Source: an uncultured Nitrospiraceae bacterium (lineage in GTDB: Bacteria; Nitrospirota; Nitrospiria; Nitrospirales; Nitrospiraceae). Taken from it: DNA of 64,000 nt. Below, in pieces: positions 1 through 64,000 of this stretch. How positions within the stretch are numbered: the stretch's first letter is position 1; each line of letters opens with the position of its first letter. The stretch is taken from assembly GCA_963706325.1 (NCBI GenBank), contig CAVPLT010000004.1, forward strand, positions 64,001-128,000, in the 5' to 3' direction. The notes below the pieces were generated by a model, which searched no databases, was not told the origin of the DNA, and was given only the letters and a program-made list of their open reading frames with translations. The position numbers and the translations under genes were made by a program.

Positions 1-1008
1 CATGCGAATAAGCGCGAGGAAATCGACATTGTCTACGCGGGGGATATTGCCGCCGCCGTGGGACTCAAGGGGGCGACGACCGGAGACACATTGGCTGACG
101 AGAAACAGCCGGTCCTTCTCGAGATCATGAAATTTCCAGAGCCGGTCATTGCCATGGCTATTGAGCCAAAGACCAAGCCAGACCAGGAAAAGATGGGATT
201 CGCGCTACAGAAGTTGGCGCAGGAGGATCCTTCGTTCAGGGTTCGGACTGATGAGGAAACTGCTCAGACGATTATTGCCGGGATGGGAGAGTTGCATCTC
301 GAAATCATTGTCGATCGCATGCTGCGCGAATTTAAGGTCGAGGCCAATGTCGGCAAGCCTGAGGTGGCGTTTCGTGAAACCATTCGCCGCAAGGCGGAGG
401 CTGAATCGAAGTACATCAAGCAGACGGGTGGGCGTGGACAGTATGGCCACGTTGTGTTGACGGTTGAACCGTCAGAGTCGGGTAAGGGTTTGGAGTTCAT
501 CAATAAGACCGTTGGTGGGTCAATTCCTAAGGAATATATTCCTGCGATTGAAAAGGGTGTGAAGGAGCGGATGGAGACTGGGGTCGTGGCAGGCTTTCCC
601 TTGCGTGATGTCAAGGTGACGGTGATTGATGGTTCCTACCATGACGTTGACTCTAATGAAATGGCTTTTAAAATTGCCGGTTCCATGGGTTTTGCCGATG
701 CGTGCAAAAGGGCCGATCCTGTTCTTCTTGAGCCGATTATGAAGGTTGAAGTCCTGGTGCCACAGGAATTTATGGGTGATGTCATCGGGAATCTGAATGG
801 TCGTCGCGGGAAGGTGCAGGGTATGAAGGTGCGTGCCGGGGCTCAGGCCATTGAAGCAACTGTCCCGTTGATGGAAATGTTTGGTTATGCGACGGATTTG
901 CGGTCACGGACGCAAGGGCGTGCTACGTATAGCATGGAATTTGACCGCTACGACCAAGTGCCCAAGCAAATAGCGGAAGCGATCACTGCCAAGCATCGTG
1001 GCGAATAA
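1..1008 (+). CDS. fusA: Elongation factor G, C-terminal part (5' end outside window)
   Basis: Frame open from base 1 ([23 protein letters not shown]); EF-G motifs [34 protein letters not shown]. Confidence 0.99.
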
Positions 1009-1042
1009 GTTTGTCGATTCTGTGAATTAGGGAGGATCGGGG

Positions 1043-2248
1043 ATGGCGAAGGCGAAATTTGAGCGACGAAAGCCCCACGTGAACATCGGGACGATCGGGC
1101 ACGTGGACCATGGCAAGACGACGTTGACGAGTGCCCTGACCAAGATCTGCTCGGACAAGGGCATGGCGAAGTTCATCAGCTATGACGAAGTGGCGAAGGC
1201 CTCGGAGAGCCAAGGGCGGCGCGATGCCAGCAAGATCATGACCATCGCGATCAGCCACGTGGAGTATGAGACGGCCAACCGGCACTATGCGCACGTCGAT
1301 TGTCCGGGCCACGCGGATTATGTGAAGAACATGATCACCGGGGCCGCGCAAATGGACGGCGCGATTCTGGTGGTGAGCGCGGCCGACGGGCCCATGCCGC
1401 AGACGCGAGAGCACATTTTGTTGGCGCGCCAAGTCGGCGTCCCGTACATCGTGGTGTTTCTGAACAAGGCCGACAAGGTGGATGACAAGGAATTGCTGGA
1501 GCTGGTGGAGCTGGAAGTGCGGGAGTTGCTGACCAAGTACGAGTTTCCGGGCGACAAGATTCCCATCGTGCAGGGCTCGGCGTTGAAGGCGATCGAGGGG
1601 GATCAAGGGCCGTTGGGCGTACCGTCGATTCTGAAGTTATTGGAGGCCGTCGACACCTATATTCCGACGCCGACCCGCGCCATCGATAAGCCGTTTCTGA
1701 TGCCGATCGAAGACGTCTTCACGATCAGCGGGCGCGGGACGGTCGTGACGGGGCGCTGCGAGAAGGGGATCGTGAAGGTGGGCGATGAAATCGAAATCGT
1801 CGGGTTGAAGCCGACGCAGACGACCATCGTGACCGGCGTGGAAATGTTCCGCAAGGTTCTCGACGAAGGGCAGGCGGGCGATAACATCGGCGTCTTGCTG
1901 CGCGGGACGAAGAAGGAAGATGTGGAGCGGGGCATGGTGCTGGCGAAGCCCAAGAGCATCACGCCGCATACGAAGTTCAAGGCCGAGATCTATGTGTTGA
2001 CGAAGGAAGAGGGCGGGCGGCATACGCCGTTTTTCAACGGGTACCGGCCGCAGTTCTACTTCCGGACGACGGACGTGACGGGAATCGTGACGCTGACGCC
2101 GGGGGTGGAGATGGTCATGCCCGGAGACAATGTGACGGTGACCGGCGAGTTGATCAGCCCGATCGCCATGGATCAGGGGCTGCGCTTTGCGGTGCGCGAG
2201 GGTGGGAAAACCGTCGGCTCAGGCGTCGTCACTGAAATTCTAGCGTAG
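1043..2248 (+). CDS. tuf: Elongation factor Tu
   Basis: [28 protein letters not shown] motifs; follows fusA. Confidence 0.99.
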
Positions 2249-2288
2249 CGATGTCGCAGGCATTAGGCCGGCATGTGAGGAGTAGAGC

Positions 2289-2600
2289 GTGAAAGTCGAT
2301 CAAAGAATTCGTATCAGGTTGCGCGGATTTGACTATCGCGTGCTTGATCAGTCTGTGGTGGAAATTGTTGAGACGGTTAGGAGAAGTGGCGCGAGAGTTG
2401 TTGGTCCAATTCCCTTACCGACAAGAATCGAGAAGTTTACAGTTCTGCGGTCGACTCATGTTGACAAGAAGTCCCGCGAACAATTTGAGATCCGTACGCA
2501 CAAGCGGCTGTTGGATATCATGGAGCCCACGCCCGAGACGATGGATTCCCTGATGAAGCTAAATTTGGCAGCGGGTGTGGATGTGGAAATCAAGCTCTGA
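2289..2600 (+). CDS. rpsJ: 30S ribosomal protein S10
   Basis: [29 protein letters not shown]10 operon position. Confidence 0.99.
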
Positions 2601-2638
2601 TGGTTGGTTAAGCCAACTGTAACTGAGCTGACAGGAAG

Positions 2639-3262
2639 ATGATGACAAACGGATTATTGGGTAGAAAATTAGGAATGACCCAGGTTTACGACGAAAGCGT
2701 GCTAGAGCCAGTCACAGTGATTGAGGCCGGTCCTTGTCGAGTCGTGGCGATTAGGACCAAGGAGCGAGACGGTTATGAGGCGGTGCAACTCTCTTTTGGG
2801 GAGGTGAAGGAGCGTAAGTTATCCAGCGGCGAGCTCGGTCACCTTAAAAAGCATCAGGCTCCAGCTAGTCGTTGGCTCAGAGAATTTCCCAAGGTTGGAG
2901 ATGTGACTGTCGGTGCAACCGTAAAAGTCGATATGTTCAAGAAGGGTGATTGGGTGGATGTGGTTGGGGTATCTAAGGGTAAAGGCTTCCAGGGGGTCAT
3001 GAAGCGCCATAACTACTCCGGTGGGCCGGAGTCTCACGGTTCCATGTTTCACCGCGCACCGGGTTCAATTGGTGCCAGTTCATATCCATCGCGAGTCTGG
3101 AAGAATAAGGCCCTCCCTGGGCATATGGGGGATGAGCGCGTAACTGTACAGCGCTTGAAGGTGATTGACGCTCGTCCAGATGAAAACCTGTTGTTTGTCC
3201 GCGGAGCAGTGCCAGGTGGTGTGAATGGGCTGCTGATTGTGCGGAAGTCGAAGAAGAGTTGA
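2639..3262 (+). CDS. rplC: 50S ribosomal protein L3
   Basis: [25 protein letters not shown]; gene order. Confidence 0.99.
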
Positions 3263-3265
3263 GCT

Positions 3266-3889
3266 ATGCCGACCGTTGACGTTATTGATTCGAAAAAGAA
3301 AAAAGTAGGTACGGTAGATTTGCCGAACGAAGTATTCGGCTGCAAGCCCCATGTCACTCTCGTTCACGAAGTCGTTGTGATGCAGCGAGCCTGTGATCGT
3401 CAGGGCACCGCGTCCACATTGCGTCGAGGCGAAGTGAGTGGGTCAGGCAAGAAGCCTTGGAAGCAAAAGCATACGGGGCGCGCACGTGCTGGATCGATCC
3501 GTTCTCCGGTATGGAGGCATGGAGGGACTGTGTTCGGTCCCAAGCCGAGGAGCTACGCGTTCGGAATGCCGAGAAAGAAATACCGAGCGGCATTACAAAG
3601 CGCGCTGTCGGCAAAATTGCTTGAGGGAAGTGTGGTTGTGGTGTCCGACTTAGCGATTGAGCAGGCTAAGACGAAGCTGCTTGCCAAGGCATTAACCCAG
3701 CTTGGGATTGCGGGCAGTACGTTACTTGTCATCGGCGATGCAGGTTCAAATGTGGTGCAGGCGGGAAAAAATCTCGCTCACGTCACGGTGCTCAGGCCTG
3801 AAGAGCTGAATGTGTATGACATTGTGCGCTGCAACTCCATTGTTATCCCTCAGCGTGAGTTGGACCGTGTTCGTGAGGTGTGGTCATGA
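3266..3889 (+). CDS. rplD: 50S ribosomal protein L4
   Basis: KKPWKQKHTGRARAGS, GGTVFGPKPR. Confidence 0.99.
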   Translation: MPTVDVIDSKKKKVGTVDLPNEVFGCKPHVTLVHEVVVMQRACDRQGTASTLRRGEVSGSGKKPWKQKHTGRARAGSIRSPVWRHGGTVFGPKPRSYAFGMPRKKYRAALQSALSAKLLEGSVVVVSDLAIEQAKTKLLAKALTQLGIAGSTLLVIGDAGSNVVQAGKNLAHVTVLRPEELNVYDIVRCNSIVIPQRELDRVREVWS

Positions 3890-4179
3890 AGGGCGACCTC
3901 CATCAGGTGCTTATCCAGCCATTGTTGACTGAAAAAATTACCGCACTGCGGGAGCAAACGAATACGGTCGGGTTTTTAGTGCATCCGGATGCGAATAAAA
4001 TCCAGATTAAGCAGGCTGTCGAATCGCTACTCAAGGTTAAGGTTTCGCGCGTGAATGTGGTCAATATTCGCGGCAAGGTCAAGCGATTAGGTCGGTTTGT
4101 TGGAAAAAGATCTGATTGGAAGAAGGCATTCGTCACCTTGAAGGAAGGCGAGAAGCTGGAGCTGTACGAAGGCGTGTAG
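3886..4179 (+). CDS. rplW: 50S ribosomal protein L23
   Basis: PLLTEK, ANKIQIKQAVE, WKKAFVTL; ATG overlaps rplD stop (ATGA). Confidence 0.98.
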   Translation: MKGDLHQVLIQPLLTEKITALREQTNTVGFLVHPDANKIQIKQAVESLLKVKVSRVNVVNIRGKVKRLGRFVGKRSDWKKAFVTLKEGEKLELYEGV

Positions 4180-4212
4180 CGTGCGGTCATCTCGACAGAG
4201 TGGGAATCAGCT

Positions 4213-5040
4213 ATGGCATTAAAAGTTTATAAGCCAACATCTCCGGGGCGGCGTGGAATGACCGCCATACAAGGCGAGCAGCTGACGAAGAAGAAGCCTG
4301 AAAAGGCGCTGACGGGATTCCACCTTCGCACTGGCGGAAGAAATAACGATGGTCGACAAACGATTCGTTTTCGTGGCGGTGGGCATAAGCGATTGTACCG
4401 TCAGATTGATTTCCGCCGTGACAAGGTTGGTGTTCCGGCCAAGGTGGCGGCGATTGAATATGATCCAAACCGTTCAGCGAGAATTGCGTTGCTGCATTAT
4501 GCGGATGGTGAAAAGCGATACATTTTGGCCCCGGTTGGCCTTGCGGTGGGCGATAGCGTTGAAGCTGGTGCCGGTGCGGAGGTTCGTTCAGGGAATTCGC
4601 TTCCCCTGCTCAATATCCCTCTAGGTACCACGATTCATAATATTGAATTAAAGCCAGGGAAAGGTGGTCAGCTCGTACGCAGTGCCGGAGGATCGGCCCA
4701 GGTGATGGGTCGTGATGGGTTGTATGTACAGATTCGTCTCAACTCAGGGGAAATGCGCAAGGTCTTGTCGACCTGTGTGGCCACTGTTGGGCAGGTAGGA
4801 AATGTCGACCACGAAAATGTGGTAGTTGGCAAGGCTGGACGCACGCGATGGAAGGGCAGGCGTCCCCATGTTCGTGGCGTCGTCATGAACCCGGTCGATC
4901 ACCCGCACGGCGGTGGAGAGGGGAAGTCTGGTCAGGGTAATCCCCATCCCGTGTCTCCGTGGGGCACTCCGGCCAAGGGTTACAAAACGCGCAAGAACAA
5001 GGCGACCGACAAATTCATAATCGCGCGCAGAAAGAAGTAG
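4213..5040 (+). CDS. rplB: 50S ribosomal protein L2
   Basis: [29 protein letters not shown]. Confidence 0.99.
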
Positions 5041-5050
5041 GAGCGGACTT

Positions 5051-5338
5051 ATGCCTCGTTCAGTTACAAAAGGTCCCTTTGTCGATGATCATCTGCTCAA
5101 GAAAGTAGAGCTGATGAATCAAAATAAAGACCGGAAACTTATCAAGACATGGTCGCGGCGATCAACTGTGGTTCCGGATATGATCGGGCATACGTTTGCG
5201 GTTCATAATGGGAAGAAGTTCATCCCCGTGTTCGTCACGGAAAATATGGTCGGCCATAAGCTGGGGGAATTTGCTCCGACGCGCTTCTTCAAGGGGCACG
5301 GACAGGCAAAGACTGAAAAGGCAGTGGCGCTTAAGTAA
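5051..5338 (+). CDS. rpsS: 30S ribosomal protein S19
   Basis: [20 protein letters not shown]. Confidence 0.99.
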
Positions 5339-5382
5339 TTGCGGGCTTCTTGAGAAGTCGGCAGGTTCGGATGGGGTCAGCT

Positions 5383-5724
5383 ATGGCAGAAGCAAAAGCA
5401 AATTTAAGGTTTGTGCGGGTTACGCCTCGAAAGGCGCGCGTCGTGATCGACATGATTCGAGGGCAACAAGTGCCGATGGCTCTTGCCATGCTCCGGCATA
5501 CTCCGAAGCACGCAGCACGGGTGATCGAAAAGCTGCTTAAGTCAGCGGTGGCCAATGCTGAGCAAAAGGAGTTGGGCGATACTGACGAAATGTGGATTAG
5601 TCAAGCAGTCGTCAACTGTGGGCCGATCTATAAGCGCTTTCGTGCCAGATCCATGGGACGGGCGAATTCTATTCAGAAGCGTACGAGTCATATTACGATT
5701 GCGGTTGCCGTCCCTGGGGCGTGA
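5383..5724 (+). CDS. rplV: 50S ribosomal protein L22
   Basis: RVTPRKAR, KSAVANAE, KRTSHITI; start moved to ATG 5383. Confidence 0.98.
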   Translation: MAEAKANLRFVRVTPRKARVVIDMIRGQQVPMALAMLRHTPKHAARVIEKLLKSAVANAEQKELGDTDEMWISQAVVNCGPIYKRFRARSMGRANSIQKRTSHITIAVAVPGA

Positions 5725-5767
5725 CCGGATAACTAGCGTTTTACACTTAGACTGAGGTTGATTTTCA

Positions 5768-6436
5768 ATGGGTCAGAAGACACATCCAATTGGTTATCGC
5801 ATCGGGTATAACTACACCTGGAGCTCCCGCTGGTATGCGGACAAAGACTACGCCAGACTTCTCCATCAAGATATCAAGATACGAAAGATGGTCAAGGCTA
5901 AGCTATACCATGCTGGCGTCTCCAAGGTAGAGATCGAGCGATCAGGCGATCAGACCAGGGTGATTATCCACACCGCTCGTCCGGGCATTATTATCGGTCG
6001 CAAGGGAGCTGAAGTTGACAAGCTCAAAGCTGCACTTGAGAAGGAGTACTCCGGCCAGGCCTATATCACTGTGAAGGAAATTAAGAAACCTGAGCTGGAT
6101 GCGCAGTTGGTCAGTGAGAATGTCGCCACTCAGTTGGAAAAGCGCGTGGCGTTCCGTCGGGCGATGAAGCGCAGTGTGCAATCTGCGCTCCGTTTGGGTG
6201 CCCAGGGCATCAAAATCATGGTTGCGGGGCGATTGGGTGGAGCTGAGATTGCGAGGACCGAGTGGTACCGCGAAGGCCGCGTGCCGCTACATACGTTGCG
6301 CGCAGAGATAGATTACGGTTTTGCCGAGGCTCACACCACCATGGGCCAGATCGGGGTGAAAGCCTGGATCTACAAGGGTGAGCTTCTGCCTGCGCTCCAG
6401 CTAAAGCCAGACTCTTCATTGGGTCGACTTGGTTAA
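5768..6436 (+). CDS. rpsC: 30S ribosomal protein S3
   Basis: [36 protein letters not shown]. Confidence 0.99.
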
Positions 6437-6463
6437 AGAACTCGATAAGGAAAAGGTGGCCTT

Positions 6464-6880
6464 GTGTTAGCGCCAAAGAAAGTCAAATTTAGAAAAATGC
6501 AGAAGGGTCGGATGCGGGGGAAGGCCTACCGCGGAGGAGCCATTACGCTCGGCGAATTCGGATTGAAGGCACTGGAGCCTGGTTGGGTCACCAGCCGTCA
6601 AATCGAGGCCGCCCGTATTGCCATCACTCGATTCGTCAAGCGAGGCGGGCAGGTGTGGACTAGAATTTTTCCTGACAAGCCTATCACCAAAAAGCCGGCA
6701 GAAACCCGCATGGGTAAGGGCAAAGGGAATCCGGAGTATTGGGTAGCCGTCGTGAAGCCGGGGAGAATCATGTACGAAATGGGAGGGGTGGCTCCCGATG
6801 TTGCGAAGCAAGCATTAAAGTTAGCTGCTTATAAGCTTCCCATCGCAACCAAGTTTGTTGCGCGCGGCGAGTTTCAGTAA
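6464..6880 (+). CDS. rplP: 50S ribosomal protein L16
   Basis: [29 protein letters not shown]. Confidence 0.99.
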
Positions 6881-6908
6881 CCTGTAGCCTGTGTTGAGTG
6901 GTGATGTG

Positions 6909-7130
6909 ATGGATGTGAAAGACATGAGCGGGCTCACGATCGATGAATTATCCGACAAGGAAAAGCAGCTCCGTCAAGAGCTGTTCACCTTTCGATTTCA
7001 GCTTGGTACGGGCCGCCTCGAAAATCCGATGCAAGTCCGGAATACTAAGCGTGACATTGCCCGACTCAAAACGGTGAAACGTCAATTGGAATTGCTCCAG
7101 ACACAAGCCGGCCACCTCGGCGGCAAGTAA
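6909..7130 (+). CDS. rpmC: 50S ribosomal protein L29
   Basis: [22 protein letters not shown]; between rplP and rpsQ. Confidence 0.96.
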
Positions 7131-7144
7131 GAGAGAAGAGGCGT

Positions 7145-7414
7145 ATGAAGGAAGGCCAACGACATCGGCGTGAGTGGTACGGTAGCGTCGTCAGTAACAA
7201 AATGAATAAGACTGTGGTAGTTGCCGTTGAGCGATCGGTGATTCACCCGGTTTATAAAAAGGTTCTTCGACGGCTCACGACGCTTAAGGCCCACGATGAG
7301 GGGAATGTGTGCAAGGTTGGAGATCGGGTGCAACTGGCCGAGACCCGTCCCATCAGCAAAGACAAGCACTGGCGTGTGGTACGTGTCATGGTAAAGGGGC
7401 AGCCTGAAAAGTAA
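7145..7414 (+). CDS. rpsQ: 30S ribosomal protein S17
   Basis: [23 protein letters not shown]. Confidence 0.98.
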
Positions 7415-7478
7415 CTCCGGATTACACTTGAAATGCCAAGGGACTATTCCTTTTTGGCAGGGTGAGTAGGGCAGGGGC

Positions 7479-7847
7479 ATGATTCAGAATTACACATACA
7501 TGGATGTAGCCGATAATTCCGGCGCGAAGCAGGTCATGTGTTTCCATGTGCTTGGGGGAACACGGCGACGATATGGATCTCTTGGTGACATTGTGGTCGT
7601 TGCAGTTAAGGAAGCAATTCCTCAGGCTGGGGTCAAGAAGGGCGATGTGAGCCGAGCCGTTATTGTGCGAACGACGAAGGAAGTTCGAAGGGACGATGGT
7701 TCCTATATTAAATTTGATCGCAACGCCTGTGTTTTGATCAATGCTCAGGGGGAGCCCGTCGGAACTCGTATCTTTGGACCCGTCGCACGGGAACTGCGCT
7801 GGAAAAAATTCATGAAAATCATCTCGCTTGCTCCGGAAGTGTTGTAG
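7479..7847 (+). CDS. rplN: 50S ribosomal protein L14
   Basis: [29 protein letters not shown]. Confidence 0.99.
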
Positions 7848-7861
7848 GTGGAAAAGGAAAG

Positions 7862-8200
7862 GTGTTAGCAAGGATGGCGCGAATCAAAACGAAAATTCGC
7901 AAGGGCGATACCGTTGTGGTGGTCACCGGTCGTGAGCGTGGGAAGTCCGGTAAGGTCTTGTCGGTTGACACCGTGAATGCCAAGATCGTCGTGGAAAAGC
8001 TCAATATGCTCAAGCGTCACACGAAGCCGAATCAAAAGCTTCGGCAGGGTGGCATTCTTGAGCGGGAGGCACCCCTGGCCATCTCAAATGTCATGTTTTT
8101 GTGTCCAATAACGAAGAAACCAACTCGGTTGGGGATCAGGCGCAAAGACGACGGTGGCCGCGCCAGACTGAGTAAAAAATCAAAAGAAATCGTTGAATAG
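7862..8200 (+). CDS. rplX: 50S ribosomal protein L24
   Basis: [16 protein letters not shown] motif; EAPLAISNV; start may be 7874. Confidence 0.97.
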
Positions 8201-8220
8201 TCGGAACAGGAAAGACGTTC

Positions 8221-8874
8221 ATGGCAAAAGTTGAGAAGGGTAAGGGCGGCAAAGGGGCTAGTCCTCGGTCATCCGCAAAGAAGGAAGCTGTTGCACCTGA
8301 GTTGTCTCAGGATTCAGGGAGCGAGCATCAGTTCGCGCCTCGGCTCAGAGATACCTACCGAGATCAGGTTGTTCCAGCTCTCATGAAAGAATTCGGATAC
8401 GGTAATCTGATGCAGGTGCCACGGCTGGAGCGGATCGTATTGAATGTGGGAATGGGCGAAGCCATTCAGAATGTGAAATTACTTGAAAGTGCGTCCGCCG
8501 AATTGGGTATCATCACCGGGCAAAAGCCCATCACTACGCGGGCGAAAAAAGCGATCGCAGGATTTAAGTTGCGCCAGGGGATGCCGATTGGGGCGAAGGT
8601 TACGTTGCGCAGTCGACGCATGTGGGAATTTCTTGATCGTTTGATTTCCCTTGCACTCCCACGAATTCGTGATTTTCGCGGTGTGTCACCCAAGGCCTTC
8701 GATGGTCGTGGTAACTATACCCTTGGGTTAAAAGAGCAATTGATCTTCCCTGAAATCGAATATGACACTGTGGCCTCCATTCACGGAATGGATATCACCA
8801 TTGTCACCACCGCGCGAACAAATGATGAAGGTAAAGCATTGCTCAAACATTTGGGTATGCCATTCCGAGCTTAA
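8221..8874 (+). CDS. rplE: 50S ribosomal protein L5 with N-terminal extension
   Basis: [34 protein letters not shown]. Confidence 0.99.
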
Positions 8875-8933
8875 TGATCGGCCCAAAGTGAGCTCGGTGT
8901 TGTTTTTCGACATGTCTTAGCAAGGGGGATCGT

Positions 8934-9119
8934 GTGTCAAGATTAGCACTGAAGAATAAGGCCGCCGCAAAACCAAAATTCAGCTGTCGGGAATACCACC
9001 GATGTGGCCTTTGCGGTCGAGTACGTGGGTTTCTGCGTCGCTTTCGTATGTGCCGCATCTGCTTTCGATCCCTTAGTCTTAAGGGGGAAATTCCAGGAGT
9101 TCGAAAGTCAAGTTGGTAG
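8934..9119 (+). CDS. rpsN: 30S ribosomal protein S14, short Zn-binding (CxxC..CxxC) type
   Basis: [25 protein letters not shown]; 61 aa. Confidence 0.98.
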
Positions 9120-9165
9120 ACGTTTCGGTCCCATGCTTGCTAGTGCAAGCGCAGAAGAGGATTGC

Positions 9166-9561
9166 ATGATTACTGATCCAATTGCTGATTTGTTGGTGAG
9201 ACTGGGTAACGCTGCGAGTCGCCGCCAGGATGTGGTGAAGGTTCCCGTTTCAAAGGTCAAACGCCAAATCCTCAATATTCTTGGTAAAGAGGGATTCATT
9301 CAAGGGTATGGCGAAATGCAAGTTGATGGCCACCCATTTTTCTCGGTTCAACTGCGCTATGTTGAAGAGACACGGCCTATGATCACGGGGATGCGCCGCA
9401 TCAGCAAGCCGGGGCGTCGAGTCTATGTTGGACGAGATGATGTACCGAAAGTGCGTAACGGCATCGGCGTGGCCGTCATTTCCACCTCGAAAGGTCTCAT
9501 GACCGACAGTGAATCCAGACGGTCCGGTTTAGGCGGTGAAGTTCTCTGTTCTGTCTGGTAA
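9166..9561 (+). CDS. rpsH: 30S ribosomal protein S8
   Basis: MITDPIADLL, RISKPGRRVY, STSKG, GGEVLC; true start ATG 9166 inside the longer ORF. Confidence 0.98.
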   Translation: MITDPIADLLVRLGNAASRRQDVVKVPVSKVKRQILNILGKEGFIQGYGEMQVDGHPFFSVQLRYVEETRPMITGMRRISKPGRRVYVGRDDVPKVRNGIGVAVISTSKGLMTDSESRRSGLGGEVLCSVW

Positions 9562-9617
9562 ACATCGCTTGAGACACGCAGTAATATTTAGCATTGTAGT
9601 AACGTAACGGGGTTCGT

Positions 9618-10154
9618 ATGTCGCGGATAGGCAGAAAACCAATTCCAGTTCCGACCGGAGTCGATGTCAAGGTTGCTGGGCGCGTTGTTTCCATCAAGGG
9701 GCCTATGGGTAAGCTTGATTGGAATCTAACCGAAGGCATGAGCGTGGGTGTCAGTGACGGTCAACTTGTTGTGGCCAGGGCAAGCGATGCCAGAGAGTTA
9801 CGGGCTATGCACGGGTTAGTGCGCGCTGAGCTCAGTAACATAATTCAAGGAGTGACCAAGGGCTACGAAAAGGCCATGGAAATTACTGGGGTAGGCTATA
9901 AGGCACAGCTCCAGGGTAGAGAAATGAGTTTCAGCGTCGGCTACATTAATCCTGTGATCTTTACCGTTCCTCAGGGTATTGATGTGAAAGTCGATAAGCA
10001 AACGCTTATTTCCATTCGAGGTGTGGATAAGCGGCTCGTTGGTCAAGTTGCTGCAAATATCCGCTCAATCAAGCCCCCTGATGTGTATAAGCAAAAAGGA
10101 ATTCGCTACGCCGGTGAAGTCTTGCGGAAGAAGGCCGGCAAGACCGGGAAGTAG
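9618..10154 (+). CDS. rplF: 50S ribosomal protein L6
   Basis: MSRIGRKPI, GVGYKA, PPDVYKQKGIRY. Confidence 0.99.
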   Translation: MSRIGRKPIPVPTGVDVKVAGRVVSIKGPMGKLDWNLTEGMSVGVSDGQLVVARASDARELRAMHGLVRAELSNIIQGVTKGYEKAMEITGVGYKAQLQGREMSFSVGYINPVIFTVPQGIDVKVDKQTLISIRGVDKRLVGQVAANIRSIKPPDVYKQKGIRYAGEVLRKKAGKTGK

Positions 10155-10163
10155 AGGTTGCTC

Positions 10164-10529
10164 ATGAATACTCAAGAAAAAAATCGCAAGCTAGACCGTC
10201 GTAAACGTCGTGTGCGGAAGTCCGTAATTGGGACTAATGACCGACCACGATTGAATGTGTTTCGAAGCCGTTCGCATATCTACGCCCAGATCATTGATGA
10301 TCTCCGAGGGCACACGGTTGCCGCGGCGTCCACTTTGGATGAAGCCTTGAAAAAATCTGTAAAATCCACCGGTAGCATCGAAGGCGCGAAGGCTGTTGGT
10401 AAGCTCATCGCAGAGCGAGCAAAGGAAGCCAAAGTAACGATGGTGGTGTTTGATCGCGGTGGCCGCCAATATCATGGTCGCGTCAAAGCATTGGCCGAGG
10501 CGTCACGTGAAGGGGGGCTGCAATTTTAG
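10164..10529 (+). CDS. rplR: 50S ribosomal protein L18
   Basis: [29 protein letters not shown]. Confidence 0.98.
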
Positions 10530-10603
10530 TTGCAGCTTTGTCTGTGCTCCCCACCCTCTACTTGTAGTATGGCAAACGAGACGACTTAAAGGAGAATGAC
10601 GTT

Positions 10604-11107
10604 GTGCGAGTCAATCCCGAAGAATTGAGTCTTAAAGACAAGGTGGTGTTCATCAACCGCGTCGCCAAGGTTGTCAAGGGCGGAAAGCGTTTCAATTTTT
10701 GCGCCCTCGTTGTAGTCGGGGATGGGCAAGGGTATGTGGGAATTGGAAAAGGGAAGGCCGCAGAGGTTCCCGTAGCGATTTCCAAAGCGGTTGAGCAGGC
10801 CAAAAAACATCTGGTGAAGGTACCTATAAAAGGTGGAACCATCCCTCACGAAGTGCACGGACTGTTTGGCGCGGAGCACGTCCTATTAAAACCAGCGGCC
10901 GACGGAACGGGGATTATTGCGGGCGGGGCGGTTCGTGCGGTTGTGGAATTGGCTGGCGCCCATAACATCATTGCCAAGACATTGGGTCGTGGAAATCCGT
11001 TCAACACGGTGCGGGCAACTCTTAACGGACTCCAGCAACTGCGTGATCCGCAGGAAGTCATGCGGCTACGGCGAAGCCCTGGGGTCGAAGCGCAGGTACA
11101 TATCTGA
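10604..11107 (+). CDS. rpsE: 30S ribosomal protein S5
   Basis: [20 protein letters not shown]. Confidence 0.99.
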
Positions 11108-11316
11108 TGGCTATTGAAAAAAGAACGACGACTGTGGCGTCTGGTTTTAAGATTACTCTGAAACGAAGCCCCATTGGGACTCCTTATAAGCACAGGTTGG
11201 TTCTCAGAGGATTAGGTCTTCGAAAAATGCATGCGACCGTATTACGGCCAGCCAGCGATCAAGTCAAGGGCATGATTGCCAAGGTGGGTTATCTATTGGA
11301 AGTGAGTCCGCAATGA
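11107..11316 (+). CDS. rpmD: 50S ribosomal protein L30
   Basis: [21 protein letters not shown]; between rpsE and rplO. Confidence 0.95.
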
Positions 11317-11762
11317 AGTTACATGATCTTACTCCTTCAAAAGGGGCTAAGCACAAGCGCAAGCGAATTGGTCGCGGCCCTGGATCTGGGCACGGGAAAA
11401 CTGCCACCAAAGGTCACAAAGGACTTAAGGCGCGCTCGGGCGGTGGCAAGCGCCCAGGGTTTGAAGGCGGACAGATGCCGCTGGTTAGACGAATTCCTAA
11501 ATATGGATTTGTGAACCAATTTCGGACCGAATATACCATCGTCAATCTGAAAAGCCTGGCCGATCTGGAAACGACAGAAGCTATTACGCCCCAACTCTTG
11601 ATGAATGAAGGCCTTGTGCGACGAAAAGGACAACTGATTAAGATCCTTGCCCAGGGAGAGGTCACAAGACCCCTAGTGGTCCAGGCTCACAAGTTCAGTA
11701 AGTCTGCCGAGGCAAAGATTCAGGCAGCTGGGGGGAGGGCCGAGGTCATTCCCAGTGTTTGA
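11313..11762 (+). CDS. rplO: 50S ribosomal protein L15
   Basis: [26 protein letters not shown]. Confidence 0.99.
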
Positions 11763-13068
11763 GCGTCTCCTGACTAGTTTTCAGAACATCTTCAAGATAC
11801 CGGAGTTGCGGACCCGCGTGCTCTTTACGTTGGGGATGCTTGTCGTCTACCGGGTCGGCGCGCACATTCCAACTCCCGGGATCAACGGAGAGGCCTTATC
11901 TGAATTTCTCCAGAAGCAGGGTGGAGCGCTACTGGGATTTTTGGATATTTTTTCAGGTGGCTCGCTCTCGCGGTTGACGATATTTGCGCTGGGCATTATG
12001 CCCTACATTAGCGCGTCCATTATTCTGCAATTGCTGACAGTGGTGATCCCCCACCTTTCGAAGCTAGCGAAAGAAGGCGAGCGCGGACGAAAGAAGATCA
12101 TCCAATATACTCGATTCGGTACGATCGTCATCGCATTGATTCAGGGATTTGGGATCGCGGTTGGTCTCGAACAGATGAATCAGGGCGCCTTTGTGCTAAG
12201 CCCAGGGTGGGGATTCCGGTTAATGACCGTGATTACGCTCTGTGCGGGCACCGGGTTTCTCATGTGGTTGGGAGAACAGATTACCGAACGAGGGATTGGT
12301 AACGGAATCTCTCTGATCATCTTTGCCGGTATTGTCGCACGCTTGCCAGCAGCTGTAGCTCAGACGTTCGATTTGTACAAGGTGGGACAGCTGAGTTTTC
12401 CGCTGTTAGTAGTCCTCACCTTGGTCATGTTCGGTGTGGTTGCGGCCATTGTCTTTCTGGAAAGTGGCCGACGCAAAGTTCCTGTTCAATACGCGAAGCG
12501 TGTCATCGGACGTCGGGTGTACGGTGGGCAGAGTACGCATATTCCACTCAAAATTAATACAGCGGGCGTGATTCCGCCGATTTTCGCATCATCGATCATT
12601 GCCTTTCCGGCCACCATTGCCGGGTTTTTTGAAACGCCCTGGGTGAAGGAAATGGGTTCGCAATTGGCCCCTGGCTCCCTCCTCTACACGCTAATGTATG
12701 TGGGCCTGATTGTGTTTTTCTGTTTCTTTTATACCGCCGTCGTCATGAATCCCGTCGATATGGCGGATAATTTAAAGAAGTATGGTGGATTCGTTCCAGG
12801 CATACGTCCTGGTCAACGCACATCGGACTATATCTATTCGGTTTTAACCAAAATTACTTTTGCGGGGGCCATTTATCTGGCCATCGTCTGCGTGATTCCG
12901 GAATTTCTAATTTATAAGTTGAATATGCCGTTTTACTTTGGCGGAACCTCCCTCCTGATTGTTATCGGTGTGGGATTGGATACGGCGCAACAAATTGAGT
13001 CCCATCTCCTGAATCGCAATTATGACGGCTTCCTCCAAAAGGGGCGGCTGCGTGGTCGAACGACCTAA
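11755..13068 (+). CDS. secY: Preprotein translocase subunit SecY
   Basis: [38 protein letters not shown]. Confidence 0.99.
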
Positions 13069-13077
13069 GGCGCTTTG

Positions 13078-13734
13078 ATGCGACTCGTATTTCTCGGAGC
13101 TCCCGGGGTTGGAAAAGGTACTCAAGCTGATAGGATTACCGCGCAGTTTGGTTGGCCGAAAATTTCTACTGGCGACCTCCTGCGAGAGGCCGTCAGGAAC
13201 CAAACGTCCTTGGGTGTAGAAGCGAAGAAATGCATGGACGCGGGCAAGCTTGTACCTGATTCGGTTGTCATCAACATGGTACGCGCGAAGCTAGTGGATG
13301 CCCTTTGCCGAAATGGTTTTATTCTTGATGGGTTTCCAAGAACTGTTCCTCAAGCAGAAGAGCTGCACGAAATCCTTAATGAAAGCGGACTTACCCTTGA
13401 CCGGGTCATTAATTTTCGGGTGTCTCGTCGAGATATCGTCGAACGCCTCAGTGGGCGACGAAGTTGTCCCAAATGCCAAAGTGTTTTTCACCTAACCTTC
13501 GCGCAACCTAAGATCAGCGGTCGCTGTGACCGGTGTGGTGAAGCGCTGGTTCAGCGGAATGATGATAAGCCGGAAACGATTGAAGCGCGTTTGAAAGTTT
13601 ATGATGACCAGACGGCTCCATTGATCGCCCATTATCAGGCGAAACAGATCTTGAGCGAACTGGATGGGGCTGGCGACATGGGTGCTGTTTACGATAGGCT
13701 TGTGACCGTTCTCCGCGGGCTTCGGGCCGCATGA
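13078..13734 (+). CDS. adk: Adenylate kinase (Zn-lid type)
   Basis: GAPGVGKGTQ, LDGFPRT, CxxC..CxxC lid. Confidence 0.98.
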   Translation: MRLVFLGAPGVGKGTQADRITAQFGWPKISTGDLLREAVRNQTSLGVEAKKCMDAGKLVPDSVVINMVRAKLVDALCRNGFILDGFPRTVPQAEELHEILNESGLTLDRVINFRVSRRDIVERLSGRRSCPKCQSVFHLTFAQPKISGRCDRCGEALVQRNDDKPETIEARLKVYDDQTAPLIAHYQAKQILSELDGAGDMGAVYDRLVTVLRGLRAA

Positions 13735-14486
13735 TTGTGTTTAAAACGCCTGACGAAGTCGCGCTCATGGCCCAAGCGTCTCAGGTGGTCGCGGAAGTGC
13801 TGGAGCTGCTGAAGGAGAAGGTGTCCCCAGGTATCACCACCGACGATTTGGATCGCATGGCGGAAGAGGCAATTCGCGGGCGGGGTGCGATCCCTGCATT
13901 CAAGGGCTATCGGAATTATCCTAAAACGCTTTGTGCCTCAGTGAACGAGCAGGTTGTGCACGGTATCCCATCGAAACGTCGTCTCAAGGATGGGGATATC
14001 ATCGGGTTAGATCTTGGTGCAGTAGTGTCTGGATTCTACGGAGATTCTGCTGTCACCGTACCCGTGGGAACAGCAAGTAGTGAGGCAAGGCGTTTGATAC
14101 AAGTCACGGAAGAGTCGATGTACAGGGGCATCGCCGAGGCCGTGGTGGGCAATAGACTATCCGACGTGTCGCATGCCGTACAAACACATGTAGAAAAGTC
14201 TGGCTTCGCTGTAGTGACCGAATTTGTCGGACATGGTATAGGTCGGCAGCTGCATGAGGAGCCGCAGGTTCCGAACTACGGACGACCTGGGCAGGGCCCA
14301 CGATTGCAGGTTGGGATGGTGTTGGCCATCGAGCCCATGGTGAACATGGGAGCCAGCGCCATACGGATTCTGGAAGATCGCTGGACGGCCGTGACGCAAG
14401 ATGGATCCTGGTCGGCTCATTTTGAGCACACGATTGCCATTCAACCGAATGGTCCTGCGAAAATTCTCTCGCAGTTATCACATTAA
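13731..14486 (+). CDS. map: Methionine aminopeptidase type I
   Basis: [33 protein letters not shown]. Confidence 0.98.
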
Positions 14487-14506
14487 GACGGGAGGCGTAC
14501 CGATAC

Positions 14507-14725
14507 GTGCCAAAAGAAGATGTCATAGAAGTGACCGGCACGGTGGCTGAAACACTCCCAAATGCAATGTTTCGCGTGGAATTGGAACATGGGCACAGAA
14601 TTTTAGCGCACATCTCGGGGAAAATGCGGATGCATTTCATTCGCATCCTCCCCGGCGATAAGGTGACAGTCCAATTGTCGCCCTACGATCTGACAAGGGG
14701 TCGCATCACCTATCGCTTCAAGTAG
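14507..14725 (+). CDS. infA: Translation initiation factor IF-1
   Basis: [33 protein letters not shown]. Confidence 0.99.
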
Positions 14726-14742
14726 TGGAGAATGGAATTGCT

Positions 14743-14856
14743 ATGAAGGTCAAGTCGTCAGTAAAGCCGATTTGTGCAAAATGTAAAGTGGTCCGCAGGC
14801 GAGGGGTCGTGCGGGTGTTGTGCGCAAATCCCCGTCACAAGCAGCGGCAGGGTTGA
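14743..14856 (+). CDS. rpmJ: 50S ribosomal protein L36 (too short for the ORF track)
   Basis: Translated by hand: [37 protein letters not shown], 37 aa, between infA and rpsM. Confidence 0.97.
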
Positions 14857-14946
14857 CCGATTGCTGGGCCTCTTTGATATCGGGGCATTGTCGAATCTTT
14901 TCACTCGCGCTCACGTTGCGATGAAGGGACAGAATTAGGGGGAAAT

Positions 14947-15336
14947 ATGGCACGTATCGCTGGTGTGGATTTGCCAAAGGATAAGCGGATTGATATCGGG
15001 TTGACCTATGTATTTGGGATCGGTCGTGCTGCGGCACTGGCCATTCTAAAGAAGGCCGGGGTCGACGGCTCCATTCGGGTCAAGGACGTGAGCGAAGATA
15101 AGATCGTCAAGATGCGTGAAGTCATTGAGCGAGACTATCGGGTAGAAGGTGATTTACGAAAAGAAGTGTCGATGAACATCAAGCGTCTTGTGGATACCGG
15201 AACATTTCGTGGACTCCGGCATCGCAAGGGATTGCCAGTTCGCGGACAGCGAACCAAAACAAACGCGCGTACCCGCAAAGGGAGACGTTCGGGTGTAGGG
15301 AGCAAACCGCAGAAGCCCGCTGGTTCAAGAGCATAA
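14947..15336 (+). CDS. rpsM: 30S ribosomal protein S13
   Basis: [31 protein letters not shown]. Confidence 0.99.
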
Positions 15337-15377
15337 GAGGCTAGACCGAGCAGGCGCCATGCGCTGAGGGAGATTCT

Positions 15378-15761
15378 ATGAGTGTGAAGAAGGGCAAAAA
15401 GAAAGAACGCAAGATTGTCCAGAGTGGTGTGGCTCACGTTCAGGCATCGTTCAACAATACGATCGTGACCATCACTGACATGAGCGGCAATACTGTCGTA
15501 TGGGCGAGCTCAGGCAACCAGGGCTTTAAGGGGTCACGGAAGAGCACGCCGTTTGCGGCACAGCGCGCAGGAGAGGCAGCTGCGAGGAAGGCGATGGAAA
15601 ACGGCATGCGCCAGGTGGATGTGTATGTGAATGGTCCAGGCGCCGGGCGTGAATCAGCCATTCGCTCGCTGCAAAGTGCCGGCTTGCGCATCAACCTCAT
15701 CCGTGACGTGACGCCCATTCCACATAACGGGTGTCGACCGCCGAAGCGCCGGCGCGTCTAG
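15378..15761 (+). CDS. rpsK: 30S ribosomal protein S11
   Basis: [31 protein letters not shown]. Confidence 0.99.
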
Positions 15762-15842
15762 CAGCGGTGGTGAGATGAGAGCAACAAAGTACTCGCTGAT
15801 CGAATCGTATTTGAGTCGTTGAGGTAGAGGAGGGGTAGGAGC

Positions 15843-16469
15843 GTGGCAAAATATAGTGGACCTGTCTGCCGGTTGTGTCGGAGGGAGGGCGAGAAGCTCT
15901 TTTTGAAAGGGTCTCGTTGTATGACCGAGAAGTGCGCTATTGAGCGCCGGAGTTATCCTCCCGGGCAGCACGGTCAGGCTCGCCAGCGAACCTCAGATTA
16001 CAGTCTGCAGTTACGTGAGAAGCAGAAACTGAAGAGAATTTACGGGTTGCAAGAATGCCAATTCAGAGGCATTTTTGAGCGTGCGGAACGCCAAACTGGA
16101 GTGACGGGCGATACGCTCCTCCGCTTGTTGGAATGTCGATTGGACAATGTGGTTTACCGGCTCGGCTTCGGTGCTTCGCGCAAGGAGGCTCGGCAATTGG
16201 TCAATCACGGTCACATGTTGATCAATGGACGCAAAGTGAAGGCTCCCGGCGCACTCGTAAAAGCAGGGGACGCCATAGAAGTTCGACAGAAAAGTCGTGA
16301 GATGCTTCCGATTCAGGGTGCCCTAGCGGCGGTGGACGGGCGTGGTATTCCGGAATGGCTCGAATTGGATAGGGGCGCATTCAAGGGGATGATTCGCTCG
16401 TTGCCAACGAAGGAGCATATTGTCCTCCCGGTGAACGAGCAAATGGTCGTGGAATTGTACTCGCGCTAA
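15843..16469 (+). CDS. rpsD: 30S ribosomal protein S4
   Basis: CRLCRREG, QLREKQK, RLDNVVYRLG, VVELYSR. Confidence 0.99.
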   Translation: MAKYSGPVCRLCRREGEKLFLKGSRCMTEKCAIERRSYPPGQHGQARQRTSDYSLQLREKQKLKRIYGLQECQFRGIFERAERQTGVTGDTLLRLLECRLDNVVYRLGFGASRKEARQLVNHGHMLINGRKVKAPGALVKAGDAIEVRQKSREMLPIQGALAAVDGRGIPEWLELDRGAFKGMIRSLPTKEHIVLPVNEQMVVELYSR

Positions 16470-16548
16470 GCGATCATGGTGGGGAAGCGCAGGACCCGAC
16501 CGTGGCTGAACGATAGATGGGCTTACACGAGATAATGAAGGGGGAGTC

Positions 16549-17550
16549 ATGATTAAAGCGATGAAAGACTTTCAGATCCCCATGCGGGTGGAAGTCGACA
16601 AGGACAGTCTTTCCCCGACATTCGGCAGATTTACGACAGAGGCATTCGAGCGAGGGTTCGGCACCACGGTCGGGAACTCGCTACGCCGTGTGTTGTTGTC
16701 TTCCTTGACTGGGGCTGCGGTGACAACCGTCAAGATTGAAAGCGTGTTACACGAATTCTCAACGATCCCTGGCGTGACAGAGGATGTGACATCCATCATT
16801 TTGAATGTGAAAAGTCTTCGACTAGCTTTACTGGGCGACAAGCCAAAAACCATTCGGTTGAAGAAAAAGGGACCTGGGGAAGCGAAGGGATCCGATATCA
16901 CGCATGACGGTGACGTGACCATTCTGACTCCAGACTTACACATTGCGACGCTGGATAAAGATGCCGCTCTTGATATAGAGATGACCATCAAGCATGGACG
17001 CGGGTTTGTTCCCGCTGAACGAAATAAGGAAGAGGGATTGCCCATCGGTGTGATTGCCGTGGACTCCATCTTTTCACCAATCAAGCGCGTAAATTTTCAG
17101 GTTGAAAATGCCCGCGTCGGGCGCATGACCGACTACGACAAGCTGACTCTAGAAATTTGGACGGACGGAACGATTTCCCCTCGCGACGCGTTGTCCAATG
17201 CCGCAGGGATTCTCCGTGAGCACCTGGACATCTTCATCAATCCTGAGGAGCGTTCCGACGCGAAGCCGGCTGTCGGCACTGAAGATCTCTCGGACGAGGT
17301 CAACAAGAATTTGTATCGAAGCGTGAATGAATTGGAATTGTCGGTTCGCGCAGCCAACTGCCTGAAGAACGCCAATATCAAGACCATTGCCGATTTGGTG
17401 CAGAAAACTGAAGCCGAAATGTTGAAGACCAAGAATTTCGGCAAGAAATCGCTCAACGAAATCAAGGAAATCCTGACCGAAATGGGACTGAGCCTTGGAA
17501 TGAAGGTCGACGCCTTGCCGTCAGGCGACACAGGCGTGCGGTCAGAGTAA
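16549..17550 (+). CDS. rpoA: RNA polymerase alpha subunit
   Basis: [39 protein letters not shown]. Confidence 0.99.
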
Positions 17551-17568
17551 GAAAGGAACAGGACTACT

Positions 17569-18015
17569 GTGCGCCACAAAAAGAAGGGCCGACAGCTCGG
17601 ACGTCAAACAAAACATCGCTGGGCGCTGTTCCGGAGCCTCGTGACTTCGCTGCTGGAGCATGAACGGATTGAAACGACGGAGGCCAAAGCGAAAGAAATT
17701 CGTGGCTTTACCGACAGGATGATTTCCCTGGGGAAGGACGGCAGTCTGCCGGCTCGTCGCCGTGCGCTTAGTTTCTTACGGAGCAAGGCCGTGGTCTCGA
17801 AGCTCTTCAGCGATGTCGCCGCACGGTTTCGTGATCGTCCGGGGGGATACACACGCATTATCCGAACTCGCCGCCGGGTGGGTGACGCGGCGGAAATGGT
17901 GGCGATGGAGTTGGTCGCCAGACCCGCCGTGCCAGCGGTCACCGCAGCAACCGATAGTACAGTTGCACCGACGAAGGATGTTACTGGAAAAAGCTCTCTT
18001 CCTGCCGAATCTTAA
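17569..18015 (+). CDS. rplQ: 50S ribosomal protein L17
   Basis: MRHKK..R.LGR, IETTEAKAKE, RPGGYTRI. Confidence 0.98.
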   Translation: MRHKKKGRQLGRQTKHRWALFRSLVTSLLEHERIETTEAKAKEIRGFTDRMISLGKDGSLPARRRALSFLRSKAVVSKLFSDVAARFRDRPGGYTRIIRTRRRVGDAAEMVAMELVARPAVPAVTAATDSTVAPTKDVTGKSSLPAES

Positions 18016-18021
18016 ACGGAT

Positions 18022-18055
18022 AGTGCCACGACGACCGTAAGGCTGTCGTGGCACT
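18022..18055. terminator. Hairpin closing the ribosomal cluster
   Basis: 11-bp inverted repeat AGTGCCACGAC/GTCGTGGCACT just after the rplQ stop; no U-tract. Confidence 0.5.
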
Positions 18056-18203
18056 GAATCGCCACTACACCTCGTCCCCGTTAGATTTCTTCGCACTTCT
18101 CGTTTATCATTGTTCTCCAGTCGGTTTACATGGCCTAGGTGGAATGCTACTATCGTGCCACCGGATGTAAACGAGAAAGCTCTATAACTTAGGAGCTTTG
18201 CGC

Positions 18204-18776
18204 ATGTGGGAACGTTGGATTCGTCGAGGTCTTCTGGCTCTGAGTGTGGTTCTGGCGGGTTTTCTTGGATATCTGCTCGTTACACGATCCAATCCTGGTT
18301 CTTCGTCGCGATCGGTCGCCGCAGTGGGTGCCGAATCTGCCGACGCGCATATTCAAGACTTCACCTACACGCAGACTAAAGGGGATATTGTTCAATGGAA
18401 AGTGCAGGCAGAACAGGCTCGCCTGTTTGAGAAGGACAGCCGCGCCGTTCTGAACAAGGTCCAGGTCACGCTCTACGGCACGCAAGGTCAGGAACTGACA
18501 TTATCGGGTGACGAGGGCACGCTTGATACTCAGACGAAGAATTTTCAGCTTTCCAACCGCACGACACCCATCGTAGTGGAAACACAAAGTGGATATACGA
18601 TTCACACCAATCACCTCATGTGGACAGATGCTCGGCATGAAATTCAAACCGGCGAGCACGTTACGATCAATGGGCATGGGTTGCAAGTCACAGGGACCGG
18701 TTTGCTTGGGAAAATGGACATTGAGGAATTTCAGATTCTGGACGATGTTCGCGTGGATGTGGTGCCTGCTTCTTAG
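18204..18776 (+). CDS. lptC: LPS export periplasmic protein LptC-like
   Basis: Single N-terminal TM segment followed by a beta-rich domain; directly upstream of lptA/lptB; AGGAG RBS. Confidence 0.75.
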   Translation: MWERWIRRGLLALSVVLAGFLGYLLVTRSNPGSSSRSVAAVGAESADAHIQDFTYTQTKGDIVQWKVQAEQARLFEKDSRAVLNKVQVTLYGTQGQELTLSGDEGTLDTQTKNFQLSNRTTPIVVETQSGYTIHTNHLMWTDARHEIQTGEHVTINGHGLQVTGTGLLGKMDIEEFQILDDVRVDVVPAS

Positions 18777-19350
18777 TGGTGAGGGCTGGCTGACAGGTGC
18801 ACTTGCGCGTGCTGCGGATCCGCCGGTATCAAACCAGGCGAGCGCCGGTCAGGTATCAACGACGATCACGTCCCGAACCATGACCGTCAACAATCAGGAA
18901 AATACCGCTATTTTTGACGGTTCAGTCGTCTTAACGCGTGGCCCGTTGGTGGTGTATTCTGACCACATGGTCGTCACGTTTCATGGGAGTGGCAATGGTA
19001 CGGAGCCCCGGAACCCCGCCGGCGCGCCCAAACCTCAAAACAATCTGGGCATCAATAAGCAGACTTCTCGAGGCCGCGGACCGACGCCTACGGTTTCCGA
19101 TCGTGGTATTCGTATGCTTGAGGCCACTGGGCGAGTGAAAATTCAGAAGGAAGACGGCCGAGCCACATGCCAGAAGGCCGTATACTATGAGGCCGAAAAG
19201 AAAATTGTTCTCACTGGTGACCCGGTTGCTTGGCAGAAGGGGACGCGCGTCTCCGGGAAGCGCATTATTATGTTCCTCGATGAGGATCGAAGTGTGGTGG
19301 AAGGCGACTCTCAAGTGATTATCGAAGGTGAAGCCGGAGGGAAGCGGTGA
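18745..19350 (+). CDS. lptA: LptA/OstA family LPS transport protein
   Basis: Signal peptide; [27 protein letters not shown] OstA-like strands; start uncertain. Confidence 0.8.
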
Positions 19351-20132
19351 TTGAGACGCCTTCCGATGTCCCGACGCGCCTTCTCCGAACGACTACCGCG
19401 CCGAAGGTGGCGGATCGACTGGCTGCAACCGGTCTGGTAAAGAGTTTCCGGAGCCGCAAAGTGGTGAAGGGCGTTTCGCTTGATGTCCGGGCTGGTGAAG
19501 TGGTGGGGTTACTGGGGCCAAACGGGGCCGGCAAAACAACAATCTTCGATATGATGGTCGGGCTCTGCCAACCAGATGAAGGGCAGATCACATTGAGCGG
19601 CCAGGACATCACGGATTTACCGATGTATAAGCGAGCGCGTCGTGGCATCGGCTATTTGCCCCAGGAATCATCGGTGTTTCGTCGTTTGTCGGTGGAACAC
19701 AATATCCTTGCGATTCTGGAGATGCTGGGCTATTCGAGAAGAGAGCGGAGTGACCGTGTCGAAACATTGCTGAAGGAACTGGACCTGGTGCATATTCGGA
19801 CAAGTAAGGCATACGCCTTGTCGGGGGGAGAACGTCGGCGTTTGGAGATTACCCGTGCGTTGGCCACCAGTCCGTTGTTTATGTTGCTCGATGAACCGTT
19901 CGCCGGCATCGATCCAATTGCCGTCGCCGATATCCAGCAGATCATCATTCGCTTGAAGCAGCGGCACATCGGCGTGTTGATTACCGATCATAATGTTCGA
20001 GAGACGCTCTCGATCACGGATCGGGCCTATATCATCAACGAGGGAACCATATTGGAAGCGGGGCCGCCGGGGGTCATTGAAAAAAGTGAAATGGCAAGAG
20101 CTGTGTATCTCGGCGAAGGTTTCCGTCTTTAG
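19347..20132 (+). CDS. lptB: LPS export ABC ATPase
   Basis: [51 protein letters not shown]. Confidence 0.96.
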
Positions 20133-20153
20133 GGAGCGGGGAGTGAGCGTGCG

Positions 20154-21671
20154 ATGAAGCTACGACTGGATTTGCGGCTCAGTCAAAAACTGATTATGAC
20201 GCCGCAGTTGCAACAGGCGATCAAGTTGTTGCAACTGTCTCGGTTGGAGCTTCAGCAGAGTCTGCAGCAGCACCTGATGGAAAATCCGTTATTGGATGAG
20301 TTGGTAACGGAGACCGAAGAGAACGAGGAAGCCGCGGCGACCGATCGGGAACAGTCGGAGACGCCCATCTCCGCATCGAGCGACACGCCCAGTGATGGCG
20401 ACGACAAGCCGGCCGAGAGCGGAGAAAATGCCGAAGAGTTTTCTGCCTCCAGCTGGGAAGACTATTTTGATACGGACCTACGTCGCGGTGAAACGGAATA
20501 CAATTCCTCGTCGAAAGAGGAGTTTCCCTCCTACGAACAAACCGTCGCCAAATTCACCTCACTGGAAGATCATCTGGTCTGGCAGCTGTCCTTGTCGGGC
20601 CTTTCCGATCGGGAGAAAGCCATCGGGCGACTCATCATCGGCAATCTTGATGATGACGGATACCTTCGCATGACCTTGGAGGAACTGGTGGCGGGAACGG
20701 TATATTCCGTCTCAGAGGCGGAGTCGGTCTTGCAGGATGTCCAAGGCTTCGATCCCAATGGGGTGGCGGCGAGAGACTTGCCCGAATGCTTGCTGCTCCA
20801 ACTCAAATTTCTCGGTCGTAGCCAGATCGGGTCGTTGGGCTCCCGGCCCGGGGTGCTGAAGGGGTCGGTGCTGGAAGACATCGTGCTGCACCACCTGAAG
20901 GACCTGGAAAAGAAGCAGTACAGCCGAATTGCCAAGGCCTTAAATATTCCGATGGAGGATGTGTTTCAGGCAACCCGCATTATCGAAGGGCTAGAGCCGA
21001 AGCCGGGACGGCCCTTCTCGAATACGCAGAATTATGCGATCGTTCCAGACGTGTTCGTTGTCAAAACCGAAGGTGAGTGGGAAGTCTTGCTCAATGATGA
21101 TGGACTGCCTCGTATGCGCATCAGCCCTTACTACAAGCAGCTGATGTCCTCCGGGCAGTCAGGAACGGCAGAGACCAAGGCGTATTTGGACGATAAGTTG
21201 CGTGCGGCACAATGGGTGATCCGAAGTATCGAGCAACGCAACAAGACGATTGTAAAAGTCGTCTCGAGCATTGTGAAGTTTCAAGAAGGATTTTTCGAAC
21301 GCGGCATCCAATATTTGAAACCTTTGGTACTCAAGCAGGTTGCTGAAGATATCGGCATGCATGAATCAACCATCAGCCGAGTGACTGCCAACAAATACAT
21401 GTATTGCCCGCAGGGCATGCTGGAGTTGAAATTTTTCTTCAACGCAGGCCTCCAGCGAGCTGATCAGCCGCTGGATATGTTGTCGTCGCTGACGGTGCGC
21501 GAGATGATACGGAAGATGGTGGCCGCAGAAGACGCGCGCAAGCCGTTGAAGGACGAGGAGATTGCTGCAAAACTTCGTACCCAGCAAGTGTTGATTGCTC
21601 GCCGTACGGTGGCCAAATATCGTGCAGAGGATAATATTCCTTCTGCCACGCAACGAAAGCGGTTTTTTTAA
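20154..21671 (+). CDS. rpoN: RNA polymerase sigma-54 factor
   Basis: MTPQLQQAIKLLQL, HESTISR, RpoN box ARRTVAKYR. Confidence 0.99.
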   Translation: MKLRLDLRLSQKLIMTPQLQQAIKLLQLSRLELQQSLQQHLMENPLLDELVTETEENEEAAATDREQSETPISASSDTPSDGDDKPAESGENAEEFSASSWEDYFDTDLRRGETEYNSSSKEEFPSYEQTVAKFTSLEDHLVWQLSLSGLSDREKAIGRLIIGNLDDDGYLRMTLEELVAGTVYSVSEAESVLQDVQGFDPNGVAARDLPECLLLQLKFLGRSQIGSLGSRPGVLKGSVLEDIVLHHLKDLEKKQYSRIAKALNIPMEDVFQATRIIEGLEPKPGRPFSNTQNYAIVPDVFVVKTEGEWEVLLNDDGLPRMRISPYYKQLMSSGQSGTAETKAYLDDKLRAAQWVIRSIEQRNKTIVKVVSSIVKFQEGFFERGIQYLKPLVLKQVAEDIGMHESTISRVTANKYMYCPQGMLELKFFFNAGLQRADQPLDMLSSLTVREMIRKMVAAEDARKPLKDEEIAAKLRTQQVLIARRTVAKYRAEDNIPSATQRKRFF

Positions 21672-21683
21672 GCGTGGACACCA

Positions 21684-21712
21684 GCCTTGCGGAGAAAGTT
21701 TCTCCGTAAGGC
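21684..21712. terminator. Stem-loop between rpoN and hpf
   Basis: GCCTTGCGGAGA/TCTCCGTAAGGC 12-bp stem; no U-tract. Confidence 0.4.
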
Positions 21713-21775
21713 ACAACAATCATCGCAACGAGCTCGATCGCCAGTGGCGTACGGAGCCCGAGAAACGAGGATGGT

Positions 21776-22333
21776 ATGCGATTGATGATCACGGGACGGC
21801 ACGTAGCGGTAACCCCCGCCTTGCGGGAGTATGTCGAAACACGCATGGAGCGACTTGATCGTTATGGACTGAAGCTGGGAACATTGCAGATTCTCCTGAG
21901 TCTGGAGAAATTTCATCATGTGGCCGAAGTGGTCGGAGTGGTCCAAGGCCGGCGTCTACAGGCTAAAACGTCTACCGAAGAAATGTATGCCTCAATCGAC
22001 GAGGTCGTGGATAAGCTCGGGGCCCAACTGCGAAAACTAAAAGAGCGGAAAACGAACCACAAATTCGGTGATCAGCCGCTTGTGCGTGCATTAGTCCGCA
22101 AGAATGTGAGTCCGGACCATAGCGAGGTGGAGGTTGTCCATCCAACGCTGGAGGCGATGACAGTCGAAGACGCCGTCGCCGCACTTCATGCTCGGCAGCA
22201 GAGTGTCCTCATGTTCATGAATGCTGTGTCGGGGGACATCCAGGTTCTCCAACGGTTGCCCAATGGGAAAGTGTCTCTCATCGATCCTGCGCCCAGCCGT
22301 GGCCGTGCTCGTGCCTCCCATGGCCGCGCTTAA
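21776..22333 (+). CDS. hpf: Ribosome hibernation promoting factor (long HPF/RaiA type)
   Basis: ITGRHVAVTPALREYV, MYASIDEVVDKL..QLRK.K, C-terminal MTVEDA extension; follows rpoN. Confidence 0.9.
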   Translation: MRLMITGRHVAVTPALREYVETRMERLDRYGLKLGTLQILLSLEKFHHVAEVVGVVQGRRLQAKTSTEEMYASIDEVVDKLGAQLRKLKERKTNHKFGDQPLVRALVRKNVSPDHSEVEVVHPTLEAMTVEDAVAALHARQQSVLMFMNAVSGDIQVLQRLPNGKVSLIDPAPSRGRARASHGRA

Positions 22334-23186
22334 TCTTGTGGTCATCAGCGGTCTTTCCGGATCCGGAAAGAGCCATGCCTTAAAGGCCTTTGAAGACGCG
22401 GGTTATTTCTGCGTCGACAATCTTCCTCCGGCGTTACTACCCACCTTCGTCGAATTGTGTCATCAGCAAGGCGGCGAGATTAAGAATGTCGCTCTTGGCA
22501 TCGATATTCGTGAACGGGTATTTTTTGGAGACTTAGCGAAGGTCTTGGGCGAGTTGAAGGCGCAGGGGCATGCGCTGCAGCTCGTTTTCTTGGAAGCCCG
22601 AGAGGAAGTCTTAGTTCGCCGGTTTTCAGAAAGCCGCCGTCCGCACCCTGTGCTGCCTGACCTGCCGGTAGTGGAGGGGGTGCGGTTTGAGCGCGAACGA
22701 CTCAGCGAATTACGGAAACACGCGGATCAGGTGATCGATACATCCAGCATCACCGTGCACGAATTGCGCGATTTGCTGATTCGACAATTCCGTCAAGAGA
22801 CTGCCGTCCGTCGCATGACCATTTCTCTGGTCACCTTTGGATATAAGTTCGGCGTGCCCTATGACATCGACCTTCTCTTCGATGTCCGATTTATCAGAAA
22901 TCCGTTCTTTATACCCGAGTTGAAAGCACTGACCGGTGAAGATCTTCGGGTGCAACAGTATGTATTCGGGGATCCTGCTGCGGGCCAATTTCTTGATCAT
23001 TTGGAAAAGCTGTTCGCGTTTCTCATACCGTTGTACGAGCGCGACCAACGGAGTTACCTCAGTATTGGCATCGGTTGTACCGGAGGGCGTCATCGGTCTG
23101 TCACGATCGCCTTGCGCCTCCAGGAGCGATTCGCGACGCTCGGCTACGACGTCTCCATAACCCACCGAGACCGGCAAAAATCCTAG
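22320..23186 (+). CDS. rapZ: RNase adapter RapZ/YvcJ P-loop protein
   Basis: SGLSGSGKS, CVDNLPP, RRFSESRRPHP, FGYKFGVP, GCTGGRHRSV. Confidence 0.95.
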   Translation: MAALNLVVISGLSGSGKSHALKAFEDAGYFCVDNLPPALLPTFVELCHQQGGEIKNVALGIDIRERVFFGDLAKVLGELKAQGHALQLVFLEAREEVLVRRFSESRRPHPVLPDLPVVEGVRFERERLSELRKHADQVIDTSSITVHELRDLLIRQFRQETAVRRMTISLVTFGYKFGVPYDIDLLFDVRFIRNPFFIPELKALTGEDLRVQQYVFGDPAAGQFLDHLEKLFAFLIPLYERDQRSYLSIGIGCTGGRHRSVTIALRLQERFATLGYDVSITHRDRQKS

Positions 23187-23241
23187 TATTCGTATCTCCT
23201 TCGGACTGTTTGAACCCCTCATCGCACCCCGGTCCACTTTC

Positions 23242-23269
23242 TTGACAGGTGGACTATATCAACTATACT
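23242..23269 (+). promoter_or_regulatory. Candidate sigma-70 promoter for the HTH-pilMNOPQ operon
   Basis: TTGACA-N16-TATACT upstream of 23321. Confidence 0.55.
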
Positions 23270-23320
23270 TAATTTCGTGGGCTCGAATTGCGCGATCAAT
23301 AGCGGCGTTTGAGGCGGTGC

Positions 23321-23533
23321 GTGAAAAAAGTCAATGATGTTTCCAAGACGAAATTGTACAAGACCAACGAGGTCTGCGAGATGTTCGATATCTCGCGCGC
23401 CACGCTGTTTCGTTGGGAGCGAGAGGGGTTGATCTCCGGGCCGCCTCGGGATTGGCGGAACTGGCGGTGGTACACCACAGAAAATGTCGAGCAAATCAGG
23501 CAGGCAATGGAAGGTCGAAAAGAGGTTGCGTAG
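23321..23533 (+). CDS. Small stand-alone MerR/excisionase-like HTH protein
   Basis: LYKTNEVCEMFDISRATLFRWEREGLI..P.RD....R.YT MerR-type wHTH pattern; GAGG RBS. Confidence 0.75.
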   Translation: MKKVNDVSKTKLYKTNEVCEMFDISRATLFRWEREGLISGPPRDWRNWRWYTTENVEQIRQAMEGRKEVA

Positions 23534-23545
23534 AGAGGGAACGAC

Positions 23546-24643
23546 ATGCTCGCTTCATTGAAGAATCTGACCAATCTGGACGTGCTTTCCATGTTTTCCC
23601 CGCAACGGCAACTGTTGGGCCTTGATATCGGGTCAAGCAGCATCAAGCTGGTCCAGATCAAGGAACACCGAGGGCGGTATACCTTGCAGAAGTTTGGCGT
23701 AAAGGAATTGGAGCCTGAAGTGATTGTAGATGGCACCGTCATGGACGAGGGACGAGTCGTCTCAGCCATCAAGGAATTGTTAAGTGAACACAATGTTAAA
23801 TTGAAGCAGGCAGCTATTTCCATTTCCGGTCATGCGGTCATTGTCAAAAAGATCAGTCTCCCGCCCATGCCTGATGAGGAACTCGACGGGCAGGTGAAGC
23901 TCTCGGCAGAGCAATATATTCCATTCGACATCAATGAAGTGAACCTCGACTTTCACGTATTGCCCCCGAACGAAAGTGCCGACGAGCAGGAAGAAATGTC
24001 TATCGTGTTGGTCGCGGCAAAAAAGGACAAGGTGAACGAATTAACCGAGCTGGTCAAGGCGGCTGGGTTGATTCCCATCGTGATGGATGTCGATGCCTTC
24101 GCTGTTGAAAATATGTACGGTGTGACCTCTCCTACCTCGCAAGACGACACGACGACTTTGGTGAACATCGGCGCCAGCGTGATGAATGTGAATATCGTTC
24201 GAGGGGGCGTGTCCTTGTTTACGCGCGACATACCCTTGGGAGGAAATCGGTACTCCGAAGCAGTCCAACGGGAGATGGGCGTGTCCTTCGAGGAAGCGGA
24301 AGAATTAAAGAAAAGCGACCGAGACGACGATCATACGCTTGCGGCCGTGATGGAGAGCGTCAACGCGGAGGTCGCGTCGGAGATTGCGCGCACCATCGAT
24401 TACTTCAAGACGACATCATCGGAAAGCGAGATTACGAAGGTGCTGCTGTGTGGGGGGGGGGCTAAGGTCAGGGGCTTAGCTCAACAGCTTCGCGATCGAA
24501 TGCACGTGGACGTGGAGATTGCGAATCCCTTTAACGAGATCGACACGTCCTCATGTGGTGTCGACCCCGATGTCCTGGTAGAGATGGGGCCGCTTGCGGC
24601 GGTGGGGGTAGGCCTCGCGCTTCGCACGGTGGGGGACCGATGA
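23546..24643 (+). CDS. pilM: Type IV pilus assembly protein PilM
   Basis: GLDIGSSSIKLV, EQYIPF, VNIGA, LCGGGA, VGLALR. Confidence 0.96.
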   Translation: MLASLKNLTNLDVLSMFSPQRQLLGLDIGSSSIKLVQIKEHRGRYTLQKFGVKELEPEVIVDGTVMDEGRVVSAIKELLSEHNVKLKQAAISISGHAVIVKKISLPPMPDEELDGQVKLSAEQYIPFDINEVNLDFHVLPPNESADEQEEMSIVLVAAKKDKVNELTELVKAAGLIPIVMDVDAFAVENMYGVTSPTSQDDTTTLVNIGASVMNVNIVRGGVSLFTRDIPLGGNRYSEAVQREMGVSFEEAEELKKSDRDDDHTLAAVMESVNAEVASEIARTIDYFKTTSSESEITKVLLCGGGAKVRGLAQQLRDRMHVDVEIANPFNEIDTSSCGVDPDVLVEMGPLAAVGVGLALRTVGDR

Positions 24644-25194
24644 TTAGAATCAACTTACTCGCAACTGGACCCAAGGCCAGAAAAGCTAAGCCGCAGTGGG
24701 ATGTTCGTGCGGAGGCGTTGTTGGGCGTGGGCGTACTCCTCATCACTCTCACCGGATGCTGGTATTACGCATCCTCGCTCGATGACGAAATCGAGGCGAA
24801 GCAAAACGAGAAGCAGGGCAAGGACGCACAAGTCGCGAAGCTGAAAGAGCAAGTAAAGTCGGTCGAAGACTTTGAAGCGAAGAAGAAACAGCTCGAAGCC
24901 AAGAATCGCATCATCGATGAATTGGAGAAGAGCCGAACCGGACCGGTGAAAGTGCTCGACCATGTCAGTCAGAGCCTGAATCCGCTCAAAGTCTGGCTTG
25001 TGCGAATGTCTCTGAAGGGCAACAACGTGGAACTTGAAGGGCGAGCCGTCACGAACGACGATGTCGTCGAGTTCATCAATAACCTTCGGCGTACCGAGCA
25101 GTTTGGCGCCATCAAACTGATGGAAAGCCGAGCCGGACAAGACAACAAGATGAATACCTACCAATTTAAACTTGACCTGTCGATGAAAGGCTAA
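24640..25194 (+). CDS. pilN: Type IV pilus assembly protein PilN
   Basis: MIRINLL motif, TM segment, coiled coil; ATG overlaps pilM stop. Confidence 0.93.
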   Translation: MIRINLLATGPKARKAKPQWDVRAEALLGVGVLLITLTGCWYYASSLDDEIEAKQNEKQGKDAQVAKLKEQVKSVEDFEAKKKQLEAKNRIIDELEKSRTGPVKVLDHVSQSLNPLKVWLVRMSLKGNNVELEGRAVTNDDVVEFINNLRRTEQFGAIKLMESRAGQDNKMNTYQFKLDLSMKG

Positions 25195-25195
25195 C

Positions 25196-25819
25196 ATGAG
25201 CCTGAATGCCATCAGTCTAGACGGCCTACGTAATGTGCCCACGGGCCAAAAAATCGCACTCCTCGGATTGCTGGTGGCCGCGATTCTAGTTGGATTTTAT
25301 TTCTATGTGGTCGATCCTAAGAGCGCAGAATTGGTGACGGTTCAAGGGCAAGTGGCCCAATTAGATACGGAGATTCAGAATCTGACATTGAAGGTGAAGC
25401 ATCTCGACGAGCTCGTAGCGGCCAGTAAACAATTGGAGATCGAGTTGGCGGCCAAGAAAGAGCGCCTCCCGCCGGAAGAGGAAGCCGTGATGTTGCTCAA
25501 GCAGGTATCCGATCTGGGGCTTCGGTTGGGATTGGATGTTCGCCTATGGAAGCCGGGTGCCCAGGCCGAGGATCCCTCGAAATTATTCATCCGAATGCCC
25601 ATCAATGTAGAGGTGGCGGGCGGATACCATACGGCAGCCATCTTTTTCGACAGGATCAGCAAGCTATCACGCATCGTCACAGTCCAGGATGTGCGCATTG
25701 GGGCGCCCCGGGTAGATCAAGGACGCGTCGTCACGCAAACAGTGTTTGACTTGGTGGCCTATGCCGCCCCGCAGGAAAAGAAATTTGTCACGCCGGTGCC
25801 AGCGGCGAAGCCGAAGTGA
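25196..25819 (+). CDS. pilO: Type IV pilus assembly protein PilO
   Basis: TM plus coiled coil, LP.EEE, GGYH..A.FFD.I.KL.RIV. Confidence 0.92.
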   Translation: MSLNAISLDGLRNVPTGQKIALLGLLVAAILVGFYFYVVDPKSAELVTVQGQVAQLDTEIQNLTLKVKHLDELVAASKQLEIELAAKKERLPPEEEAVMLLKQVSDLGLRLGLDVRLWKPGAQAEDPSKLFIRMPINVEVAGGYHTAAIFFDRISKLSRIVTVQDVRIGAPRVDQGRVVTQTVFDLVAYAAPQEKKFVTPVPAAKPK

Positions 25820-26475
25820 AGCACAGAGTTCGGCTTACGTCCAACGCGAGGGGATGCATCGTGAAGATACGAATAGGGAGCAAAAAGTGGATGAGGGCGG
25901 CAAGCATTGGAGTGGTGGTGCTTGTGGTTGGCGCAGCAGCCTTGCCCGGCGAATCACGAAGCCTTCCCCATTTTCGGCAAGTTGCCTCCATGCGCCCGGC
26001 AGATTCGCTGAAGGTGCTGCCATTGCCTGAGGCACAGAAGTCAGTGCCGGTAGTCGAATCCCCGGCACCTCCCGTCGGCAATTCGATTTCACCACCGGGG
26101 GATTCGTTGTCGCTCGAGTTTTCCGGAGCGTCGTATGACCCATCCGGTCGTCGAGATCCCTTCTTGCCCATGTTTCAGCTTGGTCAGCAAGTTGAGCCGG
26201 ATTCCAGTCTTCCACCCCTTCAACGTGTCGGTCTTACGGAATTAAGTTTAATCGGTGTGCTTTGGGGAAACTATGGTTATACCGCCATGGTCCAAACTCC
26301 CGACGGCAAAGGGTACAGTATTCGCCGTGGAACTAGGATCGGGCCCAATAATGGTGTGGTCAGTTCAATCACCGAACGAGGCATCATCGTTCAAGAGCGG
26401 TTCACGGACGTGTATGGGAACAAACAGGAGCGGGAATATGTCAAGCTCCTGCACCCAAAAGAGGGCACAGAATGA
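25816..26475 (+). CDS. pilP: Type IV pilus assembly protein PilP
   Basis: YDPSGRRDPF, PLQR..L.EL.LIG, G.RIG.N.G.V; start may be 25861 or 25891. Confidence 0.88.
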   Translation: MKHRVRLTSNARGCIVKIRIGSKKWMRAASIGVVVLVVGAAALPGESRSLPHFRQVASMRPADSLKVLPLPEAQKSVPVVESPAPPVGNSISPPGDSLSLEFSGASYDPSGRRDPFLPMFQLGQQVEPDSSLPPLQRVGLTELSLIGVLWGNYGYTAMVQTPDGKGYSIRRGTRIGPNNGVVSSITERGIIVQERFTDVYGNKQEREYVKLLHPKEGTE

Positions 26476-28463
26476 AACAAACACAGGTAGGTGTTCATCC
26501 GCTGCTGAGTATGACTGTGATAGCCGGCTTGTTGGGAGTTGCCGGATATGGGCAGGCCGCCGCGCCAGGTGAGACAATTGGACTTCCCGGATTCACTCAG
26601 ACGGTCGACCAGGGAGCGACGAATCCATCAACAGGCACTGTACTTGGCACAGAGCGCGCGGCGGTCACTAGTGCGGCGGCGACCGTGCTCACGAAGGTCG
26701 AAGCCAAGCCGGAAGGAGACCGGATGGCATTGGTGTTGACGGGTAACGGCGTGATTTCGCATACGGTAAAAGTGATAGGTGATCGGCGCATGGTCCTCGA
26801 CATGCCACGTATTCAGTCGGAGGGGCACCAGTCTCAATTAAGCGTCAAGCATCCGCTGTTGTCGCGAGTTCGCTTTGGGTACCACCCGGATAAGGTTCGA
26901 TTGGTGCTTGATTTGACGCAGTCCGTTGCCCACACCATCGATTCGATCGATGGCCGCCTGATTCTGACTCTGGCGCCGAAGGTCGTGGTCCCGATGAGTG
27001 AGATGAAGGCTCCGGACAGCGAGGCGTCATCATCCGAGACACAGATGGCGTACGTAACGGCGCCGGACGAGCGGCGCTCTGCGGCCCGCTTCACGCTGGT
27101 TGCTCACAGGTCACCCAAGGCTTTGTTGCATATCCAGCCGGTTCAACTAAACGCTGAGTCGTTTCAGAAAGAGGAAAAGAAGACGGATGCGAACAATGAA
27201 GTGGTGAACGGCCCCTCACGGTTTATCGGGCGGCGCATTTCACTCGATTTCCAACAAGCCGACATCAGCAACGTGCTCCGGTTGATCGCCGAGGTCAGCG
27301 GGTTCAATATTGTGGTCGGCGAAGGTGTCAAAAACAAAGTCACCATGAAGTTGGCCAATGTGCCGTGGGACCAGGCGCTCGAAATGCTCCTCAAGATGAA
27401 TGCGCTGGGCATGATTCGGCAAGGGAATATTGTTTGGGTGGATACGCTGCAAAACATCGCCAAGCAGCAAGACGAAGAGGCGCGCGCCAAAGACTCTAAG
27501 GCGAAGGCTGAGCCGATAGTCACGCGAGTATTCTATATCCGCAATCTCAACGCGCTGGAAGTGCAAACGTCGCTTCGGCAAAATCTGAGTCCGCGCGGGA
27601 CCATGACGGTCAGCGCGGCGAGTAATGCCCTCATCATCAGCGATACGGAGTCGAAGCTGGAAGTGCTGCGACAGTTGCTTGATGGCGTGGATCTTGAGGT
27701 CCCGCAGGTGCAGATCGAAGCACGCATCGTCCAGGCGGATACGACCTATACGCGTTCGCTGGGTGTACAGTGGGGAATCGCAAACGTCAATAATATGGGG
27801 TCGAACGGAACTGCCGCCTTCAGGACCGGCACCACCGGGGCGTTCGGTGCGCAGCTCTCGGACTTCCTGATCAACCTACCGGCCAATCCCGGATTGCCTT
27901 CAGTACCGGGTGCCGGATTCTCGATTGGAAAAGCCGATGGCGCGCAGTTGGACCTCCGGCTGTCGGCCGGTGAATTGCTGGGATTAACCAAGGTCATTGC
28001 GGCGCCGAAAATAACTACCCTGGATAAAAGAGATGCCAAGATTGCGCAGGGAGAGTCGATCCCCTTCCAGACCACTTCCTTACAAGGAACGCAGACCACG
28101 TTTGTGGATGCGAACTTGGAGTTGAACGTGACACCACAAATCACGTCTCGCGATCCGAAGGAGATCGGGAAGCAGATTCTCATGAAAGTGCGGGCAACCA
28201 GAAACGCAGTCGGCGCGCGGAGCAACCCTGCCGGTCCGAGCATCGATCGCCGCGAAGCGACGACGCAGGTGCTGGTGCGTGACGGAGAAACCATGGTCCT
28301 CGGCGGTGTCTTCGTCGATACTCAATCGAACAACGTGGCCGGTATTCCTTATCTGTCGCGCATCCCGGTCCTGGGATGGCTCTTCAAGAACAAGACCGAG
28401 AACGTCTCGAAGCAGGAACTGTTGATCTTCCTGACGCCGACGATCGTTCGATCCACAACTTGA
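26472..28463 (+). CDS. pilQ: Type IV pilus secretin PilQ with AMIN-like N-terminus
   Basis: ISLDFQQADI..VLRLIAE, VPWDQAL, QVQIEARIV, GIPYLSRIPVLGWLFK, ELLIFLTP. Confidence 0.96.
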   Translation: MKQTQVGVHPLLSMTVIAGLLGVAGYGQAAAPGETIGLPGFTQTVDQGATNPSTGTVLGTERAAVTSAAATVLTKVEAKPEGDRMALVLTGNGVISHTVKVIGDRRMVLDMPRIQSEGHQSQLSVKHPLLSRVRFGYHPDKVRLVLDLTQSVAHTIDSIDGRLILTLAPKVVVPMSEMKAPDSEASSSETQMAYVTAPDERRSAARFTLVAHRSPKALLHIQPVQLNAESFQKEEKKTDANNEVVNGPSRFIGRRISLDFQQADISNVLRLIAEVSGFNIVVGEGVKNKVTMKLANVPWDQALEMLLKMNALGMIRQGNIVWVDTLQNIAKQQDEEARAKDSKAKAEPIVTRVFYIRNLNALEVQTSLRQNLSPRGTMTVSAASNALIISDTESKLEVLRQLLDGVDLEVPQVQIEARIVQADTTYTRSLGVQWGIANVNNMGSNGTAAFRTGTTGAFGAQLSDFLINLPANPGLPSVPGAGFSIGKADGAQLDLRLSAGELLGLTKVIAAPKITTLDKRDAKIAQGESIPFQTTSLQGTQTTFVDANLELNVTPQITSRDPKEIGKQILMKVRATRNAVGARSNPAGPSIDRREATTQVLVRDGETMVLGGVFVDTQSNNVAGIPYLSRIPVLGWLFKNKTENVSKQELLIFLTPTIVRSTT

Positions 28464-28843
28464 CAGGTCCCGCTCGACCAGCTAATAATCGCCTCCATTG
28501 ACGATGGTGCGCTGTCTCAATGGGGGCGAATCCTGCGGAACGTGTCTCCTCGTCGTGTTAGAAGGCGCTCCTTCCGGGCTTTCACTCCCTAGAGTTGACC
28601 ACATTTAGATTTAAAGCCGCCTGGCTAGACGTGGCGAACGTTTGTGCGCCGACGCACTCAGGCACCACCCTCCTCTGAGCGCATCAGAGCGGCCTGTGTC
28701 GATAGTGGGGGCGACGGCCGGGTGACCCACGGACCGGTTCAGGCCACCTCCATGGGTGATGGGTGGCCACATGTGCGCCGTGAACACTCTTCCTGTTCCC
28801 TTGCGTGAAGACGGACTATGGCCGACCTTCTCTTGCATCCCGT

Positions 28844-30001
28844 ATGACAGCCGCTTCTACAGACATGTCTCAACAAACGATTCAGGTAGAACTTGGAACC
28901 AGGAGTTACGCCATCCTCATTCGCTCCAACCTGTTGGACTCCATCGGAGAAGAACTGACGCGACTAGGATGTTCAGGCAAGGTTGGAGTGGTCACCGACA
29001 GAAATCTCGCCGCGCGGTATCTCAAACGGGTGACTCGTGTCCTGCAGAGGGCTGGATATACGGTCGTCCCGATTGTTCTAGTTCCTGGGGAGCGGACGAA
29101 AACGCTTCATTCGATTAGTACGATCATGAATGCATTGGTGGACGCCAAGTTCGAACGCGCATCGACGTTGCTAGCGCTGGGCGGTGGTGTCATCGGTGAT
29201 CTGACGGGATTTGCGGCGGCGATTTACCAGCGTGGCATTCCCTTCGTGCAGGTTCCTACCAGCTTGGTGGCGCAGGTCGATTCCAGTGTCGGCGGGAAGA
29301 CGGGTGTTGATCATCCAAAGGGAAAGAATCTCATCGGCGCATTCAATCAACCCCGAGCCGTTCTGATCGATCCGGCAACGCTGACGACACTTCCGGTTCG
29401 TGAATGGAAGGCGGGGCTTGGAGAGGTGATCAAATACGGGGTGATCGCAGACGAGACGTTCTTTGAATATGTGGAACGACACATTGAGTCTATTCTTAAG
29501 CTGGATGATGCCCCAGTCGCGCAAATTGTAAAGCGGTCGTGTGAAATCAAGGCCCAGGTCGTCTCCGAGGATGAGCGTGAAGCGGATCGGCGTCGAATTT
29601 TAAATTTTGGTCACACGATCGGCCATGCGCTGGAATCGTTGGGGGGATACCGTGGGTTGATTCACGGTGAAGCCGTGGCGATCGGGATGATATATGAAGC
29701 CGATATGGCGAGGCATCTCGGACTGTGTGATGAAGCGGTTGTCGCCCGGATCAGGGCATTGGTCAGGGCGGCTGGATTGCCGTTCTGCCTGCCACGCGTC
29801 ACGTTCAGCGCACTCTGGCGCGCCATGCAACAGGACAAAAAAGTGTCTGCGGGGACTATCTACTGCGTGGTGCCCGAACGAATCGGGTCGGTACGCATCA
29901 TTCCCTTGGAGAAGGACACAATCCGCGAATGGTTTGATGCACTGAGGGCGCGTAAAGCGCAGAGCGAGAAAGTCGTCGCCTCCACACAAGGGGCACGGTA
30001 G
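28844..30001 (+). CDS. aroB: 3-dehydroquinate synthase
   Basis: GGGVIGDLTGF, PTSLVAQVDSSVGGKTG, LNFGHTIGHALE, HGEAV; start uncertain (28805, 28844 or 28865). Confidence 0.97.
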   Translation: MTAASTDMSQQTIQVELGTRSYAILIRSNLLDSIGEELTRLGCSGKVGVVTDRNLAARYLKRVTRVLQRAGYTVVPIVLVPGERTKTLHSISTIMNALVDAKFERASTLLALGGGVIGDLTGFAAAIYQRGIPFVQVPTSLVAQVDSSVGGKTGVDHPKGKNLIGAFNQPRAVLIDPATLTTLPVREWKAGLGEVIKYGVIADETFFEYVERHIESILKLDDAPVAQIVKRSCEIKAQVVSEDEREADRRRILNFGHTIGHALESLGGYRGLIHGEAVAIGMIYEADMARHLGLCDEAVVARIRALVRAAGLPFCLPRVTFSALWRAMQQDKKVSAGTIYCVVPERIGSVRIIPLEKDTIREWFDALRARKAQSEKVVASTQGAR

Positions 30002-30007
30002 GAGGGT

Positions 30008-31267
30008 ATGGCAGCCAAGCGGACGGTCACTCAATTGGAACAGGCCTTGCGCGAAAAAACACGCGAAGTGGATGTCCTGCATCGTATCAGCGAGTCGATC
30101 AACAATACCCTCGACCTTGAGTCGGTGCTTCGGCATATCGTCGATATGGTCGTAGAAGTGACCAAGGCCGATGCCTGCCTGCTTTATCTGATCTCCGACG
30201 GCAGGGACGAACTCATGCTACGAGCCTCGAAAAATCCCCATCCTAAATTGATCGGACGCATCACCATTGGGCTGGGCGAGGGGATCACCGGCTGGGTGGC
30301 CAGAGAACGGACTCGTGTGGTGATCCCGAATAACGCCAGCGATGATTCTCGGTTCAAGTTCTTTCACAACCTTCCGGAGGATCGCTACCAGGCCTTTGTC
30401 TCGGTGCCTATCACGACCAAGCTGGAGGTCGTCGGAGTCATCAATGTGCAGCACAAACGGTCGCGACGGTATCGGCCTGACGAGTTGGCATTACTCTCGA
30501 CGATCGCCACGCAGGTGGGCGGGGCCATCGAAAACGCCCGACTCTATGATCAGATGACACGCAAGGCTCTCCAGCTCGACACACTCTCACAGGTGTCGGA
30601 AACCGTGTCGTCAAACCGATTGATTGAGGATGTGTTGCAACTCATCGTCACGATGACGGCGCAAATGATGGGGTCGAAGATTTGTTCCATTATCTTGTTG
30701 GATCAGGCGACAGGCGAACTGCGAATCGCCGCCACGCAAAGTTTAAGCGAGCAGTATCGCCGCAAGCCCAATGTCAAGATCGGTCAAAGTATCAGCGGGC
30801 GGGCCGTTCAAGATCGTCGTCCGATCATCGTGCCCGACGTCACCAAAGAAAGCGCATATATGTACCCGGATATGGCGACAAAAGAAGGGCTGTGTTCGCT
30901 CCTGTGTGTGCCGATGCTGGTTCGGGAGAAAGGTATCGGGGTCATCAATACCTACACCTCTAAGCCGCATACCTTTACGGCCGAGGACGTCAAGCTCATG
31001 CAGGCCATCGCCAATCAGGCTGCAATTTCTATCGAGCATACGACGTTGCTTGAGAAGTCGTTTGAGATGCAAGAGGCGTTACAAGTCCGCAAGCTGCTCG
31101 ACCGGGCTAAAGGATACCTCATGCGGGCGAAGAGGTTGTCGGAGGAGGAGGCATTCAAGCTGATTCAGCGACAAAGCATGGACCTTCGCAAGTCCATGCG
31201 AGAAATTGCGGAAGCCATTTTGCTGGCAGGTGAAATTGAAGAGCGGGCCGACAGAAATAGAGGCTAG
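30008..31267 (+). CDS. GAF-GAF-ANTAR RNA-binding antitermination regulator
   Basis: Two GAF repeats (GEGITGWVA..SVPI..VVGVINVQ; GQSISGRAV..LCVPML..GVIN) and a C-terminal ANTAR helix bundle RKLLDRAKGYLM...LSEEEAFKLIQRQSMDLRKSMREIAEAI. Confidence 0.93.
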   Translation: MAAKRTVTQLEQALREKTREVDVLHRISESINNTLDLESVLRHIVDMVVEVTKADACLLYLISDGRDELMLRASKNPHPKLIGRITIGLGEGITGWVARERTRVVIPNNASDDSRFKFFHNLPEDRYQAFVSVPITTKLEVVGVINVQHKRSRRYRPDELALLSTIATQVGGAIENARLYDQMTRKALQLDTLSQVSETVSSNRLIEDVLQLIVTMTAQMMGSKICSIILLDQATGELRIAATQSLSEQYRRKPNVKIGQSISGRAVQDRRPIIVPDVTKESAYMYPDMATKEGLCSLLCVPMLVREKGIGVINTYTSKPHTFTAEDVKLMQAIANQAAISIEHTTLLEKSFEMQEALQVRKLLDRAKGYLMRAKRLSEEEAFKLIQRQSMDLRKSMREIAEAILLAGEIEERADRNRG

Positions 31268-31271
31268 CCTG

Positions 31272-32234
31272 TTATTGAGGGCGTTCTGCTGGCCGCGCGG
31301 GAGGAGATGGTTTGGCGGGCGCGCTGCTTGGTTCGGTTTGATGCTCCCTCAGTTGCCGTCTCATATCTTGAAGTTCCTTTCGAAGTTCCTCGACCTCTGA
31401 ATCCTTCTTCTTCAAATCTTCCCGAATGTCCCGAAGGTCGGTCTCTGCCTCCGTTGGGTGAGCGAGCGGCCCCGCGGGCAATGCCTGTGTCTTCACGGCG
31501 GGCGGACTTGTGACGGCAATCGTCGGCGACGGTGGGGGCAGTCGTGCGAGGAGGTCATAATCGATGATCAGGACATTTGCCGGGTCTTCCGCAAATGTTG
31601 GTGCAAATTGATCGGAACGTAGGGCTTCCTCGGGCACGAACAATACCCGGCGATTTAGGAGGCCATGGGAAGTGGGCGTGCGGCGATTGGGCATGTTCAC
31701 GGTTTCCGGATCATCTCGCCGTTGACGGTACTCGGTCAAATAGACATAGAGTGAACGTCCGTACGCCAATACCCGGCCGCTCGTGATTTCTGGAAATGCA
31801 TGCCCAAGTGGAGGCTCCGAGGAGCCGACCGCTGCACCAACGCGTTCTCGATATCTCCCGTCATTAGTCTGTATCAGGCGAAACCCTACCTGTTGATCGG
31901 ACGCCGCCTGTTTCAAACCCTCTGCAATAGCAGGAGCCAGAAAAGCGATTTCGGTTCCTGAAAACACGGGGACGGTCGGCGTTTCGCTGGCGGTCAAGGC
32001 CCGTAACAGTCCGGTTTGTTCGCGAATGATCATGCCCTGTAAGCTGCGGGCGATCAGTGCTTGGTCGAGTCGAATAGGATGGCTTGCTTGAAACTGGCGA
32101 TCGGGAAGACGATCAAGAAATACCATGCCTTGCGCGGATTCCTCGACGAGCCAGTCGACTCGCGAACCGATCGTACATCCTGCAGCTAAGAGGCAGCAGG
32201 CCAAGGCGAATGCAACAGAGCGACGGCAGTCCAT
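31272..32234 (-). CDS. Hypothetical lipoprotein with C-terminal coiled coil
   Basis: Signal peptide ending LAAGC (lipobox); Pro-rich linker and coiled coil; GAGG-like RBS; paralogue remnant at 45541-46457. Confidence 0.75.
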   Translation of the reverse strand: MDCRRSVAFALACCLLAAGCTIGSRVDWLVEESAQGMVFLDRLPDRQFQASHPIRLDQALIARSLQGMIIREQTGLLRALTASETPTVPVFSGTEIAFLAPAIAEGLKQAASDQQVGFRLIQTNDGRYRERVGAAVGSSEPPLGHAFPEITSGRVLAYGRSLYVYLTEYRQRRDDPETVNMPNRRTPTSHGLLNRRVLFVPEEALRSDQFAPTFAEDPANVLIIDYDLLARLPPPSPTIAVTSPPAVKTQALPAGPLAHPTEAETDLRDIREDLKKKDSEVEELRKELQDMRRQLREHQTEPSSAPAKPSPPARPAERPQ

Positions 32235-32323
32235 GAGGTGATTCCTGTTTCAAGTTCAGGCTGGACGGGCCTAGTGTAACATAGACAACCGTCGAAACAG
32301 GAAGACCTCGTCCCGTCTTATGC

Positions 32324-32353
32324 TTGACAGCGATGCGTTCAAAAGCGTATACA
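32324..32353 (+). promoter_or_regulatory. Candidate promoter of the porin-urt-ure operon
   Basis: TTGACA-N18-TATACA; same shape at 46529 and 55571. Confidence 0.6.
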
Positions 32354-32378
32354 CCCCACCTGTATGCGTTGGCGGTTT

Positions 32379-32437
32379 GGACAATGACGTCCTCATCTCA
32401 TCGCAGACATCAATAACGCAGAGGACAATGACGTCCT
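32379..32437 (+). promoter_or_regulatory. ANTAR-binding dual hexaloop hairpin (leader 1)
   Basis: GGAC-AATGAC-GTCC at 32379-32392 and AGGAC-AATGAC-GTCCT at 32422-32437; loops have A1/G4. Confidence 0.85.
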
Positions 32438-32475
32438 TTTGGTCCGAAGGCTGGACCGGAAGGGCGTTTTTTTTT
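32431..32475 (+). terminator. Intrinsic terminator overlapping ANTAR hairpin 2 (leader 1)
   Basis: ACGTCCTTTTGGTCC pairs with GGACCGGAAGGGCGT, followed by a T9 run. Confidence 0.88.
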
Positions 32476-32536
32476 GGCGCGTTGGCTCCTCCGGTCTGGT
32501 TCATTCCAATCATATGTAACCAGGAGGGCGATCAGG

Positions 32537-33928
32537 ATGAGGGCACGAATGTCAGGAGGACTCATATGGGGGGCGGTCATGATGATGATCGTCGCCGCCA
32601 CGGTTTCGGTGAGAGCAGAAGAGCAGAGTGCGGGAGAGCAGAGTGCGGGAGAGGCGGCTGGAGCTGGACGTCTCAGCCGGGAAGTGGAAACGCCCCCGGC
32701 AGTGATTTGCGGAGGCTGTGTGAATCCCAGCTTTTGGACGCGAACTCAGGGCAAGGGCAGTATCGTCCCCTATGGCCGTATCGAATTGGATGCGATTTAT
32801 AGCAATAGAAATACCAACCCACTCGATCCCGGTCAGTTCAACGGCTACGCGACCGCCGCCGGAAAAAGCAGTAATGCCTCCTCCACCCTCAACCCTCGTT
32901 ATAGCGTGTTCGGCCTCCGAGCCGACCGGACTGACGGGAAACACACACTCACCGGTGTCGTAGAAGCGGATTTTTACAGCCAAACGGACAATGCCGGCAA
33001 TATTTCGCCCCGCCTGCGATTGGCCAACGTCAAGTACTCACCGAACAATAGTCGGACGACCATTACGGCAGGTATGGATTGGACGCCGATCATGTCGTCC
33101 CATCCGAATCTAATCGATTTTTCAATCATGGGCTATAACGGCAATCTGTGGCAGCGTCTTCCGCAGATCACCGTGAAGCAGCAATTCACCGAAAGCGTCA
33201 ACGGCCTCCTGACGGTCATGCGATTCGAACGCGGACTGTCGGCCATTCAACCCCAGACACAACGGCGGCCTTTTCAAGGCGCGGGCGCGGGGGCGGCGGC
33301 TCCCGGCAGTTGCGGGACCAGCGGCTTTGCCTGTTCCGAAAACGCCTTCAACGATCCGGTCCAGATGCCCTACGTGGGGACGCGATTCGCTTACATGGGG
33401 ACTGGTGATCAGGCGGGCTTCATGATGGCGCTGAGTGCGGCCGTTCGGCATTACCGCTCTGCGCCCACGCCTGGAGGTATTCCTGCCGGAAACGATATCA
33501 ATTCATACCTCGTAGGCGCGGAACTCGCGGTCCCCTTGACCAGCCGATTGAAGTTTACCGGTGAGGTGGGCTATGGCCAGGCGCTGGGAGTGGAATTTTT
33601 CCGCTTTGGACAGGAGCGGAACCTCGGCACCGGAAAGGCAATCCGTACCGTTGTCGGGTGGGGAGAGTTAGATTATGCCTACGATCGGCAGCTCACCCTA
33701 ATTGCAGGATATGGGTTCGACAACCCGCTGAATTCCGATCTGCGTGGCACCACCGCCGGGCCAGATACGCAGTATGTGCTCAATCATCGGACCTATCTGA
33801 CCGCCGTCCGCCACATCTGGGGAGATTTGTACGCGTCTTTCGAGTGGAATCACCTCATGACTGAATGGTCCACCAGCGAACATTTTGCCGGCGATAATTT
33901 CATGCTCTCAACTTGGTATAACTTCTAG
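32537..33928 (+). CDS. Putative outer-membrane porin heading the urea operon
   Basis: Signal peptide, YGRIELDAIY, VEADF, PRLRLA (DcaP-like pattern), terminal aromatic strand WYNF; AGGAGG RBS. Confidence 0.75.
   Translation: MRARMSGGLIWGAVMMMIVAATVSVRAEEQSAGEQSAGEAAGAGRLSREVETPPAVICGGCVNPSFWTRTQGKGSIVPYGRIELDAIYSNRNTNPLDPGQFNGYATAAGKSSNASSTLNPRYSVFGLRADRTDGKHTLTGVVEADFYSQTDNAGNISPRLRLANVKYSPNNSRTTITAGMDWTPIMSSHPNLIDFSIMGYNGNLWQRLPQITVKQQFTESVNGLLTVMRFERGLSAIQPQTQRRPFQGAGAGAAAPGSCGTSGFACSENAFNDPVQMPYVGTRFAYMGTGDQAGFMMALSAAVRHYRSAPTPGGIPAGNDINSYLVGAELAVPLTSRLKFTGEVGYGQALGVEFFRFGQERNLGTGKAIRTVVGWGELDYAYDRQLTLIAGYGFDNPLNSDLRGTTAGPDTQYVLNHRTYLTAVRHIWGDLYASFEWNHLMTEWSTSEHFAGDNFMLSTWYNF
32621..32653 (+). 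repeat. In-frame 15-bp tandem duplication in the porin N-terminus
   Basis: GAGCAGAGTGCGGGA x2 plus GAG, encoding EQSAG-EQSAG-E. Confidence 0.9.
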
Positions 33929-33955
33929 CCGAGCGATGATGGCGAAAGGAGTCTC

Positions 33956-35323
33956 ATGATGAGTTCTCAAAAACCACAGGATGGAAATGACGCGATATCC
34001 GGTTCAAAGCCCGAGGTGCCTTCCTCGCGGCGCGAGTTTCTGCTCCACAGTTCGAGGACCGCGGTTGGCATTGGAGTCGCGGCATTACTGGGAAATCTCG
34101 GCCACTGGGCCCTTTCCTACGGGGCCGACAAGGAACCGATCAAGATCGGCGTGCTGCACTCGCTCAGCGGCACGATGGCGATCAGCGAAGTGTCATTGAA
34201 GGATGTCGTCTCGATGGCAGTTGAAGAGATCAATGCCAAGGGCGGACTGCTGGGGCGCCAGCTGAAACTGGTCATTGTCGACCCGGCTTCCAATTGGGAC
34301 CTGTTTGCGGAAAAGGCCAAGCAGTTGTTGGTGCAAGATAAGGTCGCCGTGGTCTTCGGCTGCTGGACATCCGTCAGCCGGAAATCCGTCTTGCCGGTGT
34401 TTGAAAAGAACAACGGCTTGCTCTTTTATCCCGTACAGTACGAGGGAGAAGAGTGCTCCCGAAACGTATTCTACACCGGGGCGGCGGTGAATCAGCAGGC
34501 CGTGCCGGCCGTTGAATATCTGATGAGCAAAGAAGGCGGCGGGTTTAAAAAGTTCTATCTCTTGGGGACGGACTACGTCTATCCAAGGACCACGAACAAG
34601 ATTCTTCGCGCGATGTTGCTGGCCAAGAAAGTGTCCGCAGCCAATATCATGGAGGAATATACTCCATTCCACCATCAAGACTATCAAACCATCGTCGGCA
34701 AGATTAAAAAGTTTTCGGCCGGTGGTGGCGCCTGTGTCATTAGTACGATCAACGGCGACAGCAATGTGCCGTTTTACAAAGAATTCGCCAATCAGGGGTT
34801 GCGCGCTGAAGATGCGCCGATCATGGCCTTCAGCGTCGCCGAGGACGAACTACGTGGGATGGACAAGACAGCCTTGGTCGGCCATTTGGCGGCATGGAAT
34901 TATTACCAGAGCGTCGACGCGCCTCAGAATAAGCAGTTTGTGGCAAGCTTTAAGGCCTATTGCAAAAAGAATAACTTGCCGGACGGAGACAAGCGGGTGA
35001 CCGACGATCCCATCGAGGCGGCCTATTTTGGGGTGCATGTCTGGAAGCAGGCGGTCGAGAAAGCGGGCAGCACCGATGTCGACGCGGTTCGCACGGCGGT
35101 GTATGGACAGAAATTCCTCGCGCCGGGTGGCGAGATCATGATGGATGAGGCCAACCACCATACAAACAAGCCGGTATTGATCGGGGAAATCCTCAAGGAT
35201 GGTCAATTCAAAGTTGTGTGGCGGTCAAGAGGTTTGGTCAAACCAGAACCCTGGAGCGAATACACCAACCCCGAAAAGGGATGCGATTGGGTCAAGCATC
35301 AAGGAACCTATAAAAAAGCCTGA
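33956..35323 (+). CDS. urtA: Urea ABC transporter substrate-binding protein
   Basis: Tat motif SRREFL; IKIGVLHSLSGTMAISE, FGCWTSVSRK, FYPVQYEGEE, GTDYVYPR. Confidence 0.95.
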   Translation: MMSSQKPQDGNDAISGSKPEVPSSRREFLLHSSRTAVGIGVAALLGNLGHWALSYGADKEPIKIGVLHSLSGTMAISEVSLKDVVSMAVEEINAKGGLLGRQLKLVIVDPASNWDLFAEKAKQLLVQDKVAVVFGCWTSVSRKSVLPVFEKNNGLLFYPVQYEGEECSRNVFYTGAAVNQQAVPAVEYLMSKEGGGFKKFYLLGTDYVYPRTTNKILRAMLLAKKVSAANIMEEYTPFHHQDYQTIVGKIKKFSAGGGACVISTINGDSNVPFYKEFANQGLRAEDAPIMAFSVAEDELRGMDKTALVGHLAAWNYYQSVDAPQNKQFVASFKAYCKKNNLPDGDKRVTDDPIEAAYFGVHVWKQAVEKAGSTDVDAVRTAVYGQKFLAPGGEIMMDEANHHTNKPVLIGEILKDGQFKVVWRSRGLVKPEPWSEYTNPEKGCDWVKHQGTYKKA

Positions 35324-35349
35324 CGGAGACCGTCACTCAGGCGTCGGCA

Positions 35350-36913
35350 ATGAATGAAGGTACGCTGCGAATGAATCTCGTCGTTGGGATGGTGTTGGTC
35401 TGGTGCTGTGTGGCATGGGGCGTGAGTGATGGGTTGGCGGCGGAGGCGCTCACGGGTGGCTCCCCGCCGATTCAGCTTGAGCAGGCGTTAAAAGACCTGT
35501 CCAGTGAGGAGGAGGCGACGCGAGAGCAAGCGATTCGTGCACTGATCGCACAGGGGGACGCGACCTGGCTGCCACGCCTGGATGAGTTGCGGGCCAACGC
35601 GGATCGAAGTCTGCGCATGGCGATCAAGCCTGTGGCGGATGCCTGGAGACACCGCGCCAATCTGAGCAGTCCGGATGTCGATACGCGGCGGTCGGCAGCG
35701 GCTGATTTGGGGGCCAGCGGAAGGACAGTGGCCCTTCCTTGGCTGGAAGCTGCGGCGGCGGCCGAATCCCATCGTTGGGTTCGGTATGCGATGGATGAGT
35801 CGGCCCAGATGTTGCGGCTCGCTTCCGAGGACCCGGCGGCGAAGACTCAGGCTGCAACGAAATTGGGAGAGATGCGCAGCCAGAATGCCGTACCGGCATT
35901 GAAGGAACTGGTCCAAGCGGCCGCTGAGGCAGATGGAAGCGAGCAGCAGAAGATTGTCGCGCGTGCGGCTGCTGCCGCCATCGATCAAATCGAAACATGG
36001 AACGTGTGGTCGACGGCAATCGAAACGGTGTTTCGCGGCATCAGCTTAAGTTCCATCCTCCTCATCATGTCCGTAGGGCTCGCGATCGTCTTCGGGTTGA
36101 TGGGCGTCATCAACATGGCGCACGGCGAGCTGATGATGATCGGCGCCTATGCCACCTTTGTGATGCAGGAATGTTTTAAACTCTATTTTCCTCCAACCTG
36201 GTTTGATGCCTATTACCTCGCGGCCCTCCCGGCTTCGTTTCTGTGCCGCGGCACTATTCGGATTGTTGCTAGAAGCGACGGTCATTCGATTCCTGTACGG
36301 CCGCCCGCTCGAAACGATGTTGGCAACCTGGGGAGTCAGCCTGATTTTGATCCAGGGAGCGCGCATCTATTTCGGTGATTTGACGGCTGTCTCCGCTCCG
36401 GCCTGGCTCAACGGCGGGACGCAGGTCATGGTCGGGGTGTTCCTGCCCTTCAATCGCCTGTTCATCATCGGCCTCTCCATTCTCTGTGTCACGGGTATTT
36501 ATGTGTTGCTGTTCCGGTCGAGCGTAGGATTGCGAGTGCGGGCGGTCACGCAGAACCGGAACATGAGCGCCTGTCTGGGCATTCCCACCAGGAAGGTAGA
36601 TGCCTACACGTTTGCGTTCGGTTCGGGGTTGGCTGGTATAGCGGGCTGGGCCCTGACCTTAGTGGGCAATGTCGAGCCGGGACTGGGGCAGAACTACATC
36701 GTGGACTCCTTTATGGTGGTGGTGACCGGCGGAGTCGGAAAACTTGCCGGAACCATTATTGCCTCGCTCGGCATCGGCGGATTGAACAAACTGATGGAGC
36801 CCAGTCTCGGAGCGGTCTACGCCAAGGTGTTGATTCTTGTGCTGGTGATTCTCTTCCTGCAGCGACGACCCTCGGGGCTGTTTGCGGTTAAGGGGCGTCA
36901 CGCCGAGGGGTAA
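35350..36913 (+). CDS. urtB: Urea ABC permease UrtB with N-terminal HEAT-like repeats; one frameshift near 36238-36247
   Basis: GLAIVFGLMGVINMAHGE in ORF 35350-36378 continues as LYGRPLETMLATWG..VDSFMVVV.GGVG in ORF 36203-36913; one extra base. Confidence 0.9.
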
Positions 36914-36929
36914 GGATAGAGCAGGAGGA

Positions 36930-38078
36930 ATGGCAGAACCATTGGCACCACAGTCGAATGCGGAGCGGAACGAAGGCACCCTCTTTTGGGTCGTCGGTTT
37001 CGTGCTTCTATTTGTGCTTCCCATCCTCAATGTGTTGCCGGAGGAGGATTCCTGGCTGCACCTTTCCGATTTTGCTCTGAACCGATTCGGAAAGTTCCTC
37101 GCCTTTGCCATTCTAGCGCTCGGCCTCGATTTGATCTGGGGATATGCGGGTATTCTCAGTTTGGGACAGGGCGTCTTCTTTGGGTTGGGCGCCTACTGTA
37201 TGGGGATGCACCTCATGCTCACCATCGGGAATGAGAGTGTTTACGGCAGCGCCCTGCCGGATTTCATGGTCTGGAATCAGGTCACTGAATTGCCGTTTTT
37301 CTGGAAGCCGTTTTATAGCTTCACCGCTGCCGTTGTGGCGGGTGTACTGGTGCCGGCCGGCTTCGCGCTCCTGTTCGGGTTTCTTGCCTTCCGCAGCCGA
37401 ATCCGCGGCGTCTATTTCGCCATCATCACGCAGGCTCTGGCGCTCATGGCTTGGCTCGTCTTCAATCGGAACGAAACGAATCTGGGCGGGACCAACGGCC
37501 TGACTGACTTCAAGACCATCCTCGGATTTCGGTTGTCCGAGCCTGGGACGCAACTGGCCCTCTATGTCGTCACGGTATTGTGTCTCGGGGGAGCCTATCT
37601 ATTCTGCCGCTGGATCATCGCCTCGCGGGCCGGTCGAGTCCTGATTGCCATTCGTGACAGCGAACAGCGAGTCCTCTTTTCCGGCTACTCGCCGGCCAAC
37701 TACAAACTGTTCGTCTTCGTGGTGTCGGCGGCGCTGGCCGGCCTCGCAGGCATTCTCTATGTTCCTCAAGTCGGCATCATCACCCCGGCGCAAATGGGGG
37801 TGCTTCCCTCGCTTGAAATGGTGATCTGGGTGGCGGTGGGAGGCCGCGCGACGCTTGTGGGAGCCATCGTCGGAGCAGTGGGCGTCAACCTTGGCCGCAG
37901 TATCCTCACGAACCATTTTCCGGAACTGTGGCCATTCTTTCTAGGCGGGCTCTTTGTCGTCGTCGTGCTGCTGTTTCCCGACGGCGTCATGGGGATCGCC
38001 AAGAGGGCAAGTGAGAAGATGACGGTGCGAGCCGACCGTATACGAAAGGCTCCGGCCGTGGAAGAGGAGCAGGCATGA
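36930..38078 (+). CDS. urtC: Urea ABC permease UrtC
   Basis: ALGLDLIWGYAGILSLGQG.FFGLG.Y, GVYFAIITQAL, GGTNGLTDF, VAVGGR. Confidence 0.94.
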   Translation: MAEPLAPQSNAERNEGTLFWVVGFVLLFVLPILNVLPEEDSWLHLSDFALNRFGKFLAFAILALGLDLIWGYAGILSLGQGVFFGLGAYCMGMHLMLTIGNESVYGSALPDFMVWNQVTELPFFWKPFYSFTAAVVAGVLVPAGFALLFGFLAFRSRIRGVYFAIITQALALMAWLVFNRNETNLGGTNGLTDFKTILGFRLSEPGTQLALYVVTVLCLGGAYLFCRWIIASRAGRVLIAIRDSEQRVLFSGYSPANYKLFVFVVSAALAGLAGILYVPQVGIITPAQMGVLPSLEMVIWVAVGGRATLVGAIVGAVGVNLGRSILTNHFPELWPFFLGGLFVVVVLLFPDGVMGIAKRASEKMTVRADRIRKAPAVEEEQA

Positions 38079-38842
38079 CGGAACACGGCTCCATCATCTA
38101 CTTGGAAGGCGTCACCGTCGATTATGATGGTTTCAAAGCCTTGAACAATTTGAATTTCATCGTGAACCATCGCGAACTCCGAGTGGTGATCGGGCCGAAC
38201 GGCGCAGGGAAGACGACATTGTTGGACGTCATCTCAGGTAAGACCAAGCCGGCAGCTGGGCGTGTCATCTTCGGCAAGGATACCGATCTCATCGGCATGC
38301 GAGAGTACGAGATTACGCAACTCGGCATCGGCCGAAAATTTCAGGCTCCGTCCATCTATGGCAATCTTACCGTCTGGGAAAATCTTGACCTGTCGTTGAG
38401 CCGTCCCAGCAAGGGCGTTTTGTTCACGTTGAGAGGCCAGTCCACAGCGGCAGAACGGCAACAGATCGACGAGGCCTTGGACACTATTGGATTGACCGCA
38501 CAGGCGCGTCTGCGAGCGGGATCGCTGTCTCACGGCCAGAAGCAATGGCTAGAAATCGGCATGGTGATTCTGCAGGATCCGGAGTTATTGCTAGTGGATG
38601 AACCGGTGGCGGGCATGACAGACGAAGAGACCGCGCAAACGGGACGGTTGCTTCAGTCGCTGGCGGAAAAACACGCAATTATCGTCATTGAGCACGACAT
38701 GGAGTTTGTGCGGCAGATCGCGCGTATCGTGACGGTGCTGCACGAGGGAACCGTCATTTGCGAAGGACCGGTAGAAAAGGTCCAGGCTGATGACAGAGTG
38801 AGAGAGATTTATCTGGGACGCCAAAAGGTGGCACATGCTTAA
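38075..38842 (+). CDS. urtD: Urea ABC ATPase UrtD
   Basis: [38 protein letters not shown]. Confidence 0.95.
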   Translation: MTEHGSIIYLEGVTVDYDGFKALNNLNFIVNHRELRVVIGPNGAGKTTLLDVISGKTKPAAGRVIFGKDTDLIGMREYEITQLGIGRKFQAPSIYGNLTVWENLDLSLSRPSKGVLFTLRGQSTAAERQQIDEALDTIGLTAQARLRAGSLSHGQKQWLEIGMVILQDPELLLVDEPVAGMTDEETAQTGRLLQSLAEKHAIIVIEHDMEFVRQIARIVTVLHEGTVICEGPVEKVQADDRVREIYLGRQKVAHA

Positions 38843-38973
38843 CAGGATGGTGAAAAGCGCTCCCAGCGTAGTTCTCGGCTCGGCAAGGTCCTCAACGTAC
38901 CCGGAGGGCACGCCTCCGGTCTTCTCTCGCCGGCGGCGTTGTGGAACACTTTTGACCTCCTTTGAACATCCTG
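38843..38973 (+). repeat. Palindromic intergenic repeat element, copy 1
   Basis: Ends CAGGATG.T.AAA/TTT.A.CATCCTG; core CCTCAACGTACCCGGAGGGCACGCCTCCGG. Confidence 0.8.
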
Positions 38974-38995
38974 GAGGAGTAATCGAAGCAATACT

Positions 38996-39705
38996 ATGTT
39001 GCGACTAGAGAAGGTCAACGTCTATTACGGCGAAAGCCACATTCTTCGGAACGTCTCGTTTCACATCGAAGCCGGCCAGGTGGCGTGCGTGATGGGTCGT
39101 AATGGTGTCGGCAAGTCGACGACGCTCAAGGCCATCATGGGTCTTTTGCCGGTGCGCAGCGGCCAAGTCACTTTCGATGGAACGGATATTACGAAGGTGT
39201 CGACTGACCGACGGGCCAAGGCGGGCTTGCTTATGTTCCGCAGGGGCGAGAGATTATTCCGCATTTGACGGTGCATGAAAACCTCCAACTGGGGTATTGG
39301 GCACGCGGGAGCACCGGGAATGGAAATTCAGAAAAGGCCGCTTTCGACGAGGTCTATTCGCTTTTCCCCAAGCTCACCCAGATTCGAGAGCGGCCGGGTG
39401 GTGTGTTGAGCGGTGGGGAACAGCAGCAACTGGCCATCGGACGCGCAATTCTGTCGAATCCCAAAGTCTTGCTGCTCGATGAACCGACCGAAGGCATTCA
39501 ACCGTCCATCGTGGATCAGATCGAGGATGTGATCATTGGCTTCAAAACGGCGCGCCGGTTCGCGATTGTCTTAGTCGAGCAGGGCCTGCATTTTGCCGCC
39601 AGGCTGGCCGACTGTTATGTCGTGATGGCCAAAGGAGCGGTGATGGCGGCGGGGAAAAAGGATGAGCTGAGCGCCGAGATGGTAAAGCAGCACTTGACGG
39701 TATAG
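38996..39705 (+). CDS. urtE: Urea ABC ATPase UrtE; one frameshift near 39228
   Basis: YYGESHIL, MGRNGVGKST in the first frame; YVPQGREI, LSGGEQQQLAIGRA, LDEPTEGIQPSI in the second frame. Confidence 0.9.
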
Positions 39706-39964
39706 GCGGAAAGGTCTCACGAGACACCGCTGACTCGTTGGCGTCAGCCGCCCTATGCTTGTCATTCCTCGCCCCGCCACCTCGCAGCCGAGCACAAGAA
39801 GACCGTGCTGATTCCATAACCGCCAAGGAAAGCCCCAAGTGTGATACGACACCAGGCCGTAGCCTCTTGCTAAGCTGTCGAAAGGAGACGGTTGATCTGC
39901 TCGACCTCGGTCGCTACTATGTGTCCAGCATGTCGTGCTGTTTCCTTTTCCCGCCTGCGGAGGA

Positions 39965-40393
39965 GTGGTCCTGAAGGCATTTCCCAAGATACCAGTTGTG
40001 GTCTGCTTCCTCAGTTTGGCAGCTTGTGCAACAGGAAATTACACGCCGCTCGGGGAGGCTGATAAAGATCAGGTCGAGCAGCTGAAGGACAATGTCTACC
40101 GTGTCGAGTATCGCGTCAGCTCGTTCACGTCGCAGAAACAGTTGGATGCCTATTTGCGTCGCCGCTGCGCCGAATTGACGTTGCGGGAAGGCTACGATTA
40201 TTTTCACCTTGCGCAGCGCGCCGATGTCCTGGCACTCTCGCGCCGCACTTCGATGACGGTGACGATGTATAGGGGACAGATGCCCGCTGGCGCGGGTGAT
40301 CTCTATGATGCGAAGCATGTCTTAGCTGAGTCGGCGGCGGTCATTAAGAATGATTATCGAATGACGTGTGACGAGGTCCGGATATGCATCTGA
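39965..40393 (+). CDS. Hypothetical lipoprotein (resembles CC0125/CC1285-type lipoproteins)
   Basis: Lipobox LAAC; YRVEY...TS.....[16 protein letters not shown]; start uncertain; family name is from recall. Confidence 0.6.
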
Positions 40394-40686
40394 CACCGCG
40401 TGAGCAAGAAAAGCTACTGATTTACGTGGCGGCCAAGCTGGCCAAAGACCGCAAGGGGCGAGGGCTGAAGCTCAACCACCCTGAAGCGGTCGCATTTATT
40501 ACGGCGGAGATTCTGGAGGGAATTCGCGACGGTAAGTCGGTGTCGGAACTGATGAGTCATGGCGCCACGTTACTCACACGACAAGATGTCATGTCAGGCG
40601 TACCGGAGATGATTCCTGAACTTCAGGTCGAGGGCACGTTCCCGGATGGCACGAAACTGGTGACTGTGCATGAGCCGATACGATAG
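40384..40686 (+). CDS. ureA: Urease gamma subunit
   Basis: [37 protein letters not shown]. Confidence 0.99.
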
Positions 40687-40694
40687 GTAATGGA

Positions 40695-41159
40695 ATGAAG
40701 AAGACCTCCAAGATTGGTTCGAAGAAGTCACTCTCGAAGATGCTCCCCTCAGCCGGTGCGGGCAAGAAACCAAAACCGGAGCCCATTATTCCCGGAGAAA
40801 TCATTCTCGGAGAAGGCGACATCCTGGCGTTGCATGGTCGGCCGACGCTGGATGTAACCGTGTCCAACACCGGCGATCGCCCGATTCAAGTGGGCTCCCA
40901 TTGCCATTTTTTCGAGGCCAATCGGGCACTGAGGTTTGATCGCGAGAAGAGCTACGGGTTTCGCCTTCGAGTGCCAGCGGGGACGGCGGTGCGCTTTGAG
41001 CCAGGTGAATCGAAGCGAGTGACGCTGGTCGCTCTCGGCGGCAGTCGCGTGGCCTATGGCATCAATGGATTGGTGAATGGACGCTTGGATGACGCCACGG
41101 TGAAGCAGCAGGCGCTCGACTGCGCTCGACAACTGGGTTTCATCGCGAAGAAATCTTAA
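40695..41159 (+). CDS. ureB: Urease beta subunit with Lys-rich N-terminal extension
   Basis: [33 protein letters not shown]. Confidence 0.98.
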
Positions 41160-41189
41160 ACGGGCAGTGAGTGTGTCACGAAAGGAGAA

Positions 41190-41312
41190 CGGCTGCTCAA
41201 AACGGTCATCCAACGAGGCACGCAGGCGAAGTCGGAGCCGGAGGCGTACCCTTGGGGTACGTTGAGGCGCTGACTAGCCGAGAACGAAGTTGGAGACTGG
41301 TTTCAGCAGCCG
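41190..41312 (-). repeat. Palindromic intergenic repeat element, copy 2 (inverted)
   Basis: Ends CGGCTGCT.AAA/TTT.AGCAGCCG; core 41238-41267 is the exact reverse complement of the copy 3 core. Confidence 0.85.
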
Positions 41313-41318
41313 ATTAGC

Positions 41319-43046
41319 ATGAAGATTCCCAGACGCCAATATAACGACCTCTACGGGCCCACCATAGGGGACCGGATCCGCCTGGCCGATACGGACTTGC
41401 TGGTCGAGATCACGCGCGATCTGACCGTGCCTGGTGAAGAGGCCAAGTTCGGCGGCGGCAAGGTGATTCGCGACGGCATGGGACAGTCTCCAGCTGCCAC
41501 CAGGGCCAAGGGCGCGCTGGATCTCGTCATTACAAATGCGATCATCATCGATTGGTGGGGCATCGTGAAGGCCGACATTGGAATTCGTGACGGACGTATC
41601 GTGGGCATCGGCAAATCCGGAAGCTCCGACGTGATGGATGGCGTGACGAAGGGCATGGAGATCGGCCCTTGTACTGAGGTGTTGTCGGCTGAGGGAAAAA
41701 TCGTCACCGCCGGCGGGATCGACACGCATATCCATTTCATCTGCCCCCAGATCATCACCGAGGCGCTGGCGAACGGACTGACGACGCTTATCGGCGGAGG
41801 CACCGGCCCGGCTACCGGGACAAATGCGACGACCTGCACGCCGGGACCATGGAACATTCACCGCATGCTGGAGGCGGCGGATGGGTTTCCGATCAATCTG
41901 GGTTTTCTGGGCAAGGGCAACTCGTCGCTGCCGGAGGGATTGAACGAGCAGGTCGAGGCAGGCGCGATTGGACTGAAGCTGCATGAAGATTGGGGAACGA
42001 CGCCGGCCGCCATCGATACTTGCCTGAGCGTCGCGGAGCGTTACGACGTGCAGGTGGCGATTCATACCGACACGATCAACGAAGCCGGGTTCGTGGAGGA
42101 TACGATTAAAGCTTTTAAGGGTCGGACGATCCACTCGTTCCACACGGAAGGGGCCGGTGGAGGTCATGCTCCGGATATCATTAAAGTCTGCGGCGAGCCG
42201 AACGTGTTGCCCTCCTCGACGAATCCCACCATGCCGTTCACGGTCAATACGATGGATGAGCATCTCGACATGCTGATGGTGTGCCACCATCTGAATCCGC
42301 GTGTACCCGAAGATATCGCCTTTGCCGAATCGCGCATCCGCCGTGAAACGATCGCCGCCGAAGATATCTTGCACGATATGGGCGCGATCAGCATCATGTC
42401 ATCCGATTCGCAGGCGATGGGACGGGTGGGCGAAGTCATCATCCGCACATGGCAAACGGCGCATAAAATGAAAGTACAGCGAGGACATTTGTCGGAGCGT
42501 GGCACCGACAACTCAGATGGACAACACGATAATTGGCGTGCCCGGCGGTACGTGGCAAAGTACACCATCAATCCCGCCATCGCGCATGGGGTGGCCCATG
42601 AGGTAGGGTCGATTGAAGTCGGCAAATTGGCGGATCTCGTGTTATGGAAACCGGCTTTCTTCGGGGTCAAGCCTGAGATCGTCCTAAAGGGTGGGTTCCC
42701 GATGTCGGCGGCCATGGGCGATCCCAACGCTTCAATCCCGACGCCGCAGCCGGTATTGACGCGGCCCATGTTCGGGAGCTTTGGCCGCGCGCCCTTCTCC
42801 ACGAGTCTGACGTTTCTCTCTCAGAAGGCCTTGGAGCGGGAGGTGCCGAAGCAGTTGGGATTGCAGAAACGCGTCGTGGCGGTCAAAGGCTGTCGAAATA
42901 TCGGTAAGCAGGATCTGAAATTGAATGATGCGTTGCCACGGATTGAGGTTGATTCCGAAACATATGAAGTGCGCGCCGATGGGGAATTGCTCACATGTGA
43001 ACCGGTGGCGCTATTGCCGATGGCGCAACGTTACTTCTTGTTCTGA
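41319..43046 (+). CDS. ureC: Urease alpha subunit
   Basis: [43 protein letters not shown]. Confidence 0.99.
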
Positions 43047-43048
43047 CA

Positions 43049-43165
43049 GCCGCTGAAAACGCCGTCCAGCGGCGTTCTCACCTCGAACGCATCCTCAACG
43101 TACCCCAAGGGTACGCCTCCGGTGCGTTCGTCGGCTGCGGCCTTGCTGGGCACGTTTTGAGCGGC
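43049..43165 (+). repeat. Palindromic intergenic repeat element, copy 3
   Basis: Ends GCCGCT.AAAAC/GTTTT.AGCGGC; core CCTCAACGTACCCCAAGGGTACGCCTCCGG at 43093-43122. Confidence 0.85.
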
Positions 43166-43201
43166 CTATTGAACATAGCCAGTGGTTAGTGAGTTCCGAA
43201 T

Positions 43202-43888
43202 ATGAATACCATTTCTCTTCTGGCGGGTCTCCGCTTCATCGATAGCTTTTTCCCTTCCGGCGGGTACGCCTATTCTTCGGGGTTGGAAGCGGCGGTACAG
43301 GGTGGCGCGGTGCGTTCCGGGGACGATCTTTCTCTGTACGTCGAGGATATGTTTCGGCAGGGGGTGACGCACCGCGAGGCTGTGGCAGTGGCGGTAGCCC
43401 ATGAAGCCCTTACTCGCAATGACATCCAGGCGGCGTTGTGGATCGATCATGAACTGCATGCAATGAAAATCGGGCAGGAGTCGCGCGTCGCGAGTCAGCA
43501 GATGGGACGGCAGGTGGTGAAGATTGCGGTCGAGCCGCCTGACACCCATATCGTGTTGAGAGATTTTTATGCGGCGATGGAGGCGGAACGCACGCCGGGT
43601 CATCTTCCTGTCTCTTTGGGTTTGACGCTGGCGAATGCCGGTTGGGACAAAATGGAAGCCATTGCCGCTTTTTGTTACCAAACAGCTGTTGGGTTTGTGT
43701 CGGCGGGGTTGAAACTGTTGCCGATCGGACAGCGTGAAGGGCAACATCTGCTCGAGCGCTGGATGCCGATGCTCGATGATTGCGTCAGCCGTGCGAGTGA
43801 GGCACAGGCAATGACCGCTTGGACACCAATCCAGGATATCTATGCCATGCGGCACGGGCGCTTGGAGTCGCGACTCTTCCGGTCGTAA
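43202..43888 (+). CDS. ureF: Urease accessory protein UreF
   Basis: DSFFPSGGYAYSSGLE, KLLPIGQ..GQ, C-terminal RLFRS. Confidence 0.95.
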   Translation: MNTISLLAGLRFIDSFFPSGGYAYSSGLEAAVQGGAVRSGDDLSLYVEDMFRQGVTHREAVAVAVAHEALTRNDIQAALWIDHELHAMKIGQESRVASQQMGRQVVKIAVEPPDTHIVLRDFYAAMEAERTPGHLPVSLGLTLANAGWDKMEAIAAFCYQTAVGFVSAGLKLLPIGQREGQHLLERWMPMLDDCVSRASEAQAMTAWTPIQDIYAMRHGRLESRLFRS

Positions 43889-43982
43889 GAGCTGGTGGCA
43901 GCAAAGAGCGAGAAGTGGATAGTATCCGAATCAGCTCTTTATATCGGCCGCACGCCATGTGCTATGTGCGGGTGAGGAACTG

Positions 43983-44654
43983 ATGCACCGTGAAGAAGAA
44001 CATTTCTGTGGGAACGGTTCCCCAACCAATGCGCGGGCGAAAGGCATTCCCATCATCGGGATTGGGGGGCCGGTCGGATCGGGCAAGACCGCGCTTGTGG
44101 AAGCACTCTGCCTGAAATTGCGTAATCACTACAGTTTGGCAGTAGTGACTAATGATATTTTCACGAAGGAAGACGCGGAGTTTCTGACGAAGCGGGGGGC
44201 GCTCCCGCAGGACCGCATTTTGGGAGTAGAAACCGGCGGCTGCCCGCATACGGCGATTCGCGAAGATGCCTCCCACAATCAGGCGGCGCTGGACGAATTG
44301 CTCAAGCGCCATCCCGATGTTGACCTGATGTTTGTCGAAAGCGGCGGTGACAATTTGGCTGCGACCTTCAGTCCTGAATTGGTCGATCGCGTCATTTATG
44401 TGATCGACGTGGCCGCGGGAGATAAGATTCCGCGCAAGGGTGGGCCTGGAATCACGCGCTCCGACTTACTGGTCATCAATAAGATCGATTTAGCACCGCA
44501 TGTCGGCGCCGATCTCGCGGTGATGGATCGGGATAGCCGGAAGATGCGTGGCGAGCTGCCGTTCATCTTCACCAACCTTCATGCGGGCCAGGGCCTGGAT
44601 CGGGTGATCGAATGGCTCGAAAAGGCGGTGCCATTGCGCGTGCATCGTCACTAA
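43983..44654 (+). CDS. ureG: Urease accessory GTPase UreG
   Basis: [38 protein letters not shown]. Confidence 0.98.
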
Positions 44655-44668
44655 GTAGTCAGGCGTCC

Positions 44669-45532
44669 ATGCCGACTCTGCTCCCCAATCAGTCGATCCT
44701 CTCCGAGGTCGGGCGTGTCGGGCGGCTAGACCTGCAGTACACACGGCAGAACCAGCGGACCATTTTGGCTCAGTCCCGCTGTTCCAGCCCCTGGCATCTC
44801 TTCCCGCCGATGTATTTGGATTCATCCGGCTGTGCCTTCACCTCTCTCATGAATCCATCCGGCGGATTCGTGGCAGGCGATCACCTTTTAATCCAGGCGG
44901 CCCTCGAGCGTGATGCGCATGTCGTGCTCTCAACGCCGTCGGCCAATCGTGTCTATCGCTCCCTGGGTGAAGAGGCCAGGCATACGGTACGCCTGTCTGT
45001 GGCATCCGGTGGCATACTTGAATGGTTCCCTGAGATGACGATTCCTTTCGCTGGGTCGCGCTTCGTCCAGACGATGGATGTACGACTCGCGACGGGCGCG
45101 ACCGCGCTGATCTGGGACAGTGTCGCTAGTGGTCGAGTCGCACGGGGAGAACGCTGGGCCTTTGCATCCTTACAGAATCACATCCGGATTACGACGTCAT
45201 CGGGAGGGCGGTTACTCGAACGATATGAGGCAAGGCCGCAGCCGGGGCAGGCCGGTCTGGTCTCCGCCTATAATTATGTTGCGTCACTCTTCGTTGTCAG
45301 TGAGTCGACCGATACGGCCATGTGGAGCGCGCTACGCGGAACGGTGGAAGAAATCCTCGATGGTTGGCCGGGCGATGTGTTGGGTGGAGTCACTGAACCA
45401 CCGCTTCCCGGGCTTGTCGTCAAGCTGGCGGCTCGATCGGCGCAAGGTCTTGCTGCGGCTCAAGATGCCTTGTGGCATGCTATCCGCAGCGGGCTGCTCG
45501 ATCTATCGAGACCCGAGTTGCGTCGGTATTAA
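44669..45532 (+). CDS. ureD: Urease accessory protein UreD/UreH
   Basis: NPSGGFVAGD, STPSANRVYRS, LEWFPE..IPFAGS, GRVARGERWAF. Confidence 0.93.
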   Translation: MPTLLPNQSILSEVGRVGRLDLQYTRQNQRTILAQSRCSSPWHLFPPMYLDSSGCAFTSLMNPSGGFVAGDHLLIQAALERDAHVVLSTPSANRVYRSLGEEARHTVRLSVASGGILEWFPEMTIPFAGSRFVQTMDVRLATGATALIWDSVASGRVARGERWAFASLQNHIRITTSSGGRLLERYEARPQPGQAGLVSAYNYVASLFVVSESTDTAMWSALRGTVEEILDGWPGDVLGGVTEPPLPGLVVKLAARSAQGLAAAQDALWHAIRSGLLDLSRPELRRY

Positions 45533-45540
45533 ATGTCGAG

Positions 45541-46457
45541 CTAGGGCTGTGGCTGAGAGTTTCGTGGACTCCTTTTCGGTTTGGGTTTGCCCGCTCCGGA
45601 TTCTTTTTCGGCCAGTTGGCGCCGCGTCGATTCGAGCTCTTCTTTGACTCGCTGCAACTTTTCCGCTTGTTTGACGACCAAATCTTTCGTGGCTTGCAGC
45701 TCCTGCTGAAGGCGGGCCTGGTCGGGTGCAGCGGAGGGCTTGGCTAGCCGGGCCTCTTGAACGCTGCTAGCCTCGACTGCCTGCGGGGCAGCGGCGAGCG
45801 AAAGTTGGGTGAGCGCCTTGACGGCAATAGCAATGCGAGGCTGCGCCGGGTCGATGATCATCCAAGATTGCGGGGCATCGGCTTCTACCTTAGCCTCTTC
45901 AGGATGGATCGCGAGTCTGAATGACCCAAGTCGTGCGTCGACTTGCCCTGGCTGACTGCGGTAATGCGCGAGTGTAATTTGGAACACATTGCGGTACTAG
46001 TAAAGGGAGCCGCCCGTCACCATGCCATCATCTTTCACTAAGAATTTCACCCGTTGATTCGGCTCAGCCTCGGTGAGGGCTTTGCTGATGAGCGGAGCCA
46101 AGAACGCGATTTCTTCGTGCGAGAAGAGAGGATAGCCGCCCTGTACATCCGTGGTTTTGGCCCGTTCGACGCCTGAGATCAGCAATCCTGTCAGGAGCTG
46201 CGCAGTCTGCCCAGGCGAGATCTCTGCGGGATGCGAGGCTTGAAAGATGTTCGGCGGGCCGCTGAACCCGCAGTGGTGCCTCTGGTTCCCAACCGCTCAA
46301 GGACGACCGATCCCAAGGCCCATCCCCGATTCGAATGATGGTGCCGGTTCCGCTGCGGGTAGAGAGCAGTAGGCCGGAGAGGATGACGGCAAGGACCGAT
46401 CCGGTGGCGACTGGATGTCCGCAGGAAATGGCGCGCCCTGTAGGAACCCAAGCTGCA
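45541..46457 (-). pseudogene. Decayed paralogue of the 31272-32234 lipoprotein
   Basis: Shares FQASHP and FS..EIAFLAP.I...L with that protein; in-frame TAG at 45997-45999; frameshifts near 46270 and 46315; 5' end approximate. Confidence 0.75.
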
Positions 46458-46528
46458 TGGAGCCGGATTGTACCACAGGGGGGAAGCCGAACTGCATGGT
46501 TTCCCTGAGAAAAGCCTGGATCTAGTAG

Positions 46529-46558
46529 TTGACAGTCCATTCTGGCCGGTGATATACA
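46529..46558 (+). promoter_or_regulatory. Candidate promoter of the nadE-amtB-PII-glnD-glnA operon
   Basis: TTGACA-N18-TATACA. Confidence 0.6.
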
Positions 46559-46574
46559 CCAGGCACCATTTTCC

Positions 46575-46641
46575 GGAGACAACGGAGTCTTCGACGGGCG
46601 CTTCGGTCGATTATCAAATGCAGACAGGACAACGACGTCCT
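46575..46641 (+). promoter_or_regulatory. ANTAR-binding dual hexaloop hairpin (leader 2)
   Basis: GGAGAC-AACGGA-GTCTTC at 46575-46592 and AGGAC-AACGAC-GTCCT at 46626-46641. Confidence 0.85.
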
Positions 46642-46677
46642 CCGATCCACACCCGTGGGTTTGAGGACGTTTTTTTT
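46635..46677 (+). terminator. Intrinsic terminator overlapping ANTAR hairpin 2 (leader 2)
   Basis: ACGTCCTC..ATCCAC/GTGGGT..GAGGACGT followed by a T8 run. Confidence 0.88.
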
Positions 46678-46821
46678 CAGCATGCTGAAATCGGCCCGTT
46701 ACGTTGTTCTCATCCGCCGCTCAAGCACCTCGACGCGTAGCCCACTGTGCAACTGGGTGGCCGTGGTCCTGGCGGCTTCGTGGCATGACGGATTTGAGCC
46801 TGCTGGTACGGAAGCGCACTG

Positions 46822-48591
46822 ATGCGATCGATACGGATTGCGATGGCACAAATGAACACGACGGTCGGTGACCTGTCAGGCAATGTTCGCCGCATTACGG
46901 GCTGGATACGAGAGGCTCGTCGGGCACGCGCAGATTTGGTAGCTTTTCCGGAGTTGGCGATCACTGGGTATCCGCCGGAAGATTTGCTGTTCAATCCTCG
47001 CTTTCTTGATGAGACGTATCGTGCATTGAAGATGGTGGCGGCGGAGGCGCGCGGACTGGTTGTGGTGGTGGGGTATGTCGGTCGGGGAACGAAGACGGGG
47101 CCGTTTCCCGATCCGTCCTCTTTATCTTCCGTCGGTCGCCATGATTTGTACAACGCAGCGGCTCTGTTGTTCGGTCGTCGCGTGCTGGCCAGCTACTGTA
47201 AGCGACATTTGCCGAACTACGGGGTGTTCGATGAGAGCCGCTATTTTCAGCCCGGGCGTCGCCTCCCGCTCCTGGTGCTGAATGGCACCAGGATTGCGGT
47301 CAACATCTGCGAAGACATTTGGTTTCCTGAGGGACCCACAAGGATGCAGGCCGCAGCGGGAGCAGAAGTCATCGTCAACATCAACGCATCTCCATTTCAT
47401 ATAGGCAAATGCCGGATGCGTGAGCAAGTGTTAGCAACGAGGGCGCGGGATAACCGGGTCATTGTGACGTACACCAATACGGTCGGGGGGCAGGATGAGC
47501 TGGTCTTCGACGGCAGCAGCTTGATTGTCGATCAGACTGGCGAGATCATCGTGCGCGGGAAGGCGTTTGAAGAAGATCTGATCATTGCCGATCTTGATGT
47601 TGCGGCGGTGGGTCGGGCACGGCTGGCGAGGGGGCGTAAGAAGTCGATACCTCCTCGGGTGGCAGTTCTCGTAGACCGAATTGCCGTTCGGTTACCCGCC
47701 AGAAAATCACGGTCGCTGGCTGTTCCGGCGCTGAGCCCGCAACTGGAGCCGTTGGAGGAGGCCTATCGGGCGCTCGTCCTTGGGGTGCAAGATTACGTCC
47801 GGAAGAACGGCTTTAAGCGTGTCGTCATCGGTTTGAGCGGCGGAGTAGACTCGGCCATCACGGCAGTCATTGCGGTGGATGCCCTCGGCGCGGAGAACGT
47901 GCTCGGGGTCTTCATGCCCTCGCCCTACACCTCAAAGGTCAGCCGCGAGGATGTCGTCGATCTAGGCCGTCGGCTCCAGATTCAGGTGGACACGCTGTCT
48001 ATCACGTCGACGTTCAAGAGTTATCTGCGTACGCTCACCCCCTCCTTCAAAGGCTCGCGCCCCGATACGACCGAAGAAAATCTTCAAGCCCGTATCAGGG
48101 GCAACCTGTTAATGGCCTATTCGAATAAGTTCGGCCATCTCGTACTGACGACCGGCAACAAGAGTGAGATGAGCGTGGGGTATGCAACGCTCTACGGCGA
48201 TATGGCGGGCGGGTTTGCCGTCATCAAAGATGTGCCGAAAACCATGGTCTATGAACTCGCGCATCTGAGGAATGCGTTGGGGCCGTCTCCGGTGATCCCG
48301 AATCGTATTCTGGAACGCCCTCCCACGGCGGAACTGCGCCCCGATCAAAAGGACGAGGACAGTTTGCCGCCGTATCCGCTGTTGGATCCTATTCTGAAGG
48401 CTTATGTGGAGGAAGACCGGACGCTGGAAGACATTGTGGCCATGGGGTTCGATAGAGCGACGGTGGCTCGGGTCATGACCATGGTCGACCGAAGCGAGTA
48501 TAAGCGGCGCCAAGCGCCGCTGGGGATCAAGATCACCTATCGGGCATTCGGCAAGGATCGGCGCATGCCGATCACAAACGGGTATCGATAG
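46822..48591 (+). CDS. nadE: Glutamine-dependent NAD+ synthetase
   Basis: Nitrilase-fold N-terminus (FPELAITGYPPED, ICEDIW) plus GLSGGVDSA, ENLQARIRG, TGNKSE..VGY.TLYGD, EYKRRQAP. Confidence 0.97.
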   Translation: MRSIRIAMAQMNTTVGDLSGNVRRITGWIREARRARADLVAFPELAITGYPPEDLLFNPRFLDETYRALKMVAAEARGLVVVVGYVGRGTKTGPFPDPSSLSSVGRHDLYNAAALLFGRRVLASYCKRHLPNYGVFDESRYFQPGRRLPLLVLNGTRIAVNICEDIWFPEGPTRMQAAAGAEVIVNINASPFHIGKCRMREQVLATRARDNRVIVTYTNTVGGQDELVFDGSSLIVDQTGEIIVRGKAFEEDLIIADLDVAAVGRARLARGRKKSIPPRVAVLVDRIAVRLPARKSRSLAVPALSPQLEPLEEAYRALVLGVQDYVRKNGFKRVVIGLSGGVDSAITAVIAVDALGAENVLGVFMPSPYTSKVSREDVVDLGRRLQIQVDTLSITSTFKSYLRTLTPSFKGSRPDTTEENLQARIRGNLLMAYSNKFGHLVLTTGNKSEMSVGYATLYGDMAGGFAVIKDVPKTMVYELAHLRNALGPSPVIPNRILERPPTAELRPDQKDEDSLPPYPLLDPILKAYVEEDRTLEDIVAMGFDRATVARVMTMVDRSEYKRRQAPLGIKITYRAFGKDRRMPITNGYR

Positions 48592-48606
48592 CAGCGTGCG
48601 GTATGA

Positions 48607-48650
48607 TGACCGACAATGACGCCGGTCAGCGGGGCTGGCAATGGCGCCAG
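48607..48650 (+). promoter_or_regulatory. Internal ANTAR-like dual hairpin with no terminator
   Basis: TGACCGAC-AATGAC-GCCGGTCA (one mismatch) and CTGGC-AATGGC-GCCAG, 6-nt linker. Confidence 0.6.
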
Positions 48651-48716
48651 AGAATAAGACACGCGGCCTTAGACGGAGGCCGTCGACACAATGTTGTTAT
48701 TTCTTTGGGAGGTGCC

Positions 48717-49605
48717 ATGCAGGTGCTCGGAGGACAGTATGTGCGAGGGTGGATGCGTAGATGCATGATGGCACCAATGTTGTTGGTCGGCTCGAATGCT
48801 CAGGCGCAGGACGTAGAGGTCGTCGCACCCAAGGCAATAACAGCTAGATGGACAAGGACCAAGCACTCGGTGTCGGTGACGATGCAAGCGGACAGTTTTT
48901 CCGGCTCCAACCCATCGATTTATGGAACGTACGGACTAACCGACAATGTCGCGCTCGCCTTCAACTTCTCCAATCGGACCATGATCAGCAGAGTCGGCAT
49001 ACATGACAATGCGCCATGACTGGAAAGGGATGTGGGCTTGAATTTGACCTTCCTAGAGAAACGGCTGTCCATCACACCCATGATCGGGTTCGCACATGGT
49101 CAGCTCTTGTCGGCACGGGTGCATACTTTCCAAACGGCGGAGGCAGTGTGAACAGACGCACCACCGCGTTTGAACGCGCCATGCCGAATGTAACCATGAA
49201 TTACCTCGACAATCGGTTCGAAGGGGAGTTCTATCTGGGGTACTACAAGGTGATTCGGAGCGAAGGCGGAAGCGACAGCGGGGGAGTAATCAAATTGTGG
49301 CAATCCCGGCGATATGAATCGCCTGGGGTCGGCTCAGGCGGGTGGCAGGGGTACCTGAGACTTCTTGCACTTCTGGGTGAGCGCCGGAGTACGCGTGAAC
49401 AGCATGTGGTCGATGGGGGCGCATCACGAACATCTGCTGACGACCCGTGACAGCAGCGCACCGGGAGCTGCACAGGACTACTATCGCTGGATCGGGCCCT
49501 ATGTCGAAATGAACTTCCGGGCAACATGGCCTTCCGGTTTACGGTAAGCAAAGACCTGACCGATAATCAGGATTTCTACAAATTGAATTTACCAAGGCCT
49601 TTTGA
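48717..49605 (+). pseudogene. Multiply frameshifted outer-membrane beta-barrel gene (resembles DUF6733-type proteins)
   Basis: GGAGGT RBS and signal peptide; beta-strand segments spread over different frames (SVSVTMQADSF, GLNLTFLEKRLSITPMIG, FEGEFYLGYY, DFLHFWVSAG, YRWIGPYVE, FYKLN-TKAF*); terminal Phe; family name from recall. Confidence 0.7.
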
Positions 49606-49686
49606 TTCCGGCCAGCCGCGTGAGGCTCAGGACGAGAAGGGGTGTCCTTCTGGTCCCGAGTTTCCCGATGCGAAGGAGGCTCGATC

Positions 49687-51012
49687 GTGACCATATTGAA
49701 GCGTTCCGGCATCCTACTCTGTTCAGGGTTGGGACTGCTCATGGCGTTGCTGATTGGAATTTCTGACGCCGGGGCCCAGAGTGCGCCATTAAAAGCCGAT
49801 AGCGGGGATACGGCCTGGGTGCTCGTGTCGTCAGCATTCGTGCTGGCGATGCTGATGCCCGGGCTCGCGCTGTTTTACGGAGGATTGGTGCGCACCAAAA
49901 ACGTGCTCGCGACTATCATGCAGAGCATCATGATCTTGAGCGTGGTCAGCGTGCTGTGGGTCCTGTTCGGGTACAGCCTGGCCTTCGGACCGGATAAAGG
50001 CGGTGTGATTGGCGGCTTGGACTGGGTCGGGCTCAGCGGGGTGGGCGCCGAACCGCATCCAATCTACGGACCGACGATTCCTCACCAGGCCTTCGTGTTG
50101 TTTCAGATGATGTTTGCGGCGATCGCTCCGGCGTTGATCACGGGCGCCTTCGCCGAACGGAAGCGTTTTACGTCGGTCGTGTTGTTTGCGGGGATCTGGT
50201 CGCTCGTGGTCTATGTGCCGCTGGTACATTGGATCTGGGGTGGGGGATGGTTGGCCAAATTGGGCGCCTTGGATTTTGCCGGCGGCGCGGTCATCCACAT
50301 CAACTCCGGCGCATCGGCCCTGGTCTGCGCGATTATGTTGGGCAAGCGGCGAGGGTATGGGACTGATTATATGGCGCCCCACAATCTTCCGATGACGTTG
50401 CTCGGGACAGGCTTTTTGTGGTTCGGGTGGTTTGGTTTCAACGGCGGCAGCGCGCTGGGCGCGAATGGCATTGCCGTGTCGGCCATCCTCGCGACCCATA
50501 CGGCGGCGGCTATGGGTGCCATGGCCTGGTGTGGGGTCGAGTGGGCACATCGCGGCAAGCCTACCGTATTGGGGGTCGCAAGCGGAGCCGTCGCCGGGCT
50601 CGCGACCGTGACGCCCGCGGCAGGCTATATCAGTCCGCTTTTCGCGCTGGCGATCGGTACCGTGGCCGGTATGGCCTGCTATGGAGCGATTGTCTGGAAG
50701 GGGCGATTCGGCTATGATGACTCGCTTGACGTCGTGGGGATTCATGGAGTCGGGGGAGTGATCGGGATTCTCGCTACCGGACTCTGTGCCAGCAAGCTTA
50801 TCAATCCGGCCGGCGCCGATGGCCTGCTCTATGGCAATCCTGGTCTCTTGGGCATCCAGCTGCTCGTTGTGGTAGTCACGGCGATTTTCTCGATGGTCGG
50901 CACATTTGTCATCCTCAAATTGGTCGATTCCATGACAGGGTTGCGCGTGTCTCCTGAAGAGGAAGCGAACGGGCTGGATTTGAGTCAACATAACGAGCGG
51001 GCTTATTCGTGA
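49687..51012 (+). CDS. amtB: Ammonium transporter
   Basis: DTAWVL, PGLALFYGGLVR, FQMMFA, DFAGGAVIH, WFGWFGFNGGS, DDSLDV.GIHG. Confidence 0.98.
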   Translation: MTILKRSGILLCSGLGLLMALLIGISDAGAQSAPLKADSGDTAWVLVSSAFVLAMLMPGLALFYGGLVRTKNVLATIMQSIMILSVVSVLWVLFGYSLAFGPDKGGVIGGLDWVGLSGVGAEPHPIYGPTIPHQAFVLFQMMFAAIAPALITGAFAERKRFTSVVLFAGIWSLVVYVPLVHWIWGGGWLAKLGALDFAGGAVIHINSGASALVCAIMLGKRRGYGTDYMAPHNLPMTLLGTGFLWFGWFGFNGGSALGANGIAVSAILATHTAAAMGAMAWCGVEWAHRGKPTVLGVASGAVAGLATVTPAAGYISPLFALAIGTVAGMACYGAIVWKGRFGYDDSLDVVGIHGVGGVIGILATGLCASKLINPAGADGLLYGNPGLLGIQLLVVVVTAIFSMVGTFVILKLVDSMTGLRVSPEEEANGLDLSQHNERAYS

Positions 51013-51048
51013 ATGACGCCGTCGACTGAGAGCGGTCGCCGGTCCTAG

Positions 51049-51396
<348 letters not shown>

Positions 51397-51398
51397 GT

Positions 51399-54101
51399 AT
51401 GGCACAGCCACTGGATACGGGTTCGCAAATATTGCAGGAGTCAGCCCCCGCAGCGGGGGCGCATCGGCTGGCGGATCAGCGCGAGGCGATTCACCAACGG
51501 CTGCTGACCGGTGCGTCGGGTGACGAGGTAGTGGCGATGACCACGGATGTGGTCGACGGCTTGATCGTAGGACAGTACCGCACCGCGGCGCGAACTGGTG
51601 GAGAGGCATTCACGACCGCCGGATTTCAGCATTGCTGTCTGGTCGCGCTGGGCGGCTATGGCCGGCGGGAGATGGCGCCACACTCTGATATCGACCTGAT
51701 GTTTCTGTTTCACCCCGATGCGGCGAAGGTCATCCCAGAGCTGGTGAAACAGGTGCTCCATCCCTTGTGGGACAGTGGATTTCAGGTGGGCCATAGCGTG
51801 CGTACGATCCAAGACTGCGTGGATTTGGGGCTCGCTGATTTGACGGTTCGCACCTCGATGATGGAAGCGCGGTTTCTCGCCGGGAGCGCCGAACTCTTTC
51901 AGCAATTCCATGCGCGCTATGTCAGAAAGGTGGTGTCGAGACGGGCCGATGCCTACGTGGAGCAGAAGGTTGCCGAGCGACATCGCGAGTACCAGAAGTT
52001 CGGCGAGACCGTGTATTTGCTGGAACCGAACGTCAAGAAAAGCCAAGGCGGGTTGCGCGACCTGCACCTCCTACAGTGGGTCGGGTTGGCGCGGTATCAG
52101 GCGCCCACAATTCGTGAATTGTCCGACCGCGGGATTTTGTCCCAAGCCGACTACCAGGCCATCAAGGAGGCGCGGGAGTTTCTCTTGCGCGTTCGTTCGT
52201 TTCTCCATATTCGGGCCGGCATGGCGCAGGAAATTCTGACCTTCGATGAACAGGTCTGGTTGGCCACACAGCTCGGTTTTACCGATCGCCCGCATCTTCT
52301 CGCCGTCGAGCAGTTCATGCAGCAGTATTATCTTCATACCATGGGGCTTCATGCCGCTTCGATGCGATTCGTGGAACGTTGCCGTCGCCGCTCATTGTGG
52401 CAGCGGCTCGTCCGATGGTTGCCGTCACCGCGGCTCGATCAGTACTTCGTGGTTGATGGCCAAGCCTTGACGGTGCCCGTCGAGTTACGTTCCCAGGTGC
52501 TGGATCGGCCGGCCACGCTTCTGAGGCTCTTTGACCTGGCACGCTCAAAAAAAATGAGCATCGATCCGTCGCTGCTGGAAGACATTCACCGGCATGCGGA
52601 GATGTTGTCGGTCGAGGGGTTCCGTACGCCGGAGACGGCGCGTACCTTCCTGTCGATCTTGGCCGGGCCTGGAACAGCGCGAACATTGGAAGCCATGCAT
52701 CGCGCGCATCTGTTGGAAAAGCTGGTGCCGGCCTTCGCGCGCGTGCGCGGACTGATGCAATTCAATCAGTACCACAAGTACACGGTTGATGAGCATAGTC
52801 TCCTGGCGGTGGCCAAGGCGGAAGCCTTAGCTGACCATCAGGGTGTGTTGGGTGAAGTGTATCGGGAGATCAAGCGGAAGGACTTGCTGCATTTGGCCGT
52901 GTTGCTCCACGACCTGGGCAAGGGGCATGAGGAAGACCATAGCGAAGTCGGAAAACGATTGGCTGAAGATACGGCGGCCCTGTTGGGATTCGATGAGCGG
53001 GACACCCGAACGCTCGTCATGCTCGTCCACCGTCACTTACTGATGGCCCATACGGCGTTTCGCCGGGATCCTTACGATGAAAAAGTATTACTGCCGTTTG
53101 CCCGTGAAGTCGGCACGCCCGAGGTGCTCCGCAAGTTGCTGGCTCTGACGGCGGCTGATATTGCCGCGGTCGGTCCGGACGTGCTGACGAAATGGAAAGA
53201 GTCGCTGTTGATCGAATTGTATCTGCGGGCCATGCAGGAAGTATCCGGCGAGCGTGAGACGGTCGATGAACCGCAACGATTGGCGCTTGTCGTCGCTGAC
53301 GTGGCATCGCAGCAGGCTTCGGATCCGGATATTCCAACTGACAGAGTATGGATCCAATCTGAGTTGGAACAGTTTCCACTACGCTATGTGTATGGGACAC
53401 CTGCCCGGCGCATTGCCGCGCATCTCGCCGCGATACATGGACTGCAGGTCGGCGGAGTGATGGTCGATACCGATTTCAATCCCCAGCTAGGGACCTGTGA
53501 ATATGTGGTGGTCGCGCATAACGATCTGATTCCCGGTTTGTTTTCTAAAATTGCCGGAGTCATGGCGGCGGGGGGGTTGCAGATTCTGGATGCCCAGATT
53601 GTGACGCGAAAAGACGGCATCGTCGTCGATACGTTTCAAGTCGCCGACCCCGACTATCAAGGCGCTCCTCCTGCGGAACGACGCGAGTCGATCGGCCAGA
53701 GAATCACGGAGGTGTTGACCTGCCGCCAGACCATCGAAGCGATGATGCGTCGCGGGGCCAGGCTCAGCATGGGACGGTCATTTCCGGCGCATCGGCAACC
53801 CGCTGAGGTGCGGATCGACAATGAAACGTCCGACCGGTTCACCATCCTCGACGTGTTTGCTGACGATCGGCAAGGGTTGCTCTACGTCATCACCAATGCA
53901 ATTTTTCAGTTGGGATTGTCCGTCCATGCGTCACGAATTTCCACCCGCCTCGATCAGGTGGCGGACGTGTTTTATGTGACGAGTATGGAGGGCAAGAAGG
54001 TGGAGGAGGCTGGTCGGCTGGAATCGATCCGGACGGCGATCCTCAGCGCGATCGAGACGTTTCTCGGTGCCAATGCGGCGCAAGACGCAGGGCGTGGGTA
54101 G
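51399..54101 (+). CDS. glnD: PII uridylyltransferase/uridylyl-removing enzyme
   Basis: ALGGYGRRE..PHSDIDL, EPNVK...GGLRD, YHKYTVDEH, LLHDLGKG HD domain, two C-terminal ACT domains. Confidence 0.97.
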   Translation: MAQPLDTGSQILQESAPAAGAHRLADQREAIHQRLLTGASGDEVVAMTTDVVDGLIVGQYRTAARTGGEAFTTAGFQHCCLVALGGYGRREMAPHSDIDLMFLFHPDAAKVIPELVKQVLHPLWDSGFQVGHSVRTIQDCVDLGLADLTVRTSMMEARFLAGSAELFQQFHARYVRKVVSRRADAYVEQKVAERHREYQKFGETVYLLEPNVKKSQGGLRDLHLLQWVGLARYQAPTIRELSDRGILSQADYQAIKEAREFLLRVRSFLHIRAGMAQEILTFDEQVWLATQLGFTDRPHLLAVEQFMQQYYLHTMGLHAASMRFVERCRRRSLWQRLVRWLPSPRLDQYFVVDGQALTVPVELRSQVLDRPATLLRLFDLARSKKMSIDPSLLEDIHRHAEMLSVEGFRTPETARTFLSILAGPGTARTLEAMHRAHLLEKLVPAFARVRGLMQFNQYHKYTVDEHSLLAVAKAEALADHQGVLGEVYREIKRKDLLHLAVLLHDLGKGHEEDHSEVGKRLAEDTAALLGFDERDTRTLVMLVHRHLLMAHTAFRRDPYDEKVLLPFAREVGTPEVLRKLLALTAADIAAVGPDVLTKWKESLLIELYLRAMQEVSGERETVDEPQRLALVVADVASQQASDPDIPTDRVWIQSELEQFPLRYVYGTPARRIAAHLAAIHGLQVGGVMVDTDFNPQLGTCEYVVVAHNDLIPGLFSKIAGVMAAGGLQILDAQIVTRKDGIVVDTFQVADPDYQGAPPAERRESIGQRITEVLTCRQTIEAMMRRGARLSMGRSFPAHRQPAEVRIDNETSDRFTILDVFADDRQGLLYVITNAIFQLGLSVHASRISTRLDQVADVFYVTSMEGKKVEEAGRLESIRTAILSAIETFLGANAAQDAGRG

Positions 54102-54133
54102 TCATTTTCATCGGCGGTTGAAAGGAGGAGGGG

Positions 54134-55543
54134 ATGAACGTTCGTGAGGTCTTAGATTTTGCTAAGAAAAACAAGGTCCAGGTCGTGGACATGAAATTCG
54201 TGGACCTGATCGGAACCTGGCAGCATTTCACCATTCCGATCAGCGAACTGACGGAAGGCCTGTTCAAGGACGGCTCGGGGCTGGATGGCTCGTCGATTCG
54301 AGGCTGGAGAGCGATCAATAACAGCGACATGTTGCTCGTGCCTGATCCGTCAACCGCCTGTCTGGACCCCTTCTGCTCCGTACCGACCCTGAGCCTGGTC
54401 GGCAATGTGGTCGACCCGATCACGCGTGAAACCTATGATCGGGATCCGCGATATATCGCGCAGAAGGCGGAGAAATATCTGCAAAGCACCAAGATCGGCG
54501 ACATTTCCTATTGGGGCCCGGAAGCCGAATTTTTTATCTTCGATCATGCGCGTTATGACCAAACGAATCACAGTGGGTATTACTTCATCGATTCCGATGA
54601 GGGCGTGTGGAATATGGGGCAGGAAGGCGTGAACCTGGGCGGCAAGATCCGCCACAAGGAGGGATACTTCCCTGTGCCGCCGACTGACACGCAGCAGGAC
54701 ATCCGCACCGAAATGGTGCTGGAAATGGAAAAGGCCGGCATCGCCACCGAGAAACATCACCATGAAGTGGCCACGGCGGGTCAGGCGGAAATCGACATTC
54801 GGTTCGATAGCCTGGTGAGAACCGCGGACAAAATGATGATGTTCAAATACATCGTCAAGAACGTCGCGCGGCGGCATGGCAAGACTGCCACCTTCATGCC
54901 GAAACCCATTTTCGGAGACAATGGGTCGGGCATGCATACGCACCAGAGCATCTGGAAAGAGGGCAAGCCCCTGTTCGCCGGGAAAGAGTATGCGGGCGTG
55001 TCGCAGATGTGTTTGCACTACATCGGGGGCATCCTGAAGCATGCGCCGGCGCTGGCCGCCTTCACCAATCCCTCGACCAATTCCTACAAGCGACTGACGC
55101 CGGGCTTTGAAGCGCCGGTGCTGCTGGCCTATTCAAGCCGCAACCGGTCTGCCGGCATTCGCATTCCCATGTATTCACCCAGCCCTAAGGCGAAGCGGAT
55201 TGAAGTGCGTTTCCCTGATCCGGCTGCAAACCCCTACCTTGCCTTTGCCGCCATGCTCATGGCCGGCTTGGACGGGATCGAAAACAAAATCAATCCTGGC
55301 GAGCCGGCGGAGAAAGATCTGTACGATCTCGAAGCCAAGGAAGCCGCCAAGATTCGAACCATGCCGGGGAGTTTGGATGAGGCGCTCAATCACCTCGAGA
55401 AGAATCACCAATTCCTGCTGAAGGGCGGCGTATTTAGCGAAGACCTGATCGAGTCTTGGATCGCCTACAAGCGTAGTAAGGAAGTGGATACGATGCGGTT
55501 GCGGCCGCATCCGTATGAATTCTTCCTGTATTACGACGTGTAG
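54134..55543 (+). CDS. glnA: Glutamine synthetase type I (GSI-beta)
   Basis: [42 protein letters not shown], adenylylation loop DLYDL. Confidence 0.99.
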
Positions 55544-55570
55544 CCTGCCGACCCCGGCATCAACAATCCC

Positions 55571-55600
55571 TTGACGATGCTACAGGGGCGATGGTATACA
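55571..55600 (+). promoter_or_regulatory. Candidate promoter of the FNT-cynS-nirA operon
   Basis: TTGACG-N18-TATACA. Confidence 0.6.
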
Positions 55601-55619
55601 TGGTCCTGCGGGTGAGAGA

Positions 55620-55678
55620 AGGCAACGAGGCCTAATTTACACCGGTACTACAATATGTACACGGACAAAGGCGTCCGT
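55620..55678 (+). promoter_or_regulatory. ANTAR dual hairpin, module 3a
   Basis: AGGC-AACGAG-GCCT at 55620-55633 and ACGGAC-AAAGGC-GTCCGT at 55661-55678. Confidence 0.82.
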
Positions 55679-55712
55679 CATTCTTACAAGAGTGGCGGAC
55701 GTCTTATTTTTT
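55670..55712 (+). terminator. Intrinsic terminator 3a overlapping its ANTAR hairpin
   Basis: GGCGTCCGTCATTC pairs with GAGTGGCGGACGTC, then TTATTTTTT. Confidence 0.82.
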
Positions 55713-55713
55713 A

Positions 55714-55783
55714 GCCGACGGCGAAGTCGGTAAAGTTAATCTTGGTGAGGCATGACAGCCTCGCCCCAGGACAACGACGTCCT
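55714..55783 (+). promoter_or_regulatory. ANTAR dual hairpin, module 3b
   Basis: GCCGAC-GGCGAA-GTCGGT (G1/G4 loop), intervening stem 55744-55765, then AGGAC-AACGAC-GTCCT at 55768-55783. Confidence 0.75.
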
Positions 55784-55816
55784 CTTCCCAGCCGCGGGAT
55801 GAGGGCGTTTTTTTTT
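55777..55816 (+). terminator. Intrinsic terminator 3b overlapping its ANTAR hairpin
   Basis: ACGTCCTCTTCCC/GGGATGAGGGCGT followed by a T9 run. Confidence 0.88.
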
Positions 55817-55851
55817 GCACGTCGGTCCATCAATCACAGGAGGGATAGCTT

Positions 55852-56682
55852 ATGCATGCAGCAGATCACGAGCGAATCGCAGGAGTGGCAGCCAAGAAGT
55901 GGTCGTTTCTCGAACAATCACCAAGCGGATATCTCATCCTTTCAGTCCTCGCCGGGATTTATCTGGGATTTGGGATTGCGCTGATTTTCAGCCTTGGCGG
56001 CCCCTTGGCGGCTGCCGGGTCTCCCGCAGTGAAACTCATCATGGGGGTCTCGTTCGGAATTGCGTTGACGCTCGTGATCTTTGCGGGCTCTGAATTGTTT
56101 ACCGGCAACAACATGATCGGCGCGATCGGAGGACTGTCGAAAAGCCTCTCTTGGCCGCAAGTCGTTCAGCTAAATGCCTGGTCGTGGCTTGGCAACCTCG
56201 TAGGGTCGTTGGCATTGGCGTGGCTGGTCATTCAATCAGGTGTGTTTGCCAAGGGCCCGACCACGGATCTGATTGAGAAGGTGGCCGCGGTAAAAATGTC
56301 GCTTCCAGCCTGGGAACTGTTTGTGCGGGGAATTCTCTGTAACTGGCTGATCTGTCTGGCGGTCTGGATGGCGGCGCGGACGAACAATGACACGGCGAAG
56401 ATCCTCCTGATTTTCTGGTGCCTGTTTGCATTCATTGGCACCGGCTTCGAACACAGTATCGCCAATCAATCGTTCTTGGGCATGGCCCTGTTCCTGCCGC
56501 ATGACGCGGCCGTCAGCTGGGCGGGCTTTTGGTACAACCAAATCTTTGTGGTGCTAGGCAATATCGTCGGTGGCGGGCTGTTTGTCGGCGGGCTCTACTG
56601 GATGGTGAGCCCCTATCGCGTAAAGGAAACGCCGGAGGAGCCTGTCGCTCAGCCGGTCAGTGCGGCAGTCGTCGGGTCATAA
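55852..56682 (+). CDS. nirC: Formate/nitrite transporter family channel (NirC-like; nitrite or cyanate uptake)
   Basis: LAGIYLG, GSELFTGN, GNLVG, GILCNWLICL, GFEHSIAN, GNIVGG. Confidence 0.88.
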   Translation: MHAADHERIAGVAAKKWSFLEQSPSGYLILSVLAGIYLGFGIALIFSLGGPLAAAGSPAVKLIMGVSFGIALTLVIFAGSELFTGNNMIGAIGGLSKSLSWPQVVQLNAWSWLGNLVGSLALAWLVIQSGVFAKGPTTDLIEKVAAVKMSLPAWELFVRGILCNWLICLAVWMAARTNNDTAKILLIFWCLFAFIGTGFEHSIANQSFLGMALFLPHDAAVSWAGFWYNQIFVVLGNIVGGGLFVGGLYWMVSPYRVKETPEEPVAQPVSAAVVGS

Positions 56683-56728
56683 CAGTGAGATTTTTATTCA
56701 CGGGCGAATCGTTCTGAGGGAGAACAAG

Positions 56729-57169
56729 ATGGAAAAAGAAGCTATACGCAAGGCGATCAAAGCGCAACGGTTGAGCAAGAAGGTGACGATCGCCGAGGTC
56801 GCAAAGACGGTCGGAAAGAATCCTACATTTGTGGCGGCGGCACTGAACGGCAATCACCGCCTCACACCCGAGGAAGCGATGAAGGTCGGAAAGTTGCTGG
56901 ACTTGGATAAGGAACACATCGGCGCCCTCAGCGCTTTTCCTGTTCGCACCGATTTTCCTAATGCGACGGATCCATTCAAGTACCGGTTATTGGAAATCAT
57001 CGGTGTCTACGGAGATTCGATGCGTGAGCAGGCGAATGAGATGTTCGGCGACGGCATCATGAGTGCGATCGACTTCACCCTGGATATGGAAAAGGTCACC
57101 GGAAGTCAGGGGGAGGCCCGCTGCAAGATTACACTGAACGGGAAGTGGCTCGAGTATAAGACGTTCTGA
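56729..57169 (+). CDS. cynS: Cyanate hydratase (cyanase)
   Basis: TDPFKYRLLE, E.FGDGIMSAIDF, TLNGKWL.Y; N-terminal HTH-like domain. Confidence 0.95.
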   Translation: MEKEAIRKAIKAQRLSKKVTIAEVAKTVGKNPTFVAAALNGNHRLTPEEAMKVGKLLDLDKEHIGALSAFPVRTDFPNATDPFKYRLLEIIGVYGDSMREQANEMFGDGIMSAIDFTLDMEKVTGSQGEARCKITLNGKWLEYKTF

Positions 57170-57221
57170 AACAGACGGCCATAGTGACGCTGTGACGGCA
57201 ATCAGACGAAGGGAGGACACC

Positions 57222-57419
57222 ATGAACACGAATGCAGAAACGGCTGTACTGACACTTCTGGAGAGACAGGCTCCCCAAACATTCGAAGAATTGATGGCCC
57301 TTTCCGGTCTGAGCGCGTCACAGGTGTTGCTGGTGGTGGATCGATTAAGCCGGGAAGGCACGGTGGTATTGAGGAAAACCGGACCGGACTATTCCGTCGC
57401 ACTGGGAGGCATGAGATGA
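57222..57419 (+). CDS. Small hypothetical winged-helix-like protein
   Basis: GGAGG RBS; TFEELMALSGLSASQVLLVVDRLSREGTV HTH-like pattern; stop overlaps nirA ATG. Confidence 0.6.
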   Translation: MNTNAETAVLTLLERQAPQTFEELMALSGLSASQVLLVVDRLSREGTVVLRKTGPDYSVALGGMR

Positions 57420-59023
57420 ACAAGATCGAGGCGATCAAGACGGAACGGGACGGGTTAACAGTGCGCGACATGATCGCGCACTATGCGCTAACCGGGTGGG
57501 AGACCATTCCCGAGGACGATATTCAACGGTTGAAATGGTGCGGGCTATTCCTGAGAAATCCCACTCCCGGCCATTTCATGTTGCGCGTGCGTCTTCCAGG
57601 CGGACGAACGACGTCGGCCCAGCTTGAATCGCTGGCAGGCATTGCACTGCAGTATGGCAATGGTGTGGTGGATGTCACCACGAGACAACAAGTTCAACTG
57701 CGCCACCTGACGATTGAGCATATCCCGGCCGTGTTCGCGAAGCTGTCGGACGCGGGACTCACCTCGCTACAAACCGGCATGGATACGGTTCGCAACATCA
57801 TGACCTGCCCGGTGGCGGGCTTGAATCCGAATGAACTGCTGGATGGAACCGACATCGTTCGCGCCATCAATGAAGAGGTGTTGGGCAATCCCGCCTATAC
57901 GAATCTTCCTCGTAAGTGCAATATTGCCGTGACCGGCTGCCCGGACAATTGCCTCCATACGGAGACGCAAGACATCGCGCTCGTACCGGCCTATCACGAT
58001 CTGGGGCATGACAAGTGCTACGGGTATAACGTGCTGGTCGGCGGAAAGTTGGGTTCAGGTGGTTACCGAATTGCCAGTTCCCTGGATATGTTCGTGAATC
58101 CAGCCGAAGCCCTCGACGTCTGTCGGACCATCCTTCACATTTACCGCGACCATGGGCCGCGCGAGAATCGTACGCAAGCGCGCCTGGCGTTCCTCGTGGA
58201 AGCCTGGGGTGAGGCGCGGTTGCGGCAAGAGGTCGAGGTTCGGATGGGACGGACCTTGCCGGGAGCAGGCACCGATGCGAGGGCGGCAACCGAGCGTGAC
58301 CACATCGGCATCTTCCGCCAAAAGCAACGCGGCATGAATTATATCGGACTCAAGGTATTGGTTGGTCGCGTCAAGGCGGCCGATCTTCGGAATATTGCCG
58401 CGTTGGCGGCTCGGTACGGCACGGGCGAAGTGCGACTGTCGCCGGCGCAAGCTTTCGTCATCCCGCATGTCACTGATCGGTTGGTGGGCGAACTGGCAGA
58501 AGAGCCGCTCGTCAAGCAATTCGCCTACAACCCATCCGCTCTGTACAAGGGGCTCGTGAGCTGTGTGGGAAGCGACTATTGCAATCTGGCAGTTATAGAA
58601 ACCAAGAGCCGGGCTGTCGACACGGCACGTGCCTTGGAGCGTAAGCTGGGCGATGGTCTGAAGCCGATCACGCTGCATTGGTCCGGTTGTCCGGCGGGCT
58701 GCGGCAACCATCTGGTGGCGGACATCGGGCTTTTGGGAAAGAAGGCGAAGGTGGGCGGCAAGGTGATCGATGCGGTCGATATATTCGTCGGCGGCCGATC
58801 GGGGCCTGATCCCAAACTTGCCACCAAGATCATGGAAGATGTTCCCTGCGACAAGCTTCCGTCCGTGCTGGAGACGCTCATGCCTTACCATACGCGAGAA
58901 AAGATGCATCGTGTGCGTGGAAAGGCACTGTCCAAAGCGACGGGGTCGGGTAAGCCGGCGGCATCCGGTACTGAGGCGGCCGGAATCATGCCGGACCTAA
59001 CGCCTCAACCGTTTCCCGCCTAA
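57416..59023 (+). CDS. nirA: Ferredoxin-nitrite reductase (assimilatory, siroheme/4Fe-4S)
   Basis: MNKIEAIK, RLKW.GLF, TTRQ..QL, NLPRK.N, SCVG..YC and HWSGCPAGCG siroheme-FeS cysteines. Confidence 0.9.
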   Translation: MNKIEAIKTERDGLTVRDMIAHYALTGWETIPEDDIQRLKWCGLFLRNPTPGHFMLRVRLPGGRTTSAQLESLAGIALQYGNGVVDVTTRQQVQLRHLTIEHIPAVFAKLSDAGLTSLQTGMDTVRNIMTCPVAGLNPNELLDGTDIVRAINEEVLGNPAYTNLPRKCNIAVTGCPDNCLHTETQDIALVPAYHDLGHDKCYGYNVLVGGKLGSGGYRIASSLDMFVNPAEALDVCRTILHIYRDHGPRENRTQARLAFLVEAWGEARLRQEVEVRMGRTLPGAGTDARAATERDHIGIFRQKQRGMNYIGLKVLVGRVKAADLRNIAALAARYGTGEVRLSPAQAFVIPHVTDRLVGELAEEPLVKQFAYNPSALYKGLVSCVGSDYCNLAVIETKSRAVDTARALERKLGDGLKPITLHWSGCPAGCGNHLVADIGLLGKKAKVGGKVIDAVDIFVGGRSGPDPKLATKIMEDVPCDKLPSVLETLMPYHTREKMHRVRGKALSKATGSGKPAASGTEAAGIMPDLTPQPFPA

Positions 59024-59085
59024 AAACAGAGGCTTGAGCCGTTGTGACAGTTAGGCTATTCTCTTGAGCTTACCAAGGAGGCAGC

Positions 59086-59862
59086 ATGGCCAAGAGAGTG
59101 AAATCAAGTGAGCAACCCGCCGAAGTTCTGACTCGGCATATCGAACAGATTCGTGAGACATTGGTGGCGTTCCAGCCGTTCCTATCCCGTCGAAAGGTAA
59201 CGGCCTCGTTGGACGGGTTCGATGAGCAAGCCGAGGAGGTACTTATCGAAACCTTCGGCGGAGCCTCCGAGGAACTCGAAGCCTATCAATACGCCAAGCT
59301 CGGCGAAGCCGCCATTGTGCCGGAGGAAGCGCAAGAGGCGGGGACGCACAATATAGACCGCGAAAGCCTCCATCAGCGGAAGCAGGTATTGGAAAGTTGC
59401 CTGGCGCAACTTGAGTTAAAGAAGACCGCCAGGGCGGGCCGGGATTGGCGAAAGACCGTCGGTGACCGGCTGGACGGCCGAACCGTGGCGGAGTTCATGT
59501 CCTCGGAGGTCCGGAGCGTGCATAAAGGCGCTCCGATCAAGGAGGCCGGGCGGTTGCTCCAAAAGTGGCGTATCGGGTCGCTGCTGGTGGATGACGGGTC
59601 GCGGTATATCGGCATTATCACCGACACCGACCTCAGCCGGAAAGCCGTCGCCAAGGGACTCGACCCGAATAGCGCGACGGTTACGTCTTGCATGAGCAAG
59701 GCGGTGGTCACCATCGAAGACAGCGAGCCGCTCATGGAAGCGCTTTCGTTGATGAAAAAAGAGAGCATCCGGCACCTGCCCGTCACGGAAGACGGCACCA
59801 TTATTGGAGTGCTGTCCGTGGGAGATTTATTGCGGGCCTATGAGAAGGTGCTTGAGCTGTAA
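59086..59862 (+). CDS. CBS-pair protein with an unrecognised N-terminal helical domain
   Basis: TVAEFMS, IGSLLV..GIITDTDL, IRHLPV..GVLSVGDL; AAGGAGG RBS. Confidence 0.85.
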   Translation: MAKRVKSSEQPAEVLTRHIEQIRETLVAFQPFLSRRKVTASLDGFDEQAEEVLIETFGGASEELEAYQYAKLGEAAIVPEEAQEAGTHNIDRESLHQRKQVLESCLAQLELKKTARAGRDWRKTVGDRLDGRTVAEFMSSEVRSVHKGAPIKEAGRLLQKWRIGSLLVDDGSRYIGIITDTDLSRKAVAKGLDPNSATVTSCMSKAVVTIEDSEPLMEALSLMKKESIRHLPVTEDGTIIGVLSVGDLLRAYEKVLEL

Positions 59863-59956
59863 ATTTGGCAGCGGTAGGTGTTCCGAAAGATAGTGCGCTA
59901 CACAGCAAAAGGAGCAAAATATCGCCGAACTGTTTCTATTGGGCCAAGAAGCGTTT

Positions 59957-61654
59957 TCATTGGGTGTGGTGAGGATAGGTGGTTTTAAGCGCTGCAATCG
60001 TACTAGCTAGCAGGGCAGGTCCTTTCGCTACTTGGTCAGTTCCGCCGAGTTGATCGTACTCTTTCTTTACGAGAGCGAGACTTTGTTCAATACGAGCGTT
60101 GTCGAGTTTCGACAAGTCCAGCTTAGCGAGATCCTCTCGCGTTGGTTCCGCTTTTCTAGCCAAGCTCGCAATCACATGCATGGCCACGTAGAACCTCAAA
60201 TTATTCCGGTCTTTTGTGACAAGGCCGCTTGAAGATGACTTCAAAAACTCCTCGACGCGTCTCATTGCCTCTGCGCATGTGTAATACAAGTGAATCGGAT
60301 AGTTATCGCTATACAATTTATCGTAGTCCTCATTCTTCTTTAGAAGCGAAGAGGGGCGCGCTCGCGCAGTATCAGGACGCTGAAGCAGGATAGCCATTAC
60401 TGCCTGTGCTAGATGCGGGATGCCGACGATTTTATCGCGAGACTTTCCCTCATTCTTATAGGAATTTTTGCGTCTGTCATAGAACAGCCCTTTCGGTCTG
60501 AAGAACTCTTCAATATCTCGGTGGATTTTATCGGTAGCCCGGAGAGATGCCTGCTGAACTGCCGTTTGGCTATTAGTGGCCTTAATGATCCGATCCCGAC
60601 TCTCTTGTTCCGTCGGAACGATTATGCGTACAAGAATTTTTCTATTGTCGGACTCAGTATTGCACTTTTTGCAGTAGTTAAAAATCTCCGTGGAAGTCTG
60701 GAGACCGTTCACTACCTGTGGATCCTCTATCGTGAGAGCTTTGCCGCTTTGCGATGCTTTTATTGCGATTATGGTGATGCCGTTATTAAGCCACCAAAAA
60801 TCCTCAGAGTGCCGCTCTTGGAGGGATTGCTGGATTTCATCATTTACTTCAGTTCGTCCTTGGTAGTCTCTTACATTCGCTTCAAAAATTTGGCGTCGGA
60901 GTGCCCCTGTGGTGTCGCTTATGAATGTGAAATAGTCACGGACCCGAACCAGGCATACAAAACCAACTTGGCCTTCGGATGAAATAGGATTTTCGGCCAG
61001 AGGAAGGGTGTAAGTCGTCTGCGGAGCTCGCCGTGCGAGCGAGAGAAGTTCAGATGCGCCTAGAAAGTTGAAAGCGAATTCGGCAGAAGGGAAATGCTTG
61101 TGGATAATGGCTTCCAGCTTCTCGACTTTTCGTTGGACATTGTTCTCAGGTCGCTCGCCTTTGCAGACGTAGAAGAACGAAACCCTCAAGGTGGGGAACT
61201 TTGCCGCTAATTGCTGGTGGACTAAGCGAAAGGCGCTAATCGCTTCAACGAGCGACTCGTTATACACTTTCATGAAGGAGCTTGTAGCCTTTGATAGGTC
61301 GAATATGTCGTCGCTGGCTGTAATAAATCGTTCGACAGGCGTTTCTTGAAATCCGGAACTCGTCTTCGCCTGAATTACAATGACATCAAGAATTATATTC
61401 TTTTTTAAGCGATTGTAATCGGGCTCCTCTTGGACAAGTTCCCCATTAACGAAAAGATAGATTGCGTCTATGCCACCATCCCCATTGGCTCCCACAAGCC
61501 CCGACTCGATTTCGTCATAAGAAAGATCAAAGTCCTTTAAAACTTGTTCGGATGTAAAGAGTTCAAAGAATTCTGAGGGAGTTGTTCCAGGATCGATTTC
61601 TGCCTGTCTTTGTTTCAAGATTTCATCAAGAATGATTCTGTCATTTGACGCCAT
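59957..61654 (-). CDS. AIPR family (abortive infection phage resistance) protein
   Basis: DGGIDAIY, IQAK, IFEANVRDYQG, FWWLNNGITI, QVVNGLQTS, ATNSQT; AT-richer than neighbours. Confidence 0.85.
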   Translation of the reverse strand: MASNDRIILDEILKQRQAEIDPGTTPSEFFELFTSEQVLKDFDLSYDEIESGLVGANGDGGIDAIYLFVNGELVQEEPDYNRLKKNIILDVIVIQAKTSSGFQETPVERFITASDDIFDLSKATSSFMKVYNESLVEAISAFRLVHQQLAAKFPTLRVSFFYVCKGERPENNVQRKVEKLEAIIHKHFPSAEFAFNFLGASELLSLARRAPQTTYTLPLAENPISSEGQVGFVCLVRVRDYFTFISDTTGALRRQIFEANVRDYQGRTEVNDEIQQSLQERHSEDFWWLNNGITIIAIKASQSGKALTIEDPQVVNGLQTSTEIFNYCKKCNTESDNRKILVRIIVPTEQESRDRIIKATNSQTAVQQASLRATDKIHRDIEEFFRPKGLFYDRRKNSYKNEGKSRDKIVGIPHLAQAVMAILLQRPDTARARPSSLLKKNEDYDKLYSDNYPIHLYYTCAEAMRRVEEFLKSSSSGLVTKDRNNLRFYVAMHVIASLARKAEPTREDLAKLDLSKLDNARIEQSLALVKKEYDQLGGTDQVAKGPALLASTIAALKTTYPHHTQ

Positions 61655-61700
61655 CACGTTCTCCACACAAGTAATAAAGTGAGCTATCGAAGTCTCTAAA

Positions 61701-63976
61701 TCACAGCTTCCCAAACGTCCTCTCAAAAAACTCTTTCGTCAACTTCATGTGCTCCTCGATATCCGTCTGCAGATGCCTGGCGCCTGCTTGCCAATCATCG
61801 GTCGTGTAGCCGACGCGGCGGGCGAGGAAGATGAACTCGTCTGAGTCTGACGGCGGAAGCACAAGATCCTTGGCGTTGCCCCGCACCATGCGCAGTCCAT
61901 CGATCAAATTGCGAATGAAGAGATAGGCCTTCCGCAAGTGTTCGCCGTCCTGCCTTGCCACAATTCCGCCTTCAACCAGCCCTGAGAGCGCCTGCATACT
62001 GTTGGGCGTACGAAGCACTGGATGCTTGTGACCGTGCATGACTTGGAGGTACTGGATGGCATACTCGATGTCGACGAGCCCGCCGGCGCTGTGTTTCACA
62101 TTCACGGTGCCTGGTTCGACAAGCTGTTTCAATTGTTGCCGCCGGAGGTCGAGGGCGATATCGAGATCCCAAGGCCCGCCGCCGTACACGTATCGATCTC
62201 GGTGAGCTTCGACCTGTTTCCCCAGCGCGGCGTCTCCGGCGACGGAGCGCAGTTTGATCATGGCCTGTCGTTCGAAGGGTGCGGCCAAACCGGTGGGGCT
62301 GTAGTAGCTGACGATCTCCTCCAATGGATTGGTGAGGGAACCCTTGCCGCCATGGGGGCGCAGGCGAATGTCGAGGTGGAAGATGCCTTCCTGCTTGGCC
62401 TCGATGCCTTGCAGGAGTTCTTGCGCGAGCCGCTCAAAATATTCGCTGTTTTCTATGCCCTGTTTCCCGTTGGTGCGCCCCATGCCGCCGTAGACGAAGA
62501 GCACTTCGATGTCCGAAGCATACCCGAGCTCACGGCCTCCGAACTTGCCCATGCCGAGCACTGCAAAGAGACAGGGTTTCTTGGTTGCAAGTTGCGGTGC
62601 GCCGTATTGTTTTTTCAGCTTGGCCTGGCAGTCTCGCAGGCTGCGCTCGACGATGACTTCTGCCAGTTCCGTCAACGCTTCTGAGAAATCGGCGAGGCTT
62701 GCGGCGTCGACCATATGCTTCATATCGATCCGAAAGAGTTCCTGGTCCTTGAATCGATTCAACGTTTCTTTGCGCGCCTCCTCCGTTTTTGCTTTGGCCA
62801 TCAGGCGGTCGAGCTCCTTGCGCAGCGCCGCTTGCGGCTTGATCAGCGGGGCGTCGCGGTAGTCCTTCAGGAGCGGCAATAGATTGCCGTGCTGGCGGCG
62901 AAGAAAGTCTTCCCACAGAAAGTCGCTGGTTCCGAGTAGGCGAGCAAGGATGGGAAAGGTTTTCTTGTCGCTGAGAAACGAAAGGGCCTGTTGCTGGGCC
63001 TTGCCTTTCGTGTCCTGCACGGTCAGGTCGAGAAACTGGTCGAAGGCCTCCAGCGCCTTGGCCGGGTCCGGCGCCCAGGTCAGGGCATGGGTGAATTGTT
63101 TGATGAGCACAGCGGTGAGGCGCAGCTGTTGTTGATCGACGGGATCGGTCAGCTTCTGGCCGTGACGATTGCGGACATAGAAACGGTCATGCAGCTTGCC
63201 GCCCTCGATCGAGAATTGTGCTTTGGCAATGTAGATGTTCCGCATCGCCAAGGCGTTGGCGAAGGCGTAGAGAAACGCAGGAGTATCATCCGACTGGATA
63301 TCCATGACGGTATCGGTCGGAGATTGGCTATTGTCGAAGGTGATCTGAACGGTGTGAAGGAGTCCGCTGAACGAACTGCGGCGTTTTCCGAGGTACTCGA
63401 CGAGTTGCCGGTTCACGGCTTGACGGGCTTCGTCGAACTGGTTCGGCATCCAGGAGCGTAATCATCTGCGTGAGTTCGGCGACTAGTCGGCTGCGATCGT
63501 CTGAATCGAATGTCGCACCGCGCACGGGTTGCACGCGAAAGACATCGACGATTTTTTTGCGGCTCAGGCCCGGGCGGATCTTTCGGGCGCGCGCGCGGGC
63601 TGTCCGTCCATGAGGGGCGCGCGGCAGCGGAGGAAGTTCCCTCGATAAATGTGTAGATCTGACCTTCTTCGATGTTCAACCCGAAGGCGGAGAGGAGGCC
63701 GCAGATCGTGGCAAATTCTGAAAAGTAGTCATAGGCGACGATGGTGATGGTGCAGTGATCGCCGGTGGTATCCTCGATGGACAGTTCGCAGGGGTGGTCC
63801 GGCGAGAGCGTGGCCGCCTGCTTGATGTGGGCTGCGAGAGTCTTCGGAGGGAATGCCGTGAAATAGTCCGGGTCCATCCGCGTGACGAAGTCTTGCAGAA
63901 TGTCGCTGGGCACGCCATGGCAGAGCGGCGTCAGGGTGGCGAGGATCTGGTCTCGGTCGGCGTCAGCTGGCGGCAT
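61701..63976 (-). CDS. glnE: Glutamine synthetase adenylyltransferase-like protein with an N-terminal ACT pair; two frameshifts (about 63578 and 63444)
   Basis: LGMGKFGGRELGYASDIE, DIRLRPHG, FERQA, NVKHSAGGLVDIEY; three frames join as ..RPK/RPGLSRKKIVDVF..LLDA/NQFDEAR. Confidence 0.85.
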
Positions 63977-64000
63977 GATTTCTCGGGAGTATACCCGAAG

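Follow-up and report, generated by a model that had tools for sequence, protein, structure and literature searches.

What controls the nitrogen-acquisition genes of Nitrospira? These bacteria dominate nitrite oxidation and include comammox organisms, and the papers we examined describe this nitrogen gene cluster without a regulator for it. The stretch of DNA analysed here (64,000 nt, hereafter the window, to which all coordinates refer) comes from an uncultured Nitrospiraceae bacterium (GCA_963706325.1, CAVPLT010000004.1, 64,001-128,000 of the forward strand) and carries three nitrogen operons, all on the plus strand. Operon 1 (32537..45532) comprises a porin-like gene, urtABCDE, a lipoprotein gene, ureABC and ureFGD, with urtB and urtE each split into two ORFs. 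Operon 2 (46822..55543) comprises nadE, a split DUF6733 gene, amtB, PII, glnD and glnA, and operon 3 (55852..59023) a formate/nitrite transporter, cynS and nirA. Pfam bears out this gene content, which an earlier note on the sequence had listed in outline, except for the first gene of operon 1, which is without a Pfam match and is porin-like by Atlas only.

The same note proposed that an ANTAR protein controls these operons by antitermination, and this reading is supported by conservation of the leaders, covariation in their first hairpin, the protein's RNA-binding residues, the nitrogen theme of the targets in relatives and the joint absence of regulator and modules in one group. We consider it very likely, judging from sequence, that the ANTAR protein antiterminates the leaders when nitrogen is short, possibly on loss of glutamine from its GAF domains. 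The analysis thus names a candidate regulator, predicted sites, targets and a candidate signal for Nitrospira nitrogen genes.

Four leader modules, in which hexaloop hairpins overlap a predicted intrinsic terminator, lie upstream of the three operons on the plus strand. Module 1 (32379..32475) has a first hairpin (P1) with loop AAUGAC at 32383-32388, a second (P2) with loop AAUGAC at 32427-32432, and a terminator stem at 32430-32468 with a T run. Module 2 (46575..46677) has P1 loop AACGGA (46581-46586), P2 loop AACGAC (46631-46636) and a terminator with a T run at 46670-46677, while module 3 (55620..55712) has P1 loop AACGAG (55624-55629), P2 loop AAAGGC (55667-55672) and a terminator stem at 55668-55705. 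Module 4 (55714..55816) follows module 3 in series, with P2 loop AACGAC (55773-55778) and a terminator ending in a T run at 55808-55816. By sequence match, exact copies of GGACAAYGACGTCCT stand at 32379, 32423, 46627 and 55769, as previously claimed, and variants are present at 46575, 55620 and 55663; allowing three or fewer mismatches, the window gives 8 matches vs 3.37 expected.

The earlier description of every leader as paired hexaloop hairpins with an overlapping terminator holds, with one correction. By folding, P2 overlaps a predicted intrinsic terminator in all four modules, and modules 1-3 have the two six-base loops with A1 and G4 on stems of at least 3 bp that define an ANTAR target RNA; module 4 has only one A1/G4 loop. 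Its upstream hairpin (55714-55731) carries loop GGCGAA (55720-55725), i.e., G1/G4 in place of A1/G4; when 19 distinct orthologous linkers are compared, 17 contain a G1..G4 hexaloop. Between this hairpin and P2 lies an AUGACA hairpin (55747-55762), a linker hairpin which we ruled out as P1 of module 4 because it has no G4 and is not conserved.

Folded without constraint, all four modules form the terminator, which absorbs the 3' strand of P2 and is followed by the T tract. Forcing P1 and P2 together in modules 1, 2 and 3 costs 5.7, 10.3 and 9.2 kcal/mol, respectively, and when the transcripts of these modules are cut just past P2, both hairpins form (pair probability 0.94-1.0). A script seeking two A1/G4 hexaloops with an overlapping terminator found 3 sites in the 4.2-Mb genome, all of them nitrogen-operon leaders, vs 1, 0, 0, 1, 0 and 0 sites in six order-3 Markov genomes. 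An RNA model likewise matches nothing across the 4.2 Mb except the four modules: modules 1, 2 and 3, which are members of its training set, score 64.6, 69.3 and 49.3 bits, and module 4, which lies outside that set, 47.3 bits. Contigs from RNA runs of other strains (seven runs, small shares; four aligned) gave no cover of 55556-55867.

Read from the sequence, each of the three operons has a predicted sigma70-type promoter on the plus strand: TTGACA-18-TATACA at 32324..32353 and again at 46529..46558, and TTGACG-18-TATACA at 55571..55600. A consensus promoter scanner called none of the three. Among the 115 related loci listed, 102 have TTGAC in the 130 nt upstream, vs a background of 10.7%. The GGAC-N6-GTCC palindrome sits close downstream of the predicted promoter, as it would if a transcription factor used the inverted repeats as its DNA operators and the terminators were incidental. 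We regard that explanation as extremely improbable, because every P2 shares sequence with a terminator on the transcribed strand, P1 tolerates G-U pairs and compensatory changes, and the distance between P1 and P2 ranges freely over 26-53 nt among the matches listed.

The preferred reading, RNA-level attenuation, draws further support from relatives. The P2-plus-terminator pattern has at least 115 public matches, and 73 of the 80 titled records among those listed are from Nitrospirota. A second hairpin of form RACAANGNNGT, which was absent from the search query, lies no more than 62 nt upstream in 96 of the 115 listed matches. In P1, two-sided changes occur at five of six pairs (40 cells), a level that 0 of 500 shuffles reached; the invariance of P2 in the alignment is by construction and was left out of the evidence. 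The terminator caps (102 distinct among the listed matches) vary yet fold at -7.8 vs -3.2 kcal/mol when shuffled, and 71 of the 102 fall within the best 5% of shuffles. Targets in relatives are also nitrogen-themed.

EutV-type geometry has a linker of 5-12 nt, and only 4 of 96 linkers here are 12 nt or shorter (median 24 nt, range 8-37, n=96 among listed matches), which is nearer to Geobacter sites. The linkers exceed what EutV tolerates and often contain extra hairpins, and the regulator gene stays next to aroB regardless of its other neighbours. Both points would fit real attenuators read by a metabolite riboswitch or another RNA-binding protein, with the ANTAR gene a bystander. This is very improbable in our judgement: linker sequence is not conserved, unlike that of an aptamer; an Rfam search found nothing at the leaders (its single match is an unrelated ureB antisense family); the loop is nearly identical to the GnfR site CAGGCAANGGCGCC of Geobacter; and the modules disappear where the ANTAR gene is gone.

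The proposed regulator, encoded at 30008..31267 on the plus strand directly behind aroB, is a one-component protein of 419 aa. Pfam confirms the GAF-GAF-ANTAR architecture given to this ORF earlier (GAF at residues 35-175, a second GAF at about 204-345, ANTAR at 354-405) and gives these three domains only, with no receiver or NIT domain. The C-terminal ANTAR (PF03861) scores 68.2 bits against a cut-off of 27.3, is the genome's sole match to this family, and matches the Rv1626, EutV and NasR chains; the predicted structure has a pLDDT of 84.9. The EutV contacts R142, K143, K149, E160 and M172 correspond to R361, K362, K368, E379 and M391. R361 is conserved in 32 of 33 sequences and each of the other four in all 33, and the position of EutV Y164 is F or Y in 32 of 33; EutV R168, N173 and R177 are mostly not conserved. 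By sequence, then, the regulator keeps the residues with which EutV reads G4. A representative search, from which we picked eight full-length GAF-GAF-ANTAR relatives, was dominated by multi-GAF proteins.

Regulator and modules also occur together across the family. We sampled 60 family genomes, 39 with the regulator and 21 without, and the RNA model matched 39 of 39 with it vs 1 of 21 without it, positive matches being partly by construction because Nitrospiraceae pattern matches made up its training set. The single regulator-less genome with a module (G290) has kept that module intact but has only a stub of the regulator gene. At the 20 regulator-less loci fetched, the RNA model found no module in any, and aroB adjoins nadE without a regulator remnant in 19. 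Regulator-less genomes keep glnA without modules, and urtA is retained, with no module upstream, in all five that were checked; most target genes were lost together with regulator and modules. The genomes with this joint loss form one clade on a glnA tree, and a quickly made nadE tree needs two or more changes, so the joint absence in 21 genomes counts as one or two evolutionary events rather than 21.

Farther afield, the RNA model at E<=0.01 gave no matches in four distant regulator-positive genomes (G240, G284, G010, G028). In a distant family, f19, whose regulator is 43-46% identical, five of five glnA leaders have one A1/G4 hairpin with a terminator. The glnA leaders of ten further genomes include a module in G276 and are mostly uninformative, because glnA mostly sits inside operons there.

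How much of this is new? The mechanism class is already known (EutV, NasR, Geobacter GnfR). In Geobacter sulfurreducens, GnfK/GnfR is a demonstrated ANTAR nitrogen regulon in which the antiterminator controls several nitrogen operons, including glnK and amtB, and the GnfR site CAGGCAANGGCGCC, which overlaps a terminator, is close to GACAANGRCGTC of the modules here (PMC2995071). Predicted Geobacter sites span 41-72 nt, so the long linker is not unique. GnfR, however, stands under an RpoN/GnfLM cascade and is a response regulator that receives its phosphate from a kinase lacking a sensor (PMC2995071), whereas here one protein carries two GAF sensors, the predicted promoters are sigma70-type with no -24/-12 motif found at the three leaders, and the predicted targets comprise genes for urea, ammonium, cyanate and nitrite together with the GS/PII genes. 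NtrC gave no match above cut-off in the genome, which has many sigma54 activators, so its absence is not established.

EutV/EutW leaders share the two hexaloops with G4, the second hairpin within the terminator and the conserved G4-reading residues (PMC3369931; PMC8934654), but their function is lost with a linker of 14 nt or of 20 nt more. In the system here, moreover, the first loop of the tandem module starts with G1 rather than A1, the f19 leaders have a single hairpin each and the protein lacks a receiver domain. NasR of Klebsiella oxytoca is likewise a one-component ANTAR protein antiterminating nitrogen-assimilation genes, but it senses nitrate/nitrite through a NIT domain and controls a single operon (PMC7496416). 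Nitrogen regulons in which ANTAR proteins control amt, PII, urea-transporter and glnA genes have been predicted widely in other phyla, with Nitrospira absent from the text and seven supplements consulted (PMC3369931). The characterised one-component ANTARs named in the consulted parts of a 2020 paper are NasR and PAL only, neither with a GAF (PMC7496416), so, if the reading is true, none of the antiterminators that the cited papers name would precede this regulator as a characterised GAF-ANTAR protein. Our literature search turned up nothing on ANTAR proteins or antitermination in Nitrospira, and the earlier note knew of no such regulon described there; subscription papers and bioRxiv supplements, outside its scope, may bear on this. 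The new element is the joint presence and absence of regulator and modules among 60 family genomes.

What might the GAF domains sense? The best NCBIfam model for each is PtsP (EI-Ntr), with NifA second: 75.7 vs 47.9 bits for GAF1 and, by a small margin, 54.8 vs 50.2 for GAF2. The top named PDB matches are PtsP GAFs (3ci6, 85.9 bits; 3trc, 65.8; next named family, 41.9), and the structure matches 3ci6 at an rmsd of 2.4 over 162 columns. A fold search with the whole regulator returned generic tandem-GAF proteins, Atlas gave generic GAF clusters, and PtsP itself is nowhere above cut-off in the genome. The NifA GAF binds 2-oxoglutarate, and the near tie at GAF2 suggests that this or another activating small molecule could be the ligand within the same regulon, the two GAFs perhaps reading two signals. 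We think this unlikely, given GAF1's clear preference for the PtsP model and the PDB matches. Some NifA GAF domains are controlled by PII, and the same regulon could instead be switched by PII or PII-UMP through a GlnD relay, which would agree with the presence of glnD in 39 of 39 regulator-positive vs 2 of 21 regulator-less family genomes. That is more improbable still: f19 has the regulator and the glnA hairpins but glnD above cut-off in none of five, G232 has glnD without an ANTAR, and joint loss follows from glnD being itself a target.

Direct sensing of glutamine as an inhibitory ligand is our best guess, because both GAFs match PtsP best and f19 has regulator and hairpin without glnD; we would give it an even chance. 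Glutamine inhibits EI-Ntr through its GAF, which there controls autophosphorylation (PMC4848567), whereas here the GAFs are fused to an RNA-binding domain. Transcription would start at the sigma70-type promoters just upstream of the leaders and, without bound regulator, would terminate at the T tract. The regulator, presumably a dimer, would hold P1 and P2 open via G4 as EutV does, its activity tracking nitrogen status: at nitrogen shortage the PtsP-type GAFs would probably release glutamine, and the active regulator would allow read-through. With glnA, glnD, PII and amtB among its targets, the circuit would feed back negatively on the glutamine pool. With two attenuators in series, the cyanate/nitrite operon would require higher regulator activity. 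Regulator, sites, targets and signal can all be tested in vitro or in E. coli without any need for Nitrospira genetics.

Nearly all of the 21 regulator-less genomes are amoA-positive and have the gene content of clade A comammox. Amt and GlnD were already known to differ between the comammox clades, and the regulator and its RNA sites now join them. More tentatively, and with somewhat more doubt than belief in the whole, the GAF-GAF-ANTAR protein may be the master regulator of nitrogen in Nitrospira and related bacteria, directly sensing glutamine and by attenuation alone filling the role of NtrBC, GlnR or NtcA, with tandem G1/G4 modules as a stricter threshold for nitrite/cyanate and with the circuit deleted in its entirety from clade A comammox (regulator, RNA switches, amtB and glnD). 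If true, this would be a basic physiological split between clades A and B and would explain loose urea-gene control in clade A; the prediction is that ammonium represses urea genes tightly in canonical Nitrospira and in clade B but not in clade A. In N. japonica, the assimilatory nitrite reductase transcript is reported to fall on ammonium (PMC6606698, PMC7522533). The clade A comammox N. inopinata still raises urt/ure on urea, loosely (bioRxiv 2023.08.04.551995), so other control of these genes exists. In three genomes without the cyanate/nitrite genes (G165, G236, G268), the terminator behind glnA is kept and the P2 loop, judged by eye, has decayed.

Comparison among genomes supports the regulon well, with antitermination as the predicted mode of action of its GAF-GAF-ANTAR regulator. 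Pfam confirmed the regulator gene at 30008-31267, the sole ANTAR match in the genome (4.24 Mb, 96% complete), and bore out the nitrogen operon content. The names of homologues, together with the motif matches, assign the window to Nitrospiraceae. The recurring leader motif was upheld, with exact copies at 32379, 32423, 46627 and 55769 and variants at 46575, 55620 and 55663. Folding gave the same default for all four leader modules: a terminator that takes up the 3' strand of the second hairpin (P2). In the full leaders of modules 1-3, folding both hairpins is predicted to cost 5.7-10.3 kcal/mol more than the terminator; once the transcript stops just after P2, both hairpins are predicted to prevail. 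A script search for two A1/G4 hexaloops (A and G at loop positions 1 and 4) with an overlapping terminator returned three sites genome-wide, all of them leaders in the window, and 0-1 sites per genome in six simulated genomes. Just 5' of each leader, a TTGACR-18-TATACA element can be read from the sequence; a consensus promoter scanner called none of these elements. TTGAC occurs at most 130 nt upstream in 102 of the 115 related loci listed (background 10.7%).

The earlier note needs one correction: modules 1-3 have paired A1/G4 loops, and module 4 has one A1/G4 loop only. The upstream hairpin of module 4 (55714-55731, 53 nt before P2) has the loop GGCGAA, and 17 of 19 distinct orthologous linkers contain a G1..G4 hexaloop. 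Such a loop is in keeping with the EutV-RNA structure, in which the protein reads G4 alone (PMC8934654, available text). Modules 3 and 4 are two putative serial attenuators ahead of the cyanate/nitrite genes.

Scanning species genomes for P2 and its terminator end gave at least 115 stretches. Among the matches listed, 73 of 80 titled records were Nitrospirota (4 of 80 were other named taxa), and the genes 3' of the modules were nadE, a urea porin, FNT or amtB. A second hexaloop hairpin lies upstream in 96 of the 115 listed stretches, 26-53 nt from loop to loop. In the fetched regions, the downstream genes also include BBP2 porins before amtB, NMT1-type ABC transporters, cynS and glnA, along with several ORFs that had no Pfam match. 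We aligned 67 modules (three from the window and 64 of the 96 two-hairpin stretches) and found two-sided changes in five of the six pairs of the first hairpin (P1), a score reached by 0/500 shuffles; relatedness of the sequences inflates this control, and slid controls were lower too. Terminator caps vary in sequence and retain their folding. In one sister-family stretch (L164:8454-9920), the gene behind a module encodes a sigma54-dependent activator, possibly placing a second regulatory tier beneath the ANTAR protein. Four other stretches (L073, L074, L076 and L113, with titles including Clostridia and Omnitrophota) carry a lone P2 hairpin and terminator immediately after a promoter, resembling the single-hairpin leaders of the distant family f19.

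Full-length regulator orthologues, usually adjoined by aroB, are present in 39/60 family genomes and 29/30 sister-family genomes. In genus g2, 21/29 genomes have no ANTAR match, and five of these are single contigs. The RNA model, built from Nitrospiraceae pattern matches, hit 39/39 regulator-positive family genomes versus 1/21 regulator-less ones (39/39 versus 3/21 for looser pattern matches). The amoA gene is found in 20/21 regulator-less genomes versus 5/39 regulator-positive genomes, those five all from genus g5. We fetched the nadE region for 20 of the 21 regulator-less genomes (G156 was omitted): aroB directly adjoins nadE in 19, PII and glnA are kept in all 20, and no modules were found in any. 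Nor were modules found upstream of urtA in the 5/5 regulator-less genomes tested. The telling point is that urt and nadE-PII-glnA are retained and their modules are gone. Traces persist: genome G290 has a regulator stub of ~55 codons with a stop and one intact, orphaned module; G228 has decayed modules downstream of glnA; and in three amoA-positive g5 genomes the terminator behind glnA is retained and its P2 loop has decayed. As the regulator-less genomes group in a single clade on the glnA tree (19 of 34 rows, with six loci dropped) and a quick nadE tree requires two or more changes, one or two events are indicated.

Among these regulator-less loci, amtB survives only as remnants in G228 and G290. 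Both genomes are amoA-positive, with broken amtB pieces and nitrogen-cluster relics at G228:C1:2453618-2454735 and G290:C50:30915-31315, and the queries used found no intact Amt/Rh transporter in either (G228 is a single contig). Gene content, from which alone we assigned comammox clades, agrees with the pattern given in the part of a review available to us (PMC6311188), i.e., clade A with Rh and no Amt, clade B with Amt. A GlnD difference between the clades is mentioned in the accessible text of bioRxiv 2023.08.04.551995. In another regulator-less genome (L186:2792-4911), ORFs read by eye place a histidine kinase paired with a LuxR-type regulator directly 5' of urtA, a possible replacement control.

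Placed by alignment to EutV, its G4/loop contacts (R142, K143, K149, E160, M172 and aromatic 164) are retained in 32-33 of 33 regulator sequences, and R168, N173 and R177 are mostly not retained. Among named structures, the GAF domains of PtsP (EI-Ntr) match best, with the unnamed GAF structure 3e0y scoring slightly higher, and NCBIfam ranks PtsP first and NifA second for each GAF. EI-Ntr is inhibited by glutamine via its GAF domain (PMC4848567, available portion). PtsP and NtrC are both absent above the cut-off in this genome, where sigma54 activators are numerous. We give about even chances that the regulator would sense glutamine directly; 2-oxoglutarate or another metabolite is a distinctly less likely ligand. 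Switching via a PII relay seems improbable: glnD was lost together with the regulator (2/21 regulator-less versus 39/39 regulator-positive genomes), which hinted at such a relay, but f19 has regulator orthologues (43-45% identity) and a single A1/G4 hairpin with terminator before glnA in 5/5 genomes, yet glnD is absent above the cut-off in all five. We therefore prefer direct metabolite sensing. In five stretches from distant genomes (L201, L202, L205, L206 and L169), a gene weakly similar to the regulator's GAF region lies 3' of glnA.

The proposed mode of action is like that of GnfR, EutV and NasR, and the ANTAR domain and dual-hexaloop target are both present. The regulator is neither REC-ANTAR (EutV, GnfR) nor NIT-ANTAR (NasR), and the linkers exceed the length EutV tolerates; predicted Geobacter sites are of comparable length. 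The RNA model had no match in four distant regulator-positive genomes (G240, G284, G010 and G028), and in some genomes nadE comes after the regulator gene but lacks a module. ANTAR nitrogen regulons are already known (PMC2995071; PMC3369931; both in part). Term searches of the available text of PMC3369931, PMC12591593, bioRxiv 660928 and PMC7496416 found no mention of Nitrospira, and our literature searches found no description of such a regulon there. Three features are new: the type of sensor, the tandem module with its G1/G4 loop, and the loss of regulator and modules together.

Published expression, taken from the portions available, is compatible with the regulon without proving it. On nitrite alone, N. 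moscoviensis strongly transcribes most of its nitrogen cluster and moderately its urea genes (PMC6606698); the N. japonica octaheme nitrite reductase transcript falls on ammonium (as reported in PMC6606698 and PMC7522533); and N. inopinata urt/ure are fairly high on ammonia, yet higher on urea (bioRxiv 2023.08.04.551995).

Elsewhere in the window, an Rfam 5_ureB_sRNA match within the urease gene (41464-41760, minus strand) is probably coding-sequence similarity. Three genes are each broken into two ORFs: urtB (35350-36913), urtE (38996-39705) and a DUF6733 gene (48603-49511) that is a single 304-aa frame in the related stretch L150. These splits are either assembly frameshifts or pseudogenes, and no homopolymers of at least 6 occur in the three stretches. 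A 320-aa gene (31272-32234, minus strand) and its degenerate paralogue (45604-46245, minus strand) are divergent to modules 1 and 2, and homologues hold the same position in many relatives. Finally, Pfam identified an AIPR-family gene (59957-63449, minus strand) between a CBS gene and glnE, convergent with the FNT-cynS-nirA operon.

What the first reader, a model, noticed from the sequence alone, without database searches (positions are those of the whole stretch)
55571..55816. Double attenuator: two ANTAR/terminator modules in series before FNT-cynS-nirA
Seen: module 3a (loops AACGAG and AAAGGC; terminator 55670-55712) is followed immediately by module 3b (loops GGCGAA and AACGAC; terminator 55777-55816). 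Inference: two serial terminators give tighter, steeper control. That would suit a nitrite oxidiser that should divert its energy substrate and reduced ferredoxin to NirA only under real ammonium shortage. It may also screen readthrough from glnA, which has only a weak hairpin behind it. This implies a ranked hierarchy among N sources.
Basis: partly seen in the sequence, partly recalled or inferred. Interest (0 to 1): 0.78.

Follow-up and report, generated by a model that had tools for sequence, protein, structure and literature searches.

The report
Tandem ANTAR attenuator before cyanate operon
Two predicted transcription stop signals sit one behind the other in front of the cyanate- and nitrite-uptake genes of nitrite-oxidising Nitrospira, each likely overridden by the cell's single ANTAR RNA-binding protein when nitrogen runs short; the switch type is known and doubled layouts were predicted in other bacteria, but the layout appears untested.

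Summary
Confirmed. A conserved sigma70-like promoter (55571-55600) precedes two dual-hexaloop/terminator modules (T1 55668-55712, T2 55776-55816). The genome's only ANTAR protein (GAF-GAF-ANTAR, 30008-31267) lies in the same window. All 47 fetched glnA-FNT junctions carry both modules; the tandem pattern occurs in 95 of 251 family genomes, and the terminator stems covary. In one genus, 40 genomes lacking the regulator have almost no modules. T1 likely doubles as the glnA terminator and survives as a relic where the operon is lost. Published N. moscoviensis expression on nitrite gives no support for a 'last resort' ranking. The second recruitment hairpin is consistently degenerate (G1 rather than A1). 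Same-strand tandem ANTAR-terminator pairs were already listed for Firmicutes in a 2012 supplement, and this scan noted similar tandems and this regulon on other DNA. A steeper response is plausible but untested. New variant of a known mechanism.

The parts
55571..55600 (+). Predicted sigma70-type promoter: -35 TTGACG (55571-76), 18-nt spacer, TG at 55592-93, -10 TATACA (55595-55600)
   Evidence: Sequence; TTGAC...TGnTAnA pattern matched in 46 of 48 leaders, one further with a variant -35; high score at a fixed distance in 83 of 84; start site not mapped
55620..55633 (+). P1a recruitment hairpin, loop AACGAG (A1, G4, C-G closing pair), at the tip of a longer interrupted stem
   Evidence: loop position 1 is A in 76 of 82 best hairpins
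55661..55678 (+). P2a antiterminator hairpin, loop AAAGGC, mutually exclusive with T1
55668..55712 (+). Predicted intrinsic terminator T1 (17-bp stem, interrupted U-tract); likely also the terminator of glnA transcripts
55714..55731 (+). P1b degenerate recruitment hairpin, loop GGCGAA (G1, G4, C-G closing pair)
   Evidence: G4 in 79 of 82 best C-G-closed hexaloops of the inter-module segment, picked without regard to loop sequence; position 1 G in 63, A in 15
55744..55765 (+). Spacer hairpin (8 bp, loop of variable size in relatives) that would shorten the P1b-P2b linker
55768..55783 (+). P2b antiterminator hairpin, loop AACGAC, mutually exclusive with T2
55776..55816 (+). Predicted intrinsic terminator T2 (13 bp with an internal loop, 9-T run)
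54134..55543 (+). glnA, type I glutamine synthetase; no terminator of its own before the leader
   Evidence: TIGR00653 above cut-off
55852..56682 (+). FNT/NirC-family channel (nitrite or cyanate uptake, predicted)
   Evidence: PF01226; best NCBIfam match NirC, below cut-off
56729..57169 (+). cynS, cyanase
   Evidence: TIGR00673 above cut-off
57416..59023 (+). nirA, ferredoxin-nitrite reductase
   Evidence: PRK09566 547.6 bits against cut-off 594; NIR_SIR domains
30008..31267 (+). GAF-GAF-ANTAR one-component regulator, the only ANTAR protein found in the genome; likely reader of the modules
32379..32476 (+). Single module of the same type before the putative porin and urtABCDE urea transporter genes (same predicted regulon)
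46529..46679 (+). Promoter of the same type plus a single module before nadE-amtB-glnB-glnD-glnA (same predicted regulon)

Best explanation
The 308-nt stretch between glnA and the FNT-cynS-nirA genes holds a conserved promoter-like site and two predicted intrinsic terminators in series, each overlapped by an ANTAR-type hairpin, and the genome's single GAF-GAF-ANTAR protein likely has to override both before the cyanate/nitrite genes are transcribed. Shown: the anatomy, its conservation and covariation, the single regulator, and joint loss of regulator and modules in one genus. Inferred: when ammonium is plentiful the regulator is inactive (its first GAF domain resembles the glutamine-binding GAF of EI-Ntr, so high glutamine is the most likely off signal); transcripts from the leader's own promoter and from glnA then stop at T1, and leak-through stops at T2. 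Under nitrogen shortage the active dimer is recruited by P1a and holds P2a, then by the degenerate P1b and holds P2b. The two terminators likely have partly different jobs: T1 also ends glnA transcripts, while T2 is the dedicated gate of the cyanate operon. Two independent checkpoints would multiply, lowering basal leak and steepening the response.
For: 47 of 47 fetched loci with glnA directly before FNT, plus one contig-edge locus, carry both modules. Terminator-state structure on 48 leaders: 99.2% of cells paired, 11 of 34 pairs with changes on both sides, 0 of 500 shuffles as high, slid controls 43-58%; antiterminator hairpins 98.5% paired. One ANTAR protein in the genome, found in 201 of 251 family genomes; it keeps an aromatic residue at the EutV Tyr164 position and the Met172 plug (alignment, numbering from PMC8934654). 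In genus g10 the 10 genomes with the regulator have 2-6 module matches each, while the 40 without it have 8 matches in 7 genomes; 5 single-contig genomes of these have no PF03861 match (positive control). A decayed leader with broken hairpins but a retained T1-like stem follows glnA in 1 of those 5, and a T1-like relic without promoter or P1a in 3 of 4 amoA-bearing g19 genomes (read by eye). T2 still forms (p>0.9) in 81 of 85 leaders when P2a is forced; median coupling -0.4 kcal/mol. In N. moscoviensis, which has the tandem, glnA is at 2324 and the next gene at 431 RPKM on nitrite alone. The first GAF domain's best matches include PtsP/EI-Ntr GAF structures; glutamine binds that domain (PMC4848567 passages).
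Against: No direct evidence of termination at either site: the RNA runs found were contigs with small shares. P1b lacks the A1 of the 2012 consensus in most leaders, and 4 of 85 leaders have no qualifying G4 hexaloop between the modules; the N. moscoviensis P1b is not a clean hexaloop. Linkers (27 and 36 nt here) are longer than the 5-12 nt of E. faecalis eut leaders, where lengthening abolishes antitermination; the folded spacers are my explanation, untested. The P2 stems are nearly invariant, so their pairing is hardly tested by covariation. The joint loss may be a single evolutionary event. In 2 of 85 leaders the upstream gene is not glnA and the tandem persists. The reversed-pattern control gave 0 in the 40 regulator-less genomes, so their 8 matches are not shown to be chance; the two displayed lack a terminator-like stem, the others were not inspected. 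The ligand is inferred from domain similarity only.
Confidence: 0.75

Rival explanations
1. Hand-off rather than independent checkpoints: a regulator dimer loaded on module a is passed along the nascent RNA to module b, so P1b needs only low affinity and read-through of T2 depends on module a. The response would then not be squared; the second module would only proofread.
For: P1b is degenerate in most leaders while P1a is canonical. The successive-binding model for EutV has the dimer move from P1 to P2 (PMC8934654). P1b starts 2 nt behind the T1 tail.
Against: P1b keeps the C-G closing pair and G4, the only base-specific contact in the EutV structure, so it can be a recruitment site by itself. 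RNA folding shows little coupling, although that says nothing on protein transfer.
Confidence: 0.2
2. Only one terminator regulates: T1 is a leaky end-of-operon signal for glnA (or T2 a backup), and the second set of hairpins is left over from a duplication.
For: T1's U-tract is weaker than T2's in 54 of 85 leaders and stronger in 13 (31 and 0 of 35 in this genus). T1-like relics persist behind glnA where the downstream operon is gone.
Against: All three canonical loops and the P1b G4 are conserved across 16 genera of the 85 leaders; P1a and P2a decay in those relics while they are kept wherever the operon is kept.
Confidence: 0.1
3. One reading: the double module keeps NirA and its ferredoxin demand off until single-module operons (urea, ammonium uptake) have failed.
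For: In this genome the urea and nadE-amtB leaders have one module and the cyanate/nitrite leader has two. Serial checkpoints would raise the apparent threshold.
Against: The tandem precedes ABC transporter-cynS operons in genomes with no nirA match, including one with octaheme nitrite reductase genes behind a separate single module. In N. moscoviensis on nitrite, tandem-led genes are expressed above single-module-led first genes (one condition, promoter strengths unknown).
Confidence: 0.15

Closest known systems
EutV and the eut leaders of Enterococcus faecalis (Ramesh 2012, PMC3369931; Walshe 2022, PMC8934654)
   Same: Dual hexaloop hairpins with G4 and a C-G closing pair; P2 overlaps the terminator's 5' arm; several modules per regulon; ANTAR domain aligns with EutV.
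   Different: eut modules stand singly before different genes; linkers 5-12 nt against 27 and 36 nt here; EutV is a phosphorylated response regulator, this is a one-component GAF-GAF-ANTAR protein; P1b lacks A1.
Predicted paired ANTAR-terminator hits in Firmicutes (Ramesh 2012 Table S2)
   Same: Same-strand hit pairs 81-251 nt apart before the same nitrogen genes: D. acetoxidans 34402/34596, 1043787/1043969, 1656692/1656943; D. carboxydivorans 813893/813992; P. thermopropionicum 651231/651312.
   Different: Listed only, not discussed as tandems in the passages and section I read, and not tested there; no Nitrospira entry in its supplements.
GnfR regulon of Geobacter sulfurreducens (Ueki and Lovley 2010, PMC2995071)
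   Same: Site consensus CAGGCAANGGCGCC closely matches P1a; nitrogen-limitation regulon including amtB and glnK.
   Different: Two-component GnfK/GnfR under RpoN promoters; here a sigma70-type promoter and a GAF-GAF sensor.
NasR and the nasF leader of Klebsiella oxytoca (PMC7496416)
   Same: One-component ANTAR antiterminator of nitrite/nitrate assimilation genes.
   Different: NIT domain senses nitrate/nitrite directly; a single terminator.
Pseudo-cooperative tandem riboswitches (PMC9481103)
   Same: Two independent terminate-or-continue decisions in series that steepen the dose response.
   Different: Metabolite-binding RNA there; a protein-bound hairpin pair here. It works like one, it is not one.

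Membership tests
ANTAR dual-hexaloop attenuator | Two hairpins with stems of at least 3 bp and six-base loops | tested here: met
   Both modules
ANTAR dual-hexaloop attenuator | G at loop position 4 and C-G closing pair | tested here: met
   All four loops here; G4 in 79 of 82 P1a and 79 of 82 P1b candidates. P2 loops were selected by a pattern that requires it.
ANTAR dual-hexaloop attenuator | A at loop position 1 (2012 consensus), module a and P2b | tested here: met
   P1a, P2a and P2b here all start with A; 76 of 82 P1a, 78 of 85 P2b
ANTAR dual-hexaloop attenuator, strict 2012 consensus (module b) | A at loop position 1 of P1b | tested here: not met
   G here and in 63 of 82. Module b is therefore not filed under the strict 2012 consensus; it fits the 2022 redefinition, in which A1 makes no protein contact and one hexaloop is the minimal site.
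ANTAR dual-hexaloop attenuator | P2 overlaps the 5' arm of an intrinsic terminator, mutually exclusive | tested here: met
ANTAR dual-hexaloop attenuator | ANTAR protein in the genome, co-occurring with the RNA | tested here: met
ANTAR dual-hexaloop attenuator | Inter-hairpin spacing compatible with antitermination | tested here: inconclusive
   Loop-to-loop 43 and 53 nt here, 43-50 nt in the window's single modules, 23-60 nt for P1b across relatives; longer than eut leaders, shortened by folded spacers in the predictions
ANTAR dual-hexaloop attenuator | Protein binds the RNA and raises read-through | not testable with these tools
   Needs binding and in vitro transcription assays
Pseudo-cooperative tandem attenuator (works-like comparison) | Two terminators under one promoter, no internal promoter | tested here: met
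   (consensus scoring only)
Pseudo-cooperative tandem attenuator (works-like comparison) | Both terminators used in vivo, and dose response steeper than for one module | not testable with these tools
   Only contig-level RNA data were available

The most novel reading that the evidence does not exclude
The GAF-GAF-ANTAR protein is the glutamine-sensing master switch of nitrogen scavenging in nitrite-oxidising Nitrospira, and this leader is a built-in two-stage device: a canonical, high-affinity first module on the glnA terminator and a deliberately degenerate second module that sets a higher threshold or is loaded by hand-off, giving the first protein-driven pseudo-cooperative attenuator open to test; ammonia-oxidising relatives dismantled it stepwise.
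Probability: 0.3. Interest if true: 0.7.

Novelty: new variant of a known kind. Interest (0 to 1): 0.45.

Why it matters
[quoted passage not shown] The leader gives a short, testable RNA element in two cultured species, a candidate sensor, and a natural pair of single and double modules read by one protein, which allows a direct test of whether serial ANTAR terminators multiply or hand off. The mechanism class itself is known.

Tried and rejected
Rfam scan: no family on the leader. A loose genome-wide hairpin scan gave 67 hits, mostly noise; only four stood out. RNA runs: five small-share metatranscriptomes found, three laid with one other run; all were contigs; one contig covers 55716-55912 and one 55516-55659; nothing on ends or levels can be drawn. 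Internal promoter: the TACAAT at 55648-53 is not conserved and has no -35 partner; rejected. Coupling through pairing of the freed T1 3' arm with T2: not supported by folding; two of the four exceptions (L003, L065) are errors of my pair indexing. The T-window test was invalid, since the window included glnA codons; it was replaced. MAFFT misaligns P1b across genera, so P1b was scored per sequence, not by covariation. The tandem pattern allows only 89-119 nt between motifs and misses longer tandems (for example 127 nt in L126). No ammonium-plus versus ammonium-minus expression data were found. The protein Atlas gave no answer. No structure prediction was run. Three of the 86 FNT matches lay at contig edges and were not fetched; 40 of the tandem loci not led by FNT were fetched, and 3 of these (a different leader type) were left out of the 85; L226 was left out because its glnA match was partial.

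Full report
1. Observation. The leader lies between glnA (54134-55543) and an FNT channel gene (55852-56682), followed by cynS and nirA. It contains, in order: a promoter-like site (55571-55600), P1a (loop AACGAG), P2a (loop AAAGGC) overlapping terminator T1 (17-bp stem 55668-55705, tail to 55712), P1b (loop GGCGAA), an 8-bp spacer hairpin, and P2b (loop AACGAC) overlapping terminator T2 (55776-55809, 9-T run to 55816). The minimum-energy fold shows both terminators (z = -7.75, 0 of 200 shuffles). A dinucleotide model expects 1.4e-5 such motif pairs per genome.

2. The reader protein. The genome has one PF03861 match, a 419-aa GAF-GAF-ANTAR protein at 30008-31267. Its ANTAR domain aligns with Rv1626, EutV and NasR; by my reading of that alignment against the EutV numbering in PMC8934654 (passages) it keeps Lys143, an aromatic residue (Phe) at Tyr164, which stacks on G4, the Met172 plug and Arg175, and differs at Arg168 and Arg177. 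Its first GAF domain matches PtsP/EI-Ntr GAF structures (E 2.6e-23 and 3.3e-17) and the N-terminus of the PtsP model, its second half the N-terminus of the NifA model (domain-level matches below the cut-offs). Glutamine binding to the EI-Ntr GAF is reported (PMC4848567 passages). The ligand here is inferred only. Two single modules with the same P2 motif and the same promoter type precede the porin-urt operon (P2 loop 32427) and nadE-amtB-glnB-glnD-glnA (46631). Close homologues are in records titled Nitrospira, including N. defluvii (95%) and N. moscoviensis (85%); both genomes carry the tandem (110 and 99 nt apart).

3. Conservation. 83 of 251 family genomes match the FNT protein; I fetched 83 of the 86 listed matches. 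All 47 with glnA directly upstream, plus one contig-edge locus, have both modules. On these 48 leaders the terminator-state structure is 99.2% paired, with 11 of 34 pairs changed on both sides and 0 of 500 shuffles as high; the three canonical hairpins are 98.5% paired but mostly invariant. Relatedness inflates such shuffle tests. A two-motif pattern hit 95 of 251 genomes in 17 of 39 genera and the reversed pattern none. Adding 37 further leaders gave 85. The upstream gene is glnA in 81, another gene in 2, a contig end in 2; the first downstream gene is FNT in 48, an NrtA/CmpA-like ABC binding protein in 33, cynS in 3, a contig end in 1. Kop et al. describe both transporters beside cynS as candidate cyanate importers and do not mention ANTAR (PMC12342949 passages). 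27 of 93 carriers of the post-glnA type have no nirA match at E 1e-150 (incomplete genomes included); one 99%-complete example reads glnA, tandem, ABC transporter, cynS, single module, two amt, Rieske, cytochrome b, octaheme cytochrome. The tandem therefore belongs to the cyanate operon, not to nirA.

4. Asymmetry of the modules. Picking the most stable C-G-closed six-base loop between the modules without looking at its sequence gave G4 in 79 of 82, but position 1 was G in 63 and A in 15, against A in 76 of 82 for P1a; 4 of 85 leaders had no qualifying G4 loop. A1 makes no protein contact in the EutV structure, so P1b can still work, probably more weakly (inference). T2 has the longer U-tract in 54 of 85 and the shorter in 13. 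The predicted cost of switching is 13.0 kcal/mol for module a and 9.5 for module b (medians; 11.9 and 6.2 here), and forcing P2a leaves T2 intact in 81 of 85. A promoter-like site scores high upstream in 83 of 84 leaders and internally in 1 of 85.

5. Natural losses. The regulator is in 201 of 251 genomes, 38 of 38 in this genus but 10 of 50 in genus g10. The 34 amoA-bearing g10 genomes all lack it; the 10 with it have 2-6 module matches each, the 40 without have 8 matches in 7 genomes (the reversed control was 0 in those 40, and only two of the 8 were seen, neither terminator-like). Five single-contig amoA genomes have no ANTAR match at all. None of the 60 amoA genomes has the tandem pattern. 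Behind glnA, 1 of these 5 keeps a promoter-like site and a T1-like stem with broken P1a and P2a, and 4 keep nothing; 3 of 4 amoA-bearing g19 genomes, which retain the regulator, keep a T1-like stem without promoter or P1a (read by eye). With no terminator between the glnA stop and P1a in any of 48 leaders, this points to T1 as the glnA terminator too. These may be one or two evolutionary events. Beyond the family, the regulator is in 12 of 12 genomes of a sister family, 9 of them with one motif, and in 23 of 28 of a distant family at about 44% identity, mostly without this exact motif.

6. Expression. The only data are for N. moscoviensis on nitrite as sole N source (PMC6606698: passages, supplement search and Table_2 part 3): glnA 2324 RPKM, then nrtA 431, nrtB 367, nrtD 562, cynS 1731; nadE 191 and amtB_2 147 behind single modules; urtA 73, where I found no module upstream. 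So the tandem is read through under ammonium shortage, the level drops about five-fold from glnA, and there is no sign that tandem-led genes are the last resort. No ammonium comparison was found. Public RNA contigs were uninformative.

7. Mechanism. Most likely both terminators stop transcription by default, and the activated regulator permits read-through of each in turn. As an illustration only, NasR's in vitro read-through of 5% and 52% (PMC7496416 passages) would become 0.25% and 27% for two independent modules, a 108-fold instead of 10-fold range.

8. What is known. The dual-hairpin ANTAR attenuator is established (PMC3369931: passages, section 10, Table S2 in full). Table S2 already lists five same-strand hit pairs 81-251 nt apart before the same nitrogen genes in three Firmicutes, so the doubled layout is not new as a prediction; its supplements hold no Nitrospira entry. 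The P1a sequence resembles the Geobacter GnfR site (PMC2995071 passages). Serial independent terminators that steepen a response are described for riboswitches (PMC9481103 passages). Searches for tandem ANTAR terminators, for Nitrospira with ANTAR and for GAF-ANTAR nitrogen sensing returned no paper on this system in the held library, which lacks most subscription journals; for those I saw listings only. PMC5767232, PMC8115632 and PMC8407350 were read as passages and added no regulatory data. Earlier notes of this scan describe the same regulon in other Nitrospira genomes and tandem ANTAR leaders in other bacteria (unchecked AI notes, seen after my analysis). Calling the amoA-bearing genomes comammox rests on my own knowledge.

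9. Verdict. Real, strongly conserved, and a variant of a known mechanism: new host lineage, uncharacterised sensor, long spacers, an asymmetric pair of modules. Interest 0.45.

Noticed in passing
window 57222-57419 (+): A 65-codon ORF with a ribosome-binding site lies between cynS and nirA and overlaps the nirA start. Similar short ORFs appear before nirA or FNT in relatives (seen). By eye it resembles a winged-helix protein; function not examined.
   Followed up: no
L092, L113, L121 (G003:C129:354-484, G125:C63:6907-7019, G163:C75:27443-27558): A second kind of tandem ANTAR/terminator leader, with a canonical second P1, precedes an approximately 300-aa predicted exported protein of unknown function that is not an evident nitrogen gene.
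   Followed up: partly
L034, L041, L043-L045, L053-L064 and others: Other lineages place further single modules inside the operon (between cynS and nirA, cynS and FNT, or cynS and amt); this genome has none between cynS and nirA.
   Followed up: partly
L221 (G174), L222-L224 (G207, G101, G155), behind glnA: Stepwise decay of the leader in amoA-bearing genomes: the terminator stem persists while the promoter, P1a or the hexaloop signature is lost.
   Followed up: partly
genus g10 and g19 genomes: All 34 amoA-bearing g10 genomes lack the GAF-GAF-ANTAR regulator, while amoA-bearing g19 genomes keep it with 0-3 modules: two ammonia-oxidising lineages differ in nitrogen control.
   Followed up: partly
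L127 (G120): One complete genome of this genus carries both an octaheme cytochrome (8 CxxCH motifs) and nirA in tandem, with cynS directly behind the leader and no FNT.
   Followed up: no
L049, L051 (G231, G239): An insertion of about 170 nt with inverted-repeat character sits between T2 and the FNT start.
   Followed up: no
window 59957-61726 (+): An AT-richer 589-aa ORF interrupts the region between the CBS-domain gene and a glnE-like gene on the opposite strand; possibly a horizontally acquired restriction-related gene; not searched.
   Followed up: no
window 41464-41760 (-): Rfam 5_ureB_sRNA match inside ureC; probably reflects coding-sequence conservation.
   Followed up: no
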